Shown here piece by piece: positions 1 through 64,000 of a DNA stretch of 64,000 nt. This DNA is from Candidatus Latescibacterota bacterium (GTDB lineage: Bacteria > Latescibacterota > UBA2968 > UBA8231): the NCBI GenBank assembly GCA_965200315.1, contig OZ241362.1, forward strand, positions 3,200,001 through 3,264,000. The letters run 5' to 3'. The position numbers were made by a program, and so were the translations under genes. Below the pieces are notes generated by a model. That model saw nothing but the letters and a program-made list of their open reading frames with translations, had not been told where the DNA came from and did not search any database. Position 1 is the first letter of the stretch. The number at the start of each line of letters is the position of its first letter.

Positions 1-1045
1 TCTTGATGTCGAGCATGGTGCCCCACAGTGGGATGTTGCGCGAGTGGTGCTCTAGGGCGAGGAAATTGGGCAGGGTGGAACAGATATGCACCGCGGCCAT
101 GCCCGTAATCGCGCTCCGCATGTAGTGGGGGGCTACCGACATGTGGTACATCTCGGCCAGCTCGGCGATGCGGCGGATTTCAATGGCGCCGCCGCTGTGG
201 GGGATGTCCGGTTCCAGTAGGTCGCAGGCCTGTTGTTCCATTAACTCGCGGAACATCTTGGCGCCGTAGAAAATCTCGCCGGTGCAGATCGGCGTCTCGG
301 TCTGCTGACAGATTTTGGCCAGGGCGGCGACATTGCCCCACTCCCAGCGGATGGGGTCCTCCAACCAAAGCAGGTCGAGGTGCTCCACGTCTTTGCAGAT
401 GCGCAGGGCGTCGGCGAGGTTGAAGGAACCGTGCAAGTCGATAGATAAGTCGATGTAAGGGCCAATCGCGTGGCGCAGGCTTTCGATGGTGGTGACGATG
501 TGGTGGTGCTGCCGGCGGCTGATGGAGCGGTCGTAGGTGTCGAGCTTCCAAGGGTTGGGCACGTCGAGATCGAACTTGATCGCGGTGTATCCTTCGGCTA
601 CCACCTCTTGGGCCATGGACACGTAGGCGCTGGTTTCGTACACCGGATCCAATTGCCCGCTGGCCCGCGTCTCCTGCCAGCGCCGCTCGTAGTCTTCCCG
701 CGTCCAGTGTGCGCCCGAGTGGCAGTCGCAGTACACGCGGATGCGGTCGCGCAGTTTGCCGCCCAGCAGCTCGTGCATAGGTGCGTTTAGCTGCTTGCCG
801 CGGATGTCCCACAGGGCGATTTCCACGCCGGCGCCGCGGCCCTGCATCTGCCACAGGTGATCGTAGTGAAGCTGATTGATGTTGGTCGGGTCGCGGCCGA
901 TGATCATTCGTTTGAGCTGCTCGATGGCCCCCCCAGCCCACTCGCCAAGGCCGACAATGCCTTCGTCCGTGAAAATTTTCAGCAAGGACCAGTGGCGATT
1001 TTCAGCGCCGAGGGAGGGCGTAACCTTAATGTCGGTGATCTTCAT
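1..1045 (-). CDS. Mandelate racemase/muconate lactonizing enzyme (enolase superfamily) acid-sugar dehydratase, runs off the left edge
   Basis: Manual translation from ATG at 1045: MKITDIKVTPSLGAENRHWSLLKIFTDEGIVGLGEW...EIALWDIRGK...DLHG...WLEDP...TGE; not in the ORF track because it has no stop within the window. Confidence 0.9.
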   Translation of the reverse strand, partial: MKITDIKVTPSLGAENRHWSLLKIFTDEGIVGLGEWAGGAIEQLKRMIIGRDPTNINQLHYDHLWQMQGRGAGVEIALWDIRGKQLNAPMHELLGGKLRDRIRVYCDCHSGAHWTREDYERRWQETRASGQLDPVYETSAYVSMAQEVVAEGYTAIKFDLDVPNPWKLDTYDRSISRRQHHHIVTTIESLRHAIGPYIDLSIDLHGSFNLADALRICKDVEHLDLLWLEDPIRWEWGNVAALAKICQQTETPICTGEIFYGAKMFRELMEQQACDLLEPDIPHSGGAIEIRRIAELAEMYHMSVAPHYMRSAITGMAAVHICSTLPNFLALEHHSRNIPLWGTMLDIK

Positions 1046-1069
1046 GGTCTCTCTTTCGCTGGCAAACAT

Positions 1070-1106
1070 AAGAAAGCGCGACTTCGGATGTGCAGAAGTC
1101 GCGCTT
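1070..1106 (-). terminator. Intrinsic terminator or attenuator hairpin upstream of the dehydratase gene
   Basis: 12-bp perfect inverted repeat AAGCGCGACTTC (1074-1085) / GAAGTCGCGCTT (1095-1106), followed by a T-rich tract on the minus strand. Confidence 0.65.
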
Positions 1107-1239
1107 AAAGATGGTGGAGGGCCTGCAGCCTTTCCAAAATCCGCGATCTCCTTATTCGTTCGTTGACTTACAGATCGCTACAAACATCAGCGGATGACTC
1201 TCCGAGGTGCCGATCACGGAAGTTTCCGCCTTCTTATGG

Positions 1240-1425
1240 TCAAAATAGGTTCCGCTGAGACATGGGGTCAAGGATGTCCTGCCAGTTGAGTACGCCCTCG
1301 TATTCGCGCACGACCGGTTCGATCTCCTCCTGCACATTGAGCAAGCCGCGGGCGAGGAGATAGCCCTCCTCCTGAAAATGTTCACGCGCATGGTTGATAT
1401 CGCTGTTGTCGGTGCTGTAACACCT
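1240..1425 (-). pseudogene. N-terminal fragment of a phytanoyl-CoA dioxygenase-like gene, no start codon
   Basis: Translation ...INHAREHFQEEGYLLARGLLNVQEEIEPVVREYEGVL... resembles the PhyH N-terminal F..EGYL motif; in frame directly after the sulfatase stop. Confidence 0.55.
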
Positions 1426-2871
1426 TTATTCGTCCACGACCTCCAGTATAGAGCCGTCGGGCTGAATCCGCCGCCTTTCCGCCTCGACCTCCTCAAACCA
1501 CCCCTCCAACGCCCCGAGCATTCGGCTCGCACGCTCCGACTCATCCGTCGCCATGTTGTTCTGTTCAAGCGGGTCGTCGTCAATATTGTAGAGCTCCAAA
1601 TCAGCCGGCGGCGGGACAATCAACTCGGGATCCGGCTCGCGCATCAGCTCCGTCACCTCGTCGGGGTGGTATTTGTATTGGATATCCACTTCCACGTAGC
1701 GCTCCATCACGCGCTTATCCGCATCGGTCTTGGGCTTTTGCGCCAACTGGGGACGGACCAGCTTCCACGGCCCCTCGCGCATCGCCGCGTTGATCCAGCC
1801 GACGGGCTGAAATTGGTTGAGCTGCCAAAATCGCGCCGGAGCGTCATCGCCGGTGCCGCGCAACACCGCCGCGGCGTCGCGCCCGTCTAGGGGCCGCCTG
1901 CCGGGCGGCTCGATACCGCACAACCCGGCTAATGTCGGCAACCAATCCATACCGTGCACCAACTCGTCGACCTGCCGCCTCCCCTCCAACCCGCCGCGCC
2001 AGCGCACGATCATCGGCACCCGGATGCCGCCCTCGTAAACCGACCCTTTCTGCCCGTTAAAGCCGCAATTGTAGCGCCGTAAATCCGTGCTCATCCCCTC
2101 GGGCACTTGGTCGGGTCGCGTTCCAAACGCCGGTCCGTTGTCGCTGGTGAACATCAGGATCGTATCGTCCGCCAGCCCCAGAGCATCCAAGGTTTCCGCG
2201 ATCCGCCCGACGCCCCGATCCATGATCTCGTTCATCGCGTAGGTAATCGCCACACCCGGGCTCATCCCTGCGTCGAGATAGGGTTGTACCGCCTCGTCGG
2301 GGGCCTGCAACGGCGTATGCGGCGCATTGTACATCATGCAGAGCAGAAAGGGGTCCTGCCGGTGCCGCGTAATAAAATCCACCGCCTCGTCGGTGAACAC
2401 ATCGGTCAAATAGCGCCCGTCCGCGGTCTCGCGCCGCCCGTTGCGCTCGACCCACCAGTCAAAATAATCCATCCACCCGCCGCGAAAGCCCAAAAACTCA
2501 TCGAAGCCGCGTGCGTTGGGATGATAGCGATCGTCAAGTGCTCCATTGTGCCACTTGCCGATCAGCCCCGTCGCATACCCCGCGTGTTTGTACGCATCGC
2601 CGATGGTCTCCTCGTCGAGCGCGATGCGGTCCATCCCGCGCACCTCCATCGGTGTCAACGCGCCGGTGCGGTGCGGGTAACGACCCGTAAGAAGCGCCGC
2701 CCGCGACGGCGAGCAGGCCGGCGAGCCGGCGTAGTGTTGGGTCAGACAGACCCCCTCGCCAACCAGTGCGTCGAGATGGGGTGTGCGGGCCGGGCCGTCG
2801 TTAAAAACGCCGAAATCGCCATAGCCCATGTCGTCGGCGACGATAAGAATCACATTGGGTCGTTTTGGCAT
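1426..2871 (-). CDS. Arylsulfatase (formylglycine-dependent, Cys-type)
   Basis: PNVILIVADD, CSPSRAALLTGR, GKWH, SDNG, EGGIRVP motifs. Confidence 0.95.
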   Translation of the reverse strand: MPKRPNVILIVADDMGYGDFGVFNDGPARTPHLDALVGEGVCLTQHYAGSPACSPSRAALLTGRYPHRTGALTPMEVRGMDRIALDEETIGDAYKHAGYATGLIGKWHNGALDDRYHPNARGFDEFLGFRGGWMDYFDWWVERNGRRETADGRYLTDVFTDEAVDFITRHRQDPFLLCMMYNAPHTPLQAPDEAVQPYLDAGMSPGVAITYAMNEIMDRGVGRIAETLDALGLADDTILMFTSDNGPAFGTRPDQVPEGMSTDLRRYNCGFNGQKGSVYEGGIRVPMIVRWRGGLEGRRQVDELVHGMDWLPTLAGLCGIEPPGRRPLDGRDAAAVLRGTGDDAPARFWQLNQFQPVGWINAAMREGPWKLVRPQLAQKPKTDADKRVMERYVEVDIQYKYHPDEVTELMREPDPELIVPPPADLELYNIDDDPLEQNNMATDESERASRMLGALEGWFEEVEAERRRIQPDGSILEVVDE

Positions 2872-3123
2872 TACGATTATCCTTAGTCGTAAAGAAATTT
2901 CAAGAGAGTCTCATGTGATCTCGCCCGCCGCGCTCCTCCACCCAGATGTTATGAATAACGTCGTTGAGAGTCAGCGTAATGTTTAATCCGCTGCCTAGCG
3001 CGTCTCCAAACCAGCTAAGACTTCGCGGAAGCTGTTGAGACTGAAATCGGTGGTGTGGGAGTGAAGTTATTAGATGAGGTTGCAAAAAGAGGGTGGGCTA
3101 CTGCTATAACAGTGCCTTTCAAG

Positions 3124-3164
3124 ACAAACGTCTCTCCGGAGAATCACCCCGAAGAGACGTTTGT
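3124..3164 (-). terminator. Terminator hairpin downstream of tmRNA
   Basis: ACAAACGTCTCT...AGAGACGTTTGT inverted repeat 11 nt after the CCA end. Confidence 0.7.
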
Positions 3165-3175
3165 GTGTGGAAGAA

Positions 3176-3534
3176 TGGTGGAGGCGGCGGGAATCGAACC
3201 CGCGTCCGAGACCGGTTCTACCGAAATATGCTACGTGCGTAGTCGGCCTTAGTTATCTCGCCTGTTGCGCTGCCGGCCAACGGGCCACGCAACAGGCCAG
3301 CCCGAAAAATCTCGCCCCATTCCCTCGGGCGAAGGTTTGGGACCAGCCTGCTAAGAGATGGCATTGGGGCCTGCCGCGCAGGCTCAACAGACCCCAATGG
3401 GCTGCTCTAAATTTAGGCAGCCAGAGCGTACGTGTTATTTTCGTCGCTTAATTGTTTCCCGAGGATTTACGAGGTGTCGGGACCTCGGCACGCAATTTGG
3501 GCTTCTCCGACCCCGTCGAAGCCAAGTCGCCCCC
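3176..3534 (-). ncRNA. ssrA: tmRNA, tag peptide (A)DENNTYALAA
   Basis: 5' GGGGGCGACTTGGCTTCGACGGGG, 3' GGTTCGATTCCCGCCGCCTCCACCA; tag ORF 3413-3445 ending YALAA-TAA; 359 nt. Confidence 0.97.
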
Positions 3535-3541
3535 TTGGAGC

Positions 3542-3571
3542 ATAATAACCGAAAATCGAGCGCAATGTCAA
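3542..3571 (-). promoter_or_regulatory. Sigma70-type promoter of ssrA
   Basis: TTGACA-18 nt-TATTAT on the minus strand immediately upstream of the tmRNA 5' end. Confidence 0.7.
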
Positions 3572-3574
3572 CGC

Positions 3575-4393
3575 TTAGTTCACCTTATTCTGTGGGTTAA
3601 GAACGACCAGTTCCGCCGGCTGCAGCCGGCTGTCCGGTGAGTAGAGGCAAACCCGGTAGATCTCGTTGTTCTCGATCAGGAACTCGTTGCCCCAGAATAG
3701 GATGGCGTTGTGCGGCGCGTCGTGGATCAGGTTGTGGGCCAAGCGCATGCCGACCCCGTCGGCCCCGATGCCGGCGACATAGCAGCGGGTCCAGCGCGCA
3801 AAGTGGTGGATATGGTTGTTGACGACGGCGTGGTTGCAGGGGGTCAGACTGGGGCGGTCGCCGCCGCTGACGCTGATTCTTGGCCCCACGGGTTGGACAT
3901 CGGCTTGGTGAAGCCGGTGATTGCGGCGAACTGCCCGGCATTGGGCCACTGGGCCACGGTCATGGGCAGGTCACTGAAGAAGAGCTCCAGATGGGCCGGT
4001 GCCGTGTCGCGGCCGAACCCGCGCGAGACAAAAGCGCCAAGGTCTGTCATACCCTCGGCGGTCAGATCGATCTGCACGTCGTGCTCCTTCGCCGCCTCGG
4101 CCAGACGGGCCCGGCCGCGGGATCGATCACGGGCATCCACGCCGCCGGGTCGAGCTGCCGGCCGCCTAGGAGGCGCACCGTCTCGCCCTCGGCAGGGCAA
4201 TACACGGTGGGGCTGCGGCCGTGCCCGAGTCCTCCGGGCCGAAGTGTACGCCGTGCGCCAGTGCGTGAACCCCACTGCGGACCCGGACCTTCAGGCCACC
4301 GGTGGGTAGGCCGGAGGTCGCCTTTAGTTCCCGGACTGCATCTCGGGCACCTTCGAGCGTGGCGAACGGCCTGCCGTCATTGAGCTCTGCCAT
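3575..4393 (-). pseudogene. Frameshifted, internally deleted right-handed parallel beta-helix protein
   Basis: Fragments in several frames: PFATLEGARDAVR, HLELFFSDLPMTVAQWPN, NNHIHHFARW...AHNLIHDAPHNAILFWGNEFLIENNEIYRVC. Confidence 0.8.
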
Positions 4394-4482
4394 GTCATTT
4401 TCCTCAACCAAGACGAAAACTAACCCAACAAGGAGACCAACATGTTGCCGTCATTAAGCTCTGCCATGTCCCTCTCCTCAAC
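4372..4482. repeat. 37-bp imperfect direct repeat duplicating an RBS plus MAELNDG start
   Basis: 4372-4408 vs 4446-4482, 33/37 identical. Confidence 0.85.
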
Positions 4483-4484
4483 GC

Positions 4485-5441
4485 TCAGTTCACCACGTTG
4501 ATCGGCGCACCGTCCATAAAAGCCCGCACGTTCTCCGCCGTCATTTGCATCAGTCGCTTGCGCGCCTCTAGCGTGGCCCAAGCCATGTGCGGCGTGATGA
4601 GCAGATTCGGTGCCTGCAAGAGCGGATTGCCGCTAGTGATTGGCTCGACGGAAGCCACGTCCGTTGCCGCCGCCCGGGGCTTGCCAGTGCGTAGGGCTTG
4701 CAAAAGGGCCTGCTCATCGACGAGTGCGCCGCGCGACGTGTTGATGAACAGCGCCCCTTCTTTCATGGTGGCTAACAACTCGGCGTTGACAAAACCGGTG
4801 TTGTCGGGCGTCTGCGGGCAGTGCAAGCTGACCACATCGGCTCCGGCGAAAATCTCCGCCGTGCTCTTGAGGGCAAACGGCGCGTACCCCGGCGGGTCCT
4901 TGGGCGACGGCGCATACGCCCAGACTTCCATGCCAAAAGCGTGGGCCAGCTCGCCGACGCGCTGGCCGATGCGCCCAAAGCCCACGAGGCCGATAATTTT
5001 TCCCGCCAACTCCATCAGCGGCGTCTCCCAAAAACACCAGTGGCCCGATTCAGCCCAGCCGCCGCGATGGACCGCCGCGTCGTGGCGACCGACGTGGTGG
5101 CATAGCTCCAGCAGTAGCGCCATGGTGTATTGGGCGACCGAGTCGGTGCCGTACACTGGAATGTTTGACACCGGGATGGCGTGGGTGCGCGCGGCTTCCA
5201 CATCGACGACGTTGTACCCAGTGGCCGTAACCGACACGAAGCGCAGGTTGGGTAGCTGGGCAAATGTCTCGGCCGTCAGCGGCACCTTGTTGGTCAAAAT
5301 CACGTCGGCGTCCGCAGCCCGCTCTAAGATCAGGTCGTCAGGTGTTTTGTCGTACACCGCAAATTCGCCCAACGCCGAGACCGGATCCCAAGGGTTGTCG
5401 CCGGGGTTTAGGGTGTGTCCGTCTAGTACGGTGATTTTCAT
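4485..5441 (-). CDS. D-2-hydroxyacid dehydrogenase (glycerate dehydrogenase-like)
   Basis: MKITVLDGHTLNPGD, GFGRIG, INTSRG, TPHMAW motifs. Confidence 0.93.
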   Translation of the reverse strand: MKITVLDGHTLNPGDNPWDPVSALGEFAVYDKTPDDLILERAADADVILTNKVPLTAETFAQLPNLRFVSVTATGYNVVDVEAARTHAIPVSNIPVYGTDSVAQYTMALLLELCHHVGRHDAAVHRGGWAESGHWCFWETPLMELAGKIIGLVGFGRIGQRVGELAHAFGMEVWAYAPSPKDPPGYAPFALKSTAEIFAGADVVSLHCPQTPDNTGFVNAELLATMKEGALFINTSRGALVDEQALLQALRTGKPRAAATDVASVEPITSGNPLLQAPNLLITPHMAWATLEARKRLMQMTAENVRAFMDGAPINVVN

Positions 5442-5463
5442 GGGATTCCTTTTGTTTGCAGAG

Positions 5464-7305
5464 CTATTTCTGTAGCTGACCCACGTCCCGCACGGCTCCG
5501 TGCGCTGCGCTCGTCGTCAGCGCGGCATACGCCTGTAGCGATTGGGGGATGTGGCGTTGGCGGTTGCGGGGCCGATAGGCGTCTATTTTTTGCCGTCGTG
5601 CAGACAGCTCGGCGTCTGCGATTAGCACGTCGATTGTGCGATTGGGAATGTCGATACGAATCCGGTCGCCGGTTTCCACCAAGGCGAGTGCGCCGCCCTC
5701 AGCCGCTTCCGGCGAGACGTGGCCAATCGACAGCCCGGAGGTGCCGCCGGAAAAGCGGCCATCGGTCAACAGCGCACAGGTCTTGCCCAGCCCCATGGAC
5801 TTGATGTACGACGTTGGATAGAGCATCTCCTGCATCCCTGGCCCGCCCTTGGGCCCCTCGTAGCGGATCACTACCAAGTCGCCATCGCGGACCTTGCCGC
5901 CTAAGATGCCCTCGCATGCTTCGTCTTGCGACTCAAAAATTTGGGCCGTGCCCTCAAAGACCCAGATCGACTCATCAACGCCAGCCGTCTTCACGATGCA
6001 GCCCTCCTCGGCGATGTTGCCGAAAAGCACGGCCAGCCCACCGTCCTGCGAATAAGCGTACGCGACCGAGCGGATGCAGCCCGTTTGAGCATCGGTGTCC
6101 GACTCGGCGTAAAAGTTGTTCTGGGAAAAGGCGGTTTTCGTCCGCACGTTGCCCGGGGCCGCCAATGCCCGCTGCACAGCCATCGCGTCGACCGGACCGG
6201 ACCCGCGAATGTCGTTGGCGGCGATCAGGTCGCCCAGCGATGGCCCGGCCACGGTCTTTGGCTCGGGGTGGATTTTGCCGCCGCGCCACAGCTCGCCTAA
6301 AATGCTCATAATGCCGCCGGCGCGTGCGACGTCCTCTATGTGAAACTCCTGAGTGGCCGGTGCCACTTTGCAGATACAGGGGACTTGCCGCGAGAGCCGG
6401 TCGATGTCGGCCATGGTGAAGTTGACTTCGGCCTCGCGGGCCATGGCCAACAGGTGCAGGACCGTGTTGGTGGAGCCACCCATGGCGATGTCTAAGGTCA
6501 TGGCGTTTTCAAAGGCCGCGAAGTTCGCAATGCTCCTCGGCAGTACCGACGTGTCGCCCTCTAAGTAAAATGCCTTGGCCATTTCGACGATCCGCTTGCC
6601 GGCCGCGGCAAAAAGCTCCCAGCGCAGCGCGTGCGTGGCGAGGATGGTGCCGTTGCCCGGCAGGGCTAGGCCGATGGCTTCGTTGAGGCAGTTCATGGAG
6701 TTGGCGGTGAACATGCCCGAGCACGAGCCGCAAGTCGGGCAGGCTTGTTCCTCCATCTTGGCCACGTCCTCGTCGCTCAGGTTGGGGTCGGCCGCAGCGA
6801 CCATGGAGTCGACTAGATCGAGCTTGGCGCGGCCCGTTGATAGATCGGTCTTGCCGGCCTCCATCGGCCCGCCCGAGACGAAGATCGCCGGAATGTTGAG
6901 CCTGAGCGCGGCCAGCAACATGCCTGGGGTGATCTTGTCGCAATTGGAAATGCAGACGAGGGCATCGGCCTTGTGGGCTTGGACCATGTACTCGACGCTG
7001 TCGGCGATTAGCTCGCGGCTCGGCAGGGAGTAGAGCATGCCGTCGTGTCCCATGGCAATGCCGTCATCTACGGCAATGGTGTTGAACTCCACGCCGTAGC
7101 CGCCGTGCTGATCGATCACTTCCTTGACCTTTTGGCCGATGGGGTGCAAATGCACGTGCCCGGGCACGAACTGAGTAAAGGAGTTGGCGATGGCGACGAT
7201 GGGCTTTTGGAAGTCCTCGGTCTTCATGCCGGTGGCGCGCCACAAGGCACGTGCGCCGGCCATGCGCCGCCCCTGAGTGGTGGTACTGCTGCGAAATGAT
7301 TGCAT
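5464..7305 (-). CDS. ilvD: Dihydroxy-acid dehydratase
   Basis: [46 protein letters not shown]. Confidence 0.98.
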
Positions 7306-7343
7306 AATAGCTCTTTCAAAAAGCTGCCGTCTAGCAGCGGGTT

Positions 7344-7610
7344 TCAGGTAGCAAAGTCAATTTCTAGCGCATCGCCCATAGGCACGTAGCCGATTTTCAT
7401 ATAGATGCTGTTGGAGGTTGGATTGGCTTGATCGGCAAATAGGCTGCAAAACGAGTAGCGCTCGGCGAGCAGTTGCTTGCTCAACGACGCGACGCATGAA
7501 GTGGCGTATCCCTTGTCGCGCTGCTCGGGCGGCGTGTACACCGCGGTGACGGTTACGCCGTTTCGCATTGGGCGCGTCGTTTTGGCAATTCGAGACAGGC
7601 ACCTGAAAGC
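7344..7610 (-). pseudogene. C-terminal fragment of a GNAT acetyltransferase
   Basis: VYTPPEQRDKGYAT...LFADQANPTSNSIYMKIGY; the N-terminal part is missing and the upstream ORF-track residues merely overlap tamA. Confidence 0.8.
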
Positions 7611-7654
7611 GCAATCAGTTCGCTGGCGTCGGCGTGATGTATTATTTCGACCAT

Positions 7655-9784
7655 TCAGAAAGCCTGACCGATGGAAAAATAAAGGTGCCGCCGCTGATAC
7701 AACCGCTTCCACCACTGTTTCTCGTCAGATGGGTTGTCGAGGGAGCCATCGCTGAAGGCTATGTCGAGCCGGAGGGGAAAGCCCAAAGCGTAGCGCAGCC
7801 CCCCCCCATAGCCATCGACCATGCTTCGCAAGGTCGCTTGGCTTGGCTGGCGCCAGACCTGCGCCCGATCCCAAAAGCCAACAAGGCCGAAGCTGTTGCG
7901 CTGGTAGCGCAATTCCCCGCGCATATTCAGGCCGAGACGTCCGCCGCCCGGCACGTGTATGACGTCGCGCTCAACGCCGCGCAGGGACCCCTCGCCCCCG
8001 TATGTCCACCAGTATTTCTGCGGTAACCGCCGTCCCTCGCGCAGTGAAGCCGCTCCTCCCCCTTGCAGGGCTAGGGCCAACACCAGCCGACGCGAGAGCG
8101 GTTGGTAATACGTGAATGCGGCCTCACCGTCGATCACATAAGTCTGACGCCGACCAAGAGTGAACGAGTAGGCATAGAGTCCGGTCAACCGCAAGAGCGC
8201 ACCGCGCGTGGGAGCAAAGGGATCGTCGCGCGAGTCGCGCAAAAACTCGGTTTTCAAATTGACCGAGCGCTCGCGTTCGGTCAGAATTCGCAGCCAATCC
8301 GCCGTCGCTGGGATCTTGCCGTCGCTGTAGTCTATAACCTCGTCTTGGGCAGATAAATTGCCTTTGCTAGAGAAATCGAAGTCGTCGTCGCCAAACAGAT
8401 CGTCCGCGTCGGTCGTCTCATCGCTGTCGGTTTCACCCTCGTCTCCGGGATCAAGAGGCTTGGGAGCGTAGTCGATGCGCTTGCTCGGATCGGGCCGGGT
8501 GCGCGAGTCTTCTCCGCTAATAGAGACTTGGGCTTGGTAGATCTCGCGCCAGCCCTTGGTGAGCGTTGCTTCCGCTTTCCACAAGTGCTCAACTGCGAGG
8601 TAGTTGAAGGTGGCTGTGTTTATATACTCTCGTATAACCGCTTCCCCCCCGAAGGGAAGGAACAAAAAGTCGTTGAGCACCGAATCGTTGGCCGTCAAAA
8701 GCGCGACTTGCCGCTGGTCGTCTGGGTTGCCCTGCTGCTTGGTCGGCTGCCATTTGTCGGTGACCCCTACCGACAACACCAAGTCAGCGCCCGTGCCTAG
8801 CAAGTTGCGCTCGGTAAAGGACGCGGTGACGCCCTGCTCTGGCTTCCCCCAACCGGCATTGAGGCTTAGTCGAGCGCCACGGCCCAGCCAGTTGTTGTGC
8901 TGCACGACCCCGCCTACGCGCGGCTCAATGTTGCTGAAGAAGGCACCGGCACTTAGGGAGATACGCTTTCTTTCTTTTAAGCGAACCACGACCGGCTGCA
9001 AGCTGTCACCCGTCTCGGGAGTGAGTAGAAAGACCGAGCGGAACAGGCCGGTCTTCGCCAGTTGCTCGCGGCTTTTGGCTAGCTGCTCGGGATTGTACAA
9101 GCCCCCCTGCTCAAAGTGTAGATAACGCTCGATTACCTCCTTGCGCGTGTATAGCTGGTCGAGGTTTTCGACCTCGACAGCACCGAAGTACATCTTGCGC
9201 CCGGGATTGATGTGAAAGACGACCTCTGTGCTGCGGCTAGCGCGGTCGTCCTCCACCCACTCATTGTGTACTGCGGCATGAGGGTAGCCGTGCTGATTGA
9301 GAAAGACCTGTAGTTGGCGCTCGCCTTTGAGCACCTTGCCGTAGTCGAGGGGTGCACCAGCGCGCAGACCGACCTGAGCACTCAGGGTGTCGGCCGCAAA
9401 GGGTGCGCCCCCTACGAGCGTTAGGGTGCGCACCGTCCACAGTGCGCCGCTGTTGATTTCAATGTGAATGTGGACTCGGTTTTTGGCGTCCAAGCGCAGG
9501 AGCTTGCGGACGATCTCGGCGTCGCGATAGCCCTTGCTGTAATAGAGATTGACTAGGCCGCTCAGGTCGTTTTTGAAGAAGCGGCGTTGGAAGCGCTTGC
9601 CCTCTTGGGTCAGCATGACCGAGCGCAAGGTCTCGCCTTTGATGCGCTTTGCGCCTCGGTGAACGAAGCGAATCTGAGCCACCTTGTGACCATCGGCTTC
9701 GCGAGCCGATATTTCGCGCAGATCCTCTTGGGCCAAGGCCGTCCCCGCGAGAGCCAGACAGAGGACGGCGGCGAGTACGCTCAT
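7655..9784 (-). CDS. Omp85 family outer-membrane protein (TamA-like, POTRA domains plus beta-barrel)
   Basis: Signal peptide, POTRA-like repeats, GGEGSLRG lid motif, C-terminal YFSIGQAF; start overlaps the tamB stop. Confidence 0.88.
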   Translation of the reverse strand: MSVLAAVLCLALAGTALAQEDLREISAREADGHKVAQIRFVHRGAKRIKGETLRSVMLTQEGKRFQRRFFKNDLSGLVNLYYSKGYRDAEIVRKLLRLDAKNRVHIHIEINSGALWTVRTLTLVGGAPFAADTLSAQVGLRAGAPLDYGKVLKGERQLQVFLNQHGYPHAAVHNEWVEDDRASRSTEVVFHINPGRKMYFGAVEVENLDQLYTRKEVIERYLHFEQGGLYNPEQLAKSREQLAKTGLFRSVFLLTPETGDSLQPVVVRLKERKRISLSAGAFFSNIEPRVGGVVQHNNWLGRGARLSLNAGWGKPEQGVTASFTERNLLGTGADLVLSVGVTDKWQPTKQQGNPDDQRQVALLTANDSVLNDFLFLPFGGEAVIREYINTATFNYLAVEHLWKAEATLTKGWREIYQAQVSISGEDSRTRPDPSKRIDYAPKPLDPGDEGETDSDETTDADDLFGDDDFDFSSKGNLSAQDEVIDYSDGKIPATADWLRILTERERSVNLKTEFLRDSRDDPFAPTRGALLRLTGLYAYSFTLGRRQTYVIDGEAAFTYYQPLSRRLVLALALQGGGAASLREGRRLPQKYWWTYGGEGSLRGVERDVIHVPGGGRLGLNMRGELRYQRNSFGLVGFWDRAQVWRQPSQATLRSMVDGYGGGLRYALGFPLRLDIAFSDGSLDNPSDEKQWWKRLYQRRHLYFSIGQAF

Positions 9785-12700
9785 CGAAATTCTCGCTTCA
9801 GGCCAATGCCTAGCCCATAGCTATCGTACTTGCTTTGCGCCGAGCCGACGATGGTCAGAAAGGATTTGATTTTGTGCTCGACTCGCACCTCGCCCCAAGC
9901 CATCTCTTTTAGTAGGGCCTCGTAGCGCACCCAGAGGGGCAGGGGCAACCAACCGAGGTATTTGCCCGCACGCAGGGCGACCCCAGGCTCGGCCCCGGCG
10001 ATCTCACTCGACGGCAAGACCGTGAATTCATCAAGCCCCACCTCCTTCTCGACCTGCTTGCTCAAGAGTTGGCCGGCGGCCGTTACGGCCGCGTCGTAGT
10101 CGAGGTTAGCCACGTCGAGGTCAGCCATATTAAAGACCAGCAGGTTGACGATGCTCAAATAACCTTCTACCGGGTCCGCGTCCGGGTCTTCCGAGTCCGC
10201 CTCAAAATCCGGCACAATTTTCTGAGCCGACCCTTTTAGCGTCAGGGTCACGTCGTACTCATAGTCGCTCTTAATGTTGCGGATGTTCTCGACCTTAGCC
10301 TCTAAATCGAGTGTGGGATTCAGTTCAAGGGGGTCGTACATCACGTCGAGGATGGACTTAGTCGGTGCTAGGCGGTTGAAGACGACGCGCCCCTGTGTAA
10401 TGTTGAACTCCTGATTGAGTACGAAGACTTGCCCTTCGTCTATTGTGATGTCGCCTTGGAAGAGCGGCTTGTAGAAGGTGCCGCCGATCTCGACCGCGCC
10501 CGATGCCTCGACCTCGGCTAGCTCGCTGTCGACGGCGAGGCCGCGGAGATCGACTTCGACGGCGAGGGCCATGTTCTCCAAAAAATCGTCGCGCAGTGCC
10601 GGCGGTGGCGGTGGCACGGGAAGCGCGAGGACCACGAGGCTTGCCTCGGATTTCGGCCGGTCGATGCGGACGCGCCCCGCCAACTTGGATGCGCTGAGCG
10701 AGCCGGCGAAAGATAGATCCATGTCGATGTCGTCCGCCCTAAAGGACTGCCCAACGTCTTCGTAGTAGGAGGTCATCCGCTCGGCTTGGAGCCGCAAGTC
10801 AAAGCTAGGGTCGTCGAGCCGCGCTAGGTCGAGCTGCCCGGTGAGCGACGCGCTGCGAAACCCCCGCTTAGGTTCTTTCTCGACGGAGAACCCTATCAGT
10901 TCGACCTGCCGGCCATTGAATTGCAACTGCCCGTCGGGTAGCGCGTAGATCGGCTCTAAGTCGAGCAGGGCAAATTCGAGACCTGCGACCCCTATTTGAC
11001 CTTGTAATGAGAGCGTTGAGTCCAAGCCCTCGGCCCGGAGATCCGCGCTAATCCGTCCGTCGAGATGGTCCAGTTCGGCTATGAGGTCGCCGAGGAAGAG
11101 GAGGCCGATGCCGTCGGAACGCGCTTCGAGCCAGCTCTCGTCTAATGAGAGTTCACCGGCCTGTAAATCCCAAGGTACGCGACCGGTCACTATGAGGCTG
11201 TCGTCGGGCGAAGTCGTCCAGTTCAAATGCCAATCGCCGCCGTGGCGGTCGCCGCCGAGTTGGCCACGAAGCTTGCCTAAGTCCGCGGATTCCACGGCCA
11301 GATCAGCGGCAACTTGAGGAGCGGATACCGTGCCGCTGACTTCGGCGTCGAGTTGGACCAGCCCCGTGGGGCCGCCGAAGAAAGCCAAGTCCACGTCTTC
11401 GAGGGCCAGCTCAATTTTCGAGGGCTTGGTGTCCACTAGTTGGCCCGTCAACCGCAGAGTGCCAGCCGGCTGCAGGGCGAGACGGTCGCGGTCGTAGTGC
11501 TGCAAGCCAATCGCCACGGAGTCCAAGACCACGCGCCCCTCGCCGAAAGAGAAATGCCCTCCAGACAGGAGGTTCAGCCGCAGCGAGTCGGCTGAAGCTT
11601 GGCTCTCGATGGCCAAGCCTTGCAAGTCGATCTGCCCGGACAAGTCCGGCCAGCTCGGCATGGAATCCCCTAAAGCCACCTCTAAGTGCCCATCGAGGTC
11701 GAGCCATCCGTGTAGCGGGCGTCCCAAAGCATAACTGAGCAACGGCCCCAAGTCGGCTGCCTTCGCTTCGATTGCGAGTTGAGCGGGAGCTGCCCCCGGC
11801 CCGAAGAGCGGCGCGGCTGGGCAGGAAAGCGTGAGGCGTACGCCGGCATCGGCGCTGAACTCGGCCATGAGCGAGCGGTCTGTCGCCAGCCTTGGCGACA
11901 CATCCGCCAATGAGAGACGCAGCCGAGCATTGCCGAGAGCGAGGGTGTCGAGGCGCATCTCCGTCAGCGTCACCACGCCCTGTGCCTCTGGTCTTGCTAG
12001 AGTACCGCCGACTCGCAGATGCCCGCCGCCCGTTGCGCTGAGGGCGGACACAAAGTTGGATAGTTCAAGGGCGGATAACTCCGCCGCAACGGAGAGCGAA
12101 TCCCGCCCGACCCAACCCGAAAGGCCCACTAGGCCGAATGACGTTTGCAGATGTAGCGCCGTGAGGTCTAGGCGTTTGTCGTCATAGTTGGCTTGGAGGG
12201 AACCGCGATTTTGCAGCACCCATTCCCCCTGCCGCAGCCAGAGCGAGTCGAGGGAGAGGTTAGCTTGGACTGCGTCTAGGTTATCCAGCGGCCCCTCCCA
12301 GTGCAAAGTGCCGTCTAGTGAGGCCGCTGCGCCATCTACCCCTCGCAACAAGGTATCGGCAAAATCCGCTTGGGCCTTTAAGTGCCCGTCCGCGTCCAAT
12401 TTCGCTAGTAAGCTCACACCCGGTCCCCCACCGGATACCCGCGCCGCACCTTGGTCCCAGTCCACGTCCAGCGCGAGTTCGCCGGTCTGCCATCCCGCGT
12501 ACTCTAGCGGCATGGTCGCAACGCGCCCGGCCAACCGGAGCTCGTCGAGCGCCCGCCCGCCCGCCCCGCGCAAATCCGCGTCGAGCTGCCCGCTCAACCC
12601 GGGCATGACCCGCTCTACTGCCAGTCCGTTCACAGCCGCCACCAGCGTATCGACTTCGCTGCGCTCTAGGTCAATGTCTGCCCGCGCTACTAGGAGATCG

Positions 12701-14082
12701 CGTTCTAAGCGCAAATCCGCCGCGAGGTAGCGGTTGGCGTACAGGTATAGATCCGCGGTGAGCGGACCGAATTCCTCGCCCAATTCGCCGGGGAGATGGT
12801 TGGTCGTCAGCCGCAACGCTAGGGTATCGAGCTTAGCCTGCCCGGCGATGGCTATGGGCGCGGCACCGCGCAAAAAGGACGCCGCTTGCAACGCGCCCTT
12901 TAGCGCGAGGTCGTAGTCGCCCGCTAAGCTAGAAGAGCCGGTGGCCACCAACTCCAGCAAGGGCGATTGCAGGTTGATACGAGTCGCTCCATCGGGTCGA
13001 TGCCAACCCGTTATCTCGGCGTCGAACCGCCGGTCGGGAATTAGGTCCACATCGCGCAGAAGGGCGGCAAAATCCGCTGCATAGCGCCGGTGCTGCAAAT
13101 GTACTCCAGCCGCTAGCTCAAATTCCGCCCGCCCCGCAAAGGGAGCCGCGAGCGCAAGGTCAAATCCCTCGCCCCGCAGTTGGGTCTGCAAGCTGTCGCG
13201 GGTAAAGAAATAAGTCGCCTCGCCCGTCAGGGTGCCGTCGAATAAAGAGACGAGTAGAGAATCCAACACTAGGCGCGTGCCGTTGGTGCGCATATCCCCT
13301 CGCAGCTCCACAGCCGAGACCGCCGGCGCGCTTCCCTTGCCCCTGAGCGTCCCGTGTAGTTGCAACGGCGTCACCGCCCCAACGATCTCCGCTGCTAGGG
13401 AACCCCGCACGGAATCGGTCTCCACCGTCGCCGTGGCGTCCATTTGTAAAGGCCGCGGCAACTTCAGCCCCAAGGCAAACGAAGCCTGCAGTGCGGCCCT
13501 GAGACTGTCGCTAGCGCCCACGGCCCGGAGCTCTCCGCGGTCAATGCGGTGCGGACTGAGCGCGAGCTCCAGAGTTAGCGAGCGCAGCGGCACACCCTGT
13601 AAGTCGGACAAGGTCAGGTCTAAGTGTCCTGAGGTGTCTGCTGCTAAGCGATATGCGCCGCGCCAGTCCTGCGCTCCGATCCGCGTCGCGCCTAACTGCC
13701 AATCGAGTGTACCGGCTTGCACGTTGAGGTTGGGGAAGAAGGCGAGGGGCAGCTCTATGTCTATGGCTGCGGTAGTTGAATCGGCCCCGGTGCCTGACTC
13801 GATACGCACCTTGGGTGCCTGTATGTCGACTGCCCAAGACCACGGCCACACAGCGATGTGCTCGGCATTGATGGTCACCCCTAGGGCGGGGTTTTTGCAG
13901 TACACGTCGGAAAAGGAAAACGCGTAGAGCAAGCCTCCCCGGCGACTGCCGATGGAGACCTGCCATCCCCCAACTCCGCGCTCTAGCAGGTGCGCGAGTG
14001 CGGCAGGCCCTATGGGCGTGACCGCGACGAGGACGAGGACGGCACCCAAAACGGCCACCGCCCCGAGCAGTTTCCTCTTCAT
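9781..14082 (-). CDS. Translocation/assembly module TamB-domain protein
   Basis: 1433 aa, N-terminal TM anchor, beta-rich body, DUF490-like C-terminus, adjacent to an Omp85 gene. Confidence 0.82.
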   Translation of the reverse strand: MKRKLLGAVAVLGAVLVLVAVTPIGPAALAHLLERGVGGWQVSIGSRRGGLLYAFSFSDVYCKNPALGVTINAEHIAVWPWSWAVDIQAPKVRIESGTGADSTTAAIDIELPLAFFPNLNVQAGTLDWQLGATRIGAQDWRGAYRLAADTSGHLDLTLSDLQGVPLRSLTLELALSPHRIDRGELRAVGASDSLRAALQASFALGLKLPRPLQMDATATVETDSVRGSLAAEIVGAVTPLQLHGTLRGKGSAPAVSAVELRGDMRTNGTRLVLDSLLVSLFDGTLTGEATYFFTRDSLQTQLRGEGFDLALAAPFAGRAEFELAAGVHLQHRRYAADFAALLRDVDLIPDRRFDAEITGWHRPDGATRINLQSPLLELVATGSSSLAGDYDLALKGALQAASFLRGAAPIAIAGQAKLDTLALRLTTNHLPGELGEEFGPLTADLYLYANRYLAADLRLERDLLVARADIDLERSEVDTLVAAVNGLAVERVMPGLSGQLDADLRGAGGRALDELRLAGRVATMPLEYAGWQTGELALDVDWDQGAARVSGGGPGVSLLAKLDADGHLKAQADFADTLLRGVDGAAASLDGTLHWEGPLDNLDAVQANLSLDSLWLRQGEWVLQNRGSLQANYDDKRLDLTALHLQTSFGLVGLSGWVGRDSLSVAAELSALELSNFVSALSATGGGHLRVGGTLARPEAQGVVTLTEMRLDTLALGNARLRLSLADVSPRLATDRSLMAEFSADAGVRLTLSCPAAPLFGPGAAPAQLAIEAKAADLGPLLSYALGRPLHGWLDLDGHLEVALGDSMPSWPDLSGQIDLQGLAIESQASADSLRLNLLSGGHFSFGEGRVVLDSVAIGLQHYDRDRLALQPAGTLRLTGQLVDTKPSKIELALEDVDLAFFGGPTGLVQLDAEVSGTVSAPQVAADLAVESADLGKLRGQLGGDRHGGDWHLNWTTSPDDSLIVTGRVPWDLQAGELSLDESWLEARSDGIGLLFLGDLIAELDHLDGRISADLRAEGLDSTLSLQGQIGVAGLEFALLDLEPIYALPDGQLQFNGRQVELIGFSVEKEPKRGFRSASLTGQLDLARLDDPSFDLRLQAERMTSYYEDVGQSFRADDIDMDLSFAGSLSASKLAGRVRIDRPKSEASLVVLALPVPPPPPALRDDFLENMALAVEVDLRGLAVDSELAEVEASGAVEIGGTFYKPLFQGDITIDEGQVFVLNQEFNITQGRVVFNRLAPTKSILDVMYDPLELNPTLDLEAKVENIRNIKSDYEYDVTLTLKGSAQKIVPDFEADSEDPDADPVEGYLSIVNLLVFNMADLDVANLDYDAAVTAAGQLLSKQVEKEVGLDEFTVLPSSEIAGAEPGVALRAGKYLGWLPLPLWVRYEALLKEMAWGEVRVEHKIKSFLTIVGSAQSKYDSYGLGIGLKREFR

Positions 14083-14909
14083 TCGGATTCGAGGCGAGTC
14101 AGAGCCTTAGACACGTGGAAAAGCGAGTCGGGCAACGGCGCGTACGCCATGGTCTTGATCTCGCGGTCTAAGCGGAATACTTGGCTGGACTTCTCTTTTT
14201 CCGGCAGCTTGACTGAGGCCGTCAAGGTCGAGCGCAGCGCAAAGCCTTTGAGTTCCTCGGCGTTCTCTAGCTCGTCACTTAGAGCTTCGTGGTCGTCTAG
14301 CCCTTCCAGACCTCCGCCGATTAGCGACGGATAGGACGTGCTAGCGTCCTGCAAGGCCATAAACGCTGTGATCTCCTGAAAGCCGGGGAAATCCTTGGCG
14401 ATGCAGGCATCGTACGTGTAGCGGTTTTCGCGGCGGAGCTCTTGGGTGTTGGGGTCGAGGTAGCGGGCGCGCATTTGCGCGACGACCCGCTGGCAGGGAA
14501 TGCCAGCGATGCGCTCTGTTTCTTCCGGCACCTTGACCGCAAGAGCTCTCTGTGGCCCGCCGGGAGTGGCTGCCGGCTTGGCCGCGGCCTTGCGCGCCGG
14601 AGGGGCTTTCTGCTGGACGAAGGTCTGTGCCGCGAGGTCGATTTCGTACACTTGCGCTTGGTCCAGCCGCAAGATAGTGCTGGTATTGAGGGACTGGCCC
14701 TGCCGTCGGAGGGCCTTGGCCGTTTTCGCGTCGGTCTCAATCTGCTGCTCGACCCGCTGGCTCTTGCCCTTAATGTAAATTTTGTGGGTCGTTTTGCGCG
14801 CTCCGGTTTTGTCTTTGCCAAATCCCCGATTGACTACCTCTTCCTCGAAGTACACATCGGCACCAGCGCTCGCGGCACTGACGAGCAATGCACATAAGAA
14901 TAAAATCAT
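14079..14909 (-). CDS. Secreted hypothetical protein (DUF4412-like)
   Basis: Signal peptide; ERIAGIPC and LPDSLF motifs; overlaps the tamB start. Confidence 0.6.
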   Translation of the reverse strand: MILFLCALLVSAASAGADVYFEEEVVNRGFGKDKTGARKTTHKIYIKGKSQRVEQQIETDAKTAKALRRQGQSLNTSTILRLDQAQVYEIDLAAQTFVQQKAPPARKAAAKPAATPGGPQRALAVKVPEETERIAGIPCQRVVAQMRARYLDPNTQELRRENRYTYDACIAKDFPGFQEITAFMALQDASTSYPSLIGGGLEGLDDHEALSDELENAEELKGFALRSTLTASVKLPEKEKSSQVFRLDREIKTMAYAPLPDSLFHVSKALTRLESE

Positions 14910-14975
14910 GCTCGCACTCTCCTCGTGTATGGAAATGGAATAATAATATAGAAACGCAGTTGCTGGCTCATAAAC

Positions 14976-15008
14976 AAAAGGCCCCTGCCCACAAGGGCGA
15001 GGGGCCTT
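14976..15008 (-). terminator. Intrinsic terminator
   Basis: AAGGCCCCT...AGGGGCCTT hairpin with T-tract on the minus strand after the Zn peptidase. Confidence 0.75.
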
Positions 15009-15031
15009 GAAACTTCTTGTTGCGCCTGCTG

Positions 15032-15706
15032 TTATTCGTCTGAGCCGCGCATGAGCAAAAGACCCACTAGGTTTAGCACGGCGGTCGCGGCGGCGGCCAC
15101 ATAGGTCATGGCCGCGGCGTTGAGCACCCGCCGAGCCGAGCGCACCTCGTCGTTGGCTAGGTAGCCCTGCGAGAGAATGGCCATGGCCCGCGAGCTGGCG
15201 TTGAACTCCACCGGCAGGGTGACGATTTGGAACAAGACTGCGCCAGCGAAGAACATGATGCCGATATTCATCAGGCCGGCGGTCCCGAAGAACATCCCCG
15301 CTAGAATCAGGGGAAGGCCCAGCGTCGAGCCCAAGTTGGCGACGGGCAGGATCGCGTGCCGAAAGTTGAGCGGCGCGTAGCCGCGGGCGTGTTGGATCGC
15401 GTGGCCGACCTCGTGCGCCGCCACGGCCAAGCCGGCTAGATGGTGTCCGTGGAAGTTGTCCGAAGAGAGGCGCACGGCTTTGGCGCGGGGATCGTAGTGA
15501 TCGGAAAGCATCCCGCCCGTTTCTTCGACCGACACGTCGTAAATGCGTTGCTGATGCAGGATGCGTCGTGCGGTCTCAGCACCCGAAAGCTGCGCGGCCG
15601 AAGCCACTTGGCTGTACTTGTTGAAGGCGCTGCGGACCCGCATCTGGGCCCAAGCGACCAAGATTATCGGCAGAATTAAAAACGGGTTCAAAAGAAACGA
15701 AAACAT
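15032..15706 (-). CDS. Membrane zinc metallopeptidase (YugP family)
   Basis: LSDHYDP, AHEVGHAIQH, TLPVEFNASSRA, AAAMTYVAA. Confidence 0.95.
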   Translation of the reverse strand: MFSFLLNPFLILPIILVAWAQMRVRSAFNKYSQVASAAQLSGAETARRILHQQRIYDVSVEETGGMLSDHYDPRAKAVRLSSDNFHGHHLAGLAVAAHEVGHAIQHARGYAPLNFRHAILPVANLGSTLGLPLILAGMFFGTAGLMNIGIMFFAGAVLFQIVTLPVEFNASSRAMAILSQGYLANDEVRSARRVLNAAAMTYVAAAATAVLNLVGLLLMRGSDE

Positions 15707-15811
15707 CTCCTCATCTCCTCAGTATGCGACGGGCTTCTATTGGAACACTAAATGAACGATCTAAGTTTCTAGCAGAATAACGAAAGCACCTGAAAATCGC
15801 AAGAAAAGGGT

Positions 15812-16477
15812 TTATACTTTCTCTTCAGCTTCAGCAAGGAGAGCAAGAGCCGGGGGCACGACGACGCCGGCCGAGACGATCATTTTCAGAGCTTCCTCAA
15901 CGCCGAGGTCGGTGGGACGCAATTGTTCGGGCGGCACGATGAGCATAAAGCCGGTCGTGGGGTTAGGAGCTGTGGGCACGAAAATGCTGTGCGCCGGTGC
16001 TATTTCGTCCTCGCGGGGGACGTTGCCGGCCAAAAAGCCCAAGGTCCACATCCCGATGCGCGGATATTCGACGAGTACGACTTTCTCGAAGCCGGCCTTG
16101 CCCGGGGAGGTCAGCGACTCCATGAGCTGCTGTATGGGCGCGTAGATCGTGCGCACCAACGGCAGGCCCTCTAGCGCTTCGCGCGCGAATTGCCACAGGC
16201 TGCGGCCAACCACGTTGGTGGCGAGCGCACCGACGATCCACAGAATGATAAAGGTCAGCACAAAGCCCAAGCCGGGAATGTGGAAGTCGGGATCGTCGAC
16301 GAACGGTCTAGCCATTTGGCTAATCAACGGCGCGGAGAAGCCGTCGGCCCAGTCGAACAGGAACTTGAGGACCCAGCCGGTAAGCCACAGGGGCACGATG
16401 ATCGTCAGGCCGGCCATTATCGTGCGCCGAAGCCGCTGTAGCCGAGTGGGGCTTTTGCGCGGAGGTGTTTCATTCAT
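15812..16477 (-). CDS. DUF502 membrane protein
   Basis: VVLVEYPRIG, FVPTAPNPTTGF, EALKMIVSAG; start chosen at MNETPP. Confidence 0.9.
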   Translation of the reverse strand: MNETPPRKSPTRLQRLRRTIMAGLTIIVPLWLTGWVLKFLFDWADGFSAPLISQMARPFVDDPDFHIPGLGFVLTFIILWIVGALATNVVGRSLWQFAREALEGLPLVRTIYAPIQQLMESLTSPGKAGFEKVVLVEYPRIGMWTLGFLAGNVPREDEIAPAHSIFVPTAPNPTTGFMLIVPPEQLRPTDLGVEEALKMIVSAGVVVPPALALLAEAEEKV

Positions 16478-16504
16478 GTCGTAAATTGCCTTATATACAT
16501 ACAC

Positions 16505-16548
16505 ATTGACATTTTTTGAATATCCAATTGGTCAAAAATACTGTCAAT
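16505..16548. promoter_or_regulatory. Inverted repeat holding opposed TTGACA boxes in the divergent DUF502/queC intergenic region
   Basis: ATTGACATTTTTTGA...TCAAAAATACTGTCAAT. Confidence 0.45.
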
Positions 16549-16609
16549 ACAAAGGATGCGCCCGTGCACAGGCTTACGCTTTTTGCGCGGTAGCTTATTT
16601 TATTTCTGT

Positions 16610-17293
16610 ATGACGGCTATTTTATTCAGCGGCGGCATGGACTCGACCATCTTGCTGTGGTGGCTAAAAGCGCGGCAACAAGGTCCCATCCACGCCATCA
16701 GCATTGACTACGGCCAGCGGCACCGCGTTGAGCTGGAATACGCCGCCCGCCTCGCTCGTCGCGCTGAGGTCGCGGTCCACGAGACGCTGTCGTTGGACTT
16801 GGCGGTTCTAGAGGGCAATCCGCTGACCGATCCCAAGCTGGACGTGCCCACCGCTGAGTCCAAACGCCAACGCGATACCGTGGTTCCCTTCCGCAACATG
16901 CTCTTTGCGACGCTCGCAGCGGCGTACTGCGCAACAAAGGGCATCACTGATTTGTATATGGCGCCGGTTAAAGACGACTACACGGCCTATCGCGACTGCC
17001 GTCGTCCTTTTTACGACAGCCTCTCACAGACCCTGCGCTTGGGGGCGGCCCACGACGCGCCTTGGACGATCCATACGCCCTTTGTCAAGCTGTGGAAGCG
17101 GGACATCGTGGCCCTCGGGATCAAACTCGGCGTTCCCTACGAAGAGACCCACACCTGCTATGAGGGCTTGCGGCCGGCCTGCGGCTTGTGCGACGCCTGC
17201 TGCGGGCGACTCGCAGCCTTTGCGGCAAACCGAGCCTGTGACACTCTGGCGTATGCCGCGGCTTCGACCAAAGCTCAGCCAACGGATGAGTAG
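16610..17293 (+). CDS. queC: 7-cyano-7-deazaguanine synthase
   Basis: SGGMDS, DYGQRH, VPFRN, DCR, TCY...CGLCDAC. Confidence 0.95.
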   Translation: MTAILFSGGMDSTILLWWLKARQQGPIHAISIDYGQRHRVELEYAARLARRAEVAVHETLSLDLAVLEGNPLTDPKLDVPTAESKRQRDTVVPFRNMLFATLAAAYCATKGITDLYMAPVKDDYTAYRDCRRPFYDSLSQTLRLGAAHDAPWTIHTPFVKLWKRDIVALGIKLGVPYEETHTCYEGLRPACGLCDACCGRLAAFAANRACDTLAYAAASTKAQPTDE

Positions 17294-17298
17294 AGGCC

Positions 17299-17934
17299 GT
17301 GACTGCTTATATGCCAGCCGAAAAGCGCACCGATTATCTGCCGGTGTGGAACGATTCGGGGCGCGTCCTACAGATCAACGAGATTTTCTACTCGATTGAA
17401 GGCGAGGGCCTGCGCGTCGGCGAGCCTACCACCTTTGTGCGCTTGGCGCGCTGCAATCTGCGCTGCCCGTTCTGCGACACCGAGTTTGACCGCTTCACGC
17501 CCATGGACATCGAGGACATTGCCGCGGAGGTAGCGCGCCACCCGGCCGAATGGGTGTGCTTGACTGGCGGCGAGCCTTTGGGCCAAAATCTCGCGGCGCT
17601 GGCTGGCCGGCTCAAAGAAGCGGGCTACAAGCTCCACATTGAGACCAACGGCACGATCGCGCCCGATCCGGTGCTATTCGAGCTGATTGACCACTGGACT
17701 GTGTCGCCGAAGTGCTACCCGGTCGTCGCTGGTTTTGCGCGCATTACCGAGCTCAAATACGTAGTCGGCCGGGCTTTTCGCGAGGAGCGTGTCGAGGAGC
17801 ACTGCGCCGACTTCGTCTATTTGCAGCCCGAATCCTCCGAGCCGTGCTACATACAGAAGGCCCTTGAGATACTCAAGCGCCATCCGCGCTGGCGCCTCTC
17901 CACGCGCATTCACAAGACGCTCGGCCTGCCTTGA
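17299..17934 (+). CDS. queE: 7-carboxy-7-deazaguanine synthase (radical SAM)
   Basis: EIFYSIEGEG, CNLRCPFCDT, TGGEP, ETNG, VSPK. Confidence 0.95.
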   Translation: MTAYMPAEKRTDYLPVWNDSGRVLQINEIFYSIEGEGLRVGEPTTFVRLARCNLRCPFCDTEFDRFTPMDIEDIAAEVARHPAEWVCLTGGEPLGQNLAALAGRLKEAGYKLHIETNGTIAPDPVLFELIDHWTVSPKCYPVVAGFARITELKYVVGRAFREERVEEHCADFVYLQPESSEPCYIQKALEILKRHPRWRLSTRIHKTLGLP

Positions 17935-17941
17935 GCAAACG

Positions 17942-17965
17942 CGATCCGCAGATGGACGCAGAATA
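17942..17965 (+). repeat. Half copy of a CGCAGA-type intergenic repeat
   Basis: CGATCCGCAGATGGACGCAGAATA; related to 34883-34963 and 46031-46064. Confidence 0.6.
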
Positions 17966-18021
17966 CATAGCGCGAGTTTTTCAAGTCATTCACGATTGCT
18001 AAATGCTAAAAAGGAGATCCC

Positions 18022-18885
18022 ATGCCCGAAGTAGCCGAAATTTACAAGTTCGACGAGCTTACTTGGCCGGAAGTCAACCAAGCCGTGGCCATGGGCAAAA
18101 TTCCCATCATACCCACCGGCTCGGTTGAACAACACGGCCACCACCTCCCGCTCAAGGTGGATCACCTCTGCGCCAACGCAGTGGCGACGGAAGCCGCACG
18201 CCTAAAGCCCGAGATCGCCCTCGTCCTGCCGCCGGTGAGCTACGGCTATGTCCACCATGTGATGGACTTCCCGGGTTCGCTCAACATTCACTACGAGCAC
18301 TTCATTCAATACGTGCTCGACATCACCAAGAGCTTGGCCTATCACGGCTTCAAGAAGATGATCCTCGTCAACGGCCACGGCTCCAACCACAACCTCGTGG
18401 ACATGGTCGCTCGGCGCACGATCGTCGAGACCGACGCGAGTTGCACGTTTTGCTCGTGGTGGCACTTGCTCCGGGTCCATCCCGACTTCGACAAAGAGTG
18501 GCGCGAGAGCGTGTTCCCGGGCGGCTGCTCGCACGCGTGCGAGTTGGAGACTTCGATGCTGCTGTATCTCGCGCCGGAGAGCGTACGCCAGGACAAGATC
18601 AAGAGCGAGATCGCCAAGACGAACAAGCTCGGCTCCAAGTTCTTGTACACCGACCTATTTTCACACGGGCCGATGGGCTTGATCGAGTGGACGAGTCAGT
18701 ATTCGGATACTGGGGTGATGGGCGAGGCGGAGAAGGCCACGGCCGAAAAGGGCAAGATCGTCTTTGAGGAGGCGAGCCGGAACTTGGCCGAATTTGTCGA
18801 GGAATACCACGCGATGAAGATCGAGCCGCGCACTCGTCATCAGGACCAAGCGCCGACGTTTCCGCTGTCGTTTCCGACGGATTAG
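18022..18885 (+). CDS. Creatininase family amidohydrolase
   Basis: GSVEQHGHHLP, NGHGSN, HACELETS, GVMG...ATAEKG. Confidence 0.95.
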   Translation: MPEVAEIYKFDELTWPEVNQAVAMGKIPIIPTGSVEQHGHHLPLKVDHLCANAVATEAARLKPEIALVLPPVSYGYVHHVMDFPGSLNIHYEHFIQYVLDITKSLAYHGFKKMILVNGHGSNHNLVDMVARRTIVETDASCTFCSWWHLLRVHPDFDKEWRESVFPGGCSHACELETSMLLYLAPESVRQDKIKSEIAKTNKLGSKFLYTDLFSHGPMGLIEWTSQYSDTGVMGEAEKATAEKGKIVFEEASRNLAEFVEEYHAMKIEPRTRHQDQAPTFPLSFPTD

Positions 18886-18904
18886 AGTGCGGAAGGATTT
18901 GGCG

Positions 18905-19033
18905 ATGAAAAATGATCTGGTGATCGATAGGATACGAAAAGTCCGCCATAGCATATCGACGGAATGCGGACACGATCCTGAGAAGCTAGTTGAGTACAGA
19001 ACAGAATCTCAGGGAACATGGTATTACTTTTGA
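18905..19033 (+). pseudogene. Small hypothetical protein fragment running into brnT DNA
   Basis: MKNDLVIDRIRKVRHSISTECGHDPEKLVEY, then out of frame into brnT sequence. Confidence 0.45.
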
Positions 19034-19261
19034 ACGCGCTGCTACCGTTTTTCAGGATCCAAGAGCACTCTCCGGGTTCGACGAAGAACACAGTCAAGAT
19101 GAGGACCGATGGATCACTCTTGGTCTAGATCGGACAGGTAGCCTACTGGTCGTTTGTCATACGTATCGAGAAGAGACTGCCTCAAGCGACCGGATACGGC
19201 TGATCTCGGTACGTAAAGCAAACACGAATGAAACAATGAAACAGGAATATGATTTTTCTAA
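18990..19261 (+). pseudogene. Truncated BrnT toxin fused to the BrnA-like start MKQEYDFSK, cut by IS5
   Basis: NLREHGITFERAATVFQDP...HSQDEDRWITLG...IRLISVRKA; the usual N-terminal FEWD segment is absent. Confidence 0.8.
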
Positions 19262-20221
19262 GAAGCCGTCTGCAAACTATATTTTTTTCATTTGATGCGT
19301 TTGAGTAGCCAGTGGATCATGGCGATCTGAATCAAGGCTTCACTATGGTGGGTCAACACCTCATAATCTCTCGCATGCCGGCGAAAATGCGGCCGCCATA
19401 CGGCGGCCGGACTGATCATCAACCCCGCCAAGGGGCGCTCGACGACCCACCGGCGTGGTAACACCTCAAAGCCGCCGCCTTGTTTGGTGACGACTTCCCA
19501 GTCTATTTTGTGCGTCTTTTTTTGATTGGCCACCCACGTTCGGATGGCTTCGCCTTGGTAGCCGCCATCCGCCCATAGCTTCCGTAAGCGGGCCACGCCA
19601 GCGGCTCCTCAGCGGGTCAGCCCCTGCTTGAGGCCGTCGCGAGCATCCACGTCGGCGGCCGTGACCACCCCCTGTCTGAGTAAGCCCAACGTATCCACCA
19701 ACAGAGGCCGTTTGCGGCCTTTGATCTTTTTGCCGGCGTCATAACCAATGGCGTGGCCTTGGGTTGTGGTCTTAACCGTCTGACTGTCGACGAGGCCCGC
19801 CGACGGCCGCCCAGCCCGTCCGTTCCGGCGGCGCTCCTGCTGGGTACGCTGATCCAGCACCGGCGGCCAGACCCCTTGCAGGCTCCAACGACGAAAGTAA
19901 TCATACACCGTTTGCCACGGCCCAAAACAACCAGGCAACAAAGCCCAAGGACACCCCGTCTTGTTCAAATACAAAAGGCCGTTGACGATTTGGCGGCGAT
20001 CCCGCGGGGGCCGGCCCGGACCGTGAAGACGCCAGCGCGGCACCGGCCGCAACGGTGCGATCCGCCGCCATTGTGCATCGGTTCGATCGGTGGCATATGA
20101 CATAGGCGGCGTACTCAGCATACAAGCCTTTCTGTTCAGATTGTGTGGTGAACACCTGAATAGGGCTCGATGAGTACGCCGGTTCAAATAGCGGCTACAT
20201 TAAGGGTTTGCAGACGCCTTC
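19262..20221 (-). mobile_element. IS5-family element copy 1 (960 bp), transposase split by an in-frame TGA
   Basis: TIRs GAAGCCGTCTGCAAAC / GAAGGCGTCTGCAAAC; DSQTVK, YDAGKKIKGRKR, WADGGY, RWVVER motifs; ORFs 19609-20187 and 19288-19596 are in the same frame. Confidence 0.95.
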
Positions 20222-20690
20222 TCAAGTGCGTACTGTTTAATTTCGATAGATATCCACATACCGGCATCAATGAGTTGCTCAAGCAAGGGGGCGATCTTTG
20301 GAATTAAGTTCTGTTCTTTAGCACGCATCAAGATGCCAATGGTGCCTATAACGTGTAGCCCTAGTGCTTCAGCGGCATAGCGTGCGTCCAGATCATCTAG
20401 ATAATTTGGTCGGCCGATGTTTCTCTTGCCAATAGAATTGATGCACACTCACCAGCGCCCAAGGATTTTAACTCGAATGGAATGGAATGGCTATCAGGTT
20501 TTGCAATGGTGATCCAAGAATAGTCCGTTATGTTTGGAACTGAATACCCTGTTGATTTTCCCCGATTCAATTCTTGTTCAACAGCATCAGCGACTAGAAC
20601 TTCATCAAAGAGTGTCTGGAGAATATCCAATTGGCCAATGCGAAAAAGATACTGTAGTGCAGATGTATCAACCACGCATCTTTCCGGCAC
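20222..20690 (-). pseudogene. DUF3368 PIN-domain toxin, frameshifted and 3'-abutted by IS5
   Basis: VVDTSAL...LGAGE, then a frame change to LDDLDARYAAEALGLHVIGTIGIL. Confidence 0.85.
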
Positions 20691-20938
20691 TCTCGAAGTC
20701 CTTTTTCAACTCTTCACGGGTTAAATTCGCAACAGTAACTTTGTACGACTTCAAAATATCAAAAAAGCCACTCTGCCTAGGCCGGCGAGTTCTGCGGCTC
20801 GTCCCGAGGATAAGCGACCAATTTCATACAGCTTTGCTGCCAAAAGTATCCGTGCTTCCTGTGCAAACTCCTCAGGGGTTTCTTTTAGCGCATTTAGAAT
20901 GTTGGCAGGGCATTCATTTGTATACTTATAGACGACAT
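20668..20938 (-). pseudogene. UPF0175 family antitoxin, frameshifted
   Basis: ETPEEFAQEARILLAAKLYEIGRLSSGRAAELAG; the C-terminus (KSYKVTVANLTREELKKD) and the N-terminus lie in other frames. Confidence 0.8.
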
Positions 20939-21048
20939 CTTGGGCCTCCGACGGGCGACGAGGGCGGCTATGCCTCAGGCTACGTAAAAAAATACAGGGG
21001 AGGGGTAAAGGCGTTGTCAACAGAGCAGCAAAGCGGGGATCGCGCACC

Positions 21049-21615
21049 TCAACTTAGCGGTCGCAACCGCCCTTCCCCTTCCTCGTAGCCTGCTCTACAC
21101 CCCCCACAGACCAGATCATCCCCCAGCGTGATGCCACAGCGGCAGGCCCAGCCCGTCTGCCGCCCTGGCACGCCGGTTATCAGCGCATAGGCCGGCACAT
21201 CGCGGGTTACGACCGCTCCGGCACCAATGAGGGCATACGCGCCGATTTCGACACCGCAGACGATGGTCGAATTGGCCCCCAGCGAAGCCCCCTTGCGCAC
21301 CCGCGTCTCTTGGAACTCGTGTCTGCGGTCGACAAAGGCGCGGGGGTTGACGACGTTGGTAAATACCATTGACGGGCCGCAGAAGACCTCGTCTTCGAGG
21401 ATAACTCCCTTGTAGATCGAGACGTTGTTCTGTATCTTGCAGCCGTCGCCGATCACCACGCCTCGATCAACATAGACGTTCTGGCCGATATTACAGCGTT
21501 GGCCGATTTCTGCGCCGGGCATCAGGTGGCAGAAATGCCATATATGGGTTCCCGCGCCAATGGAGACCGGCTCATCGACGCAAGTGCTGGGATGGATAAA
21601 GTATTCTCTGGGCAT
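21049..21615 (-). CDS. Hexapeptide-repeat N-acetyltransferase (WbpD-like)
   Basis: IWHFCH, CNIGQNV, IQNNVSIY, GPSMVFTNV, C-terminal CxCG...CxxC. Confidence 0.93.
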   Translation of the reverse strand: MPREYFIHPSTCVDEPVSIGAGTHIWHFCHLMPGAEIGQRCNIGQNVYVDRGVVIGDGCKIQNNVSIYKGVILEDEVFCGPSMVFTNVVNPRAFVDRRHEFQETRVRKGASLGANSTIVCGVEIGAYALIGAGAVVTRDVPAYALITGVPGRQTGWACRCGITLGDDLVCGGCRAGYEEGEGRLRPLS

Positions 21616-21729
21616 GACGATAGAATATAAATTGTCCCTATCTATTTACCAATGCACCGACCGATCTTTACTTGGCCGTCCGGCCACAGCCATGGTCGGT
21701 GCAGAAACCCTTTTCATACGGAGGAAATT

Positions 21730-22689
21730 GTGAAACTAGCCACGTACTTTGCTGCTGGCGAACAGCGCGTGGGCGCAGTCGTCGGCGACGACTCTGTGGT
21801 CGTCGATCTCAGGGCGGCCGACCGCGCCTTGGCCCGCCAAGAAAGGCGCAAAATACATCCCTTCTTTACAGATATGCTGGCCCTGCTCTCCGCTGGTGCC
21901 AAGGGCCTGCGCGCCGCCAAAAAGGTCGCCGCGTATGCCGAGGGGAAGGAACCCAACGGCGAGACCATCCACGCCCTCAATAAGGTCCGCCTCCGCGCGC
22001 CCGTGCCCAACCCGAGCAAGGTCTTCTGCTTGGCCGGCAACTACCAAGACCACATCGAAGAGGGCGGCGGCAAAATGGATGCCCAAGACAAGGAAACCCC
22101 GCGCGTCTTTATGAAGCCGCCGACCACTACGGTCATCGGCCCCGGCGACCGCATTCTCATTCCCCCGATCGCCAATAGCATCGACTGGGAAGGCGAGTTG
22201 GCCGTAGTCATCGGCCGCAAGGCCAAGGGCGTCAAAGCTAAGGACTCGCTCAGGTACGTGGCCGGTTATACTGTTATGAACGATGTATCCGAGCGCGACC
22301 TCAAGATCAAGGAGCGCACCGACAGCCGCCCGCGCGACGAGTGGTTCGACTGGCTCAACGGCAAATGGCTCGACACCTTTGCCCCGCAGGGGCCTTGGAT
22401 CGTCACCGCAGACGAGATCAAGAATCCCCAAGTCCTCGACATCAGCACGTACGTCAACGGCGAGCGCAAGCAACACAACAACACCGGCCAGATGCTCTAC
22501 CCGGTTGATAAGATCATTGAGTACATCTCGGCGATTATCACCCTAGAGCCAGGCGACCTGATCAGCACCGGCACCATATCAGGCGTCGGCGCGACTACCG
22601 GCACCTTTATGAAGCCCGACGACAAGGTCGAAATCGAAATCTCCGGGATTGGCGTACTCAAAAACTCGGTCGCTGCCAGCAAGAAATAA
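21730..22689 (+). CDS. Fumarylacetoacetate hydrolase family protein
   Basis: AGNYQDH, DWEGELAVVIG, NDVSERD, GDLISTGT; GTG start after GGAGG. Confidence 0.93.
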   Translation: MKLATYFAAGEQRVGAVVGDDSVVVDLRAADRALARQERRKIHPFFTDMLALLSAGAKGLRAAKKVAAYAEGKEPNGETIHALNKVRLRAPVPNPSKVFCLAGNYQDHIEEGGGKMDAQDKETPRVFMKPPTTTVIGPGDRILIPPIANSIDWEGELAVVIGRKAKGVKAKDSLRYVAGYTVMNDVSERDLKIKERTDSRPRDEWFDWLNGKWLDTFAPQGPWIVTADEIKNPQVLDISTYVNGERKQHNNTGQMLYPVDKIIEYISAIITLEPGDLISTGTISGVGATTGTFMKPDDKVEIEISGIGVLKNSVAASKK

Positions 22690-22692
22690 CCC

Positions 22693-23910
22693 TTGCACTC
22701 AGCGTCTGCGATCACGGGCCAGGAGGGCGGGCTGCTCAGCCGCGCCTTCCTGGCTCTTTGTTTGATTTACTTTTTCGAGAGCTTCCTAGTCGCCCCCTTC
22801 CAAGCACTCTTTCCCGTCTATATCGAGGCCGATTTGGCGCGGCCTCCGTGGTTTACCGGCTATCTGCGCGGGATCATGCTGCTCCTTGGCGGCATATTTG
22901 CCGTGGTCGCTGGCCGCCTTTGCGACCGCTTTGGCCGCAAGACAACCCTGATGATCGGCCTCGTTGGCAGCGCATTCACCGGCTTAGTCTTTCGCACCGC
23001 AGACCCTTGGGGGTTGTCGTGCCTGCTTTTGGTGATGGGCGCGGCCAGCGGTCCTTGGTCCACGGCCGGGCAGAGCATCCTCATCACCGCGGTCACCCCG
23101 GCTCGACTCGGTTTGGGCGGTGCCCTCTACTTCCTCAGCAACACGCTCGGCAACGCGCTCGGCAGTCTTTGTACTGGCTTGGTCAAAACCGCCTATTCCT
23201 TCTCCCAGATCGGTGCTGTTATGAGCATCGGCATGGTCGCGGTAGTCGCCCTAGCACTAGCGTTGTTGCCCGGCGACGCGCCTAGCCCGACCACGGCGCA
23301 AACGGCGCGCCTCAATACGTGGACGGCCTATCGCCCGCTTTTGGGACGCGGCAATGTGCATCTCCTGCTCAGCCTGCGCCTGACCATCACCACCTTCTGG
23401 GGTATGGCGACGCTGGCCCTGCCCCTGTTGATCTATCGAGTTGGCCAGAGCCAATCCCTACCCGCGTATTTTGCCGCCGCTTCGCTGGTAGCTGCCGCCT
23501 GTTGCCAGCTCAGCGTCGGCTATCTCAACGACCGCCGCGGCCGCACCGCACCGCTCCTCGGCTCGGCGTCCGGCGTCTTCCTCAGCGTCTTGGGACTGGC
23601 CTTGTGGCACGATTCCCTTGTCGGCCTGTTTGCCTGCGGCACCGCTCTCACGGCTACGGCGTGGGCCGTCTCGACGCTGATCCCCCGGCTCATCAACGAC
23701 GTCGCTGCCCCCGAAGAAAAAAACCGCCTCGTCGGCTTGGGACACTTCGCTTGGAGCGGCTCGATGGTGGTCGGCAGCCTGCTCGGCGGCTATCTGATCG
23801 AGATAAATGCCGCCCTGCCCTTCTACCTCGGCACGGCCCTCACGGCGCTCGGTGCATTGGGTGCCTTTGGCCTCTGCCGCCGTCTGGACGGCGTGGGGGT
23901 TACGGCTTAG
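22693..23910 (+). CDS. MFS transporter
   Basis: About 12 hydrophobic segments, GRLCDRFGRK motif A. Confidence 0.9.
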   Translation: MHSASAITGQEGGLLSRAFLALCLIYFFESFLVAPFQALFPVYIEADLARPPWFTGYLRGIMLLLGGIFAVVAGRLCDRFGRKTTLMIGLVGSAFTGLVFRTADPWGLSCLLLVMGAASGPWSTAGQSILITAVTPARLGLGGALYFLSNTLGNALGSLCTGLVKTAYSFSQIGAVMSIGMVAVVALALALLPGDAPSPTTAQTARLNTWTAYRPLLGRGNVHLLLSLRLTITTFWGMATLALPLLIYRVGQSQSLPAYFAAASLVAAACCQLSVGYLNDRRGRTAPLLGSASGVFLSVLGLALWHDSLVGLFACGTALTATAWAVSTLIPRLINDVAAPEEKNRLVGLGHFAWSGSMVVGSLLGGYLIEINAALPFYLGTALTALGALGAFGLCRRLDGVGVTA

Positions 23911-23919
23911 ACTAGGCGA

Positions 23920-25074
23920 ATGCAAAAACTCCGCTTGTTCGTCATCACGATCTCTCATTTTTGCGTCGATAGCTACGCCACGATGTTGGCCCCGCTCTTG
24001 CCCCTGCTCAAGGTCAACTTGGGGCTGAGCTTGGCGCAAGTTGGGTTTTTGGGTTCCATCGTTTCTATATGCAATATCAGTCAGCCGCTCATGGGCTTGT
24101 GGGCCGACCGCATGGCTTGGCGCTGGCTGATCATCGGTGGCTTGGCCTTGACGACCATTTTCTCCCCGCTCATGGGGCTAGCACCCAATTACCTGACCCT
24201 CGTCGGCATCCTGACGTTGGGTGGGATTGGGGTCGCCGCCTTCCACCCCCAAGTCTTTTCGCTGGCCGGCGAACTCAGCAGTCCGCGCCGCTCCTTCGGC
24301 TTGGCGCTCTTTATCTTCGGCGGGACGCTGGGGCTGGGTCTAACGCCGCTGTGGGCACCCGCTTATACCAATTCCTTCGGACTGGCCGCCCTGCCCTACC
24401 TGTCCATTCCTGGCCTGTTGTTCCTGTTGCTCGTCTGGCGCACGGTGCCGCTCGGCAACCCCAACTTCTCCCACGGCAGAAGCACAGCCCAATGGCGCAG
24501 TCTCGGCGACCAAGCCGGTCCGCTCGTGCTAATCACCGCAATCGTCATTTTGCGCTCGGTATCGGGACTGGGCTTTGGCACGTTTTTGACGCTCATGGCC
24601 CAAGAGCGCGGCCTCGGTCTCGTCGCGGGCGGCATTCCCTTGGGGATCTACAATATCGCCGGGGTGGTCGGTGCGCTCGTCGTTGGCTATCTGGCTGACC
24701 GCGTCGATCCCAAACCGCTGGTCTGGGGATCGCTGCTGTGCTCGGCGCCGCCGCTCTACGCCTTCATCTATGCCGAGGGAACGCTGGCCAGCTACAGCCT
24801 GCTTTTTTTAGGCGGCGGCCTGTTGCTGTCTTCCAACTCGATTATGGTCGCCTTGGCCCAAGAGTTTTCGCCGGAAAATTCGGGCTTGGTCTCCAGCCTG
24901 CCGCTGGGCTTTAGCTGGGGAGTGGCCAGCCTCGCGCTGCCGCTGATCGGCTATCTCGGCGACCAGATCGGCGTGGCTGAGACCTTGAAATACCTAGCCT
25001 TGCTACCGATATTGACCGCTGGACTGGCCTTCTTCCTGCCCAACAGCCCAACCGCAAAGGACGCCGCGCCATGA
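23920..25074 (+). CDS. MFS transporter (Fsr-like)
   Basis: SHFCVD, QPLMGLWADR, AAFHP, GYLADR. Confidence 0.9.
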   Translation: MQKLRLFVITISHFCVDSYATMLAPLLPLLKVNLGLSLAQVGFLGSIVSICNISQPLMGLWADRMAWRWLIIGGLALTTIFSPLMGLAPNYLTLVGILTLGGIGVAAFHPQVFSLAGELSSPRRSFGLALFIFGGTLGLGLTPLWAPAYTNSFGLAALPYLSIPGLLFLLLVWRTVPLGNPNFSHGRSTAQWRSLGDQAGPLVLITAIVILRSVSGLGFGTFLTLMAQERGLGLVAGGIPLGIYNIAGVVGALVVGYLADRVDPKPLVWGSLLCSAPPLYAFIYAEGTLASYSLLFLGGGLLLSSNSIMVALAQEFSPENSGLVSSLPLGFSWGVASLALPLIGYLGDQIGVAETLKYLALLPILTAGLAFFLPNSPTAKDAAP

Positions 25075-25853
25075 GCTTGCTCATTTTAGACTCCGAGCAG
25101 AAGCAGTTTTTCGACGACAACGGCTATCTCCTGCTCAAAGGCTTCTATGGCCCGGCCGAGATGGAGCAGATGCGCGGCGAGTTTCATCGCTTGGTGACCG
25201 AGATCGAAAATCGGCCCAAGAACGTCAAGTACTCCTTCATGGACGCGCCGAAAGGCTACGCGCCCGACTCCTTCAACCCGCGCAATGTAGTCGGCATGAT
25301 GGATCAGACCTTGGCTGGCGACTACTGGTTCGATCAGTTTACCGAGCCGCGCATTGTCTCGGTCATGGTTGATCTTTTGGGCCAAGACCTCGACTTCCAC
25401 AACGGCAAGGTCCGCAATAAACCCCCCGGCTTTGTCTGCACCCAAAGCTGGCACCAAGACTGGCCTTACGAGCGCCACACCGAGCCAGACTTGGCCGCGG
25501 CCATTACGTACCTTGATCCGAGTGGATTTGAAGCCGGGGCTACCGAGGTCCTGCCCGGCAGCCACCTCAAGGGCGAATATCCCACGTTAGAAAACAGCCA
25601 CACCATCCCAGACGAGTACGTTCCTGTTAGTGAGCAGGTCGTCTTGGAGGCCGAGCCGGGCGACGTGGCCATCATCCACGTCCTCGTCGTCCACCGCGCC
25701 GGCCACAACTACACCCCGCGCACCCGCCACGCCATTATTAATGAGTACAAAACCGCGGCCACCATCGACCAATGGGGCAACTCCTGCGCCTTTGCCGGCT
25801 TGCCGCTGGCCCGCAATGGCCAGCTCTTGATGCCGCGCGTTTATCAGGGATGA
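25071..25853 (+). CDS. Phytanoyl-CoA dioxygenase family protein
   Basis: FFDDNGYL, WHQD, PGSH, VHRAG. Confidence 0.92.
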   Translation: MSLLILDSEQKQFFDDNGYLLLKGFYGPAEMEQMRGEFHRLVTEIENRPKNVKYSFMDAPKGYAPDSFNPRNVVGMMDQTLAGDYWFDQFTEPRIVSVMVDLLGQDLDFHNGKVRNKPPGFVCTQSWHQDWPYERHTEPDLAAAITYLDPSGFEAGATEVLPGSHLKGEYPTLENSHTIPDEYVPVSEQVVLEAEPGDVAIIHVLVVHRAGHNYTPRTRHAIINEYKTAATIDQWGNSCAFAGLPLARNGQLLMPRVYQG

Positions 25854-25901
25854 TGCGGCTCCCAACGTACGCTCGCCTTCCCGCCTTGATTATTGTTATA
25901 A

Positions 25902-27860
<1,959 letters not shown>

Positions 27861-27900
27861 ATCACCGGCGACTTTTCAACCAAATAGAAAAGAGAGGAAG

Positions 27901-28893
27901 ATGGACAAAATTCGCGTGGGATTTATCGGCTGTGGTGGAAACGCCAGCGGGCACCTAGGGAGAGTGCTTGACATCCCCGAGACCGAAGTGGTGGCGCTGT
28001 GCGATGTGGATCAGGCCAGCCTACAGCGAGCTAAAGAGCGCAACTCGCAGGCCGCAGCGTTGCCGGAGTTTACCCACTACCAAAAGATGCTGGAGCAAGT
28101 CGAACTGGACGCGGTAGAGATTTCCACGCCGCACACATTGCACTTTGAGCAGATTATGGCTGCGCTGGACAAAGGGCTGCACGTGCTGACCGAAAAGCCA
28201 ATGGTCTGTACTGTCGATCACGCGCACCAAGTTATCGCCAAAGCCGAGAAGACCGGCAAGGTCCTGATGATCTCCTATCAGCGGCACTTGCAGGCGCAGT
28301 ACCGCTATGTGCGCAATCAGATCGCGGCCGGGGAATTGGGGGATATCCAGTTTATATCGGCGCTCCAAGACCAGAAGTGGCATCAGGGGACGATTGGGCT
28401 GTGGCGGCAGCAGATGGCGCTGTCGGGCGGCGGACAGCTCAACGATTCGGGAAGCCATCTACTAGACATTGTGTTGTGGATGACCGGGCTGGAGGTGGCA
28501 GAGGTGCAGGCCTACATGGACTATTTAGACTCTGAGGTGGACATCAACTCGGCGCTGTCGCTGCGCTTTCGCAACGGCGCGCTGGGGACGATTGCGGTGG
28601 TGGGCAACTCGCCGACCGGCGGAATCTGGGAGGACATCACCATCTGGGGGACCAAGGCCGTGGTCTACATTCGCCGGGGAGAGGTCTTTTATAAGACGCA
28701 GCACAGCAATGAGGTGTACGAAGTAAACAACTTGCCCGGCTCGACGACGCCCGACCAGAATTTCATCGACGCGATTCTCGGCCGCGATCAGGTGCAGGTG
28801 CCCCCCGAATGCGGCCTGCGGGTCATTGAACTGACCGAGGCAGCTTGGGCCTCGGCCGCTAGCGGGCAGCCGGTGAAAGTAAAAAGCATTTGA
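27901..28893 (+). CDS. Gfo/Idh/MocA oxidoreductase
   Basis: GFIGCG, HVLTEKP, GGGQLNDSGSH. Confidence 0.95.
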   Translation: MDKIRVGFIGCGGNASGHLGRVLDIPETEVVALCDVDQASLQRAKERNSQAAALPEFTHYQKMLEQVELDAVEISTPHTLHFEQIMAALDKGLHVLTEKPMVCTVDHAHQVIAKAEKTGKVLMISYQRHLQAQYRYVRNQIAAGELGDIQFISALQDQKWHQGTIGLWRQQMALSGGGQLNDSGSHLLDIVLWMTGLEVAEVQAYMDYLDSEVDINSALSLRFRNGALGTIAVVGNSPTGGIWEDITIWGTKAVVYIRRGEVFYKTQHSNEVYEVNNLPGSTTPDQNFIDAILGRDQVQVPPECGLRVIELTEAAWASAASGQPVKVKSI

Positions 28894-28919
28894 CATGGTT
28901 CTTCGGCGTTTGTCATATT
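28890..28919 (+). promoter_or_regulatory. Sigma70-type promoter driving the candidate ncRNA
   Basis: TTGACA (28890-28895), then extended -10 TGtCATATT (28911-28919). Confidence 0.7.
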
Positions 28920-28924
28920 AAACG

Positions 28925-29226
28925 CAAGACGGGTTCAGGTGCTATAGCTCCTGTTACCGCCACGCTGAGGCTCGAGGCTACGCGAGCGAGCCAGCCCGGC
29001 TTTGTAATTGGCCGCAACGACGCGCAGAGTTGGAGCATAGATTATGAGGCGCGCACAAGCGAAAGGAGGTGGTCCATTGAGTAGTAATTGTACCGCAGGG
29101 AGGTTGGTCACTTGATCAACTCCAGGTGATTGACTACCTGGTCAGAAGTTATGTCGCCGAGGCGACACCGCTTCTGAGAGTACAGCCGGGCGCACCCCAC
29201 CTTAGCGGGTGCGCCCGGTTTTTTTT
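28925..29226 (+). ncRNA. Candidate structured RNA with an extended 16S 3'-end complement and a 12-codon ORF
   Basis: Own promoter and terminator, multiple hairpins, GAAAGGAGGTGGTCCA at 29061-29076, sORF TTG...TGA 29077-29115. Confidence 0.7.
29184..29226 (+). terminator. Strong intrinsic terminator
   Basis: CCGGGCGCACCC...GGGTGCGCCCGG followed by T8. Confidence 0.93.
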
Positions 29227-29292
29227 GCCCGCGCTGCACTAAGTTGATTTCCACGCGGTATTTTTGTCATATTGTCCGCAAGGAGGCCGTCT

Positions 29293-30264
29293 ATGAAACG
29301 CATTGCCAAGCCCGCAGGGGCCTATAACATCGTGGTAGAAGAGGTCGAGATTCCGGCCATTGCCCCGACCGAGATTTTGATTCGCGCCGAATGTTCGCTT
29401 ATCAGCCGCGGCTCGGAGATTTGGCGGCGCTACGTGCGCGAAGAAGCGATCGACCACCGCTCTATGGGCTACTCGCTGGTGGGCCGCGTCGAAAAGGTGG
29501 GCGCGGAGGTCGAAGAGTTCAGAACCGGTGAGCTGGTCGCGGCCCTCGCGCCGCATGCCGAGTACGTAGCGGTCGAAGTCGCAGCCAGCCGGCACAAGCC
29601 AGCGGCCGTGCGCCTGCCAGCGGGCCTGTCGCCCGAGGCGGGCACCTTCTGGCCGCTGGGAACTAGCTCGGTCCTGTGGATGTGGGAGACCGAGGCCGGC
29701 CCGGATGATGCCGTGGTCATTCAGGGGCAGGGCTTGGTCGGCAGCGGTTGTATGCAGGCGGCCAAGGCACAGGGCGCGGGGCGCGTCATCGGGGTTGATA
29801 CCTTGCCCTTGCGCTGCGAACTAGCGCACGAGTTGGGGGCCGACGCGGTGATAGACGCCAGCGCCGGCGACCCTGTTGCACAGGTCTTAGAGCTGACGGA
29901 CGGAGCGGGTGCCGACATCGTGGTTGAAGCCGTGGGCGGGCGGGCCGGGGCGCAGGCTTTTGCCGAGGCGCAAGACATGCTCAAGCGCGGCGGCCTCTTG
30001 CAGGTGCTGGGCCTATACGAAAACGAACCTCTGCCGCTCTATTCAGAAAAAATCATGGGCAAGCGCCTCATAGGCAGCTACCTCGACGCCAGTCGGCGGC
30101 CCGAAGGATCGGCACGTACGCTAGAATTGTTGGCTACGGACCAGATCCAATTCGCCAAGATGATCACCCACCGCTTCCCCTACACAGAAGCGGCCGCCGC
30201 TTTCGACTTGCTCTACAATCGGTTGGGCGCGACGATGGCCGTATTGTTGACGTGGGACAACTGA
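29293..30264 (+). CDS. MDR-family (zinc-binding-type) dehydrogenase
   Basis: SLISRGSE, GYSLVG, GQGLVG, ITHRFP. Confidence 0.9.
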   Translation: MKRIAKPAGAYNIVVEEVEIPAIAPTEILIRAECSLISRGSEIWRRYVREEAIDHRSMGYSLVGRVEKVGAEVEEFRTGELVAALAPHAEYVAVEVAASRHKPAAVRLPAGLSPEAGTFWPLGTSSVLWMWETEAGPDDAVVIQGQGLVGSGCMQAAKAQGAGRVIGVDTLPLRCELAHELGADAVIDASAGDPVAQVLELTDGAGADIVVEAVGGRAGAQAFAEAQDMLKRGGLLQVLGLYENEPLPLYSEKIMGKRLIGSYLDASRRPEGSARTLELLATDQIQFAKMITHRFPYTEAAAAFDLLYNRLGATMAVLLTWDN

Positions 30265-30279
30265 CTCAGGAGACGACGT

Positions 30280-30975
30280 ATGAGTAGGACCGTAGAGAAG
30301 CTCTTCCGCGCCCCTTACGGGGTGCCCAATGCGCTGCAAGTAGTAGAAGAAGGACTGTGGATTACCGACCAAATTACCGACCGGGTGGCGCTGATCGAAA
30401 TCGCCGATCCGTCTGAATACGGCGTCACCCGCCTGATCCGCGATATCCCCAGCGAGTCGTCCAATACCAGCGGCATGGCTTGGGGCGGTGGTTCGCTGTG
30501 GTTGGCGGCCAACGGGGCGAGTACGCTCTGGCGGCCCTCACGGCCGACGGACGCTGAGGAGGGAGAAATTTTCGAGGTCAATCCGGCCACTGGCGCGACC
30601 CGCAACCGCTACCCGGTGCCCGGCGGGGGCGGGGTTCACGGGATGGAGTACGATCCGTTTGAAGATGGCTGCGTGTGGATCACCACCCTCAAGAGCCAGA
30701 CGCTGAGCAAAGTCAAGATTGCCGGCTGGTCGGTCGAGCACGTGCTGGAGTTGCCTTACGGGCGGGCGCACGGCGTGGTGCGGGTCGCCGACGGCATCTG
30801 GGTGGTGCATACGTCCGACCGCGTGATCGTCAAGCTCGACGTGGAGAGCGGGGCCGAGTTGGATCGAGTTGTGGTGCCCGGCAGCGCCCCCGAGCCGCAT
30901 GGCCTGTCGATTTTTGGCGAGGATTTGATCTATTGCGACGCCACGTCTGGATGGGTCACTAAAATCAGTCTGTGA
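30280..30975 (+). CDS. Beta-propeller hypothetical protein
   Basis: Repeated blades PNAL / TSGMAW / VHGME / AHGV / PHGL. Confidence 0.65.
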   Translation: MSRTVEKLFRAPYGVPNALQVVEEGLWITDQITDRVALIEIADPSEYGVTRLIRDIPSESSNTSGMAWGGGSLWLAANGASTLWRPSRPTDAEEGEIFEVNPATGATRNRYPVPGGGGVHGMEYDPFEDGCVWITTLKSQTLSKVKIAGWSVEHVLELPYGRAHGVVRVADGIWVVHTSDRVIVKLDVESGAELDRVVVPGSAPEPHGLSIFGEDLIYCDATSGWVTKISL

Positions 30976-31017
30976 GGCGAGGGATGAGAGTGCTTGAAGC
31001 GGAGCGAAAGGAAAGGC

Positions 31018-31497
31018 ATGGCTGGACAGTACTGGCTCGTCAAGTGCGAACTCGACGAGTGCTCCTTTGACGAGCTGAAGCAGCGTCCGCAAAGCACGGG
31101 CTACTGGCGGGGTGTGCGCAACTACCAAGCGCGCAATTTAATCCGCGACAGCATGGACCAGGGCGATCTGGCGTTCTTTTATCACTCCAACTGCGACGAG
31201 CCGGGGATTGCTGGAATCGCGACGATTACAAGGGCAGGCTACCCCGATCCCAGCCAATTCGACGACCAGCACCGCTACTACGACGAAAAATCCACTGAGG
31301 ACGAGCCGCGCTGGTTTTCCTTCGACGTGAAGTGGAAACGCAAATTCAAACGGTTTGTCCACCTCGCCGACCTCAAGGCCAACGACAAGCTCGCCGACAT
31401 GCGGGTGGTGCAGCGGGGCCAGCGGCTCTCGATCCAGCCGGTCGCCGCTCAGGAGTGGAAGGAAGTCTGCAAGATGGGGGGCGTCAGTCCGGCGTGA
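31018..31497 (+). CDS. EVE domain protein
   Basis: YWLVKCE, WRGVRNYQARN, FFYHSN, RLSIQPV. Confidence 0.95.
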   Translation: MAGQYWLVKCELDECSFDELKQRPQSTGYWRGVRNYQARNLIRDSMDQGDLAFFYHSNCDEPGIAGIATITRAGYPDPSQFDDQHRYYDEKSTEDEPRWFSFDVKWKRKFKRFVHLADLKANDKLADMRVVQRGQRLSIQPVAAQEWKEVCKMGGVSPA

Positions 31498-31563
31498 TGC
31501 GCTGCGAGCGCAAAGAGAAGCGTGTGAGAAGGTTTGAACACGGCAACCGCAGAACCATTTGCA

Positions 31564-31842
31564 ATGATTCAGTCCTTCGCAAATCGAGATACTGAGCAAC
31601 TATTCTATACCGAAAACAGCCGCCGTTTTGCGGCCATATCTCGCGTTGCGTTGAGAAAGCTAATACAGATGAATCAAGCCCGTACTCTCAGCGACCTTGC
31701 CATGCCGCCGGGTAATCGCCTAGAAGCTCTTAGAGGCGACTTATTTGGCTTTTACTCGATTCGGATTAACGACCAATGGCGCATTATCTTTCGATGGACC
31801 AATGACGGGCCGGAAAGGGTGGCCATTGTAGACTCCCATTGA
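31564..31842 (+). CDS. higB: HigB (RelE-family) toxin
   Basis: [24 protein letters not shown]. Confidence 0.92.
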
Positions 31843-31873
31843 CAAGCCCCTTATAACGTCATAGGGTGTGAAC

Positions 31874-32173
31874 ATGGATAACCCAATTACACCTGGCGAG
31901 ATCCTGCTAGAAGAATACCTCAAGCCCATGGGGATTTCGCAGAATGCCATGGCTCGCGCCATCGGCGTCCCCCCACGGGCAATCAACGAAATCGTCCACG
32001 CTAGACGTTCGATTACTCCTGCGATGTCCATCCGCTTTGGCGCGTTCTTCGACCAGTCCGACGAGTTTTGGCACGGGCTCCAAGTCGAGTGCGACTTTCG
32101 CAAACTGGCCCGAAAAAAGAAGAGGCTTACCGACGGCATTCGCCCGGCTTCGACGCTGAGCCAGACGCGCTGA
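31874..32173 (+). CDS. higA: HigA antitoxin (HTH)
   Basis: [18 protein letters not shown]...R.IT, FW.GLQ. Confidence 0.92.
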
Positions 32174-32432
32174 CTGCGTGACGGTACTACTCTGGAGGTC
32201 AATTGGTCGTTGAGCAGGGCTTCCAGTCTGCCTCGGCCACGCTACCTACCTGATTGAAGAATGGGCACGACGTTTTCTCGTCGAACTGTTCCGCAACTTC
32301 GCGGTATTCTTTGTCAGCAATAGACGCGATTATGAGCTATCTGGCGCGTACTTCTAGAGGATGGGGATGGCCAGTGTTTTACTTTGCCGTTGATAGGCAA
32401 TCACATAGGTACATAAGCTAAGGAAAGGCGAA

Positions 32433-33017
32433 ATGGCTAATAAGCCCCTCGTCGTCCTAATCGGCGACTCGATTCGCATGGGTTATCAGGACCAAGTCGT
32501 CAGCGAGTTGGCTGGTCGAGCCGAGGTTTGGGCACCCGAAGAAAACGGCGGTGACAGTCGCAATGTTCTCGCGCATCTGGAACAGTGGGTGCTCGTGCGC
32601 CAGCCGGACCTGATACACGTCAATTGTGGGTTGCACGATTTGAAGAGGGCCTTTGGCGCAGAATCCGCAGTGCCCTTGGCCGAATACGAGCGCAACGTGC
32701 GCCAGATATTGCAGAAGCTGCAACGCGAGTTGAACGGGGCCGTCGTCTGGGCCACCACCACGCCGGTGGACGAGACTTGGCACCACCAGAACAAGGGCTT
32801 CGACCGCTTGGAGGCCGATGTAGAAGCCTACAATGCGGCTGCTCGCGCCGTGGCGGTGGATCTAGGGGTGCCGATTGACGACCTCTTTGCCGTTGTCCAA
32901 CAAGAGGGAAAAGCGCGGCTTTTGACCCAAGACGGGGTGCATTTTACTGCGGAGGGATCGCAGCTATTGGGGCGCGTGGTGGCCGAGTGCATCTGGGGGC
33001 ATCTGCCGGACCGCTAA
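32433..33017 (+). CDS. SGNH/GDSL hydrolase
   Basis: GDSI, NCGLHD, DGVH. Confidence 0.92.
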   Translation: MANKPLVVLIGDSIRMGYQDQVVSELAGRAEVWAPEENGGDSRNVLAHLEQWVLVRQPDLIHVNCGLHDLKRAFGAESAVPLAEYERNVRQILQKLQRELNGAVVWATTTPVDETWHHQNKGFDRLEADVEAYNAAARAVAVDLGVPIDDLFAVVQQEGKARLLTQDGVHFTAEGSQLLGRVVAECIWGHLPDR

Positions 33018-33020
33018 CTT

Positions 33021-34883
33021 ATGGAAGAAGTAGCACAGACTCGGCAGGAGCGAGCGCAGCAAATCGCCGCAACCGGAGCTATTGGGGTGCTGGGCCGCCG
33101 CATCGACACTACGGTATCTGAGGCGCTAGTCTTGGGGCTTTGGTTGCAAGGCGTGCGGACCTTCTTTTGCGTCTTCGGCCACGGCTCGACCGAGATCGGC
33201 GAGGTCTTGCGGATTTATCAAGAAGCCGGGCTAGTGAGCGTCTGTGGGGTACGCAGCGAAATCGAGGCGTCACACGCGGCCGCGGCCTTGCGCTGGGTGC
33301 GCGGCGAAAAGGCCGCGGTCGTCACTTCGATCGGCCCGGGTGCCCTGCAAGCGCTGGCGGCCTCCATTGTCCCGCGCTCGGACGGGTTGGGCATCTGGTA
33401 TCTGCTCGGAGACGAGACGACCCAAGACGAAGGCCCGAACATGCAGCAGATCCCCGGGACCGAACAAAGCGCCTTCTTGCGGCTGTTTGGCACCATGAGC
33501 CGGGCGTACTCGCTGCACACGCCGCTGGCACTTGCCACCGCGTTGCGGCGCGGACTCAACGCGGTGGATCATCCGCATGGGGCCGCGCCGTTTTTCTTGC
33601 TCTTGCCGCTCAACGTGCAGCCTGCGGAGTTGGCGCAGTTCAATTTGGACGAGCTGCCCGTGGGCGCCCCGCCCCCGTTGGGTGCGGCCGCGGATGAGGG
33701 TCGCTACTCAGAGGCGGCCGCCGCCATTGCCGCGGCCGAGCGCGTCATCGTCAAGGTCGGCGGTGGTGCGCGTGGGGCCGGGGCGGAGTTGGCGGAGTTG
33801 TTAGAGCTAGCCGACGCAGTGGCCGTGACCAGTCCCTTAGTCTCTGGCGTCTTGCCGCACGACCATCCGCGCAACATGACCGTCGGCGGCAGCAAAGGAT
33901 CGATCTGCGGCAACTATGCGATGGAGGGAGCCGATTTCTTGATCGCCGTTGGCTCGCGCTTTGTCTGTCAGTCCGATTCGTCGCGCACGGGCTATCCGCA
34001 CGTGCAGGGAGTCGTCAATATCAACGCCGATCCAGAAACCGCCACCCACTACGGCAAGACCATGGCCTTCGTCGGCGATGCGGCCGGGACGCTACGGAAA
34101 CTGAATTGCGCGCTCAGCGCCAGCCGCGTACAAAACGGCTCTCCTTCGGCTTGGTTGCAAGCCTGTAGCGACAAGAAGCGGGAATGGGCGGCGTTTAAGG
34201 CTGTGCGCTATCGGAAGTCGGTGCTGTACGACGAGATGTGGGACGCGGAGGTTATGACCCAACCGACGGCCATCAAGGTGGCCACGGATTGGGCCCGGGC
34301 CCGCGACGCCGTGTGTTTTTTCGACGCCGGCGACGTGCAGGCCAACGGCTTCCAAGTGGTGGAGGACGATCGCTTGGGCCGCACCTTTACAGAGACCGGC
34401 GCGAGCTACATGGGTTTTGCAGTCTCGGCGCTGTTGGCCACCGCGGTAGCAGCCGAGCCGTTCTACGGGTTGGCCATTAGCGGCGATGGCTCTTTCACCA
34501 TGAATCCGCAGGTGCTCATCGACGGCGTAGAGCACAAAGCGACCGGGTGCATCCTGCTGTTGGACAACCGGCGGATGGGCGCGATATCGGGCCTGCAACT
34601 GGCCCAGTATGGTGCTGATTGTGGCACCTCGGACCGCGTGGCCGTTGACTACGTGGCTTGGGCGGGTGCCGTGGAGGGCGTGTTCGCGTTGAGCGGCGGG
34701 TATTCGCCCGAGGCGCTGGAGAGGGCGTTGGACCAGGCGCGGGCGCACGATGGCTTGTCGCTGATACATATCCCCGTTTATTTCGGGCCAGACGAGCGCG
34801 GGGGCTTGGGGGCCTTTGGCCGCTGGAACGTCGGCAACTGGTGCGCCGATACCGAGGCGCTGCGCCACGAGATTGGACTCTGA
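33021..34883 (+). CDS. ThDP-dependent enzyme, IolD-like
   Basis: FGHG, TSIGPG, SYMGF, GDGSF...DN ThDP motif. Confidence 0.82.
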   Translation: MEEVAQTRQERAQQIAATGAIGVLGRRIDTTVSEALVLGLWLQGVRTFFCVFGHGSTEIGEVLRIYQEAGLVSVCGVRSEIEASHAAAALRWVRGEKAAVVTSIGPGALQALAASIVPRSDGLGIWYLLGDETTQDEGPNMQQIPGTEQSAFLRLFGTMSRAYSLHTPLALATALRRGLNAVDHPHGAAPFFLLLPLNVQPAELAQFNLDELPVGAPPPLGAAADEGRYSEAAAAIAAAERVIVKVGGGARGAGAELAELLELADAVAVTSPLVSGVLPHDHPRNMTVGGSKGSICGNYAMEGADFLIAVGSRFVCQSDSSRTGYPHVQGVVNINADPETATHYGKTMAFVGDAAGTLRKLNCALSASRVQNGSPSAWLQACSDKKREWAAFKAVRYRKSVLYDEMWDAEVMTQPTAIKVATDWARARDAVCFFDAGDVQANGFQVVEDDRLGRTFTETGASYMGFAVSALLATAVAAEPFYGLAISGDGSFTMNPQVLIDGVEHKATGCILLLDNRRMGAISGLQLAQYGADCGTSDRVAVDYVAWAGAVEGVFALSGGYSPEALERALDQARAHDGLSLIHIPVYFGPDERGGLGAFGRWNVGNWCADTEALRHEIGL

Positions 34884-34963
34884 ATCCGCAGATAGACGCA
34901 GATGAGCGCCGATGCGAATCGGCTTGTACATACTATCTGCGTCATATCTGCGTCCATCCGCGA
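34883..34963. repeat. Palindromic intergenic repeat (CGCAGAT type)
   Basis: ATCCGCAGATAGACGCAGATGAGCGCCGAT...ATCTGCGTCATATCTGCGTCCATCCGCG. Confidence 0.75.
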
Positions 34964-34984
34964 ATTATCTAATGGAGGAATCGC

Positions 34985-35998
34985 ATGAAAATTGCCATGC
35001 TGCACGGTCCGCGCGACTTGCGGATTGAAGATCTGACGCTGGACACGGAGAGTTTGGCGGACGACCAAATTTGGGTGGAGACGGAGGTTACGGGATTTAA
35101 GATCGGCACCGACCGCGGCAACTACGAAGGGGCCGAACAGGTGCCTGGGGCCCCGGATTTTCCGCGCTGGGTGGGCGACAGCAACCTAGGCGTGGTGCGA
35201 GGTGTCGGCAGCAAGGTTGCCAAGTTTGCGGTGGGGGATCGGGTGGTATCGCGGCATCCCCATCAGTCGGCGTACGTGGCGCGGGACAGCGAGAGCATCA
35301 TACCCGTGCCAGATGGGGTGGCGGCCGAAGACGCGGTGTTCGCCCATTTGTACGCCTTGAGCATGCATTGCTACACCAAGGCGTTTTTCGCGCCCGGCGA
35401 GACCGTGGCTGTGGTGGGGTTGGGCGTCTTAGGGCTGGGGGCCGTGGCACTAGGCCCGCTTTTTGGTGCGCGGGTCGTGGGATTGGGCAACAGCCCAGTG
35501 CGCTTGGATATGGCGCGTCAGATGGGGGCACACGAGGCCCTGTTGTCGGACGACCCCGAGCTAGCGGCCAAACTGGACGAATTCACCCACGGGCAGGGGA
35601 TCGACTTGGTGATCCTGACGGCCAACCCCTGGCCGGCGTATCGCACGGCCTTGGAAGTAGTCCGAACCAACGGGCGGGTGTCCATCGTCAGCTTGCCCGG
35701 GCGGGGCGAAGAGCCGCTAAATTTTAACCCGTTGGACATGCGCTGGTTTTACTTCAAGGGCATTTCGCTCTGCGCCGTCAACGACCGGGCCGGGTCGCTT
35801 TTTCCGCCGCCGGAAGGAGATCGCTTTGACAACGACAGCCGCTGTGCCCACGTGCTCTCGCTGATGCAGGAGGGCAAGCTCCAGCCGAGCCGCTTGGTCA
35901 CCCACCGGCTGCACTACTCGGACATGATCCAAGCCTACGAGATGGCGTATCACCGCGAGAAAAACATGCTCAACGTGGTATTCAACTGGAAGGACTGA
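34985..35998 (+). CDS. MDR-family (zinc-binding-type) dehydrogenase
   Basis: HGPRDLRIE, GLGVLG, LVTHRL. Confidence 0.9.
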   Translation: MKIAMLHGPRDLRIEDLTLDTESLADDQIWVETEVTGFKIGTDRGNYEGAEQVPGAPDFPRWVGDSNLGVVRGVGSKVAKFAVGDRVVSRHPHQSAYVARDSESIIPVPDGVAAEDAVFAHLYALSMHCYTKAFFAPGETVAVVGLGVLGLGAVALGPLFGARVVGLGNSPVRLDMARQMGAHEALLSDDPELAAKLDEFTHGQGIDLVILTANPWPAYRTALEVVRTNGRVSIVSLPGRGEEPLNFNPLDMRWFYFKGISLCAVNDRAGSLFPPPEGDRFDNDSRCAHVLSLMQEGKLQPSRLVTHRLHYSDMIQAYEMAYHREKNMLNVVFNWKD

Positions 35999-36005
35999 AG
36001 CGCTT

Positions 36006-36845
36006 ATGGAGCTTTTGCCGACGACCAATGCCGACGGGCGAGATGTCGTCCCGATGACCGAGGCCCAGCAGTACCTCTTCGACCTCAAGGGGTTTGTCCT
36101 CTTGCCCGCGCTGTTGAGCGAAGCAGAGCTGATGCTGATCCGCGCCCACCAGATGAAATTTCTCTACGAACGCGAGTCCCTGCCGCCGGACGAGCGCGAC
36201 AATCACGGCGGCCCGGCGCAAATTTTGCTCGACCATCCGGCGGTAGTGGGCGTGCTCAACGAGGTGCTCTCTCATCAGGCGCTGGCCAGCGAAGCCTGCT
36301 ATGGGTTTCGCTACGACCACACCTATACCAGTCATCGCCAAGCCGGGCACGACAACTTCGGCCCGCACGGCGGTGGCGGGTACTTCAACTTTCGCGGCAA
36401 CTCGCACATCTACCAGATGCAGCCGGGCAAGGTGCATTCCGGCCTGACGCGGGTAGTGTGGGAGCTCAACGAAGTCGGCGAGGGCGACGGGGGCACGCTT
36501 TTTCTGCCGGGCAGCCACAAGGCCGCTTTCTCCCGGCCCGACGAGCTGAGCGAGCGCGATAGTGCGCTGTGGGAGAGCTATACCTGCCCGGCCGGTTCGG
36601 CCGTGATTTTCACCGAGGCCCTGTGCCATTCGGGTACGCGCTGGACCAACCAGCAGCGCGACCGGCTGAGCTTGTTCACCTGTTACGACACCGTCAATTC
36701 CAAGTGGGGCAAAGGCTGCCCGCCCGCCGAAGTGATCGCCTCGTTTCCAGAGAAGCGTCGCACGCTCTTCCGGGGCGTGTGGCACGGGATGAGCGATGTG
36801 CCCGGCATCAACAAATACTACGAAGTAGCTAACCAAGCCGTTTGA
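36006..36845 (+). CDS. Phytanoyl-CoA dioxygenase family protein
   Basis: YLFDLKGF, PGSHK, FTEALCH. Confidence 0.85.
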   Translation: MELLPTTNADGRDVVPMTEAQQYLFDLKGFVLLPALLSEAELMLIRAHQMKFLYERESLPPDERDNHGGPAQILLDHPAVVGVLNEVLSHQALASEACYGFRYDHTYTSHRQAGHDNFGPHGGGGYFNFRGNSHIYQMQPGKVHSGLTRVVWELNEVGEGDGGTLFLPGSHKAAFSRPDELSERDSALWESYTCPAGSAVIFTEALCHSGTRWTNQQRDRLSLFTCYDTVNSKWGKGCPPAEVIASFPEKRRTLFRGVWHGMSDVPGINKYYEVANQAV

Positions 36846-36865
36846 GCGCGACGCAAGAATTCTGC

Positions 36866-39592
36866 ATGAGCGAAAAAGTTCTCTTCCTGCTCGATGGCAT
36901 GGCGTTGGTCTATCGGGGCCATTTCGCCTTGATCCGCAATCCGCGTCTGACCTCAAAGGGCATGAACACGTCGGCCGTTTTTGCCTTTGCCAACACCTTG
37001 CTCTCCATCATCGAAAAGGGCGAGCCGACACATATCGCCGTCGTCTTCGACACACCTGAGCCCACGCACCGGCACCGCAAGTACGAAGAATACAAAGCCC
37101 AGCGCGAGGCGATGCCCGAGGACTTGAGCCAAGCACTGCCTTATGTATTCCGGCTCTGCGAGGCGTTTAACATTCCGGTCTTGCGCGAGCCGGGGTGGGA
37201 GGCCGACGACGTGATCGGCACGTTGACCAAAAAGGCCGAGGCCGAGGGGTTTGCGACGTACATGGTCACGCCCGACAAAGACTACGGCCAGCTCGTTTCC
37301 GAGCGGAGCTTTATGTACAAGCCGGGGCGCGGCGGCGACGAGGCCGAGGTTTTGGGGGTGCCGGAGATTCTCGCCCAATGGCAGGTCGAGCGGATCGACC
37401 AAGTGATCGATGTGTTGGGGCTGATGGGCGACTCTTCGGACAATGTGCCGGGCGTCCCTGGGATCGGCCCCAAGACAGCGCAAAAGCTCATCGCCCAGTA
37501 CGGCAGCGTCGAAGAGTTGCTGGCGCATACCGACCAGCTCAAGGGCAAGCAGAAACAGAACGTAGAGGAACACCGGGAACAGGCCCTCCTTTCCAAGGAA
37601 CTGGTCACCATCGAGTGCAATGTCCCGCTGGACGCGGGGCTGGCGGATTTGGTTAAGGCCGAATGGGACCGCCAGAAGCTAAAGGCCCTCTTCACTGAAT
37701 TGGAATTCAATACGCTGGGCCGGCGGCTCCTCGGCGACGATTTTAGCACTGAAAAGGAGCAGGACCACGGCCCGCTCAAAGGGGTGGCGGATGTGGAGCA
37801 CGACTATCAGCTCGCCGATGCGCCCGACAAGCGACGGGCGTTGATCGCGGCGCTATTGGAGCAGCCCGCGTTTTGCTTTGACTGCGAGACCAACGGCCTC
37901 GACGTCCGGCGATGCGACTTGATTGGCTTGGCCTTTTCGTGGGCACCGGGCACGGGCCACTACGTGCCGCTGCCTCGGGAGCGGGCCGAGGTGCTAGCCG
38001 TTTTGGAGGAATTCCGCCCGGTTTTTGCAAGTAGAGAGAGCGAAAAAATCGGCCACAACCTCAAGTACGATCTCAGCGTCCTCCGCTGGCACGGCATGCG
38101 GGTCGAAGGCCCGTTCTTCGACACCATGCTGGCGGCGACCTTGGCCGAGCCAGAGCTGAGACGCAGCATGGACGAGCTGGCCAAGAGCCTGCTCTCCTAC
38201 TCACCCAAGCCCATATCCGAGCTGATCGGCGAGCGCGGCGGTGAGCAGCTAACGCTCTTGCAGGTGCCGGTGGAGCAAGTGGCCGAGTACGCCTGCGAGG
38301 ACGCGGACATTACCTTCCAGCTCGCTGCGGCGCTGCGGCCGAAAATCGAAGCCATGGATCAGCAGCGCGTTTTTTACGAGATCGAGGCCCCGCTCCTGCC
38401 GGTGCTGGTCGATATGGAATACGAGGGCATCCGCATGGAAACGGCGGCCCTCTCCGCGCTCTCGCGGCAGTTTGAGGAGGCCATTGAGCAGGCTGCTGAG
38501 CGCGTCTTTGAGCTAGCCGGCGAGCGCTTCAACCTCAATTCGGGCCATCAGCTCGGGACTGTGCTGTTTGAGAAGTTGGGGCTGGACCCCAAGGCGCGGC
38601 GGACGCAGAAGACCGGCCAGTACCAGACGGGCGAGCAGATCTTGCGCCGCTTGTCCCATCGCCACGAAATCGTGCGGCAGGTGCTCGACTACCGATTGCA
38701 CACCAAGCTCAAGTCGACGTATGTGGATCAGCTACCTAGCGCGGTCTTTAAGAACACTGGGCGCGTCCACACCAACTACGAGCAGCTGATGACCGCTACC
38801 GGGCGCATGAAATCCGACCGCCCGAACCTCCAGAACATCCCCATCCGCAGCGAGCAGGGGCGGGAAATCCGCCGTGCCTTTGTGCCGCGCAGCAGCGAAT
38901 ACCAGCTTTTCTCGGCCGACTATTCACAGATCGAGCTGCGGATCGCCGCTGCGCTTAGCAGTGACGAGGGGATGCTGGACACGTTTAGGAGCGGTGGCGA
39001 CATCCATGTAGCGACCGCGACAAGGATCTACGGGGTTGCCGAGGAGCAGGTGACGGCGCAGATGCGGCGGCAGGCCAAGACGGTGAACTTCGGTATCATC
39101 TATGGGATTTCGGCGTTTGGACTGGCCGAGCGGCTCGACATTTCGCGCGGAGCGGCCAAAGATCAGATAGACGAGTACTTTGCTCAGTATCCCGGCGTGA
39201 AGTGTTACATCGACGAAACCGTGGAGTTCGCCCGCGACAAGGGCTACGTCGAGACGGTGACCGGGCGGCGGCGCTATCTGCGCGACATTAACTCGCGCAA
39301 CGCCACCACCCGCAAAGGGGCCGAGCGCAACGCCATCAATACCCGCATTCAGGGCACGGCTGCTGACATGATTAAGCTGGCGATGAGCCGCATTCACCGG
39401 CTGCTGCTGAAGGAGAGGTTCCGTTCGGCCATGCTGTTGCAGGTCCACGACGAATTGGTCTTCGACCTGCACCGGGACGAGGTGGAGACTCTACCGCCGC
39501 TAGTCGCGCGCGAGATGCGCGAGGCCCTGCCGATGGAGGTGCCGGTGGACATTGAGGTGGGGATGGGTGAGAACTGGCTGGAGGCGCACTGA
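36866..39592 (+). CDS. polA: DNA polymerase I
   Basis: 5'-3' exo (LLDG, EADD, GDSSDN), PNLQNIP, DYSQIELR, QVHDEL, NWLEAH. Confidence 0.98.
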   Translation: MSEKVLFLLDGMALVYRGHFALIRNPRLTSKGMNTSAVFAFANTLLSIIEKGEPTHIAVVFDTPEPTHRHRKYEEYKAQREAMPEDLSQALPYVFRLCEAFNIPVLREPGWEADDVIGTLTKKAEAEGFATYMVTPDKDYGQLVSERSFMYKPGRGGDEAEVLGVPEILAQWQVERIDQVIDVLGLMGDSSDNVPGVPGIGPKTAQKLIAQYGSVEELLAHTDQLKGKQKQNVEEHREQALLSKELVTIECNVPLDAGLADLVKAEWDRQKLKALFTELEFNTLGRRLLGDDFSTEKEQDHGPLKGVADVEHDYQLADAPDKRRALIAALLEQPAFCFDCETNGLDVRRCDLIGLAFSWAPGTGHYVPLPRERAEVLAVLEEFRPVFASRESEKIGHNLKYDLSVLRWHGMRVEGPFFDTMLAATLAEPELRRSMDELAKSLLSYSPKPISELIGERGGEQLTLLQVPVEQVAEYACEDADITFQLAAALRPKIEAMDQQRVFYEIEAPLLPVLVDMEYEGIRMETAALSALSRQFEEAIEQAAERVFELAGERFNLNSGHQLGTVLFEKLGLDPKARRTQKTGQYQTGEQILRRLSHRHEIVRQVLDYRLHTKLKSTYVDQLPSAVFKNTGRVHTNYEQLMTATGRMKSDRPNLQNIPIRSEQGREIRRAFVPRSSEYQLFSADYSQIELRIAAALSSDEGMLDTFRSGGDIHVATATRIYGVAEEQVTAQMRRQAKTVNFGIIYGISAFGLAERLDISRGAAKDQIDEYFAQYPGVKCYIDETVEFARDKGYVETVTGRRRYLRDINSRNATTRKGAERNAINTRIQGTAADMIKLAMSRIHRLLLKERFRSAMLLQVHDELVFDLHRDEVETLPPLVAREMREALPMEVPVDIEVGMGENWLEAH

Positions 39593-39597
39593 GGGGC
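39561..39597 (+). repeat. Direct repeat copy 1 (polA 3' end)
   Basis: GGATGGGTGAGAACTGGCTGGAGGCGCACTGAGGGGC. Confidence 0.95.
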
Positions 39598-39666
39598 CGA
39601 GCGGATGCTGGGAAGCTATGATTGTACGCAGGAAAATATGGCACGTGCGTCTGCGAGGGACGCAAA

Positions 39667-41772
39667 ATGACCGAATACTCAGCGTCTAAAAAAGTCAAGC
39701 CGTCGTCCGGTGTTGTGAGCGACGGACGCCAGTTGACACTGGACGAACTAATTCGTCCGCGGCAAACGGAACACAGTCTCAGTATAGATCGCGCCTTTCC
39801 CGAGGAATTTGTCAACGACCTTTCCCGTCAGGAGGTGTTCAACAAACATCTCTTTCGTCCAAACACGTATCTGCATAAATGGTGGGCGCGACGATGCGGG
39901 TCCACGTTTCGCACCATACTCAAGCAGTTTGCGGCCAACCGCGAGTGTCGCGATTACTATGCGCCTGGCGGGCTGGAAGGCATAACTGTGCTCGACCCAA
40001 TGATGGGAGGCGGCACGACTCTGCACGAGGCGATTCGCCTCGGCGCGAACGTCATCGGTGCGGATATAGACCCCATCCCGATTGTGCAGGCCCGAGCGTC
40101 ACTTACTCAGGTCGAGTTGACGGGTTTGCGAGTAGTTTTTGATCGGTTCTTCGCTGATTTGCACGATAGCTTGGGGCCTTATTTCCAGACCGAATGTCCT
40201 ACCTGTGAGCAGACTGTGGATAGCCAATACTTGCTACACGGGCTGCGTAAAAAATGCGCTTGTCGGAATGTCGTGCAGATTGACCAGTACGATTTGCGAC
40301 ACGAAGACGACGCAACAATCAGCATTTGTCCTGAGAGCGGGGAGATTTCTCGCAATCAAAATGGGCAGAAGACCGCCGTCGAAACGTTGTCTCCGGCGAC
40401 CGGAATGGTCGGTGCAACCGCGAATCTGATTACCAAAGCTGAAAAAGAATGCCCTAGCTGCGGTCAGAAGTACGAGGAACTCCTTGACTTGCCATTTTAT
40501 GCGCGCTATACGCCGCTTGCGATTGTTGCGACCTGCCCCGAGCACGGCAACTTTTTCCGCTCGCCTAGTGAAGAGGATTTGGCGCGAATCAAGCGGGCCG
40601 ACCAGCGGCGTAGTGAACTAGATTTCGGGCCGTTGGAGGATTTTAGGGTACATTACGGCCCCAAGTCCGGCGACCTTCTAAAGCACAATGTCCACTCGTA
40701 CCTCGACGTTTTTTCATCCCGTCAGCTACTGTACTTGCATCACGCGATTCGGCAACTGCGCGACTACGCGGGCATAGATAAGCTGACCCTCGGGATGCTT
40801 GTGTCCACGTCTTTAGAATTCAATGCCATGCTCTGCGGGTACAAGGGTTGGTACAAACGCCGTCCGGGCGCGATTCGGCACGTTTTCGCTTTGCATGCCT
40901 ATTCGTTCCAATACACGGTGCTAGAGAACAACCCGGTCAATCCTCGCAGGTCGTCCGGCAACCTGCAATTGCTCTTTCGCGATCGGATCGAGCGGGGACG
41001 CAAGTGGTCGGTATTGCCTGTTGAACGGAAAATTGGGGAAGACGGCAAAAGAGAGTTAGTCAAGATACCGGGAGAAGCGGATGACGGCGTTGAAGTTTTC
41101 AATCAGGCTGATCTCATGCGTGATCGGAGCCGGTTTTGGCTCATTCAGGGCGATTCGCAGAGTTTGCCTCTCGACGACCATTCCGTAGATATGATAGTGA
41201 CCGATCCTCCCTATTACGACAGTGTGCAATACAGCAATCTGGCGGCTTTTTTTCGGGTATGGCTGACGCGCCTGCTTCCCGACGAGGCCGAGTGGAGTTA
41301 CGACGAATCCGACAGTGCTGTTGCGACAAAAGCGACCGCTGGTGTTAGCAATTTTATGAGGGTACTCGCGGGAATTTTCGCAGAGTGCGGGCGCGTCCTA
41401 AAGAACCAAACTGGGCGGATGGTATTTACTTTTCACCACTGGGATCCCAGCGCATGGGCCGAACTCACGTTGGCTCTCAAAAGCGCTGGGTTTAGGCTGA
41501 TGAACGCTTACGTAGTGTACTCCGAACATCCCATCTCAGTACACATTCGCAACTTGAACTCAATCCGGCACGACAGCGTTTTGGTTTTCGCTCTCGAAGG
41601 CAACAGCCCGTCCGCTCCGTGGACACCTTTAGACACTATTGACACAAACGACAGCGGAACGTTTTGTCGGCAATGCAACGAAACGCTGGGCTGGTTGTTA
41701 GAGAGTGCATTCTCGCCTGCCGAAATTCGCGCCATTTGGAAAAATCTCATTAGAGAGGGAACGGATGGCTGA
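39667..41772 (+). CDS. Amino-DNA methyltransferase (DUF1156-like, Zn-ribbon insertion)
   Basis: LHKWWARR, LDPMMGGGTT, CxxC pairs, TDPPYYD. Confidence 0.88.
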   Translation: MTEYSASKKVKPSSGVVSDGRQLTLDELIRPRQTEHSLSIDRAFPEEFVNDLSRQEVFNKHLFRPNTYLHKWWARRCGSTFRTILKQFAANRECRDYYAPGGLEGITVLDPMMGGGTTLHEAIRLGANVIGADIDPIPIVQARASLTQVELTGLRVVFDRFFADLHDSLGPYFQTECPTCEQTVDSQYLLHGLRKKCACRNVVQIDQYDLRHEDDATISICPESGEISRNQNGQKTAVETLSPATGMVGATANLITKAEKECPSCGQKYEELLDLPFYARYTPLAIVATCPEHGNFFRSPSEEDLARIKRADQRRSELDFGPLEDFRVHYGPKSGDLLKHNVHSYLDVFSSRQLLYLHHAIRQLRDYAGIDKLTLGMLVSTSLEFNAMLCGYKGWYKRRPGAIRHVFALHAYSFQYTVLENNPVNPRRSSGNLQLLFRDRIERGRKWSVLPVERKIGEDGKRELVKIPGEADDGVEVFNQADLMRDRSRFWLIQGDSQSLPLDDHSVDMIVTDPPYYDSVQYSNLAAFFRVWLTRLLPDEAEWSYDESDSAVATKATAGVSNFMRVLAGIFAECGRVLKNQTGRMVFTFHHWDPSAWAELTLALKSAGFRLMNAYVVYSEHPISVHIRNLNSIRHDSVLVFALEGNSPSAPWTPLDTIDTNDSGTFCRQCNETLGWLLESAFSPAEIRAIWKNLIREGTDG

Positions 41773-41799
41773 GAACTGGCTGGAGGCGCACTGAGGGGC
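41763..41799 (+). repeat. Direct repeat copy 2 (duplicate of polA 3' end)
   Basis: GGATGGCTGAGAACTGGCTGGAGGCGCACTGAGGGGC, 36/37 identical to copy 1. Confidence 0.95.
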
Positions 41800-41867
41800 G
41801 CAGTTTGAGGTAGTTATACGCTTAACATGCACTGCATACGTTTTGTCCCAATGTAAGGAGAGTATCC

Positions 41868-42527
41868 ATGGGAAAGTGGGTTCAAATCAACCCGGCTTAC
41901 GTCAACAGTAAAACCGATGGCCCAATCGTGACGCTTGGCAATCAATCCGTACGCTTCAGCCAAGGGGCGGCTCGCAAGATCGGCGGTGATCAGGTCACGC
42001 GAGCTAGCATACATATTGATTATGAAAACCGTCTAATCGGATTTAAATTCTTTGACAGGGATGAGCCGAACACCTACAAGCTCATGAAGGGCAAAGGTGG
42101 AAGTTTCGTCATCCGTATTAAGCAATTGACTAAACAACATCCTTGGATTGGTTCAGCTATGGAAACACCCATTGAGGAGCGACGGTTCGAGCTCAATACC
42201 GATGATAACATCTACTTCATTCAGCTAATGCCGTCCTTCGAGGAAAGCGTGTCCAGCGTAGAGTCCATACCGAACAATGCGAGAGGCATATACCGCTTAC
42301 TAGACAGCTCTGAAACGATTGTGTATATCGGACAGGGGCGTATTGCCGACCGCATCAGGGAGCACATGGGTAAGGACTGGGGAGAGTCGGTACGTAAGAT
42401 AGAGTACTCCAAAATTGACAACGAGAAAGACAGAATTCAGTGGGAAAAATACTGGCTGGCTAGGTTTAGCGGCGAGCATGGGGAGCTTCCTAGACACAAC
42501 GCTATCGGCGGCATTCACAGGCACTGA
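41868..42527 (+). CDS. Protein with a C-terminal GIY-YIG nuclease domain
   Basis: RGIYRL...IVYIGQG...RIREH...E...P.HN; RBS AAGGAG; lower GC than its neighbours. Confidence 0.8.
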   Translation: MGKWVQINPAYVNSKTDGPIVTLGNQSVRFSQGAARKIGGDQVTRASIHIDYENRLIGFKFFDRDEPNTYKLMKGKGGSFVIRIKQLTKQHPWIGSAMETPIEERRFELNTDDNIYFIQLMPSFEESVSSVESIPNNARGIYRLLDSSETIVYIGQGRIADRIREHMGKDWGESVRKIEYSKIDNEKDRIQWEKYWLARFSGEHGELPRHNAIGGIHRH

Positions 42528-42636
42528 GCAATAAGGAAATGCCGCCATCTCAAAGTGGTTGTCTATGTGGCCATAAATGGTGACGTATTCTGTCTTGTGA
42601 GTTATATAGTTCTTTAAAAGAAAGGCACTAGCAACA

Positions 42637-43686
42637 ATGGGCGAGCGCATTCGCGGCTTTGGCAGCGACAATCACGCCGGGGTCCACCCCGAGGTCATGG
42701 CGGCCTTACAGCAAGTCAACGTGGGGCACGTGCATTCCTACGGGGACGATCCCCACACCGCCGAAGCCATCGCGCTTTTTCGCGAGGTGTTGGGGTCGGA
42801 GGTGGAGGTTTTCTTTGCGTTCAACGGCACTGGAGCCAATGTGACGGCCCTTACCGCACTCACGCGCTTTTGCGACGCGGTGATCTGCTCGGATACCGCT
42901 CATCTCCACATCGACGAATGCGGTGCCCCCGAACAAGTGGCCGGCGTCAAGCTCTTGCCCGCGCCCGCGCCCGATGGCAAAATTACCCCCGAGGGAGTCG
43001 CCGCCCATATCGCGGGTCGCGGCGATGAGCACCAAGTGCGTCCCCGCGTGGTGTCGCTTACACAGGCTACGGAACTGGGTACTGTTTATGCGCCGAGCGA
43101 GATTCGCGCTATCGCCGACTGCGCCCATGAACACGAGATGTATTTGCACGTCGATGGGGCGCGGATTGCCAACGCAGCCGTGGGTTTGGGGTTGGAACTG
43201 CGGGAGGTTACTGGGGATTGCGGAGTGGATGTGCTGTCGTTTGGCGGCACTAAGAACGGCCTGATGATAGGGGAAGCCGTGGTCTTTTTTAAGCCTGAGC
43301 TAGCCGAGGACTATCGCCGTGCGCGCAAGCAGGGGATGCAACTGGCCTCTAAGATGCGCTTTGTTGCCGCGCAGTTTACGGCCCTGCTGACCGACGACCT
43401 GTGGCGTCGGAGCGCCCAGCACGCCAATGCCATGGCGCAGGTGCTGGCCGAGCGAGTGCGGCCCATTCGCGGGGTGGAGGTGATCTACCCAGTGCAGGCT
43501 AACGCCGTCTTCGCCCGCTTGCCGGTAGATGTGATTCCCATTTTGCAGCAGGAGTTTTTCTTTTATCCCTGGAATGCCACGCGAGGCGAGGTGCGCTGGA
43601 TGACCTCGTTCGACACCGAGGCAGAGGACATAGAGGCGTTTGCGACGCTGATTGAAGAAACTATGGCGGAAAGGAGCCTATCGTGA
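42637..43686 (+). CDS. ltaE: Low-specificity L-threonine aldolase
   Basis: FGSDN, GTGAN, DECGAPE, HVDGARIANA, GGTKNG, SKMRF. Confidence 0.93.
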   Translation: MGERIRGFGSDNHAGVHPEVMAALQQVNVGHVHSYGDDPHTAEAIALFREVLGSEVEVFFAFNGTGANVTALTALTRFCDAVICSDTAHLHIDECGAPEQVAGVKLLPAPAPDGKITPEGVAAHIAGRGDEHQVRPRVVSLTQATELGTVYAPSEIRAIADCAHEHEMYLHVDGARIANAAVGLGLELREVTGDCGVDVLSFGGTKNGLMIGEAVVFFKPELAEDYRRARKQGMQLASKMRFVAAQFTALLTDDLWRRSAQHANAMAQVLAERVRPIRGVEVIYPVQANAVFARLPVDVIPILQQEFFFYPWNATRGEVRWMTSFDTEAEDIEAFATLIEETMAERSLS

Positions 43687-44516
43687 TCATCGACACCCAT
43701 ACCCATTTCTACGATCCCACGCGGCCCGAAGGTGTGCCTTGGCCACCGGCTGACAACGCGCTGCTCTACCGCACGGTACTGCCCGAGCACCACCGCGCCC
43801 TCGCCGCGCCCGAAGAGGTGACCGGGACGGTGGTGGTGGAGGCTAGTGCGTGGTTGGCGGACAATCAGTGGATTTTGGATTTGGCCGCTGATGACCCTTG
43901 GATAGTCGGGCTGGTGGGCCATGTCGATCCCAACCGGGAGGCCTTCAAAGGCGACATCGACCGCTTGGCGGCAAACGCGCTCTTCCGCGGCATTCGCTGC
44001 GGCGGCGGGTATTTTGCCGACTTGGAGGCCGGGTCTTTTCTCGCCGACATGGAGCACCTCGTCGCACGGGACTTGGAACTCGACGCGCTGGTGGGGCCGG
44101 CGGACTTGGCCCAAGTGGTGGAACTGGCCCGGCGACTGCCCGAATTGCGCATCGTCATCAACCACTGCGGCGGGGTTGGGGCCGATGGCGGAGATCCCGA
44201 TCCGGCATGGTTGGACGCCATAGCCCAAGCGGCCGAGCAGCCGCAGGTCTTTATGAAGGTCTCGGCGATCATGGAGCAAAGCAGGGTAGAGCCGGTGCCG
44301 GAAGATCTGGACTTTTATCGCCCGATCCTCGACGCCATGTGGGACGCCTTTGGCGCAGACCGCGTGGTCTACGGCAGCAATTGGCCCGTCAGCGACCGAG
44401 CGGGGAGTTTCAAGGCCGCCATCTCCATCGTCAAAGCGTACTTTGGCGAAAAGGGCGCGACCGAGAAGTACTTCTGGCAAAACAGCAAGGTCGCCTACAA
44501 GTGGCCAGATCGCTAA
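43683..44516 (+). CDS. Amidohydrolase family protein (sugar lactonase-like)
   Basis: IIDTHTH, VINH, YGSNWPV. Confidence 0.9.
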   Translation: MIIDTHTHFYDPTRPEGVPWPPADNALLYRTVLPEHHRALAAPEEVTGTVVVEASAWLADNQWILDLAADDPWIVGLVGHVDPNREAFKGDIDRLAANALFRGIRCGGGYFADLEAGSFLADMEHLVARDLELDALVGPADLAQVVELARRLPELRIVINHCGGVGADGGDPDPAWLDAIAQAAEQPQVFMKVSAIMEQSRVEPVPEDLDFYRPILDAMWDAFGADRVVYGSNWPVSDRAGSFKAAISIVKAYFGEKGATEKYFWQNSKVAYKWPDR

Positions 44517-44526
44517 GGAGGCTCCC

Positions 44527-45825
44527 GTGAAATTTTGGGTTTTCACCCACAGCGACCAGCCTCTCGAACACTGGCTCGAAGGCTACCAGCAGCGCTTCGA
44601 CGCTTGGGAAGAAGGCGGCGTCGAGGGTATTATCGTCGGCCGCATGCAGTTTAAGCAGGACGATGGTTCGATGATCTCTAGCTATCCGGTCGATACCAAA
44701 CTCTACGCCGATCACGGCGTCGAGCCGCCGGAGGAGACGCCCCGCGACTTGGTAAAAGAAAAAAAGCTCCAAGCCATGATGGACGATGCCGCGGCGCGTG
44801 GCTGGCAGATTATGACCTTTGGCATGGGCCGCGGCGGGCTGGTCGGGCTGGAGGATTTGATCGCGTTCTACCCGCAGGTCCACGGCGTCATTATCGACGG
44901 CCCCGGCGAAAACCACTACGAGCTAGCGTTCCACCACGGCGGGGAGCTTTTGGAACTCCGGCCCGGCGAGGATCGGCTTTTTGCCGGTATGGGGGCCGAT
45001 GTCGGGCGGATGCAGCGCGGCATTGACCATCTGCGGCAGGCCCTGTGTCGGCTGACGCCCCAGCGGGTGCGCTACCTCGCCCAAGGCGGCCTGTTTTCGG
45101 TGCTGAATTTGATTGACCTCGACGAGGATGGGCTGTATTGGTTGCGGATGCGGCAAGAGAAGTCGCGCCGCTCTTGGGAAGACGCCCGCACCATTGTCGA
45201 TCAGGCCTCGCGCAAGATCGAGTTGGGCGGCATTCCGCGCACGGCTGTCTTTTCTGGGTTGACCGGGCAGGACTACGAGCGGATGGCCGGGTATTTCGAT
45301 TATATACTGCCCAAGCACTACTACTGGCATCGCGGGTTTGACGGGCTTTATGGCACGGTGGCGCGCTGGGTGCAGACGATTGGGGAGTGGAATCCGGGGC
45401 TAACGGAAGAGGACGCTTTTGCCGTGGTCGGGGCGCTTTTTGGCATCAAACTGCCTCAGGTGCGGACGCTTTTTGACTTGGAGGCGGGCTTTCCCGACGA
45501 GTTTTTCAGCGAGGTCGTGTACGGCGAAACGCGCCGGGCCATAGAAGCGGCTGGTGTCGATAAGGTGATTTGCTGGGTTTCGACTGGTCGCACGCCGCAC
45601 GCTGGCGATCCCATGCCCGCCCGCGATTTGCTCGGCATTTTGCGGGCGTCCGCGGCGGCTGGGCTCAAGCGTTTTGTCTTTCATCCAGAGGTTATGGGCG
45701 CGTCTGAGTGGCGGGTTTTGACAGAAATGTGCGGGACGCCGTGGCGCGAGGATCCGAGCGGGTATTGGCCTTCGGGTACTGAGAAGCCAGATGCTTTTAA
45801 TGGGGGACGGAAGAAAGGGAATTAG
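44527..45825 (+). CDS. Hypothetical protein
   Basis: 433-codon ORF with host-like codon usage; GTG start after AAGGAGG. Confidence 0.75.
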   Translation: MKFWVFTHSDQPLEHWLEGYQQRFDAWEEGGVEGIIVGRMQFKQDDGSMISSYPVDTKLYADHGVEPPEETPRDLVKEKKLQAMMDDAAARGWQIMTFGMGRGGLVGLEDLIAFYPQVHGVIIDGPGENHYELAFHHGGELLELRPGEDRLFAGMGADVGRMQRGIDHLRQALCRLTPQRVRYLAQGGLFSVLNLIDLDEDGLYWLRMRQEKSRRSWEDARTIVDQASRKIELGGIPRTAVFSGLTGQDYERMAGYFDYILPKHYYWHRGFDGLYGTVARWVQTIGEWNPGLTEEDAFAVVGALFGIKLPQVRTLFDLEAGFPDEFFSEVVYGETRRAIEAAGVDKVICWVSTGRTPHAGDPMPARDLLGILRASAAAGLKRFVFHPEVMGASEWRVLTEMCGTPWREDPSGYWPSGTEKPDAFNGGRKKGN

Positions 45826-45829
45826 CTGA

Positions 45830-46328
45830 ACGCAAAATGGCAACAAGCTGTTGCCAAATTGAATCAGCAAGATCCGGTTCTCAGTTTTGCTAAAGCTTGT
45901 CGCAGAACTTCTGGAACAGGCTGCTCCAGACCTGAGATCGCGACAGTGTAGCAACAATTGACTGCCGAATTTGGATGAGGTTACAGCTATAGACTTGAAC
46001 GATTTGAGATGCGGATGGCCTCGTGAATACTATTCTGCGTCTGCCTGTGTCCTTCTGCGGATCGTCTCTTAAATGATGTGCTATATTCTGCTCTCACTCG
46101 GATGATACATTTTGCCAAGGCCTTCCCCGAAGGCTGGTCGTATTTGTCTTTTGTCTGTTATCAATCTAGAGTAGGTTCCTAATCTCAGGAAATCGTCGCG
46201 CTCCGCGAGGCGATTGTGCGGCTACAAGAGAGGCTAGAAACGGACAAGTAGATGATCCGTTTTGCGACCATTTCCCCGACCCTGAGATAGTAGTATCGCT
46301 GGTACGACAATTAAGCTGGTTGCACTTA
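45830..46328 (+). pseudogene. Scrambled remnants of a DUF1016/YhcG-like N-terminal domain
   Basis: Pieces read IATV*QQLTAEFG*GYSY, YSALTRMIHFAKAFPE, MIRFA..FPDPEIVVSLVRQLSWLH. Confidence 0.6.
46031..46064 (-). repeat. Half copy of the CGCAGA-type repeat
   Basis: Reverse complement CGATCCGCAGAAGGACACAGGCAGACGCAGAATA matches 17942-17965 plus one extra 10-nt unit. Confidence 0.6.
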
Positions 46329-46348
46329 AGGGAATTAGGAGATTAAAA

Positions 46349-46987
46349 ATGTACGACGAATGGAAGCCCATCTACTCGGCTTTAGTCACCGACATCATGG
46401 ACCAACTCGGCTACCGCGATCAGGCCATGACTCCCGATATCCGGCCCAGCCGCCCCGACGCCTTCATCGCCGGCCCGGCGCTCACCATCGACGCGTACGC
46501 CGATGCTAGCCCCGACCCCGACCCCTACGGCCAAATTTTTGCCGCCTACGATCAAGCCAGCCCCGGCGACGTGTTCGTCATCGCCACCAATGGCGAAGAG
46601 CGCTCTGGCCTTTGGGGCGAACTTCTCTCCACGGCGGCCCAAGCTCGCGGCGTCGAATCCGTGCTCACCGACGGCTTGGTCCGCGATGTGCGCCAGATGA
46701 ACGCCATGGGCTACCACTGCTTCTGCAAAGGCTATTCGCCGCTCGATTCGGCGGGCCGCATCCTCGCCAAAACGATCAACCAACCTATCACCTGCGGCGG
46801 TGTGCAGGTTCACCCCGGCGATTTTATTCTAGCTGACTACGATGGCGTGGCGGTGATTCCGGCGGCGATCCAAGGCGAAGTCTACGAAAAGGCCATGGAA
46901 AAGCTCGCCGGGGAAAACGTCGTGCGCGATGAATTGGCTGCGGGGAAATCGCCGCGGGAAGTCTTTGATCGCTACGGGATATTGTGA
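46349..46987 (+). CDS. RraA family / HMG aldolase-like protein
   Basis: LWGELLST, DGLVRD, V.PGD...AD.DGV. Confidence 0.92.
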   Translation: MYDEWKPIYSALVTDIMDQLGYRDQAMTPDIRPSRPDAFIAGPALTIDAYADASPDPDPYGQIFAAYDQASPGDVFVIATNGEERSGLWGELLSTAAQARGVESVLTDGLVRDVRQMNAMGYHCFCKGYSPLDSAGRILAKTINQPITCGGVQVHPGDFILADYDGVAVIPAAIQGEVYEKAMEKLAGENVVRDELAAGKSPREVFDRYGIL

Positions 46988-47018
46988 TTGCTTCTAAATG
47001 AAGGAGAGACCTGCACCC

Positions 47019-47186
47019 ATGAGTTTTACGGCCATAATAACTAGGAGCGAAGATTTGACTTTATTCGTCGCTCGTTGTCCCCAAGTAGGTACGGTTAGTC
47101 AAGGAAAGACTGAGGAGGAAGCACTGAAAAATCTCAAAGAGGCTACCGAGCTGTACTTGGAAGAAGTCACAAACAGTCTAAAGTAG
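47019..47186 (+). CDS. Short HicB-family antitoxin, no adjacent hicA
   Basis: VARCPQVGTVSQGKTEEEALKNLKEATELYLEE. Confidence 0.85.
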   Translation: MSFTAIITRSEDLTLFVARCPQVGTVSQGKTEEEALKNLKEATELYLEEVTNSLK

Positions 47187-47234
47187 GCTGCCTGTTCTGT
47201 TTGGGCTAGCGGCGTACTTTGGGATTTCGCCAAT

Positions 47235-47586
47235 TTATTTTTGGATTGCCTCGTACAGGCTTTGCTTAAACTTGTTTTCGTCTTCACAGTTATAAAATGG
47301 TACGCCTATCAATCTATATTTTTGAGTCCTGCCCTGAGTCTTAAATTCCAGTATTTCCCCATCGAACTTGTCCGTTAATTGTTTTAGGAAGTCCTGTTTC
47401 CATTTGTCGTGTTCTTGCAGGTATTTTCCCTTGGGTTCAACAAATATCTGATGAGTAAGCATGTTTCCACTTTTTTCGCGCAGAAAGAGAACAAAGTCTG
47501 GCTCAAACGCCTGTCCATTGTCAAAGCTGTAGATTTTGAAGTGTCTTTCGTTGCGGACCAGATATATCTCGTCGTATTTTTCTTAA
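47235..47586 (-). pseudogene. C-terminal fragment of a type III restriction (Res) subunit, truncated by IS5
   Basis: YLVRNERHFKIYSFDNGQAFEPDFVLFL...IFVEPKG PD-(D/E)xK motif; AT-rich. Confidence 0.8.
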
Positions 47587-48546
47587 GAAGGCGTCTGCAA
47601 ACCCTTAATGTAGCCGCTATTTGAACCGGCGTACTCATCGAGCCCTATTCAGGTGTTCACCACACAATCTGAACAGAAAGGCTTGTATGCTGAGTACGCC
47701 GCCTATGCCATATGCCACCGATCGAACCGATGCCCAATGGCGGCGGATCGCACCGTTGCGGCCGGTGCCGCGCTGGCGTCTTGACGGTCCGGGTCGGCCC
47801 CCGCGGGATCGCCGCCAAATCGTCAACGGCCTTTTGTATTTGAACAAGACGGGGTGTCCTTGGGCTTGGTTGCCGGGTTGTTTTGGGCCGTGGCAAACGG
47901 TGTATGATTACTTTCGTCGCTGGAGCCTGCAAGGGGTCTGGTCGCCGGTGCTGAATCAGCGTACCCAGCAGGAGCGTCGCCGGAACGGACGGGCTGGGCT
48001 GCCGTCGGCGGGCCTCGTCGACAGTCAGACGATTAAGACCACAACCCAAGGCCACACCCTTGGTTATGACGCCGGCAAAAAGATCAAGGGACGCAAACGG
48101 CCTCTGTTGGTGGATACGTTGGGCTTACTCAGACAGGGGGTGGTCACCGCCGCCGCCGTGGATGATCGCGACGGCCTCAAGCAGGGGCTGACCCGCTGAG
48201 GAGCCGCTGGCGTGGCCCGCTTACGGAAGCTATGGGCGGATGGCGGCTACCAAGGCGAAGCCATCCGAACGTGGGTGGCTAATCAAAAAAAGACGCACAA
48301 AATAGACTGGGAAGTCGTCACCAAACAAGGCGGCGGCTTTGAGGTGTTACCACGCCGGTGGGTCGTCGAGCGCCCCTTGGCGGGGTTGATGAGCAGTCCG
48401 GCCGCCGTATGGCGGCCGCATTTTCGCCGGCATGCGAGAGATTATGAGGTGTTGACCCACCATAGTGAAGCCTTGATTCAGATCGCCATGAGCCACTGGC
48501 TACTCAAACGCATCAAATGAAAAAAATATAGTTTGCAGACGGCCTC
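47587..48546 (+). mobile_element. IS5-family element copy 2 (960 bp), same in-frame TGA
   Basis: TIRs GAAGGCGTCTGCAAAC / GAGGCCGTCTGCAAAC; near-identical to copy 1 in inverted orientation. Confidence 0.95.
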
Positions 48547-48567
48547 TTAGGAGATGGACAACAAACC

Positions 48568-49356
48568 ATGATTGATGATTCCTACAGTTCGGGCGCAAAG
48601 CATTACGACGCGGCATACAGCGTCAAAGACAATCTGGTGGACCGGGACTTCTACCTCGACCTAGCCAATGAGTATGGTGGACCGGTTCTCGAGTTTGGCT
48701 GCGGCACTGGGAGAATCACCTTGCCGCTGGCGCGACGAGGAGTGGATGTCACAGGGATGGATGCTTCTCATTCCATGCTAGAGGTCTTGCACACCAAGCT
48801 CGCCAAAGAACCTGCAGGCGTACAACAGAGAATGCGAGTCGTAGAGGGAGATTTTCGCACCCATTATCTGGGCGATCAATTTTCCTTGGTAGTAATTCCA
48901 TTCAGACCCATGCAGCATCTGTACACTACGGAAGATCAACTGGCGGTCCTGAAAAACGCCGGAAGACATTTGGCAGATGGTGGCGTCCTCGCGTTTGACG
49001 TGTTCAATCCCAATTTCGACAAAATTCTATCGGGCGTCGGAGAAGAATACTTGGACTTGGAGTGGCCGGCACAAGATGGGACGGCTCGGATGGTCCGACG
49101 GTACTTTGTAAAGGACGAGATTGATCTGATCAATCTGAACTTCTCGGGCAGGTTTATCTTTCGATTGTGTGAGGGCGATCAAGTTCTGTCTGAGGAAGTA
49201 CAGCCATTGAAGATGAGTTTCTATACGTATCCTCACCTCAAAGTGCTTTTCTGCGCTGCGGGCCTTGAGAGTGTAGGAGAATTCGGATCATTTGATCGGA
49301 GACCGATAGGGCCCGAAGCACCTGAAATGATATTCCTACTGAAGCGTCGGCAATAA
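48568..49356 (+). CDS. Class I SAM-dependent methyltransferase
   Basis: GPVLEFGCGTGR, GDFR, HL..GG.LAFDVFNP. Confidence 0.93.
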   Translation: MIDDSYSSGAKHYDAAYSVKDNLVDRDFYLDLANEYGGPVLEFGCGTGRITLPLARRGVDVTGMDASHSMLEVLHTKLAKEPAGVQQRMRVVEGDFRTHYLGDQFSLVVIPFRPMQHLYTTEDQLAVLKNAGRHLADGGVLAFDVFNPNFDKILSGVGEEYLDLEWPAQDGTARMVRRYFVKDEIDLINLNFSGRFIFRLCEGDQVLSEEVQPLKMSFYTYPHLKVLFCAAGLESVGEFGSFDRRPIGPEAPEMIFLLKRRQ

Positions 49357-49396
49357 CACATAGCTCGCGCTATTAAATCTCGCAACTGATCCTGCC

Positions 49397-50209
49397 GTGC
49401 GACGCTTGACCGACGACATGAAACGCGACTGGGCGGAAAAGGGCTATATCCTGCTCAAGGGTGCCCTTACCCGCGCCCAAGTCGCAGGCTATCTGGACGC
49501 TACCGACGAGATAATCGCCCAATACCGCGAGACCCATCCCGAGGCCCGCGAGCAGGACGCCCTCAACATCATCCAGACAGTCGAGCGGTCCCCGAATTTC
49601 GATTCGTTGATCGACCATCCTAGCACCTTCGGCGTCATCGTCGACCTGATAGGCCCCTATCTCCAGATCATGGGCACGGTGATTTACGTCCGCTATCCCA
49701 GTGGGGACATGCCCTTCGACTGGCACACCGACGGGGGTGCCTCGTTGCGCGAGTTCCGAGTCACACCGGACAGCCGCCCGCTCAACTTCAAGATTCAGTA
49801 TTTCCTGACCGACATCCCCGCAGATAACCGAGCCAACTTCTGCTTCGTGCCCGGCAGCCATCGCCGAGATTTTCCCGAGGAGGGTTTTGCCAAGGGCGCA
49901 TGGCCGGAGGGCGGGGTCCAGCTAGTCGCTGAAGCCGGCGACGCCGTCATCTTCACCTACGGCCTGTGGCACGGCGTGGCCCCAAATGAGGGCGAGGACG
50001 TCCGGCGCAGCGTTACCTTTCGCTATGGGCAGCTATGGTCGCGGCCGTGGGACTACGAGAAGGCACCGCCCGAAGTGCTGGCGCGTATGACGCCGCGCCA
50101 GCGACGCCTGATGGGCGACATCGGCTCTAATAGCGCGCCCGGCGCGTACTACGCGCCCGAAGACCAACTCGCCATCATCCTCGACGGCATCGAACAGCCG
50201 CCGACCTGA
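49397..50209 (+). CDS. Phytanoyl-CoA dioxygenase family protein
   Basis: WAEKGYI, WHTD, PGSH, LWHG. Confidence 0.92.
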   Translation: MRRLTDDMKRDWAEKGYILLKGALTRAQVAGYLDATDEIIAQYRETHPEAREQDALNIIQTVERSPNFDSLIDHPSTFGVIVDLIGPYLQIMGTVIYVRYPSGDMPFDWHTDGGASLREFRVTPDSRPLNFKIQYFLTDIPADNRANFCFVPGSHRRDFPEEGFAKGAWPEGGVQLVAEAGDAVIFTYGLWHGVAPNEGEDVRRSVTFRYGQLWSRPWDYEKAPPEVLARMTPRQRRLMGDIGSNSAPGAYYAPEDQLAIILDGIEQPPT

Positions 50210-50283
50210 TCTGATCGCATGATGCCCTAGCGTGTTATTCGGGGTTACTGAAACCAAAACGTCAGGCGCTCTCCAAGTCCACC

Positions 50284-51219
50284 ATGGACAATCGCTGGAA
50301 CTACATTGCCACCGCCGCCTACGGTCTCACCGATCTGTGGTTGGTTGAATCGCGAGCGCATTTCAGCAACCACTTCTTCATAGAATCATCCCAAGGACAA
50401 TTCGTCCTATCCTGCTCTCCGTTCCAAGCAGACAGAATGGTAAAGAGCTATCAGTTCCGGCTAATGGAAGTCCTCAAGCACAACGGTTTTAGACAAGTTT
50501 TGCTGCCGGTGCAGACGCTAAATGGAAGGTACTGCTACTGGGAAGGGGGAAACTGGTGGGTGTTGAACCCCTACATGCCATCTGACGAGCGTCCTCCGTG
50601 GGATTCCCGTGATCTGATTGCTGAGGCAGCGCAGACGCTAGCGGCGCTGCATTCGGCAGGTCGCAACTACGAAGATGAACTCCGAGCCGAATCAGCAAGA
50701 AAGGACTTGGGTTGGTACTACGTACCTTCGACCAGATGGGCTGAATTGTCGGCAAAAATTGCCGATACTTTCCGGTGGAGCGAGCTAAGTGAGGATGACT
50801 CAGCATTCCTTCGATCTCAGCTCCTTTTCATACAATCCGCCGCCCCCCTATGCGATGAGCGGGAAATGCTATCGATCACGCATCAAGACTACCGCCCTGC
50901 CAACTTGCGGATATGGGAGTCAAAGATCGCCACAGTGTGGGATTTCGACATGGCCGTCATTGACTACTCGCTCTACGACGTAGCATTCGCGTCGCTCCAA
51001 TTCGGAGGTCGGGAATGCCTCTTCCCCGAAGTATCGCTGGATCTCGCCAAGCAATTTGTCGAGGCGTATATAGCGGCAACAGACAAGCCCGAACCCTTTA
51101 AAAAAGACGGCGTCCTCCGGTGGTTTCTAACAGTGGCTGTGCTGCGACGACTGCTATTGAACTATCACATCCCAGAACGGATGGAGTTGCTGCGAAAAGT
51201 TGTGGGTTGGGTTGGCTGA
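50284..51219 (+). CDS. Aminoglycoside phosphotransferase / type II homoserine kinase-fold kinase
   Basis: LAALH, HQDYRPAN, DFD motifs. Confidence 0.88.
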   Translation: MDNRWNYIATAAYGLTDLWLVESRAHFSNHFFIESSQGQFVLSCSPFQADRMVKSYQFRLMEVLKHNGFRQVLLPVQTLNGRYCYWEGGNWWVLNPYMPSDERPPWDSRDLIAEAAQTLAALHSAGRNYEDELRAESARKDLGWYYVPSTRWAELSAKIADTFRWSELSEDDSAFLRSQLLFIQSAAPLCDEREMLSITHQDYRPANLRIWESKIATVWDFDMAVIDYSLYDVAFASLQFGGRECLFPEVSLDLAKQFVEAYIAATDKPEPFKKDGVLRWFLTVAVLRRLLLNYHIPERMELLRKVVGWVG

Positions 51220-51290
51220 ATCGCACTTATAGTTCTATAGCTTGATACCTGCTATATTGCATCAAACTTTCCCGCAAACCGGAGCCGCCC

Positions 51291-52559
51291 ATGACATCTA
51301 ATACCGCTACCGTCCATCGACCACGCGAACACGCACGCTACGGGGCCGCCTCCCAGCAGGAGTTCGACGGACCGCTGCCCCAGCCCTTTCCCCGCGAGAT
51401 CGGCCCGCGAGCCATGGAGTACCTAGCCGAGGTCGTCGATTCCGGCCTCACCTGCGACATGGTAGGCCGGTTCGAGCAAGCCTTCGCCGCAGCCCACGGC
51501 GTCGCGCACTGCATCGCCACGCCGGGATGCACGCCGGCCTTGGCCGTACTAGCCGCAGCCTTCGGCTTCGAGCCCGGCGACGAGATCGTAGTCAGCTCGG
51601 TCAGCGACTACGGCACCGTGCAGGGCCTGATTAGCGCTGGCTACATCCCGGTGTTCGCCGACGCCGCACCCGGCACGGTCAACGTCAATGCAGAGACCAT
51701 TGAGGCGTGCATTTCCGAGCGCACGCGAGCGATTCTCGTCGTGCATCTGACCGGCCTGATCTGCGACATGGACGCCATCAACGAGGTCGCCGCACGCCAC
51801 GGCCTAGCGGTCTATGAGGACGCCTGCCAAGCAGTCTTTGGCCGCTACAAGGGCCGCTACGCCGGCACCCTATCGACAGCGGGAGCCTTTTCCTTTGACG
51901 CGGAGAAAACCATGGGCTCCGACGTGGGCGGCTGCATCCTCACCAACGACGACGAGCTGGCCGAGCGGGTGCGCTTCGTCGGCCAGAGTCGCGGTGGAGA
52001 GATGGTCGAACACTTCGGGCGCGTACACACAGTCAACGGCTTCGCCCATCGCATGCCCCAGTCGACCGCGGCGATCTGCTTGGCTCAGCTAGAAATCATC
52101 CAGCCGCAGGTAGAGAAACGCGATCGCATGATCCGTCTGTTGAGCGCACTCCTCGATGAAATCCCGGGCGTCTCGGCATTGCCGATCCCACCGGAGACCG
52201 AGGTGTACTCCTGCTGGATGGCGGGGTTCACCATCGACCTCGAACAGTTCCGCTGCGACGCCGAGAAGTTCGGCGCACAGGTAGCAGCCGCTGGCATCCG
52301 AGGGGCAAGCCAAGCGCGCTACTATCTACTGCCAGCGGCCCTGCCCTACCTCACGGAAGCGGCCGAACGCCAGCGCTTCCCGTACTCGCAGCCGCCGGCG
52401 TCGCGCACCTACCGCTACGACGCAACGTGCTGTCCGAACGCTCACTCGCTGCTGGAGCGCTTCATCCGCTGGAGCACCTTCTGCGATAAGTACGATCCCC
52501 ACCACTGTGAACAGGCGGCCGCAATCGTGCGCCGCGTCGCCGACGAGTACCGGCAATGA
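51291..52559 (+). CDS. DegT/DnrJ/EryC1/StrS aminotransferase
   Basis: VHLTG...DM, EDACQA, FSFDAEKTM. Confidence 0.93.
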   Translation: MTSNTATVHRPREHARYGAASQQEFDGPLPQPFPREIGPRAMEYLAEVVDSGLTCDMVGRFEQAFAAAHGVAHCIATPGCTPALAVLAAAFGFEPGDEIVVSSVSDYGTVQGLISAGYIPVFADAAPGTVNVNAETIEACISERTRAILVVHLTGLICDMDAINEVAARHGLAVYEDACQAVFGRYKGRYAGTLSTAGAFSFDAEKTMGSDVGGCILTNDDELAERVRFVGQSRGGEMVEHFGRVHTVNGFAHRMPQSTAAICLAQLEIIQPQVEKRDRMIRLLSALLDEIPGVSALPIPPETEVYSCWMAGFTIDLEQFRCDAEKFGAQVAAAGIRGASQARYYLLPAALPYLTEAAERQRFPYSQPPASRTYRYDATCCPNAHSLLERFIRWSTFCDKYDPHHCEQAAAIVRRVADEYRQ

Positions 52560-53332
52560 CAGAGAACGCGCTACAGCTCGCCGCCCGTTACTACCGGGCC
52601 CTGCCGATTGACCGCCCAGGATACGAACAGGTCACCCTGTCGCTACCCGTGGACAAGACAGCCCTAGTGGGCATGCACTGCTGGAACATCGGCTGCCCCG
52701 ATGGCCCGCCGGTGGACGTCAACTACTGCGTCGGCATGGGTTGGCCCCAGTCAACTCAGGAGGCCGGGCGCATCATGGCCGAGGTCATCCGCCCGGCCAT
52801 GGACGCGGCCCGCGCAATTGGGATGCCGGTCTGCCACGTCGAGACGGACTGGATGGACCACCAGTATCCCCACATCGAGTCGCGGCGCTCGGGAGAGTCC
52901 GGCTCCATACACCCACACCAACAGGAGATGCTCGAACGAGCCCACGGCGTCGGCTACATGGAGTGCTCACCGCTAGCGCAGATGCAACGCGCCGAAATCG
53001 CGTCCCCGGTTGGAGATGAGCCTCTCTTTTTCTACTCCGACGTGCTGGACGAATACCTGTGCAACCGCGATGTGGATACGCTCATCTACATGGGGTTCGC
53101 AGCCGATATGTGCCTACTCGGCGCCGAAGGGGGAGCGCGGCCCATGCTGGCCCGCGGTTATCGCTGCGTGGTGATGCGCGATGCGACCGTTGGGGTGGAG
53201 ACGCCAGCGTCGTTCCCGCAGCGGTTATCAACCAACTATGCCCTCCACATCTTCGAGTGGAGCCTCGGCTTCGGCTGCACCTTCGCGCAATTCCAACAGG
53301 CCATCGATCAGCTGAAAGGTGAGCAGCCATGA
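52556..53332 (+). CDS. Isochorismatase-family hydrolase
   Basis: LIYMGFAADMC, V.RDAT; start overlaps the previous stop. Confidence 0.78.
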   Translation: MTENALQLAARYYRALPIDRPGYEQVTLSLPVDKTALVGMHCWNIGCPDGPPVDVNYCVGMGWPQSTQEAGRIMAEVIRPAMDAARAIGMPVCHVETDWMDHQYPHIESRRSGESGSIHPHQQEMLERAHGVGYMECSPLAQMQRAEIASPVGDEPLFFYSDVLDEYLCNRDVDTLIYMGFAADMCLLGAEGGARPMLARGYRCVVMRDATVGVETPASFPQRLSTNYALHIFEWSLGFGCTFAQFQQAIDQLKGEQP

Positions 53333-54333
53333 GCTTGAGCATCTGTCCGTGGAAGTACGGCAAGCGTTGGGTTTACTCCATCACCTACGACGAGGCCCTA
53401 TCCGACCTGCACCGCTTTGCTATCCCCATGCACGAGGAATACGGCATCCCCGGCCACGTGGAACTGCTCGTCGGCCAGATGGGCGAGCTCCGGCAGGCCG
53501 GCAACTCCAGCTACAACGGCTACCGCCACATGAACGCGGCCGAGTTGCGCGATCTGCTCGCTCGCGGCTGGGGCGTGGGCAACCACTCGTGGACTCACGA
53601 AATCATCACGCCGGAAATGGTGGACCAGGAAATCGGCCACGCCAAGCAAGTGCTGGAGGAAGCCCTCGGCGAGCCGATAATCCTCTACTGCTCGCCCGGC
53701 AACAACACAAACATGGCCGACCACGTGCTCGAAGCCTGTCGCCGCTACGGCTACCTAGGTGCCATGAGCCTGACGGACGCGCTCAACTTGCCCGAGGACG
53801 AGCTGTTCTGGATCAACCGCACAGCGCTGCACGACCATTACTACGAGCCGTTCTACAGCGCCTACGACCCGTACCGCAACATCCGCCAAGCCCAAGCCGT
53901 GCAAGGCTGGCTCATCGACTACTGCCACTGTCCGCTGGAGACGGCCGTCCATCCCAACAAGGACTGCTCTGAAGCTCAGCTACGGCAGCGCTTTGAGACG
54001 GTGCTGTCCGAGGGGGGCGATGCGGTCTGGTGTGCAGTGCCCGAGGAGGCACTCAGCTATCATCTGATGCGGCGTCACGCCCAGATCGAGACCATAGGCG
54101 ACGGGACCGAATCACAGCGCTTTCGCATCGGGCTTCCGGGGCTGCCCGGGCAGGTGCCGTATCGCAGTCTGACGCTAGAGGCCAGCGTGCCAGCGGCTTG
54201 GTGCCGCGACCCCCGAGTAGTCGTGGACGGACGAGAACTAGCGGCAGAGCTCGTGCGACCCGGCGTGCTGCGAGTGACGACACTGGTGAGCGACGGAACC
54301 GAGGCCGAGGTCCGGGCCACGCCGCGCCCTTGA
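53329..54333 (+). CDS. Polysaccharide deacetylase family protein
   Basis: SITYDE, GNHSWTH. Confidence 0.85.
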   Translation: MSLSICPWKYGKRWVYSITYDEALSDLHRFAIPMHEEYGIPGHVELLVGQMGELRQAGNSSYNGYRHMNAAELRDLLARGWGVGNHSWTHEIITPEMVDQEIGHAKQVLEEALGEPIILYCSPGNNTNMADHVLEACRRYGYLGAMSLTDALNLPEDELFWINRTALHDHYYEPFYSAYDPYRNIRQAQAVQGWLIDYCHCPLETAVHPNKDCSEAQLRQRFETVLSEGGDAVWCAVPEEALSYHLMRRHAQIETIGDGTESQRFRIGLPGLPGQVPYRSLTLEASVPAAWCRDPRVVVDGRELAAELVRPGVLRVTTLVSDGTEAEVRATPRP

Positions 54334-54629
54334 CCGATTTCTCTATTGCGGCTCTTGCCGCGTTGTGCTCTCACCGACTTGGCCCCGCCGGTGGCTGGTG
54401 GTCCGTACGTGCGTCCTTGGGAGGGCCGCCCGCGCACCGAGCCAGGTGCCGCATTTCACGAGTGATGTAGGATTGCTATATAAGAACCTGACCGCTCGTT
54501 GCGATTGCGACTATGCCACCAAGAAACGTACCTTCATTTCGTATAAATAACATCTAGTGGCCGCTATCCGAATTAATTATTCGGATATAAGCAGTTGACT
54601 GAAAGCAGCAAAAAAGAAAAGGACTCAGA

Positions 54630-55395
54630 ATGAGTTATCCCGCAATGGACCAACCGGCCCCCGCGATCGAGGTCAGTGAATGGATTAGCGGGAAGCCAGA
54701 AAAGGAAAATGGACTTTCTGGAAACAATGTGATCCTTGAGTTCTGGGGCACTCATTGTGGCCCGTGTATTGCCGCCATTCCCCATCTCAATGAACTTGTC
54801 GCCACGTATGGCAGTAAGGACACCCTTTTTGTCTCGTTGACCCGTGAAGAGCCCCACACCATAGAACGCTTCTTGAAAAAAAGGCCGATAAAGGGCGGAG
54901 TCGCCACAGATCGAGAAGGTACAACGTTCAATGCCTATGGGATACAAAGTATCCCTCATACCTTTCTCATAGACTCACAAGGGCTACTTCGTTGGCGCGG
55001 CCATCCACATTTTTTTACTGCGGAATTGTTAGAGGAGTTTCTCCAGACGGACAACGTGCCCAAAATAGACGAATCAACCACCTCTTCAGAAACCGTGCCG
55101 ACGGTCACTCCAGACACCCTGTTTTTTTTAAAAATTGATCGAAATGCGTCCGATCGCAGAGAGGCCAGTTTGATGGGCGACGAGCAATTCGAATCAGCTT
55201 ACCGATTACCTTGAGAGTTCGATGAAGTGCATATTCTTTAACGAAACACACTTGGCAGGGAAATATGACTTTATATTGCCGGTTGAAACCTTTGATCAGA
55301 CACGGCGAGCTTTAGAAGAAGAGTATGGTATCAAAGTCGAATCGGCGGTACGCGAAGTAGAAATAGTGATTCTGCGCATGACGGGTGCGCGGTGA
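54630..55395 (+). pseudogene. TlpA-like redoxin fused to a DUF3738-like domain, internally deleted and frameshifted
   Basis: FWGTHCGPC in 54630-55214; another frame to 55395 reads DYLESSMKCIFFNETHLAGKYDF...ALEEEYGIKVESAVREVEIVIL. Confidence 0.7.
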
Positions 55396-55429
55396 CTCGC
55401 CGTGCCTTACTTCATAACCGTTAGAACTC

Positions 55430-56089
55430 ATGTCAATCGATTTTGATTTTGGCGGAGCCGTCCCCCCGTGGGGCCGTAGCGCAGCTGAATACGAGGCGTT
55501 CTTCGCGTTATCTGACGTCCCGCCATCTGCGCACATATTGGACTGCGGGGGTGGACCGTCATCATTCGCTGCGGAATGGAGTAGAAATGGACGATATGTC
55601 GTCGCCGCTGACCCCAGATATAGGTTTTCCGCCAAAAATTTTCTAGCCGACTTCGATCTCACAGCGGCACGGATGCTCGTGGGAATGCAGAAGGCGCAGG
55701 ACAGGTTCAAGTGGGATTATTACGGCAGCCCGGAAGATGTCGTCCAACGCCGGCGCGACGTCCTCACAGCCTTCACTTCCGATTTTCAGGCCGCGACTCG
55801 GAGTGGTCGCTACGTATCTGCCTGCCTACCGGAATTGCCTTTTCTATCGGAATCCTTCGATCTCGTACTTTGTTCTCATCTGCTATTTCTCTACTCTGCC
55901 GAATTCGACACAGAAACCCACCTCTCCTTCCTGCGAGAAATGCTTCGCGTAGGTCGAGAGGTTCGCGTATTTCCATTGCTCGACATGGATGGTAAACCTT
56001 CCGAACATCTGGAGGACACCCTTCAGACACTGCGAATGTCAACACACCTTGAGGCCCTCAACGGGGTAGTGACTCATTTTGAAATTTGA
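55430..56089 (+). CDS. SAM-dependent methyltransferase, C-terminus probably truncated; last codons come from the IS1 TIR
   Basis: WGRS..EY..FF, DCGGGPSSF, CSHLLFLYS, EVRVFPL. Confidence 0.85.
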   Translation: MSIDFDFGGAVPPWGRSAAEYEAFFALSDVPPSAHILDCGGGPSSFAAEWSRNGRYVVAADPRYRFSAKNFLADFDLTAARMLVGMQKAQDRFKWDYYGSPEDVVQRRRDVLTAFTSDFQAATRSGRYVSACLPELPFLSESFDLVLCSHLLFLYSAEFDTETHLSFLREMLRVGREVRVFPLLDMDGKPSEHLEDTLQTLRMSTHLEALNGVVTHFEI

Positions 56090-56871
56090 TGCTTCTTGTA
56101 CGTCTTGGGGCGGTTCGGCTTAGGTCGGGCCGCCTGGATCTGTTCGGCCAACCATTCCATATCATAGCCAGTGTCGGCCAATCCTGCCGCTTGTGCCGGC
56201 GTTTTGCCTATCGAAGAGTGAACCCGCACGAAGTTGTAGTAAACGAAGTAGAGCGAAAGCATGTTCAAGTGACGTTCTATCCGCTTGCTAAACCCGTTGG
56301 TGCGCCGAGTGAAGCGTCGCATTCCCATTCGCATCGTTAGATTTTGCCGCTCGACGTGAGAGGTGGTAGGTCCTCCTTCTTCCCCTTTCGTCATCAATGC
56401 GTGTTCCACATCCTCACCGAAGACCTGCTCTACTGCCGAGAGATAGACGTTGTAGCGATCCGTTGTTAGATGTACTGGATTGGCCAAGCGTTCTTGTAGA
56501 TTCTCCAAAAATTCAAGTCCGGTTTCCATAGAACGGTCCCCGACCTCGTAGGCCAAGATCAACTTGGTGTCTGAATCAATCGCTGTCCACGTCCATACAT
56601 CGCCTGCCCCGTCAGGAGCATCCGGTGCTTGGTTGACCGTCTTTTGCTTGGCATAGCAGAACGACCAAATTTCGTCGCATTGAACTCGACGGACTACGAC
56701 ATTACGTACGTATTGGTCATGGTACGTCGCACAGAACTGGCCCGCATCGACCAGCATCTTATAGACAGTGTTTAGGGATACAGGAATTATCCGGCTGATG
56801 GACCGCATAGACGATCCTTCAACCAGCATAGAAAGGATAAGGATTCGCTTATTTAGGGCTAATCTGTTCAC
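56074..56871 (-). CDS. IS1-family DDE transposase
   Basis: LVEGSSMRS HTH, QCDEIWSF, LTTD, VERQNLTMR...RFTRRTNGFSK; stop lies inside the TIR. Confidence 0.92.
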   Translation of the reverse strand: MNRLALNKRILILSMLVEGSSMRSISRIIPVSLNTVYKMLVDAGQFCATYHDQYVRNVVVRRVQCDEIWSFCYAKQKTVNQAPDAPDGAGDVWTWTAIDSDTKLILAYEVGDRSMETGLEFLENLQERLANPVHLTTDRYNVYLSAVEQVFGEDVEHALMTKGEEGGPTTSHVERQNLTMRMGMRRFTRRTNGFSKRIERHLNMLSLYFVYYNFVRVHSSIGKTPAQAAGLADTGYDMEWLAEQIQAARPKPNRPKTYKKHQISK

Positions 56872-56930
56872 GCCCTAAATATAAGTAAAAACAGCTATTT
56901 ACTCAATAGCGTTTTGTTTTGTTCAGTTTG

Positions 56931-56963
56931 AAAAAATGCCTCGACCATAAAAGGCCGAGGCAT
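56931..56963 (-). terminator. Terminator between the cargo operon and the transposase
   Basis: ATGCCTCG...CGAGGCAT hairpin followed by T6 on the minus strand. Confidence 0.7.
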
Positions 56964-56987
56964 GTGTTTGTTGCACTTCTTTTTTCG

Positions 56988-57134
56988 TTACGAAGTTTTT
57001 TCTTTAAGGAATCGTCGCAATTTATTGTCAGTTTCGTTGGAGATTTTTTTCTGAGAGTAGTTCGGTTTTGGGTATAAAATGTTTATACCCTTTTTCCGTA
57101 ACTTAGCTAAATCTATATCAGAATTCTTATTCAT
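56988..57134 (-). CDS. 48-aa basic small protein
   Basis: MNKNSDIDLAKLRKKG...; ATG overlaps the protease stop (ATGAATAA) and a terminator follows. Confidence 0.5.
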   Translation of the reverse strand: MNKNSDIDLAKLRKKGINILYPKPNYSQKKISNETDNKLRRFLKEKTS

Positions 57135-58122
57135 TTTTACGTTCTTCATGTTCAGGCTCCTTTTCAATGGGTTGTGTTTTTTCATTCTTGGGCTGAGTGT
57201 TTTCATTTTTGGGTTGCGTATCTTCTTCTTCGATTTCTGCGTCTTCTTCTTCGGGGAGAAGTGTTCCAATACACCGATAGTTTTCTGTTTGGGACAGTTG
57301 ATCGAAGAATTCGTCGAGTAAAACCTGGGTTTTTTCATTGGCTATTGATACGTTTAAGCCTATTTGGCGAGCTTCGACTGCATCTATGAAAAAACCGTGA
57401 TCGGGGTAGTCCCAAACGAGCTTTTGGGAGATCGAATCTTTATTGTCTTCATATGATGCGTTCAGGATTTTAGCACAGTATCGCTCCATTACCTCTAAGG
57501 CACGTCCGCTGTTGCCTAGCTCAAAGGGGCTAACATTCGAGTAAATACGACCAATGGTCGCCTCAACTAGTTCCTTAGCTTCCTGGACAGCATGTCTCGG
57601 TGAAATTCCTCTCTCCTTCAGAAAGTTGACGAATATGTCAAGGTATTCAGTAACTTCTTTCTGTGCGAACCGAAGAGCATGGAAGCTCTCCAGAGCGCTT
57701 TCGGGAGAACTGAAATAGTGTCGGTCTGAACTAGAGGTACTAGATGGGCTTGGTATCTGTGGATCAAGAGGACCTAATTCAGCCCATTGGCCCATTATTA
57801 TCTTTGACGCCCCTAAAGCGAAAAGAGTTGCTCCACTTTTAGCAAACTTTGGAACAATGGCTACATAGTCAGGACAGTATGTTTGAAAAATATAAGGGGT
57901 CCTAAAAGACGCTTCCAGATCGCCTCCAGGACTATGAATAATAACGTCAATTTTTCCTATGTTTGGTATCACCCTTTTGAAAAGCTCAACCATCTTGACG
58001 GTTCTGAATGTGATTTCACTGCACAGAAAGAAAGGATGTCGGTCTCGAAGGGCGATCCAATTGTGCGTCCATTCGTCAAGAGGTCCTGTCTCAGTAAAGA
58101 GCAACTCATCGCTATATTTCAT
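57127..58122 (-). CDS. SDH-family ClpP-fold serine protease
   Basis: IHSPGG, AKSGATL, LGPLDPQ, Y.DHG..I; acidic tail; low GC. Confidence 0.88.
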   Translation of the reverse strand: MKYSDELLFTETGPLDEWTHNWIALRDRHPFFLCSEITFRTVKMVELFKRVIPNIGKIDVIIHSPGGDLEASFRTPYIFQTYCPDYVAIVPKFAKSGATLFALGASKIIMGQWAELGPLDPQIPSPSSTSSSDRHYFSSPESALESFHALRFAQKEVTEYLDIFVNFLKERGISPRHAVQEAKELVEATIGRIYSNVSPFELGNSGRALEVMERYCAKILNASYEDNKDSISQKLVWDYPDHGFFIDAVEARQIGLNVSIANEKTQVLLDEFFDQLSQTENYRCIGTLLPEEEDAEIEEEDTQPKNENTQPKNEKTQPIEKEPEHEERKNE

Positions 58123-58176
58123 CAGATAGCCGTGTTTTATGTGTGAAATGTACAGTAATCTTCAAGAACTAGTTGG

Positions 58177-58356
58177 CTAGCTCTTGTCGGTCTTCTCCAG
58201 CTTGAAGTACGGGGCAGCCTTTTTGTAAAGACGTTTAAGCGTGGAGAGCGTTTTGGCTGGAGGATCTGTTTCCTCGCCAGTAGCGATTTTAGCCACTTGT
58301 ACCGCGCAGCCTACTGCGTCGGCGGGACGACGCTGGCCTTGGGGGCCTTTAGGCAT
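58177..58356 (-). CDS. Small IS1-associated protein, C-terminus divergent
   Basis: MPKGPQGQRRPADAVGCAVQVAKIATGE motif recalled from small genes next to this transposase type. Confidence 0.65.
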   Translation of the reverse strand: MPKGPQGQRRPADAVGCAVQVAKIATGEETDPPAKTLSTLKRLYKKAAPYFKLEKTDKS

Positions 58357-58762
58357 GAAGGTCCTACTTTTCGTTGTTTGTGTGTTGCCAACCACCCATA
58401 GCTGCTAATTTGTGCAGGTTCACGTAATTACTATAAATATAAGTATATAGTAGAAATACGCGAGTGCGCGCAAAAGCTGAACGGCAAAGGCGATATTGTC
58501 AAGGGCCTTTTTCCCAGAATCTTGTCTAAAGCGGCTATTTTTTCTTATTTTTCAGGCGATCCAACGTTTTTGCAGATCCCGCTTACCGGGTCATCTGCTG
58601 AATAGAATAGCCAGACCCGGCGAAGGGTAGCTCCCTTCTGCCTTGGCGAATAGGTAGAGCGTACGATGCAGATGGACACTCACTGCACCTACTGCAAAGA
58701 CGTTGGACGGGCCCGGCCCCTTCGGGGGCCTTTCCTGTCCCTCCCGTCCAAGGAGATACGTC

Positions 58763-59119
58763 ATGCCTCGTCTTGCAGTGCTTGCAGGAGGTCTGTTTTT
58801 TGTCCTCTCCTGTTCTCGTAGTCAAGCTCCACTAGCCCCCCAAGAAGTTTCGACTGATTCAGGACCAGCCATACGGTTGTCGTACGTGGCCAAGCCTATG
58901 ACCAACGGTACGCGCTGCATGTACGACCGCCCCGGACTGCTCTATTGGTCTTCTCAAGGACTGACAGCGACCGTGCTGTCAAAAGGGCAATGGGTGTACC
59001 ACACCTATACTTGGGATTACATCGGGATTGAGTCATCCGCAGGCGAAGTTCTCTACGGTATCAATAACGGTCGGCTGATTTTTCCTGGTGATCTCCGTGC
59101 CATTTGGACGCCTCAATAG
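58763..59119 (+). CDS. Putative lipoprotein
   Basis: RBS AAGGAG; signal peptide with lipobox-like VLSC. Confidence 0.65.
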   Translation: MPRLAVLAGGLFFVLSCSRSQAPLAPQEVSTDSGPAIRLSYVAKPMTNGTRCMYDRPGLLYWSSQGLTATVLSKGQWVYHTYTWDYIGIESSAGEVLYGINNGRLIFPGDLRAIWTPQ

Positions 59120-59215
59120 GCAAGTGAAGGGTAGGTCGCCAGATGGAACGGACGTAGGTTGAAGGCGAGAGACGATAACCTGCGGCGCGACCTACCCTTC
59201 TAAAAGATTCCTTGC

Positions 59216-59266
59216 AAGCTCCGACTTAGTTAGGCTATTTATGCTTGGCTGAGTCGGAGCTTTTTG
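59216..59266 (+). terminator. Intrinsic terminator just inside the right TIR
   Basis: AAGCTCCGACTTAG...CTGAGTCGGAGCTT followed by a T-tract. Confidence 0.85.
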
Positions 59267-59297
59267 TTTTCCAAAATTTCAAAATGAGTCACTACCC

Positions 59298-61802
59298 TCA
59301 ACGGGGGCGCAGGATGGTGCCGCCCCGCCGAGACACGTCGAAGGAAAGCTCCCGGTCGCCAGCACGCAGCCGGAACAAATCGCCCTCTTGAGCGACCCGG
59401 GCCTTGGCCGAGCGGCTGCAAAAGGCGAGGACGAGGACATCGTCGTTCGTACCCGCCACCAGCCGCGTCGCCTCAGCGGCACCCGGGAGAAAGCTGACGA
59501 GGCTACCGGCGGCCAGTCCAGAAGGCGCAAAGGGCACCTCTTCGGCCCGCAGTTGGAGGCCCTGGCCAAACACCGGCATTACCTCTACCACACGCCGTCC
59601 AGCACCAAGACGGGCGCGACTCCTGCTCAGACCTTGCAGGTCCACCGGATTCAGCTTGTAGGCCAGCTCACCACCACCCATCTCCGGTCCCAAGCCGCTA
59701 GCCGGATCCACGGTCAGCCGCCGACGGCCCGGACAGCGGAGGTCAATAAAGGCCAAATCGCAGTCCGCGGAGACGCCGGGCGTTTGCACGGCACCGCCAA
59801 AGGCGAGGGTAGAGTGGGGCCACACATAGAAGGTGCGCGGTTCCTGCCGCGAGGCGAGTCCCTGCGAGTCGTGGCCCACCTCGCCGAAGGTGGCCGGATC
59901 GTCGATACGTTTCGCCTCGCCATCGACAGCAATCTCCATCCACGGCCTACCCGCACGTCGGTTGAAGCCACCCCACCCAATCTCGACCTCGTGCCAAACT
60001 CCAGAATCCACCCCGCTCGGTGCCCGCACCGCTACCTCGTGGCCGTTCTGGCTCTGCACGCTGAAGCACAGCTTGCCGTCCGCTGCGGCGATGAGGGCGA
60101 AGGTGTTAACTCCTGTCCCACCGGCCCCGCCGACGCCGTTTCCCGTGTTGAACAACACCCGAGGACCGTCCTCGCACCCCCGCAAGCGGAAATGCAAGCG
60201 CAGGCGGCCGCCGTTGGCGCAGAACCAAGGCCGGGCCTCGTACTGCAAGGCGTCGCCTTCGCTCAGCCGGACGATGTCATCGACGAAGCGGAGGCCGCGC
60301 GGCCGACGCCGCAGCGCCACAAGTACAACCGGGTGCTCTCCGGTCAACAGCCAGTACTCGTGCTCGGTGCGCCGGGCGGAGACGCGCAGCCGCTGCCATT
60401 GCCTCGTGTGCTCCAGACCGCCTAACACGGCGACGATCTCGTTCTGGCCACCCACGCAAGGCAGGCTGCCGCAACTCACCGGCTGGGCCTCGGCCGCACT
60501 GATCGCACGCAGCACGGGATTCCCCGCCCACTGCACGTGCAAGTTCATAAAGCCGTGGGCCACATCGCCATCGTACCCGCTGACCGAGAGGATCGCCGCA
60601 TCGGGTCCATGGCCGCTGCGCATCACGGCAGAGCGGCCGCCGCGCCCCGCAAAACGCCGCGCCAGCGGAGCCGGGTGGCGCTGCTTGGCCGCCCGGAAGT
60701 CGGGATCGTAAAAGCAGTAGGCGTAAGGCCCGTAGGAGATCATGCACTCCGCTGTTGAGCCTTTAACGCCGCCACCGAAGCGGTAGATCCGGCCTAGGCG
60801 CGGGTCGGCTATGGCGGCGTCGCGCAGCACCTCGTCGCCAGCCTCTTGGGCCAGCCTCAGGAGCGCGGGAGAGCAAGCGTTGAGTTGGGTGCCGAGCACG
60901 TTGGCGTTGGCGGGATAGTAGAGTTGGTCGGGAATTTTGCGCGGTGCGGCCCAATGGGCGCGGAACCAAGTCAGCGGCCGCCGCAGCCGGGCCGGAACCT
61001 CGCGGCCGAGATCAATGCCCGTGACATTGCGCAGCGCGTCGGCAAACTGCAGGAGCCAGAGGTTTTCCCAAGGCCAGAAGGAAGGGCCGTCCACCGGCTC
61101 GCCAGCGGGGCCGCAGCCGTGGGGAAGGATGGCGGCGCGGAAGCGCTCGAGGACCGCCTGTACCCATACCTCCGCCTTGGGGTGTTCGCCCAGCAGATGC
61201 AGAGCAGCCACTCCAAAGTGCCCGTTGTCCACGACGGCGTGGTGCCCACCTTCCTCCGAGTGGCGTTGCTCGTCCACATCCGGCCACCAGCGCTCCAACT
61301 GCCGCACGAGACAGGCGCGGGTCTGACGCTTCTCGTCAACTGGCAACTCTCCGTCCAACAGGTCGAGAGCCAAGGCAAAGGCCTGCATGTAGCGGTTGGC
61401 CGTGTAGAAGTGCTCCTCCACCCGGTCGTCGTGGTCCCAACCAGCGGCCGCCCGCAGCCAAGCGCGAGCCCGGTCGAGCCAGCACCGATCGCCGGTCAAC
61501 CGCCAAGCAAAGGCGTAGTTCTCGATCAAGGCCGTAGCCTGCATGGCCGTGTAGAAGGTCAAATAAAGCTGGTGGTACGGGTGAGGGCTGTCCGGCCGTC
61601 GCGGAATTCGCGGCCACGGCCGCTGTCCGGCATACAGATCACAGTCGGCTAGGAGGTTGGCGAGGATGCGCCGACGCACGGAATCGGCTGGCGGATCAAA
61701 GCGGAAGTGGGGATCGTCGAAGGGCCTCAGCAGCCGGGGCCGCTCGCGGCGGATGACCCGGATCGATGCCTGTTTCGGCGAGTTGGACGAATGCACAGGC
61801 AT
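59298..61802 (-). CDS. Heparinase II/III / alginate lyase-like protein with a LamG-like domain
   Basis: Helical N-terminus (AFAWRLTGD..W...A, DG..FW, AL.NVTG.DL) and beta-sandwich WHEVEIGW segment. Confidence 0.65.
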   Translation of the reverse strand: MPVHSSNSPKQASIRVIRRERPRLLRPFDDPHFRFDPPADSVRRRILANLLADCDLYAGQRPWPRIPRRPDSPHPYHQLYLTFYTAMQATALIENYAFAWRLTGDRCWLDRARAWLRAAAGWDHDDRVEEHFYTANRYMQAFALALDLLDGELPVDEKRQTRACLVRQLERWWPDVDEQRHSEEGGHHAVVDNGHFGVAALHLLGEHPKAEVWVQAVLERFRAAILPHGCGPAGEPVDGPSFWPWENLWLLQFADALRNVTGIDLGREVPARLRRPLTWFRAHWAAPRKIPDQLYYPANANVLGTQLNACSPALLRLAQEAGDEVLRDAAIADPRLGRIYRFGGGVKGSTAECMISYGPYAYCFYDPDFRAAKQRHPAPLARRFAGRGGRSAVMRSGHGPDAAILSVSGYDGDVAHGFMNLHVQWAGNPVLRAISAAEAQPVSCGSLPCVGGQNEIVAVLGGLEHTRQWQRLRVSARRTEHEYWLLTGEHPVVLVALRRRPRGLRFVDDIVRLSEGDALQYEARPWFCANGGRLRLHFRLRGCEDGPRVLFNTGNGVGGAGGTGVNTFALIAAADGKLCFSVQSQNGHEVAVRAPSGVDSGVWHEVEIGWGGFNRRAGRPWMEIAVDGEAKRIDDPATFGEVGHDSQGLASRQEPRTFYVWPHSTLAFGGAVQTPGVSADCDLAFIDLRCPGRRRLTVDPASGLGPEMGGGELAYKLNPVDLQGLSRSRARLGAGRRVVEVMPVFGQGLQLRAEEVPFAPSGLAAGSLVSFLPGAAEATRLVAGTNDDVLVLAFCSRSAKARVAQEGDLFRLRAGDRELSFDVSRRGGTILRPR

Positions 61803-62894
61803 TTAGAAGTGGTCGGGCTCCCAAAAGATGACCTCGCGGCGCGGGAACCACTCCTCAAGTTGGCGAGCTTCCCCAGCCTCCAGCGAGAGCCCACGAGCGC
61901 GGAGGACCGGTTCCAAGTCGCGGCCAGAAGACTCGCCAAACAAAAGCCGACACATCAGATCGACCGGCAGCCTACGTGCCAACGCCGCCGCTTCGGGTAC
62001 GGCCTTGGCGATCAGCGAGCCGAGGTCGAAGGGCAGAGCCATCATCGAGCTATTTCCCAAGAGCCACAAATCGGCCTCAGCGTCAGCGACTAGGGCATCG
62101 ACAAAAGGGTGGCTGTGGGGAATCCCGCCTTCGATCTGCGTCACCCCAGCCGCCGCGCACTCGTCGAGCAGGTACTGCACGAGGGCATCGAGGGCCGGGC
62201 CGCTCTCGTAGGCGACTTCATACACCTCGGCACCGTCGTCGTCGCTCTCCCAGTTGATATACCCGCTAAGCCCCGTCGAATCACGGACGACAGCGGTGGG
62301 CAGCACGCCCCGCACTCGGGAGGGGGCGTAATCCCAGTACGGACGCGGTCGCAACAGGCTGCCGCTGCGACCGGCGTTGTGGCGCTGATAGAGCGCTACC
62401 GTCTCCTCCAAGTCGCGGCGCTCGTCAAACGGCAGCACCTCAAGTGCGGACCGCCTCGGCTGCGGAGGACGGCTCAGCTTGGCGTGAAATCCCATGAGCG
62501 GCACGCAGCTCCAACCCAAGCGCCGGTAGAAGCGCGCCGGAATCATCGTAAACAGCAGACCCAGATCGTAGCCATCGTCGCGCATGTACTCGGCCGCATG
62601 TTCCATGAGCCGCGTCGCTATGCCACGACCCCGGTAGTCGGGATGTGTGGAGACGCCGCCGATGCCGCCCATGCGGACGGGTGTGGCACCGAGGTGGACC
62701 CAGCGGTCCCAGATGCGCAGCGTCGATACAATGCGGCCTTCGACGACGATGACCGGCGTCTGCGCCGGGCACCAAGTCGGATCGCCTTTCATGTAGCCTC
62801 GGTAGCGCTCGTGCCCTTCGGGGTTGTGCACAGCGCAGAGCAGGTCGATGAGTTCGTCGCGTTCCGACTCGCGGATGGGGCGAATGGTATCCAT
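61803..62894 (-). CDS. GNAT acetyltransferase (Eis-like)
   Basis: GGIGGVSTHPDYRGRGIA, FYRRLGW; start at MDTIRP. Confidence 0.9.
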   Translation of the reverse strand: MDTIRPIRESERDELIDLLCAVHNPEGHERYRGYMKGDPTWCPAQTPVIVVEGRIVSTLRIWDRWVHLGATPVRMGGIGGVSTHPDYRGRGIATRLMEHAAEYMRDDGYDLGLLFTMIPARFYRRLGWSCVPLMGFHAKLSRPPQPRRSALEVLPFDERRDLEETVALYQRHNAGRSGSLLRPRPYWDYAPSRVRGVLPTAVVRDSTGLSGYINWESDDDGAEVYEVAYESGPALDALVQYLLDECAAAGVTQIEGGIPHSHPFVDALVADAEADLWLLGNSSMMALPFDLGSLIAKAVPEAAALARRLPVDLMCRLLFGESSGRDLEPVLRARGLSLEAGEARQLEEWFPRREVIFWEPDHF

Positions 62895-62917
62895 AGTATC
62901 CCTGAGAAAATAACCGA

Positions 62918-63691
62918 TCAGTTCAGCCGCCGCAGCCGGATCATCCGCAACACCCAATAGGCTCCCAAGGCACCGAGCAGATGCTTGCAAGTATGACCGC
63001 TGATGACTCCTCCGGCCGCGTAGAGGGCTTGGTCAAACACCTCGGCGGCTTTCGCGAGCAGATAAAACAGACCGGCGATGTAGAAATCGGACCCGCGCGT
63101 GTACGGCGACGGCAGCAGGCGAACCATGAGAGGCACGAATAGAATCGGATAGGCTTGGGCGACGATGTAATAACGTAGATCGCCGGCCCCGGCCTGCTCG
63201 GTATAATGCCAGTACAACACGCTGAAAAGGCCGAAGGCAATCAGCGGCAGCAAGGTGATAATGCCAGCGCGCCGGTCCAGGCGCTCGGTGATCGCCGTAG
63301 CGAGAAACGCCATGAAGGCAATGCTCATCGGCAGGCGATCCCACAGGAGCGTTCCGTTGCTGGGGGCCAAGTGGTAGTAGGTGGAGCCGAGGCCAACCAG
63401 CGCCACCGCGAGGAAGAGGATCTGATAGGCCAGCGAATCAACTGGCCGCACAAACGCCTGCTGAGCGGGAGCCGTGACGAGTCGGAAAACAACACTGAAT
63501 CCCCACAGACCCACCAACAGAAAGGGCAGGTTGGAGATAACGTTCAGGCAATGGGGAATGCCCAACAGGGTGCGCTGATCGGCGAACTGGTGATAGGCAG
63601 GGGCTTGCGGAATGGGTGCTTGCAGGAAAATGACCGCCCAGAAGGTGATCGTCAGATAGGCGAGAATCCGGAGTCGGTAGTTGCGTTTCAT
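62918..63691 (-). CDS. Ceramidase-domain membrane protein
   Basis: YHQFADQR, NVISNLPF, GSTYYH, WDRLPM, SGHTCKH. Confidence 0.92.
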   Translation of the reverse strand: MKRNYRLRILAYLTITFWAVIFLQAPIPQAPAYHQFADQRTLLGIPHCLNVISNLPFLLVGLWGFSVVFRLVTAPAQQAFVRPVDSLAYQILFLAVALVGLGSTYYHLAPSNGTLLWDRLPMSIAFMAFLATAITERLDRRAGIITLLPLIAFGLFSVLYWHYTEQAGAGDLRYYIVAQAYPILFVPLMVRLLPSPYTRGSDFYIAGLFYLLAKAAEVFDQALYAAGGVISGHTCKHLLGALGAYWVLRMIRLRRLN

Positions 63692-64000
63692 TTATATATC
63701 GCCTTGACAAAATTTCACGACATGTACGCTACAATTAAGTACATATCATAGGGCGAATCAAACGATTTTTACCTAGCGGGCTTTGGCCTGTCATCTTAAG
63801 GTGCATCCTGTGCCTGCGGTCTAGACTGCTTCTGCCAAGAGACAATCTAGACCCCATGCCTTGACCGACTCTCGGTAACGCCCTTTCTTATTTTGAAGAC
63901 GACAGAATTCAGGTCCATTATTTTTATAACTGATTGTTATATAATGAATTACATAGATTATATTTTGCAAATTTTCTATGACTTTCATCGTGATAAAGTA

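Follow-up and report, generated by a model that had tools for sequence, protein, structure and literature searches.

The window analysed here is a 64,000-nucleotide stretch of the genome of an uncultured marine bacterium (Candidatus Latescibacterota, contig OZ241362.1), in which two copies of an IS5-family element lie in inverted orientation. A preliminary description of this DNA noted that many differences between the two transposase genes are A/C or T/G transversions and offered two explanations: a MutT-deficient mutation spectrum showing under relaxed selection, or a repeat-targeted process loosely analogous to RIP in fungi. The locus raises the question of whether A:T>C:G changes are truly in excess and, if so, whether the excess belongs to the genome or to its mobile DNA.

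Structure and state of the element copies

The genome contains four broken copies, A–D, of one IS5-family element. Copies A and B form inverted arms of 969 nt each that are 98% complementary, and the end points given in the preliminary description, 19262 and 48546, coincide with the ends of the IS proper in our alignment. The features referred to below, numbered from the first nucleotide of the window, are as follows.

19258-20226, minus strand: copy A, IS5-family, arm of the inverted repeat; IS proper 19262-20221 (inverted repeat and alignment)
19389-19415, minus strand: 27-nt insertion in copy A (alignment)
19609-19611, minus strand: in-frame TGA of copy A, at the codon equivalent to that in copy B (alignment)
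20227-21060, no strand assigned: AT-rich flank with toxin-antitoxin-like genes, adjoining copy A; boundary control
47582-48550, plus strand: copy B, IS5-family, arm of the inverted repeat; IS proper 47587-48546 (inverted repeat and alignment)
47587-47604, plus strand: left terminal inverted repeat (IR) of copy B, GAAGGCGTCTGCAAACCC, where relatives have GAAGCCGTCTGAAAACCC; A>C at IR position 12
48197-48199, plus strand: in-frame TGA splitting the transposase frame of copy B (translation and alignments)
48393-48419, plus strand: 27-nt insertion in copy B (alignment)
48531-48546, plus strand: terminal inverted repeat at the right end of copy B, GTTTGCAGACGGCCTC; T>G at IR position 12, mirroring the change on the left (alignment column 958)

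The family assignment follows from the equivalog model NF033580 (transpos_IS5_3, cut-off 110 bits), which scores the read-through product of copy B at 176.2 bits and an intact relative at 236.4 bits. The domains matched are PF13340 (DUF4096, N-terminal; 92.3 bits) and PF01609 (DDE_Tnp_1, catalytic; 63.5 bits). Terminal inverted repeats and a 3-bp TNA duplication, as in the IS5 family (NF033580), are found: the elements of relatives have the ends GAAGCCGTCTGAAAAC...GTTTTCAGACGGCTTC flanked by TTA, TCA or TAA, and MITE copies have the same ends and flanking triplets. In two relatives whose site is uninterrupted, the right-hand target of copy A reads TCA, and the two triplets flanking each of copies A and B are now mismatched with each other. 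None of copies A–D has the single open transposase frame (267 aa in relatives) by which an autonomous element is recognised.

Copies A and B are each inactivated by the in-frame TGA and the 27-nt insertion; copy C carries a 1-nt deletion and is truncated at its 3' end, and copy D consists of the 5' 600 bp only. The stop codon arose by T>G, since copy C has TTA at this codon and relatives have TTG. The insertion, which contains the palindrome GGCCGCC-GTAT-GGCGGCC, is common to copies A, B and C and missing from all 15 outgroup copies. The A>C change at IR position 12 recurs in fragment E, a further remnant, and in two copies of a 155-bp MITE. Changes in the copies fall at codon positions in the ratio 17/26/19; intact lineages are third-position rich. 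We conclude that all four copies are remnants of a single IS5-family element, dead and non-autonomous, and because they share disabling changes (H>P, W>G and the 27-nt insertion) they must have multiplied after death.

Short-read contigs from four runs of two studies reproduce the flanks, with no differences over 785 + 752 bases in three of the four, and also confirm where copies A, C and D and fragment G join their surroundings; the copies are therefore no artefact of assembly. Twelve sites at which the copies divide 2:2 give the partition AC|BD at columns 206-365 (and column 482) and AD|BC at columns 400-588. The copies are thus mosaic, and recombination has taken place among them. Copy B lies at a break in synteny, the DNA of the window to its left and right mapping to different places in relatives.

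An excess of A:T>C:G changes

Copies A and B differ at 24 bases, comprising 12 transitions, ten A/C or T/G differences, two C/G and no A/T. Their translations differ at 13 amino acids, seven of them through A/C or T/G (TTG/TGG, CGG/CTG, ATT/CTT, GAC/GCC, GCT/GAT and ATC/AGC twice), and both figures agree with the approximate counts of the preliminary description. One slip concerns its CTG/CGG pair, which belongs to the R/L codon at AGRPS/AGLPS; the CCT/CCG difference next to it is synonymous. Of the six departures from IS5 consensus motifs that it listed, five stand (DLTD>DRTD, PLLP>PLRP, KRHL>KRPL, T>P with W>G in ERT(F/L)AWL, and LEVV>WEVV); the sixth, GCQW>GCPW, falls away, as relatives likewise read GCPW.

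The changes were polarised against a panel of 15 IS copies from eight genomes of the same genus. Seventy-one are specific to the four copies of this genome, and 35 of them are A:T>C:G; the remainder comprise 14 A:T>G:C, ten G:C>A:T, five G:C>T:A, seven G:C>C:G and no A:T>T:A. The ten other IS lineages give 61/378 (Fisher p = 7e-9), and restricting the panel to intact lineages again returns 35/71, so that the enrichment suspected earlier survives alignment to an outgroup. It is present in every copy (A 24/48, B 27/50, C 19/40, D 23/35) and in every frequency class: 16/25 among changes fixed in all copies, 11/25 among those in some and 8/21 among private changes. Measured against a share of 0.166, which is that expected from host fourfold rates, the binomial p values are 1e-7, 0.001 and 0.015, respectively, and 2e-10 overall. 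Among the few private changes of copies A and B, transitions predominate. Changes from AT to GC outnumber the reverse by 49 to 15, and some sites have been changed repeatedly (column 64 three times, column 183 twice, and column 17 together with its mirror, column 958). In the IS copies the rate ratio, A:T>C:G per A:T site over G:C>A:T per G:C site, comes to 2.9-4.2. The A:T>C:G excess is confirmed as real.

Single-copy DNA and the element boundary

As a host control we used the single-copy DNA that surrounds and separates the copies, about 32 kb in all, on the same branch. Here A:T>C:G accounts for 118 of 1362 changes and A:T>G:C for 322, and 970 of the 1362 are transitions, in keeping with the premise of the preliminary description that neutral decay is transition-dominated. 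At fourfold sites there are 29 A:T>C:G among 419 changes (601 A:T sites), against 81 transitions at A:T; at aligned non-coding sites there are none among 28 changes and 212 sites, or 4/421 when the quality filter is lifted. The rate ratio given above for the IS copies falls to 0.91 when host fourfold sites are taken and to 0.29 when all host sites are. We conclude that the signature is roughly 3-10 times as strong in the copies as in host neutral DNA. The size of the excess varies with the neutral reference: strict singletons at fourfold sites of this genome number seven A:T>C:G and seven A:T>G:C, and against 7:7 the 35:14 of the IS copies is, taken alone, non-significant.

The AT-rich flank at 20227-21060 gives a local comparison. 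Homologues from eight genomes assign it 14 genome-specific changes, two of them A:T>C:G, and the fraction of A:T sites so changed is 2/351 compared with 27/355 in copy B (Fisher p = 1e-6). No rise in A:T>C:G was seen in the 1-kb bins adjoining the copies. The bias stops at the IS boundary. The first explanation in the preliminary description, a genome-wide MutT-deficient spectrum under relaxed selection, is not supported by these counts (118/1362, fourfold 29/419 and non-coding 0/28 over about 32 kb, with a rate ratio of 0.91 versus 2.9-4.2).

Sequence context and repair genes

The changes are balanced between strands: read along the top strand, 18 are A>C and 17 are T>G. By 5' neighbour, the changed As number 14/95 after G, 14/107 after C, 6/114 after A and 1/47 after T; a 5' G or C thus precedes 28 of 35 changed As, whereas such sites make up 202 of the 363 available (p = 0.002). 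No 3' C preference was seen in the IS copies (10/90 versus 11/109 for 3' A). The signature is 8-oxo-dGTP-like: A:T>C:G, preferentially where G or C precedes the A, with the two strands equally affected. It resembles the MutT-deficient spectrum of E. coli and P. aeruginosa mutT lines, in which 8-oxo-dGTP is placed opposite A, in the almost pure A:T>C:G nature of the change, in the preceding G or C and in the coldness of A/T-flanked sites. It differs in extent, a mutT defect affecting the whole genome, whereas host neutral sites here are ordinary.

A related signature, of Pol IV (DinB) and oxidised dGTP, consists, according to PMC12318082, of A>C at 5' G and/or 3' C, with cold AAA, AAT and TAA and an oxo-dGTP hotspot at GAA+TTC. 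That work matches our data in the A>C changes at 5' G, in an uneven distribution along the chromosome and in many function-destroying Ala, Gly and Pro replacements. It differs in describing laboratory mutT lines with clusters of 0.25 Mb, the unit here being a 1-kb element, and in the 3' C preference, which is not seen here; moreover, the genus appears to lack the canonical N-terminal half of the IMS domain. A Y-family-like protein of 307 aa is found in all 31 genomes of the genus but matches only the second half of IMS (30-48 bits), a full match occurring in just two of the 31; in this genome a 300-aa frame scores 75.7 bits for IMS_C and 30 bits for IMS, at positions 74-148 only. As judged from these matches, the genus appears to be without a canonical Pol IV.

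Among repair genes, MutY (315 bits), Fpg and MutS are all encoded, and gene content does not set this genome apart. The best match to the MutT model TIGR00586 is the C-terminal domain of MutY, at 81 bits and below cut-off; other Nudix proteins here reach at most 41 bits, and only three of 14 control genomes pass the cut-off. Apart from the MutY domain, no match exceeds about 49 bits in the 31 genomes, and the picture is alike in all of them, the lack of a model-level MutT match being common to the whole genus.

These observations bear on a transient genome-wide mutator episode, in which sanitation of 8-oxo-dGTP was lost and regained and the result is visible only where selection is absent. The confinement of the MutT-model match to MutY would suit such an episode, as would the context of host A:T>C:G changes, which share the 5' lean (odds ratio 1.7, p = 0.011), and a fourfold rate of 48-51 per 1000, slightly over that of two relatives (28 and 46 per 1000). 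However, an effect of the size seen in the IS (about 6% of A:T sites) predicts about 38 extra events at the 601 fourfold A:T sites, where there are 29 in all; the non-coding sites are unchanged or nearly so, and the matches to the MutT model are alike in 31/31 genomes. We regard the episode as close to refuted.

Other repeats and other genomes

Dead fragments of the same IS family in ten other genomes have 24 A:T>C:G among 211 changes, with 49 A:T>G:C and 71 G:C>A:T, and a rate ratio of 0.36 as against 2.94 here (p = 1e-7). The bias appears in just two of the genomes examined. In the second, G019, the fragments give 16/32 (p = 2e-6 versus dead fragments elsewhere). Within the present genome, the IS remnants E and F, which are 75-84% like any other copy, have 5/20 and 6/21 (p = 0.014 versus the 24/211 elsewhere). 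Two MITE families, whose changes could be polarised by majority rule only, show 29 A:T>C:G to 22 A:T>G:C, where the corresponding host counts are 118 and 322 (p = 3e-5); the MITE ratio is not different from the 35:14 of the IS (p = 0.15). The 155-bp MITE has the same terminal repeats as the IS element; a MITE family with unrelated ends shows the same lean. In the two remnants and the two MITE families the lean is weaker than in the main copies.

Amelioration and GC-biased gene conversion, including A/G-specific correction by MutY, move foreign DNA towards host composition. The chance that ordinary amelioration of this kind produced the pattern, the transversion share being noise and choice of reference, seems to us small. 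In its favour, a dead element of 54% G+C has moved to 59% (53-56% in outgroup copies, 59-61% in this genome's copies) in a host whose fourfold sites are about 86% G+C (3692 G:C, 601 A:T); the host fourfold A:T>C:G rate of 48 per 1000 is about half the 76 per 1000 of copy B, and the strict singletons stand at 7 to 7. Host rates nevertheless predict more transitions than transversions (81 versus 29 at fourfold sites), whereas the copies have 14 and 35, far from the expected share of 0.166. Fragments of the same family in the ten other genomes, under the same compositional pressure, do not show the bias, and the pattern is independently repeated in G019. Conversion bias, moreover, is unable to create alleles absent from every copy.

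RIP introduces point mutations into repeated mobile DNA of fungi, affecting all copies and destroying the transposase; it makes C:G>T:A transitions in a dinucleotide context and at far higher density, through a cytosine methyltransferase-like enzyme (RID/DIM-2-like) in the sexual cycle. The present changes are likewise confined to repeated mobile DNA and affect all copies (24/48, 27/50, 19/40 and 23/35; flank 2/14), but they are A:T>C:G, reach about 8-10% of A:T sites and include only 10/71 G:C>A:T. Duplication sensing, a feature of RIP, is putative at most here. Diversity-generating retroelements (DGRs) convert A on one strand to any base by means of a reverse transcriptase and a template repeat. 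Adenines are targeted here too, but on both strands (18 versus 17), with A>T at 0/71 and no template/variable repeat pair.

A dedicated bacterial analogue of RIP, recognising the element by homology or by its ends and mutating A:T pairs to disable it, would account for the sharp boundary, the restriction to two genomes, the involvement of independent lineages of one family in one genome, the damage to conserved residues and both terminal repeats, and the repeated changes at columns 64, 17/958 and 183. We consider it very improbable. No candidate gene is put forward, none being known for A:T>C:G, and no guide-like matches to the element were found outside its remnants and the MITE ends; the signature fits an oxidised-nucleotide error of a general kind, which the host also shows at low level; MITEs with unrelated ends lean alike; and the per-site levels are modest. 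The repeat-targeted explanation of the preliminary description is therefore upheld as regards restriction to repeats, by the flank comparison and the MITE lean; nothing indicates a dedicated RIP-like system, and time spent in mutator hosts accounts for the pattern as well.

Origin of the signature

We tentatively prefer a reading in which error-prone, oxidised-nucleotide DNA synthesis was confined to repeated mobile DNA. It builds on the observed excess, on its polarity, context and confinement to the element, and on the finding that the copies are dead and have recombined with one another. The extra changes would stem from low-fidelity synthesis undergone by repeated mobile DNA alone, possibly repair or gene-conversion synthesis between dispersed copies; a polymerase would insert oxidised dGTP opposite A, and MutY might then fix the A-to-C change and favour the C:G allele in A/G heteroduplexes. 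This mechanism, in which the changes would have arisen in place, is a proposal reasoned rather than observed in each of its steps. Several findings speak against it. Fragments E and F have diverged too far to recombine readily, yet they are intermediate; dead fragments beside many active copies elsewhere should recombine, but their spectrum is normal; repair synthesis would be expected to extend into the flanks, and the flank is clean. The transitions among the few private changes of copies A and B and the probable lack of a canonical Pol IV also count against it.

The main rival, which we hold to be somewhat unlikely, is that the element, mobilised in trans, spent time in MutT-deficient-like mutator strains, hosts or replicons and brought the signature with it; mobile DNA left those backgrounds and their core genes did not. 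The sharp boundary and clean flank are as for insertion of pre-mutated DNA, enrichment peaks in changes common to all copies (16/25) and is lowest at the tips, transitions prevailing among the private changes of copies A and B, and the disabling changes are shared. The 155-bp MITE shows that trans-mobilisation works in this genome, a near-identical strain in run X3 has copies with other flanks (loose ends), and host DNA of G019 itself leans more to A:T>C:G (17 versus 22 A:T>G:C at fourfold sites). This history would, however, require the element to have entered separately on several occasions, or to have resided for long in lineages of which the host core shows no sign; the lean is, moreover, common to three independent IS lineages and two MITE families of a single genome. 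Nor did a copy of this type turn up in the 29 other genomes of the genus that were searched (all 30 but G046), in species-representative genomes or in metagenome contigs, where the single match was unrelated.

Whether the changes arose by synthesis in place or were carried in from mutator backgrounds, an excess present in mobile DNA and missing from the surrounding chromosome suggests that the mobile DNA has had a mutation history of its own.

State of the IS5-family copies

G000, the genome that contains the window at positions 3,200,001–3,264,000, is a single contig of 5.36 Mb with a G+C content of 59.2%, from a genus within Candidatus Latescibacterota that is known from metagenome-assembled genomes only. 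It holds four copies (A–D) of an IS5-family element and three short remnants (E, F and G) of the same family.

19258–20226, minus strand: copy A, one arm of an inverted 969-bp repeat, IS5-family element; the IS proper is 960 bp, 19262–20221
47582–48550, plus strand: copy B, the other arm, IS5-family element; the IS proper is 960 bp, 47587–48546
19389–19415 (copy A) and 48393–48419 (copy B): 27-nt palindromic insertion inside the dead transposase frame, also in copy C
Outside the window: copy C, 879 bp, 94.5% identity, 3'-truncated, adjoining a different, 1.85-kb IS
Outside the window: copy D, the 5' 600 bp of the element, 97.5% identity

The read-through transposase product contains PF13340 and PF01609 and matches NF033580 at 176 bits, compared with 236 bits for an intact relative. 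All four copies are dead. Copies A and B have an in-frame TGA in common. At this codon copy C has TTA and relatives have TTG; the stop is thus itself a T>G change. The 27-nt insertion forms a perfect 7-bp hairpin with a 4-nt loop. Conserved positions are altered, H>P in all four copies and W>G in copies A, B and C, which are those covering the site, and copy C has a 1-nt deletion. The changes specific to the four copies fall at codon positions 1/2/3 as 17/26/19; every intact lineage is third-position rich. Around the palindrome, a 45-nt stretch is 82% alike in one unrelated metagenome contig.

Since disabling changes are common to the copies, the element either multiplied after its death or was homogenised, and both are plausible. 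Twelve sites divide the four copies 2:2, pairing AC against BD at alignment columns 206–365 and 482 and AD against BC at columns 400–588, and these blocks of differing pairing show recombination among the copies. Short-read contigs from four runs in two studies, which are short within the element and were used for flanks and junctions, reproduce the flanks, as well as the junctions of fragment G and of copies A, C and D; the copies are thus no artefact of one assembly.

An excess of A:T>C:G changes

A preliminary description had proposed an A:T>C:G bias in copies A and B. All 13 of the amino-acid differences on which it drew, and its seven A/C or T/G codon pairs, are present in the translations; of six motif deviations named there, five hold against real relatives, and the sixth, GCQW>GCPW, is shared by the whole group. 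At the nucleotide level, the two copies differ at 24 bases, comprising 12 transitions, ten A/C or T/G differences, two C/G and no A/T.

Polarity was assigned using copies from eight other genomes of the genus (79–87% identity, ~935 bp, 53–56% G+C). Most of these keep one open 267-aa frame, and in a tree the G000 copies form one clade inside their diversity. A base on which 80% or more of the ten other lineages agree was taken as ancestral. Parsimony against these extant copies then yields 71 derived changes in the four G000 copies, counted raw and uncorrected for multiple hits: 35 A:T>C:G, 14 A:T>G:C, 10 G:C>A:T, 5 G:C>T:A, 7 G:C>C:G and no A:T>T:A. The other ten lineages together have 61 A:T>C:G among 378 changes (p = 7e-9 against 35 of 71), and 35 of 71 is obtained again with another reference panel, made up solely of intact lineages. 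We conclude that the bias is confirmed as real, and it holds up statistically in comparison with controls of four kinds. Searching the literature for a bacterial transversion bias restricted to repeats turned up fungal or general works only, and such a report may still be in print.

The host chromosome as control

Some 32 kb of single-copy window DNA (4478–18890, 21048–39600 and 48600–63750) was aligned with relatives, and a change was placed on the G000 branch where its three nearest relatives agree. The rate ratio is the per-site A:T>C:G rate divided by the per-site G:C>A:T rate; for copies A–D it is 2.9–4.2.

Changes in single-copy host DNA on the G000 branch (p values are against the IS copies)
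Sites; changes; A:T>C:G; A:T>G:C; G:C>A:T; A:T sites; G:C sites; rate ratio
All; 1362; 118; 322; 648; 12249; 19801; 0.29 (p = 4e-12)
Fourfold; 419; 29; 81; 196; 601; 3692; 0.91 (p = 0.0002–0.002)
Aligned non-coding; 28; 0; 8; 14; 212; 220; –

As a genome-wide spectrum, the MutT-deficient one put forward in the preliminary description is not supported: host single-copy DNA is ordinary (118 of 1362 changes; 29 of 419 at fourfold sites), and these counts come close to excluding a genome-wide mutator state or episode. Confinement to mobile DNA, implied by its other reading of repeat-targeted mutagenesis, is supported, both the host DNA and the flank of copy A being ordinary. From host fourfold rates and the composition of the element, the expected A:T>C:G share is 0.166, compared with the observed 35 of 71 (p = 2e-10). 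A stricter count, of changes unique to G000 among ~20 genomes, gives 61 A:T>C:G in 794 at all sites and 7 A:T>C:G to 7 A:T>G:C at fourfold sites; the latter, a small sample, does not by itself differ significantly from 35:14. The excess thus ranges from 3- to 10-fold with the choice of neutral reference.

No rise in A:T>C:G is found in the 1-kb bins adjoining the copies. The 834 bp touching copy A (55% A+T), in which the genes are probably under selection, have 2 A:T>C:G among 14 changes; 2 of 351 A:T sites changed to C:G in this flank, compared with 27 of 355 in copy B (p = 1e-6). A regional effect near the replication terminus is ruled out, as the host DNA that separates and adjoins the copies has an ordinary spectrum.

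The window's host genes (4478–39600 and 48600–63750) have fourfold sites of ~86% G+C, compared with 59% for the genome. Per 1000 fourfold sites, A:T>C:G (48) occurs at about four times the rate of G:C>T:A (11), and the two transitions are less far apart (135 and 53). By count, G:C>A:T is the leading class of recent host change.

Other repeats and other genomes

Remnants E and F, from other sub-lineages of the IS family, have A:T>C:G in 5 of 20 and 6 of 21 changes (p = 0.014 against fragments in other genomes). In two MITE families, rare variants, which were polarised by majority rule and cover a longer history and are therefore weaker evidence, give A:T>C:G to A:T>G:C ratios of 15 to 12 and 14 to 10; pooled, 29:22 differs from the host's 118:322 (p = 3e-5) and not from the 35:14 of the IS (p = 0.15).

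520223–520377 of the contig, and about a dozen other places, all outside the window: 155-bp MITE, copies 71–90% alike
54346–54480 of the window, and ~30 places in the genome (for example 3031964–3032334 of the contig): modular repeat family of ~370 bp

The 155-bp MITE has the IS family's own terminal repeats (GAAGCCGTCTGAAAAC ... GTTTTCAGACCGCCTC) with TNA target duplications, which, in a dozen or so copies, shows mobilisation in trans. Two of its copies have the same A>C in the terminal repeat as the IS copies. In relatives, weak partial matches were all that was found, in two of five genomes searched. The ~370-bp family is bounded by TATAGCAATCCTAC ... GTAGGATTGCTATA, with G+C-rich hairpins inside, and has no match in the nearest complete relative, G010.

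The excess is not a property of the IS sequence family. Seventeen small dead fragments of it in ten other genomes, set against the same reference, have 211 changes, of which 24 are A:T>C:G, 49 A:T>G:C and 71 G:C>A:T, a rate ratio of 0.36 compared with 2.94 in the G000 copies (p = 1e-7). Longer, mostly open copies in other genomes likewise have an ordinary spectrum. It is unlikely, then, that ordinary amelioration, with chance, lies behind the excess: it predicts more transitions than transversions and should appear in these fragments as well.

The exception is G019, another genome of the genus, in which two fragments of a different sub-lineage have A:T>C:G in 16 of 32 changes (p = 2e-6 against the other fragments), some at the very sites changed in the G000 copies. 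Host DNA in G019 also leans more strongly to A:T>C:G (17 to 22 A:T>G:C at fourfold sites), which makes a genome-wide cause more credible there.

Sequence context and repair genes

The 35 changes, read on one strand, comprise 18 A>C and 17 T>G and are spread along the element. The A is preceded by G or C in 28, where such sites make up 202 of the 363 available (p = 0.002), and host A:T>C:G changes have the same leaning. A study of P. aeruginosa mutT lines (PMC12318082) describes insertion of oxidised guanine nucleotides by Pol IV, A>C changes where there is a 5' G and/or a 3' C, an oxo-dGTP hotspot at GAA+TTC with AAA, AAT and TAA cold, and regional clusters; according to a preprint (10.1101/2022.10.28.514265), bacterial T>G hotspots follow runs of G. 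Given the 5' G or C and this published signature, the chemistry is most simply 8-oxo-dGTP opposite A.

MutT, MutY and Fpg have textbook roles in the defence against oxidised guanine. G000 has intact MutY (315 bits), Fpg (287 bits) and MutS (1015 bits); apart from the C-terminal domain of MutY, no match to the MutT model exceeds ~49 bits in the 31 genomes. Repair-gene content does not single out G000 among them, and loss of mismatch repair is ruled out, MutS being intact in all 31. The sole Y-family-polymerase-like gene of G000 is a 300-aa frame at 955692–956591 of the contig, with IMS_C and thumb domains and a match to the catalytic IMS domain that covers its second half only. The frame is kept at ~307 aa in all 31 genomes, and two alone have a second, canonical copy.

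Dam/GATC targeting was rejected. Three to four changes lie on GATC adenines, without enrichment; counted by eye, 3 of ~16 GAT sites within GATC and 2 of ~17 others are changed.

Surroundings of the copies

Copy B lies at a synteny break in window 47500–48600: its left-hand DNA continues one locus of relatives and its right-hand DNA another, the two being up to 5.6 Mb apart in one relative. The left flank of copy A has no collinearity with an uninterrupted site found in two relatives. Copy A sits in a 2.2-kb islet (window 18890–21047) that the nearest relatives do not have. Its frames at 18990–19295, which runs into the IS end, and 20200–20690 are small and, by translation only, toxin–antitoxin-like; other genomes have its right-hand part elsewhere, with no IS. 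A composite transposon is ruled out, since the 27 kb between the copies are core DNA, collinear with relatives at ~90% identity.

Copies A–D all fall within 2.87–3.49 Mb of the contig (clustering P = 0.006), and the cumulative GC-skew curve is irregular at 3.0–4.5 Mb. The 1.85-kb element lies at 3482293–3484144 and four or five other places; its 5–6 copies are 99.7–100% identical, and it has therefore presumably been active recently. One of these copies adjoins truncated copy C, and an intact DDE_Tnp_1 frame (3481437–3481940) is next to it.

Origin of the excess

Two readings fit the restriction to mobile DNA. We tentatively entertain the possibility that the changes arose in place, through error-prone synthesis that repeats alone undergo; MutY would then fix C:G alleles and spread them among copies. 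Signs of recombination favour this, together with the enrichment in the shared-by-some and private classes of change and a bias common to several independent families of element within a single genome. Against it count the effect on diverged single remnants, the clean flanks and the ordinary spectrum of fragments beside active copies in other genomes.

Alternatively, and only slightly less probably in our view, the copies evolved in mutator backgrounds and then entered G000. The sharp boundary at the IS ends, an enrichment strongest in the oldest class of change, the predominance of transitions among changes private to copy A or copy B and the continued mobility of a dead element would all be accounted for, but several separate entries are required, and copies of the G000 type were found in none of 29 other genomes of the genus and in no species representative, the one match among metagenome contigs being unrelated.

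Very improbable, in our estimation, is that some members of the lineage direct A:T>C:G mutagenesis of the oxidised-nucleotide type at mobile DNA, killing ISs and their MITEs step by step and leaving the chromosome next to them untouched. Homology, the ends of the element or repeated breakage might serve as the cue. Such a process, if true, would be the bacterial equivalent of fungal RIP, to which the preliminary description had loosely likened it, with a different chemistry. A search for guide-like matches gives dedicated targeting no support: the short exact matches to the element outside the remnants are MITE ends, with no spacers.

The neutral mutation bias of a genome is commonly read from the substitution spectra of its pseudogenes and dead ISs. 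In this case dead mobile DNA differs 3- to 10-fold from host neutral sites in one class of change, so that, at least in G000, the mutational history written in mobile DNA is not that of the chromosome. Should the changes have arisen in place, they would be natural evidence of local error-prone synthesis with oxidised nucleotides at repeats, or of a targeted process, and also of a bacterial route to the disabling of transposons; if they arose elsewhere, dead elements could be used to trace time spent in mutator backgrounds.

Follow-up and report, generated by a model that had tools for sequence, protein, structure and literature searches.

The forward-strand segment 28890-29226 of the window (the whole 64,000-nt stretch of DNA that was analysed) probably contains a small mRNA-like RNA gene of the rre kind. 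In this gene, an unusually long complement of the 16S rRNA 3' end, here called the 'super-SD' after the Shine-Dalgarno (SD) sequence, directly precedes a mini-ORF, and binding and translating would be selected, not the peptide. We put the probability of this reading at roughly 60%. By its design the predicted RNA is an rre analogue, for which common descent is not demonstrated.

Organization of the locus

As first annotated, the segment proves to be one promoter-to-terminator unit, present in a single copy in the 5.36-Mb genome. The proposed promoter was confirmed, with TTGACA at 28890-28895, an 18-nt spacer and TG-n-CATATT at 28911-28919 (10 of 12 positions match, plus the TG), and its hexamers are retained as TTGACA or TTGACC and as TGTCATATT or TGTATATT among 24 sequences of the genus. 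The terminator likewise holds, as a hairpin at 29186-29218 followed by T8 at 29219-29226; its stem (helix 12) is paired in 99.7% of alignment cells, with two-sided changes at 4 pairs (27 sequences), and it was absent from the output of a simple terminator scan. The folding energy of the + strand of the unit is -132 kcal/mol (z = -5.05), a value equalled by 0 of 100 shuffles. The flanking genes are GFO/IDH/MocA and ADH at this locus and other pairs in four other genera, including HEAT/epimerase, porin/sensor and ParA/sigma-54 activator. Given a promoter and a terminator belonging to the unit, its single copy and its neighbours changing between genera, the locus is predicted to be a stand-alone gene. 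Its features are as follows.

28890..28919, +, sigma-70-type promoter with extended -10, from promoter scoring and genus conservation
28926..29226, +, predicted transcript of ~300 nt, its putative start site placed from the -10 box
28936..28953, +, 5' hairpin CAGGTG...CTCCTG (helix 1; 98.8% of cells paired, 2 two-sided changes)
28956..29073, +, structured 5' domain, closed by ACCGCC 28956-28961 with GGTGGT 29068-29073
29061..29076, +, anti-16S-tail motif (super-SD) GAAAGGAGGTGGTCCA, from complementarity to the genome's own 16S 3' end
29077..29115, +, sORF with a TTG start directly after the motif, 12 codons and a TGA stop
29090..29183, +, predicted 3' domain, closed by GTAC 29090-29093 with GTAC 29180-29183
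29096..29141, +, bistable segment, as two hairpins (29101-29121 and 29122-29141) or one (29096-29114 with 29123-29140)
29098..29103, +, SD-like element GGGAGG inside the sORF, at 6 nt from the last sense codon, which lies downstream
29142..29177, +, hairpin with the strongest covariation (helix 10)
29186..29226, +, intrinsic terminator with T8 after a GC-rich stem of 12 bp (helix 12 of the covariation test)

Complementarity to the 16S rRNA tail

The first-pass annotation had deduced a 16-nt complementarity from the common bacterial 16S 3' end, and comparison with the genome's own 16S rRNA (3' end ...GGCTGGATCACCTCCTTTCT) bears it out: all 16 motif positions pair, one of them as G:U. The two strands of the genome have 10,359 GGAGG sites, and at no other of them is there a 16-nt complement; the single longer one, of 17 nt, is simply the 16S gene read on its antisense strand. 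The duplex between motif and tail is predicted at -30 kcal/mol, the strongest of those compared, the comparators being a made-up control with the core AGGAGG only (-12.2) and the SD of the next gene (-15.4). To our knowledge, rre RNAs have the longest natural SD:anti-SD pairings known.

That the extended complement would be kept in homologues was upheld in part. The first 13-14 nt (GAAAGGAGGTGGT, mostly followed by C) are kept family-wide, while the last 2-3 nt vary; GAAAGGAGGTGGT is found in 42 of 43 family sequences, the remaining one having GGAAGG, and the family-conserved portion, GAAAGGAGGTGGT(C), stops at the start of 16S helix 45. Written in RNA letters, the motif matched the literature in an oligonucleotide table only; in DNA letters it occurs in papers, probably as a 16S PCR primer, to judge from their titles.

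Conserved RNA structure

The long 5' rod initially proposed (28942-28951 with 29032-29040) did not survive comparison: it was rejected, with just 68.2% of its cells paired over 27 sequences aligned by L-INS-i and with two of the nine pairs open in 24 of these sequences. An alternative fold has 98.4% of cells paired and 22 pairs changed on both sides in the 27 sequences; none of 500 shuffles was as good, and slid controls pair in 35-41%. The outer CTA/TAG part of the discarded rod displays a CG-to-UA exchange (14 vs 8 sequences) and may form a loop contact.

Within the 5' domain, two-sided changes occur at 4 of the 6 pairs of the inner helix 28969-28974:28987-28992, and the helix 28994-29005:29024-29036 is paired in 98.1% of cells. 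The closing helix (helix 2) is also paired in 98.1% of cells, its changes being one-sided only (AU/GU, CG/UG). Because the GGTGGT side of this helix falls within the anti-16S motif, the SD is predicted to be partly sequestered. The ACCGCC of the 5' domain is similar to the ACCUCC of 16S rRNA.

For the 3' domain, the closing pairing first suggested between TGTAC and GTACA stands as a predicted 4-bp GTAC:GTAC helix but lacks covariation, because it is invariant in 27 of 27 sequences; two-sided covariation was likewise absent from the SD-sequestering helix in this set. When the closing helix was put to a duplex-versus-shuffle test, most of the 42 genera-level sequences were not significant. The hairpins reported inside it do exist, and the first two can also refold as one long hairpin: the two-hairpin form is paired in 99.8% of cells and the one-hairpin form (helix 9) in 99.5%, with pairing of the latter preserved at variable positions. 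Hairpin 29101-29121 holds the stop codon in its loop and 3' stem. The bistable segment further contains near-copies of the 16S tail, GATCAACTCC (29114-29123) and GACTACCTGG (29132-29141), whose pairing with the super-SD is predicted at -12 to -13 kcal/mol. In helix 10, 7 of 8 pairs are changed on both sides and 100% of cells are paired.

Selection on the reading frame

The 12-codon ORF noted earlier is present, TTG...TGA at 29077-29115 encoding MSSNCTAGRLVT, and its TTG is spaced from the SD as is usual for a start codon. An open in-frame sORF of 9-13 codons occurs in all 42 complete family copies, with a TTG, GTG or ATG start lying 15, 16 or 20 nt from the motif start and with TGA, TAA or TAG as the stop. 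Selection tied to translation is visible in this comparison, as the frame stays in 42 of 42 copies while start, stop and length change. The subgroups differ by 1 nt in where AGGAGGT falls in the frame, a shift that a further 1-nt change downstream compensates, and the peptide of one subgroup reads ...LRRSTT, that of the other ...AGGATT; RRS becomes GGA because AGGAGGT is kept while its frame position shifts. Drift within the taxonomic family extends to ...TAGRLVT, ...PLRRSTT, ...PAGGATT and MESTGRSIT, and many species of the genus have Arg in place of Cys5. The copies compared in this way show selection that retains the reading frame and the RNA motifs, not the predicted peptide. Some peptide-level constraint is hinted at by the serine at codon 2, which is encoded by AGY codons here and by TCN in alpha-proteobacteria.

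The internal SD-like element was listed in 40 of the 42 copies, at a constant distance to the stop wherever listed (offsets read by eye). The two others are G102, which has the variant GGGAGGC, outside the search pattern, and L191, an incomplete sequence. Pairing of the internal GGGAGG with the 16S tail is predicted at -17 kcal/mol.

Distribution in the phylum

All but one of the genus's 24 other genomes contain the unit (23/24). Blastn returned no homologues beyond the genus, and a covariance model (R1) was needed to reach them: it matched 68 of 75 genomes of the organism's own family (f1) and 2 of 3 of family f3. Four weak R1 matches in family f4 were discarded as homologues, their positions differing from those of the motif loci in the same genomes. 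A motif-plus-start pattern matched 130 of the phylum's 168 genomes, with 1 match for the reversed pattern. Within the class it was found in 120 of 131 genomes (f1, 65/75; f2, 31/31; f3, 3/3; f4, 21/22), and by this pattern search motif and start are close to universal in one bacterial class.

Expression in metatranscriptomes

Metatranscriptomes from marine and sponge samples suggest very high expression of the RNA. All figures refer to contigs only, with depths adding up across related organisms: on this measure, summed depth at 28943-29131 was 10 to 10,000 times that of the flanks in 3 of 4 runs, and in two metatranscriptomes it reached 16,000-421,000 on the RNA versus 0-113 on the flanks. 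In the fourth run, X9, the RNA region had no enrichment over its flanks. Beyond the terminator, contig depth is ~20- to 1000-fold lower. The most abundant RNA contigs consist of the 5' domain and the motif; they stop at 29069-29076, before the sORF is reached. Since adapter sequence follows directly after 29069-29076 in RNA contigs, the fragments end at the end of the motif. These ends may represent strain variation or fragmentation instead of processing.

Known relatives

The kind of RNA was published in 2016, with the description of the small mRNAs rreB of Bradyrhizobiaceae and rreR of Rhodobacterales, rre genes being reported in alpha-proteobacteria only (Hahn et al., 2016, RNA Biol, PMC5711450). 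According to the main text of that study, the full-length rreB RNA of Bradyrhizobium sediments together with 30S subunits, translation of it is weak, its extended SD reduces translation rather than raising it, and a change of its GUG to UAG prolongs the half-life from 10 to 37 min. A 20-fold overexpression of rreB left growth unaffected, and the authors regarded simple ribosome sequestration as improbable for its main role (PMC5711450). Synthetic rre peptides were unstructured, and the RreB and RreR peptides were called conserved inside their own clades (PMC5711450). The 30S-binding and dual-function options offered by the first-pass annotation fit these sole characterised relatives to the extent that rreB was found to bind 30S and to be weakly translated (PMC5711450).

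The plan that this RNA has in common with the rre genes, as they are described in the main text of PMC5711450, comprises a small stand-alone transcript (predicted here) bounded by a promoter of RpoD type and a terminator, 16-17 nt complementary to the 16S 3' end and reaching the start codon, a non-ATG start and a sORF of 12-18 codons (14-18 in the described clades, 12 here). In both, the 5' nucleotides of the complement alone are predicted to be single-stranded, the remainder being helical, and the genomic context varies between clades. A complement of at least 16 nt to the genome's own 16S 3' end directly before the sORF start, and a short conserved sORF with a weak non-ATG start, are the marks of an rre gene, and both are found here. 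This RNA, in contrast, comes from a different phylum and has a TTG start instead of GTG; because of that start, 16 rather than the 17 nt of rre pair. Its SD is hidden by a ~135-nt 5' domain, whereas the rreB transcript begins 8 nt upstream of the complement (PMC5711450), and it has a second SD-like element before the stop as well as 16S-tail copies, neither of which is described in the main text of PMC5711450. No sequence homology to rreB, rreR or CC2171 was detectable: R1 did not significantly match L104, the rreB-type locus of Afipia, and reached at most 23.6 bits on 80 motif loci, including those of Rhodobacterales. The mechanistic likeness to rre therefore rests on common design.

That the RNA is not tmRNA, RNase P, SRP or 6S agrees with a gathering-level scan of Rfam 15, which had no match at the locus, the sole such match in the window being a tmRNA at 3176-3534 on the minus strand. 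Below that level, the Caulobacter sRNA CC2171 (RF01867) scored 27.6 bits at the locus, short of its gathering cut-off of 75. Its consensus opens with ...CGAAAGGAGGUGAUCCAGUG and continues with a closing helix beginning inside the sORF, internal hairpins and a terminator; the match comes chiefly from motif and terminator, and CC2171 is without the 5' domain. Expression of CC2171 is known in Caulobacter and Methylorubrum. The consensus of the actinobacterial sRNA Ms_IGR-5 (RF02471) opens with ACACAaGGAAGGAgGugGuCc and has a sORF of ~12 codons with GAGGUG near the stop. Ms_IGR-5 was above threshold in two Acidobacteriota loci and gave 28.2-41.2 bits (E down to 3.5e-6; cut-off 45) on copies of the sister family f4 of the same class; the locus itself was without a match at an E limit of 10, as were five other f1 copies at a limit of 0.01.

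The first-pass annotation had implied a novel RNA and had named a match to a described family as the sign of a known one. By that standard the RNA is only partly new, because the kind has been published (PMC5711450, 2016) and two Rfam families, CC2171 and Ms_IGR-5, share the plan. On sequence evidence, what is new is the rre plan in a different phylum, the covariation-supported 5' domain of ~135 nt that partly conceals the predicted binding site, and the second SD-like element, which precedes the last sense codon by 6-7 nt, with the 16S-tail copies. Among open-licence PMC papers and bioRxiv, the searches turned up no paper on rre RNAs besides PMC5711450. No rre gene beyond alpha-proteobacteria and no link of CC2171 or Ms_IGR-5 to the rre class was found there; the former may exist in print.

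Proposed mechanism and alternative explanations

We infer 30S binding, translation and the transcript ends in this organism. In the proposed mechanism, the unpaired 5' end of the motif, GAAAGGA, would serve as a toehold for the 16S tail, and full pairing with the tail would displace the ACCGCC:GGTGGT helix that otherwise conceals the rest of the site. The paired 30S subunit would be gripped far tighter than on an ordinary mRNA, so that most subunits would be parked and few would elongate. An elongating ribosome would have to unwind the 3' domain and, at the stop, would meet the second SD-like element at initiation-like spacing, together with the copies of the 16S tail; these could pair again with the SD-like segments, resetting the fold. 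As selection would fall on binding and translating rather than on the peptide, the RNA would influence the pool of 30S subunits whose anti-SD tail is free, or report on it. The toehold step, the parking step and the cellular role are proposals for this organism.

An ordinary micropeptide gene, with the 12-residue peptide as the effector and the long SD merely setting the level of translation, is unlikely. It would account for the maintenance of frame, start and stop in 42 of 42 copies and for the frequent serine at position 2, seen here and in 65 of 74 loci elsewhere, though in different codon families; conservation of RreB and RreR within clades (PMC5711450) also speaks for it. The peptide nevertheless drifts strongly within one taxonomic family, over 9-13 residues, Cys5 gives way to Arg in many species of the genus, and AGGAGGT is kept despite the frame shift. 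In rreB, moreover, the extended SD lowers translation and the synthetic peptides are unstructured (PMC5711450). The case for an RNA that is not translated at all, an antisense or decoy RNA serving 16S 3'-end maturation or quality control or using its tail copies to titrate tail-recognising proteins, is drawn from other features. The conserved complement covers the free tail and no more, starting where helix 45 ends and reaching ...UUUC, and near-copies of the tail (GATCAACTCC, GACTACCTGG and ACCGCC) occur in the RNA. Era and other factors bind GAUCACCUCC. The most abundant contigs stop before the sORF, at 29069-29076, but perhaps through strain variation or fragmentation; interchange of start and stop codons and in-frame changes in length are hard to account for without translation, and rreB is translated, albeit weakly (PMC5711450), which together make this explanation quite improbable.

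A cis-acting leader, be it a leader-peptide attenuator or a riboswitch, for the zinc-dehydrogenase gene at 29294-30264 would fit the position of the unit on the same strand, 68 nt before the next start codon, and the succession of a leader-like sORF and a terminator. Attenuators such as trpL also have a short ORF that overlaps alternative hairpins before a terminator; they differ from this RNA, which has no runs of regulatory codons and no conserved downstream gene. We know of no attenuator for which extreme SD complementarity is a feature. A promoter-like site (TTGATT-18-TGTCATATT at 29244-29273) and an SD belong to the next gene itself, four other genera have different neighbours, the sORF is without a run of a regulatory codon, and contig depth drops ~20- to 1000-fold past the terminator, so that a leader is very improbable. 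The reading of the locus as an rre-like gene, selected for binding and translating, is preferred.

The same plan in other bacteria

Of 79 motif-bearing loci elsewhere, the start codon is valid in 78, and sORFs of 12-29 codons occur in 74, with serine as the second codon in 65 of these 74. GGAG or GAGG is present 4-9 nt before the last sense codon in 37 of the 74, as against 1-18 of 74 at seven listed shifted control positions. The motif loci include L104 of Afipia broomeae, the strain depicted as an rreB homologue in Fig. 2 of PMC5711450, as well as Rhodobacterales loci with 18-codon rreR-type sORFs. A tentative and rather doubtful extension is that rre-like RNAs form an ancient class across many phyla, with a two-SD design and internal tail copies as a switch, that senses or regulates the 30S pool. 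Such a class would include alpha-, beta- and gamma-proteobacteria, Actinobacteria (Ms_IGR-5), Acidobacteriota, Planctomycetota, Gemmatimonadota and the present phylum, and its two SDs would tether the 16S tail at both initiation and termination of the mini-ORF.

As read here, the locus shows a ribosome-gripping design that recurs outside alpha-proteobacteria, and it ties two orphan Rfam families, CC2171 and Ms_IGR-5, to the rre class. It gives comparative leverage on ribosome-gripping RNAs, with the toehold, the SD-hiding helix, the second SD and the tail copies as testable elements. If the broader proposal is true, these RNAs would be abundant and would sense or regulate the pool of 30S subunits whose anti-SD is free, an RNA counterpart of the proteins that mask the anti-SD.

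Organization of the unit and its anti-16S motif

The small RNA locus (window 28890-29226) is single copy genome-wide, and the first-pass annotation was right to place it between a promoter, which matches at 10/12 positions, and a T8 terminator. The elements referred to below are as follows, in window positions, with the strand where it was assigned.

27901-28893: upstream neighbour, GFO/IDH/MocA oxidoreductase gene
28890-28919, +: promoter of the small RNA, TTGACA (28890-28895), 18-nt spacer, TG-n-CATATT to 28919
28936-28953: 5' hairpin, two-sided changes at 2 pairs
28956-28961, 29114-29123, 29132-29141: 16S-tail-like segments ACCGCC, GATCAACTCC and GACTACCTGG
28969-28974:28987-28992: well-supported helix, two-sided changes at 4/6 pairs
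29061-29076, +: anti-16S motif GAAAGGAGGTGGTCCA, directly 5' of the TTG at 29077
29077-29115, +: sORF, TTG AGT AGT AAT TGT ACC GCA GGG AGG TTG GTC ACT TGA
29142-29149:29170-29177: best-supported helix, two-sided changes at 7/8 pairs
29186-29218, +: terminator, 12-bp GC-rich hairpin, then T8, end of unit; two-sided changes at 4 pairs
29272-30264: downstream neighbour, zinc-type dehydrogenase gene as annotated, likely ATG at 29294

The extended -10 box TTTGTCATATT is identical in the small RNA (28909-28919) and in the promoter-like site of the dehydrogenase gene (29263-29273), which reads TTGATT-18-TGTCATATT at 29244-29273 (+). Elsewhere in the window, at 3176-3534 (-), lies a full-length tmRNA gene (Rfam RF00023, 204.4 bits).

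The 3' end of the genome's only 16S gene is ...GGCTGGATCACCTCCTTTCT, and the proposed complementarity was borne out on it, the motif pairing at 16/16 nt with one G:U. When all 10,359 GGAGG sites of the genome were surveyed, on either strand, the sole longer anti-16S run (17 nt) lay antisense to the 16S gene, and the runs next below the motif reached 15 nt. The predicted duplex of motif and 16S tail amounts to -30 kcal/mol, compared with -12.2 kcal/mol for a made-up control with the core AGGAGG site alone and -15.4 kcal/mol for the SD of the next gene.

Other genes with long complements were encountered in the same class. The second-longest complement of the genome (15 nt, GAAAGGAGGTGATTC) lies outside the window at locus L034 (G000:C1:3905910-3906050, +), where it is followed by ATG, a 25-codon hydrophobic sORF (MKKWLPLAIQIAIALLDNWPSKRHS) and a terminator; this locus, which adjoins a gene whose product begins like a P-loop ATPase, resembles a small type I toxin-like gene, and its motif plus start is also present in genomes G004 and G090. 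A separate gene family, likewise with a very long SD, carries GAAAGGAGGTGATATTATG or GAAAGGAGGTGATAATATG in 1-3 copies per genome (G030, G034, G035, G074, G077, G079, G080); in G030 this motif stands before a 56-codon Cys-rich ORF.

Conservation of the reading frame

Among 43 non-identical family-level sequences, one of which was cut by a contig end, the sORF is present in 42/42 complete copies. It starts with TTG, GTG or ATG at 15, 16 or 20 nt from the first base of the motif, ends with TGA, TAA or TAG, and spans 9, 10, 11, 12 or 13 codons. Two indels were found inside the genus, -3 nt (AGT) and +3 nt (GCA); as both are triplet-repeat slips, they are weak evidence by themselves. The peptides diverge strongly among genera (MSSNCTAGRLVT, MSSTSTTGRWIT, MACSNPTGRLIA, MSSSIPLRRSTT, MSSCIPAGGATT, MESTGRSIT). 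The last two 12-codon groups of this series differ by one base in where AGGAGGT stands in the frame, and a one-base compensating change downstream turns RRS into GGA. This pattern of sequence change indicates that selection holds the reading frame and the nucleotide motifs, and the peptide much less. The conserved TTGAGTAGTAA (29077-29088) places stops just past the start in both alternative frames (+1: TGA; +2: TAG, followed by TAA), and most family copies retain TGAGTAG.

A second GGAGG-type element is listed for 40/42 sORF copies, 6-7 nt 5' of the last sense codon, just as far as the first GGAGG lies from the start codon; its distance to the stop, from offsets read by hand, is constant in all 40. 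The tail-like segment of other genera, GACCACCT, is perfectly complementary to AGGTGGTC of the motif.

Structure of the RNA

Folding of the + strand is better than that of shuffled sequences (z = -5.05, 0/100 as good), with a weaker result for the minus strand (z = -3.47). Covariation in alignment A2, which comprises 27 sequences from two genera, argues for a structured RNA as anticipated: in the RNAalifold fold 98.4% of cells are paired and 22 pairs have changed on both sides, a result reached by 0/500 shuffles, while slid controls are 35-41% paired. A predicted helix closing the 5' domain (28956-28961:29068-29073) covers GGTGGT of the motif; it is 98.1% paired with one-sided changes only, which is compatible with a hidden GGTGGT. 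The segment 29096-29141 may form two hairpins (99.8% paired) or a single long one (99.5%), and all variation at the loop positions of the former preserves pairing of the latter. Since the second hairpin (29122-29141 and homologues; CCAGGTGGTCGACCACCTGG in other genera) is nearly palindromic, R1, a covariance model from 24 genus sequences, also matches the opposite strand there (extra 36-nt matches).

Two pairings of the first-pass annotation fared less well. The closing helix GTAC/GTAC does not vary within the two genera of A2 and is not established across genera. The long 5' rod (28942-28951 with 29032-29040) was rejected, being 68.2% paired with two pairs open in 24/27 sequences. Its sole supported part is a possible contact, which could be of pseudoknot type, between the 5' hairpin loop (28942-28944) and 29038-29040, 3' of the long 5'-domain helix; in the corresponding A2 columns (22-24 with 123-125), 14 sequences have CG at pair 23:124 and 8 have UA.

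Distribution and expression

By blastn, the unit was detected in 23/24 other genomes of the genus (80-93% identity) and in 0/16 genomes of three other families. R1 matched 75/132 genomes of the class, including 68/75 in the window's own family (f1), 2/3 in f3 and 0/31 in f2; four weak matches in f4 were not counted as homologues, their sites differing from the motif loci of those genomes. The pattern GAAAGGAGGTGRT-N3-4-TG, which joins the motif to a start codon, is present in 130/168 genomes of the phylum, with 1 match for the reversed control. It was found in 120/131 genomes of the class, the window's own excluded (f1 65/75, f2 31/31, f3 3/3, f4 21/22), and in 9/36 of other classes, where ordinary genes are among the matches. 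The 5' domain is present in the window's genus and one other, and leaders differ in several other genera. The f4 copies are without it; their promoter lies a few bases 5' of the motif, and their 11-codon sORF starts with ATG (MSDETSGGGCS and variants).

Expression was assessed as summed word depth over 28700-29500 in contigs of four metatranscriptome runs. In X7 (sponge), depth was 135,000-421,000 over 28943-29077 and dropped stepwise to 383 at the terminator, with about 17 past it and 0-11.5 upstream. X6 (marine) gave 16,000-38,000 over the RNA (113 and 20 in flanks and downstream) and X1 800-2,800 over 29024-29131 (194 and 91); X9 showed no enrichment over the RNA. Adapter directly follows 29069, 29072 and 29076 in X6 and 29042, 29069 and 29076 in X7, indicating that many fragments stop where the motif does. 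In these contigs, which are summed over related organisms and carry neither strand nor transcript ends, the RNA is present and seems to be very abundant.

Relationship to rre small mRNAs and proposed function

Hahn et al. (2016; PMC5711450) described rreB, a 165-nt mRNA found in Bradyrhizobiaceae. It has a 14-codon sORF with a GTG start, and 17 nt of it are complementary to the 16S 3' end, only the first 5 of these being predicted single-stranded. Full-length rreB RNA co-sediments with 30S subunits, for which the SD must keep its 5' extension; changing GUG to UAG lengthens its half-life from 10 to 37 min, and overexpression yields no growth phenotype. The paper makes no mention of CC2171, Rfam or Actinobacteria.

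By its sequence, the locus is like an rre small mRNA, with the features that define the class at that level, and has no detectable homology to rreB or rreR. It lies below the thresholds of RF01867 and RF02471, with a match at relaxed threshold to RF01867 (Caulobacter sRNA CC2171; 27.6 bits, cut-off 75). The CC2171 consensus opens with the same anti-16S motif, then GUG; this sRNA has been described as expressed in Caulobacter and Methylorubrum, with no function assigned. The consensus of RF02471 (actinobacterial sRNA Ms_IGR-5, given only as expressed in the literature found) shares its plan with the locus, and f4 copies score 28-41 bits on it (cut-off 45; E down to 3.5e-6).

Across 185,579 species genomes, a scan with GAAAGGAGGTGRTCCANTG gave at least 120 stretches, with 80 loci among the matches listed, to which the following counts apply. 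They are mostly alpha-proteobacterial, the remainder belonging to Planctomycetota, Acidobacteriota, Gemmatimonadota, 'Eisenbacteria', Burkholderiales and one gamma-proteobacterium. A valid start codon was present in 78/79 analysed (GTG 65, ATG 10, TTG 3) and an sORF of 12-29 codons in 74/79, with Ser as second codon in 65/74; GGAG/GAGG lies 4-9 nt 5' of the last sense codon in 37/74, compared with 1-18/74 at seven shifted control positions. Among 20 of these listed loci, RF01867 was passed by 2 and RF02471 by two from Acidobacteriota. The listed loci include one of Afipia broomeae ATCC 49717 with a 14-codon sORF and Rhodobacterales loci with an 18-codon sORF, neither of which R1 finds (best score 23.6 bits). 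Neither this cross-phylum spread nor a link between rre, CC2171 and Ms_IGR-5 was found in open-licence PMC papers or bioRxiv.

The unit precedes the dehydrogenase gene, as a cis-acting leader would; the promoter-like site and SD that this gene itself possesses, together with different neighbours in four other genera, argue for a stand-alone RNA and make a leader very improbable. A micropeptide gene would account for a frame found in every complete copy, and is unlikely given how little the peptide itself appears to be held. The full-length complement would also suit a non-coding RNA that targets the 16S tail as antisense or decoy, a reading that we consider slightly less probable still, the frame being among what selection appears to hold. 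We favor, with a probability of about 0.62, an RNA that grips the 30S subunit and is weakly translated from its mini-ORF. The selected properties would then be binding and translation, not the peptide; access would be controlled by a toehold and a hidden SD, and the second SD and the 16S-tail copies would work at termination or in resetting the fold.
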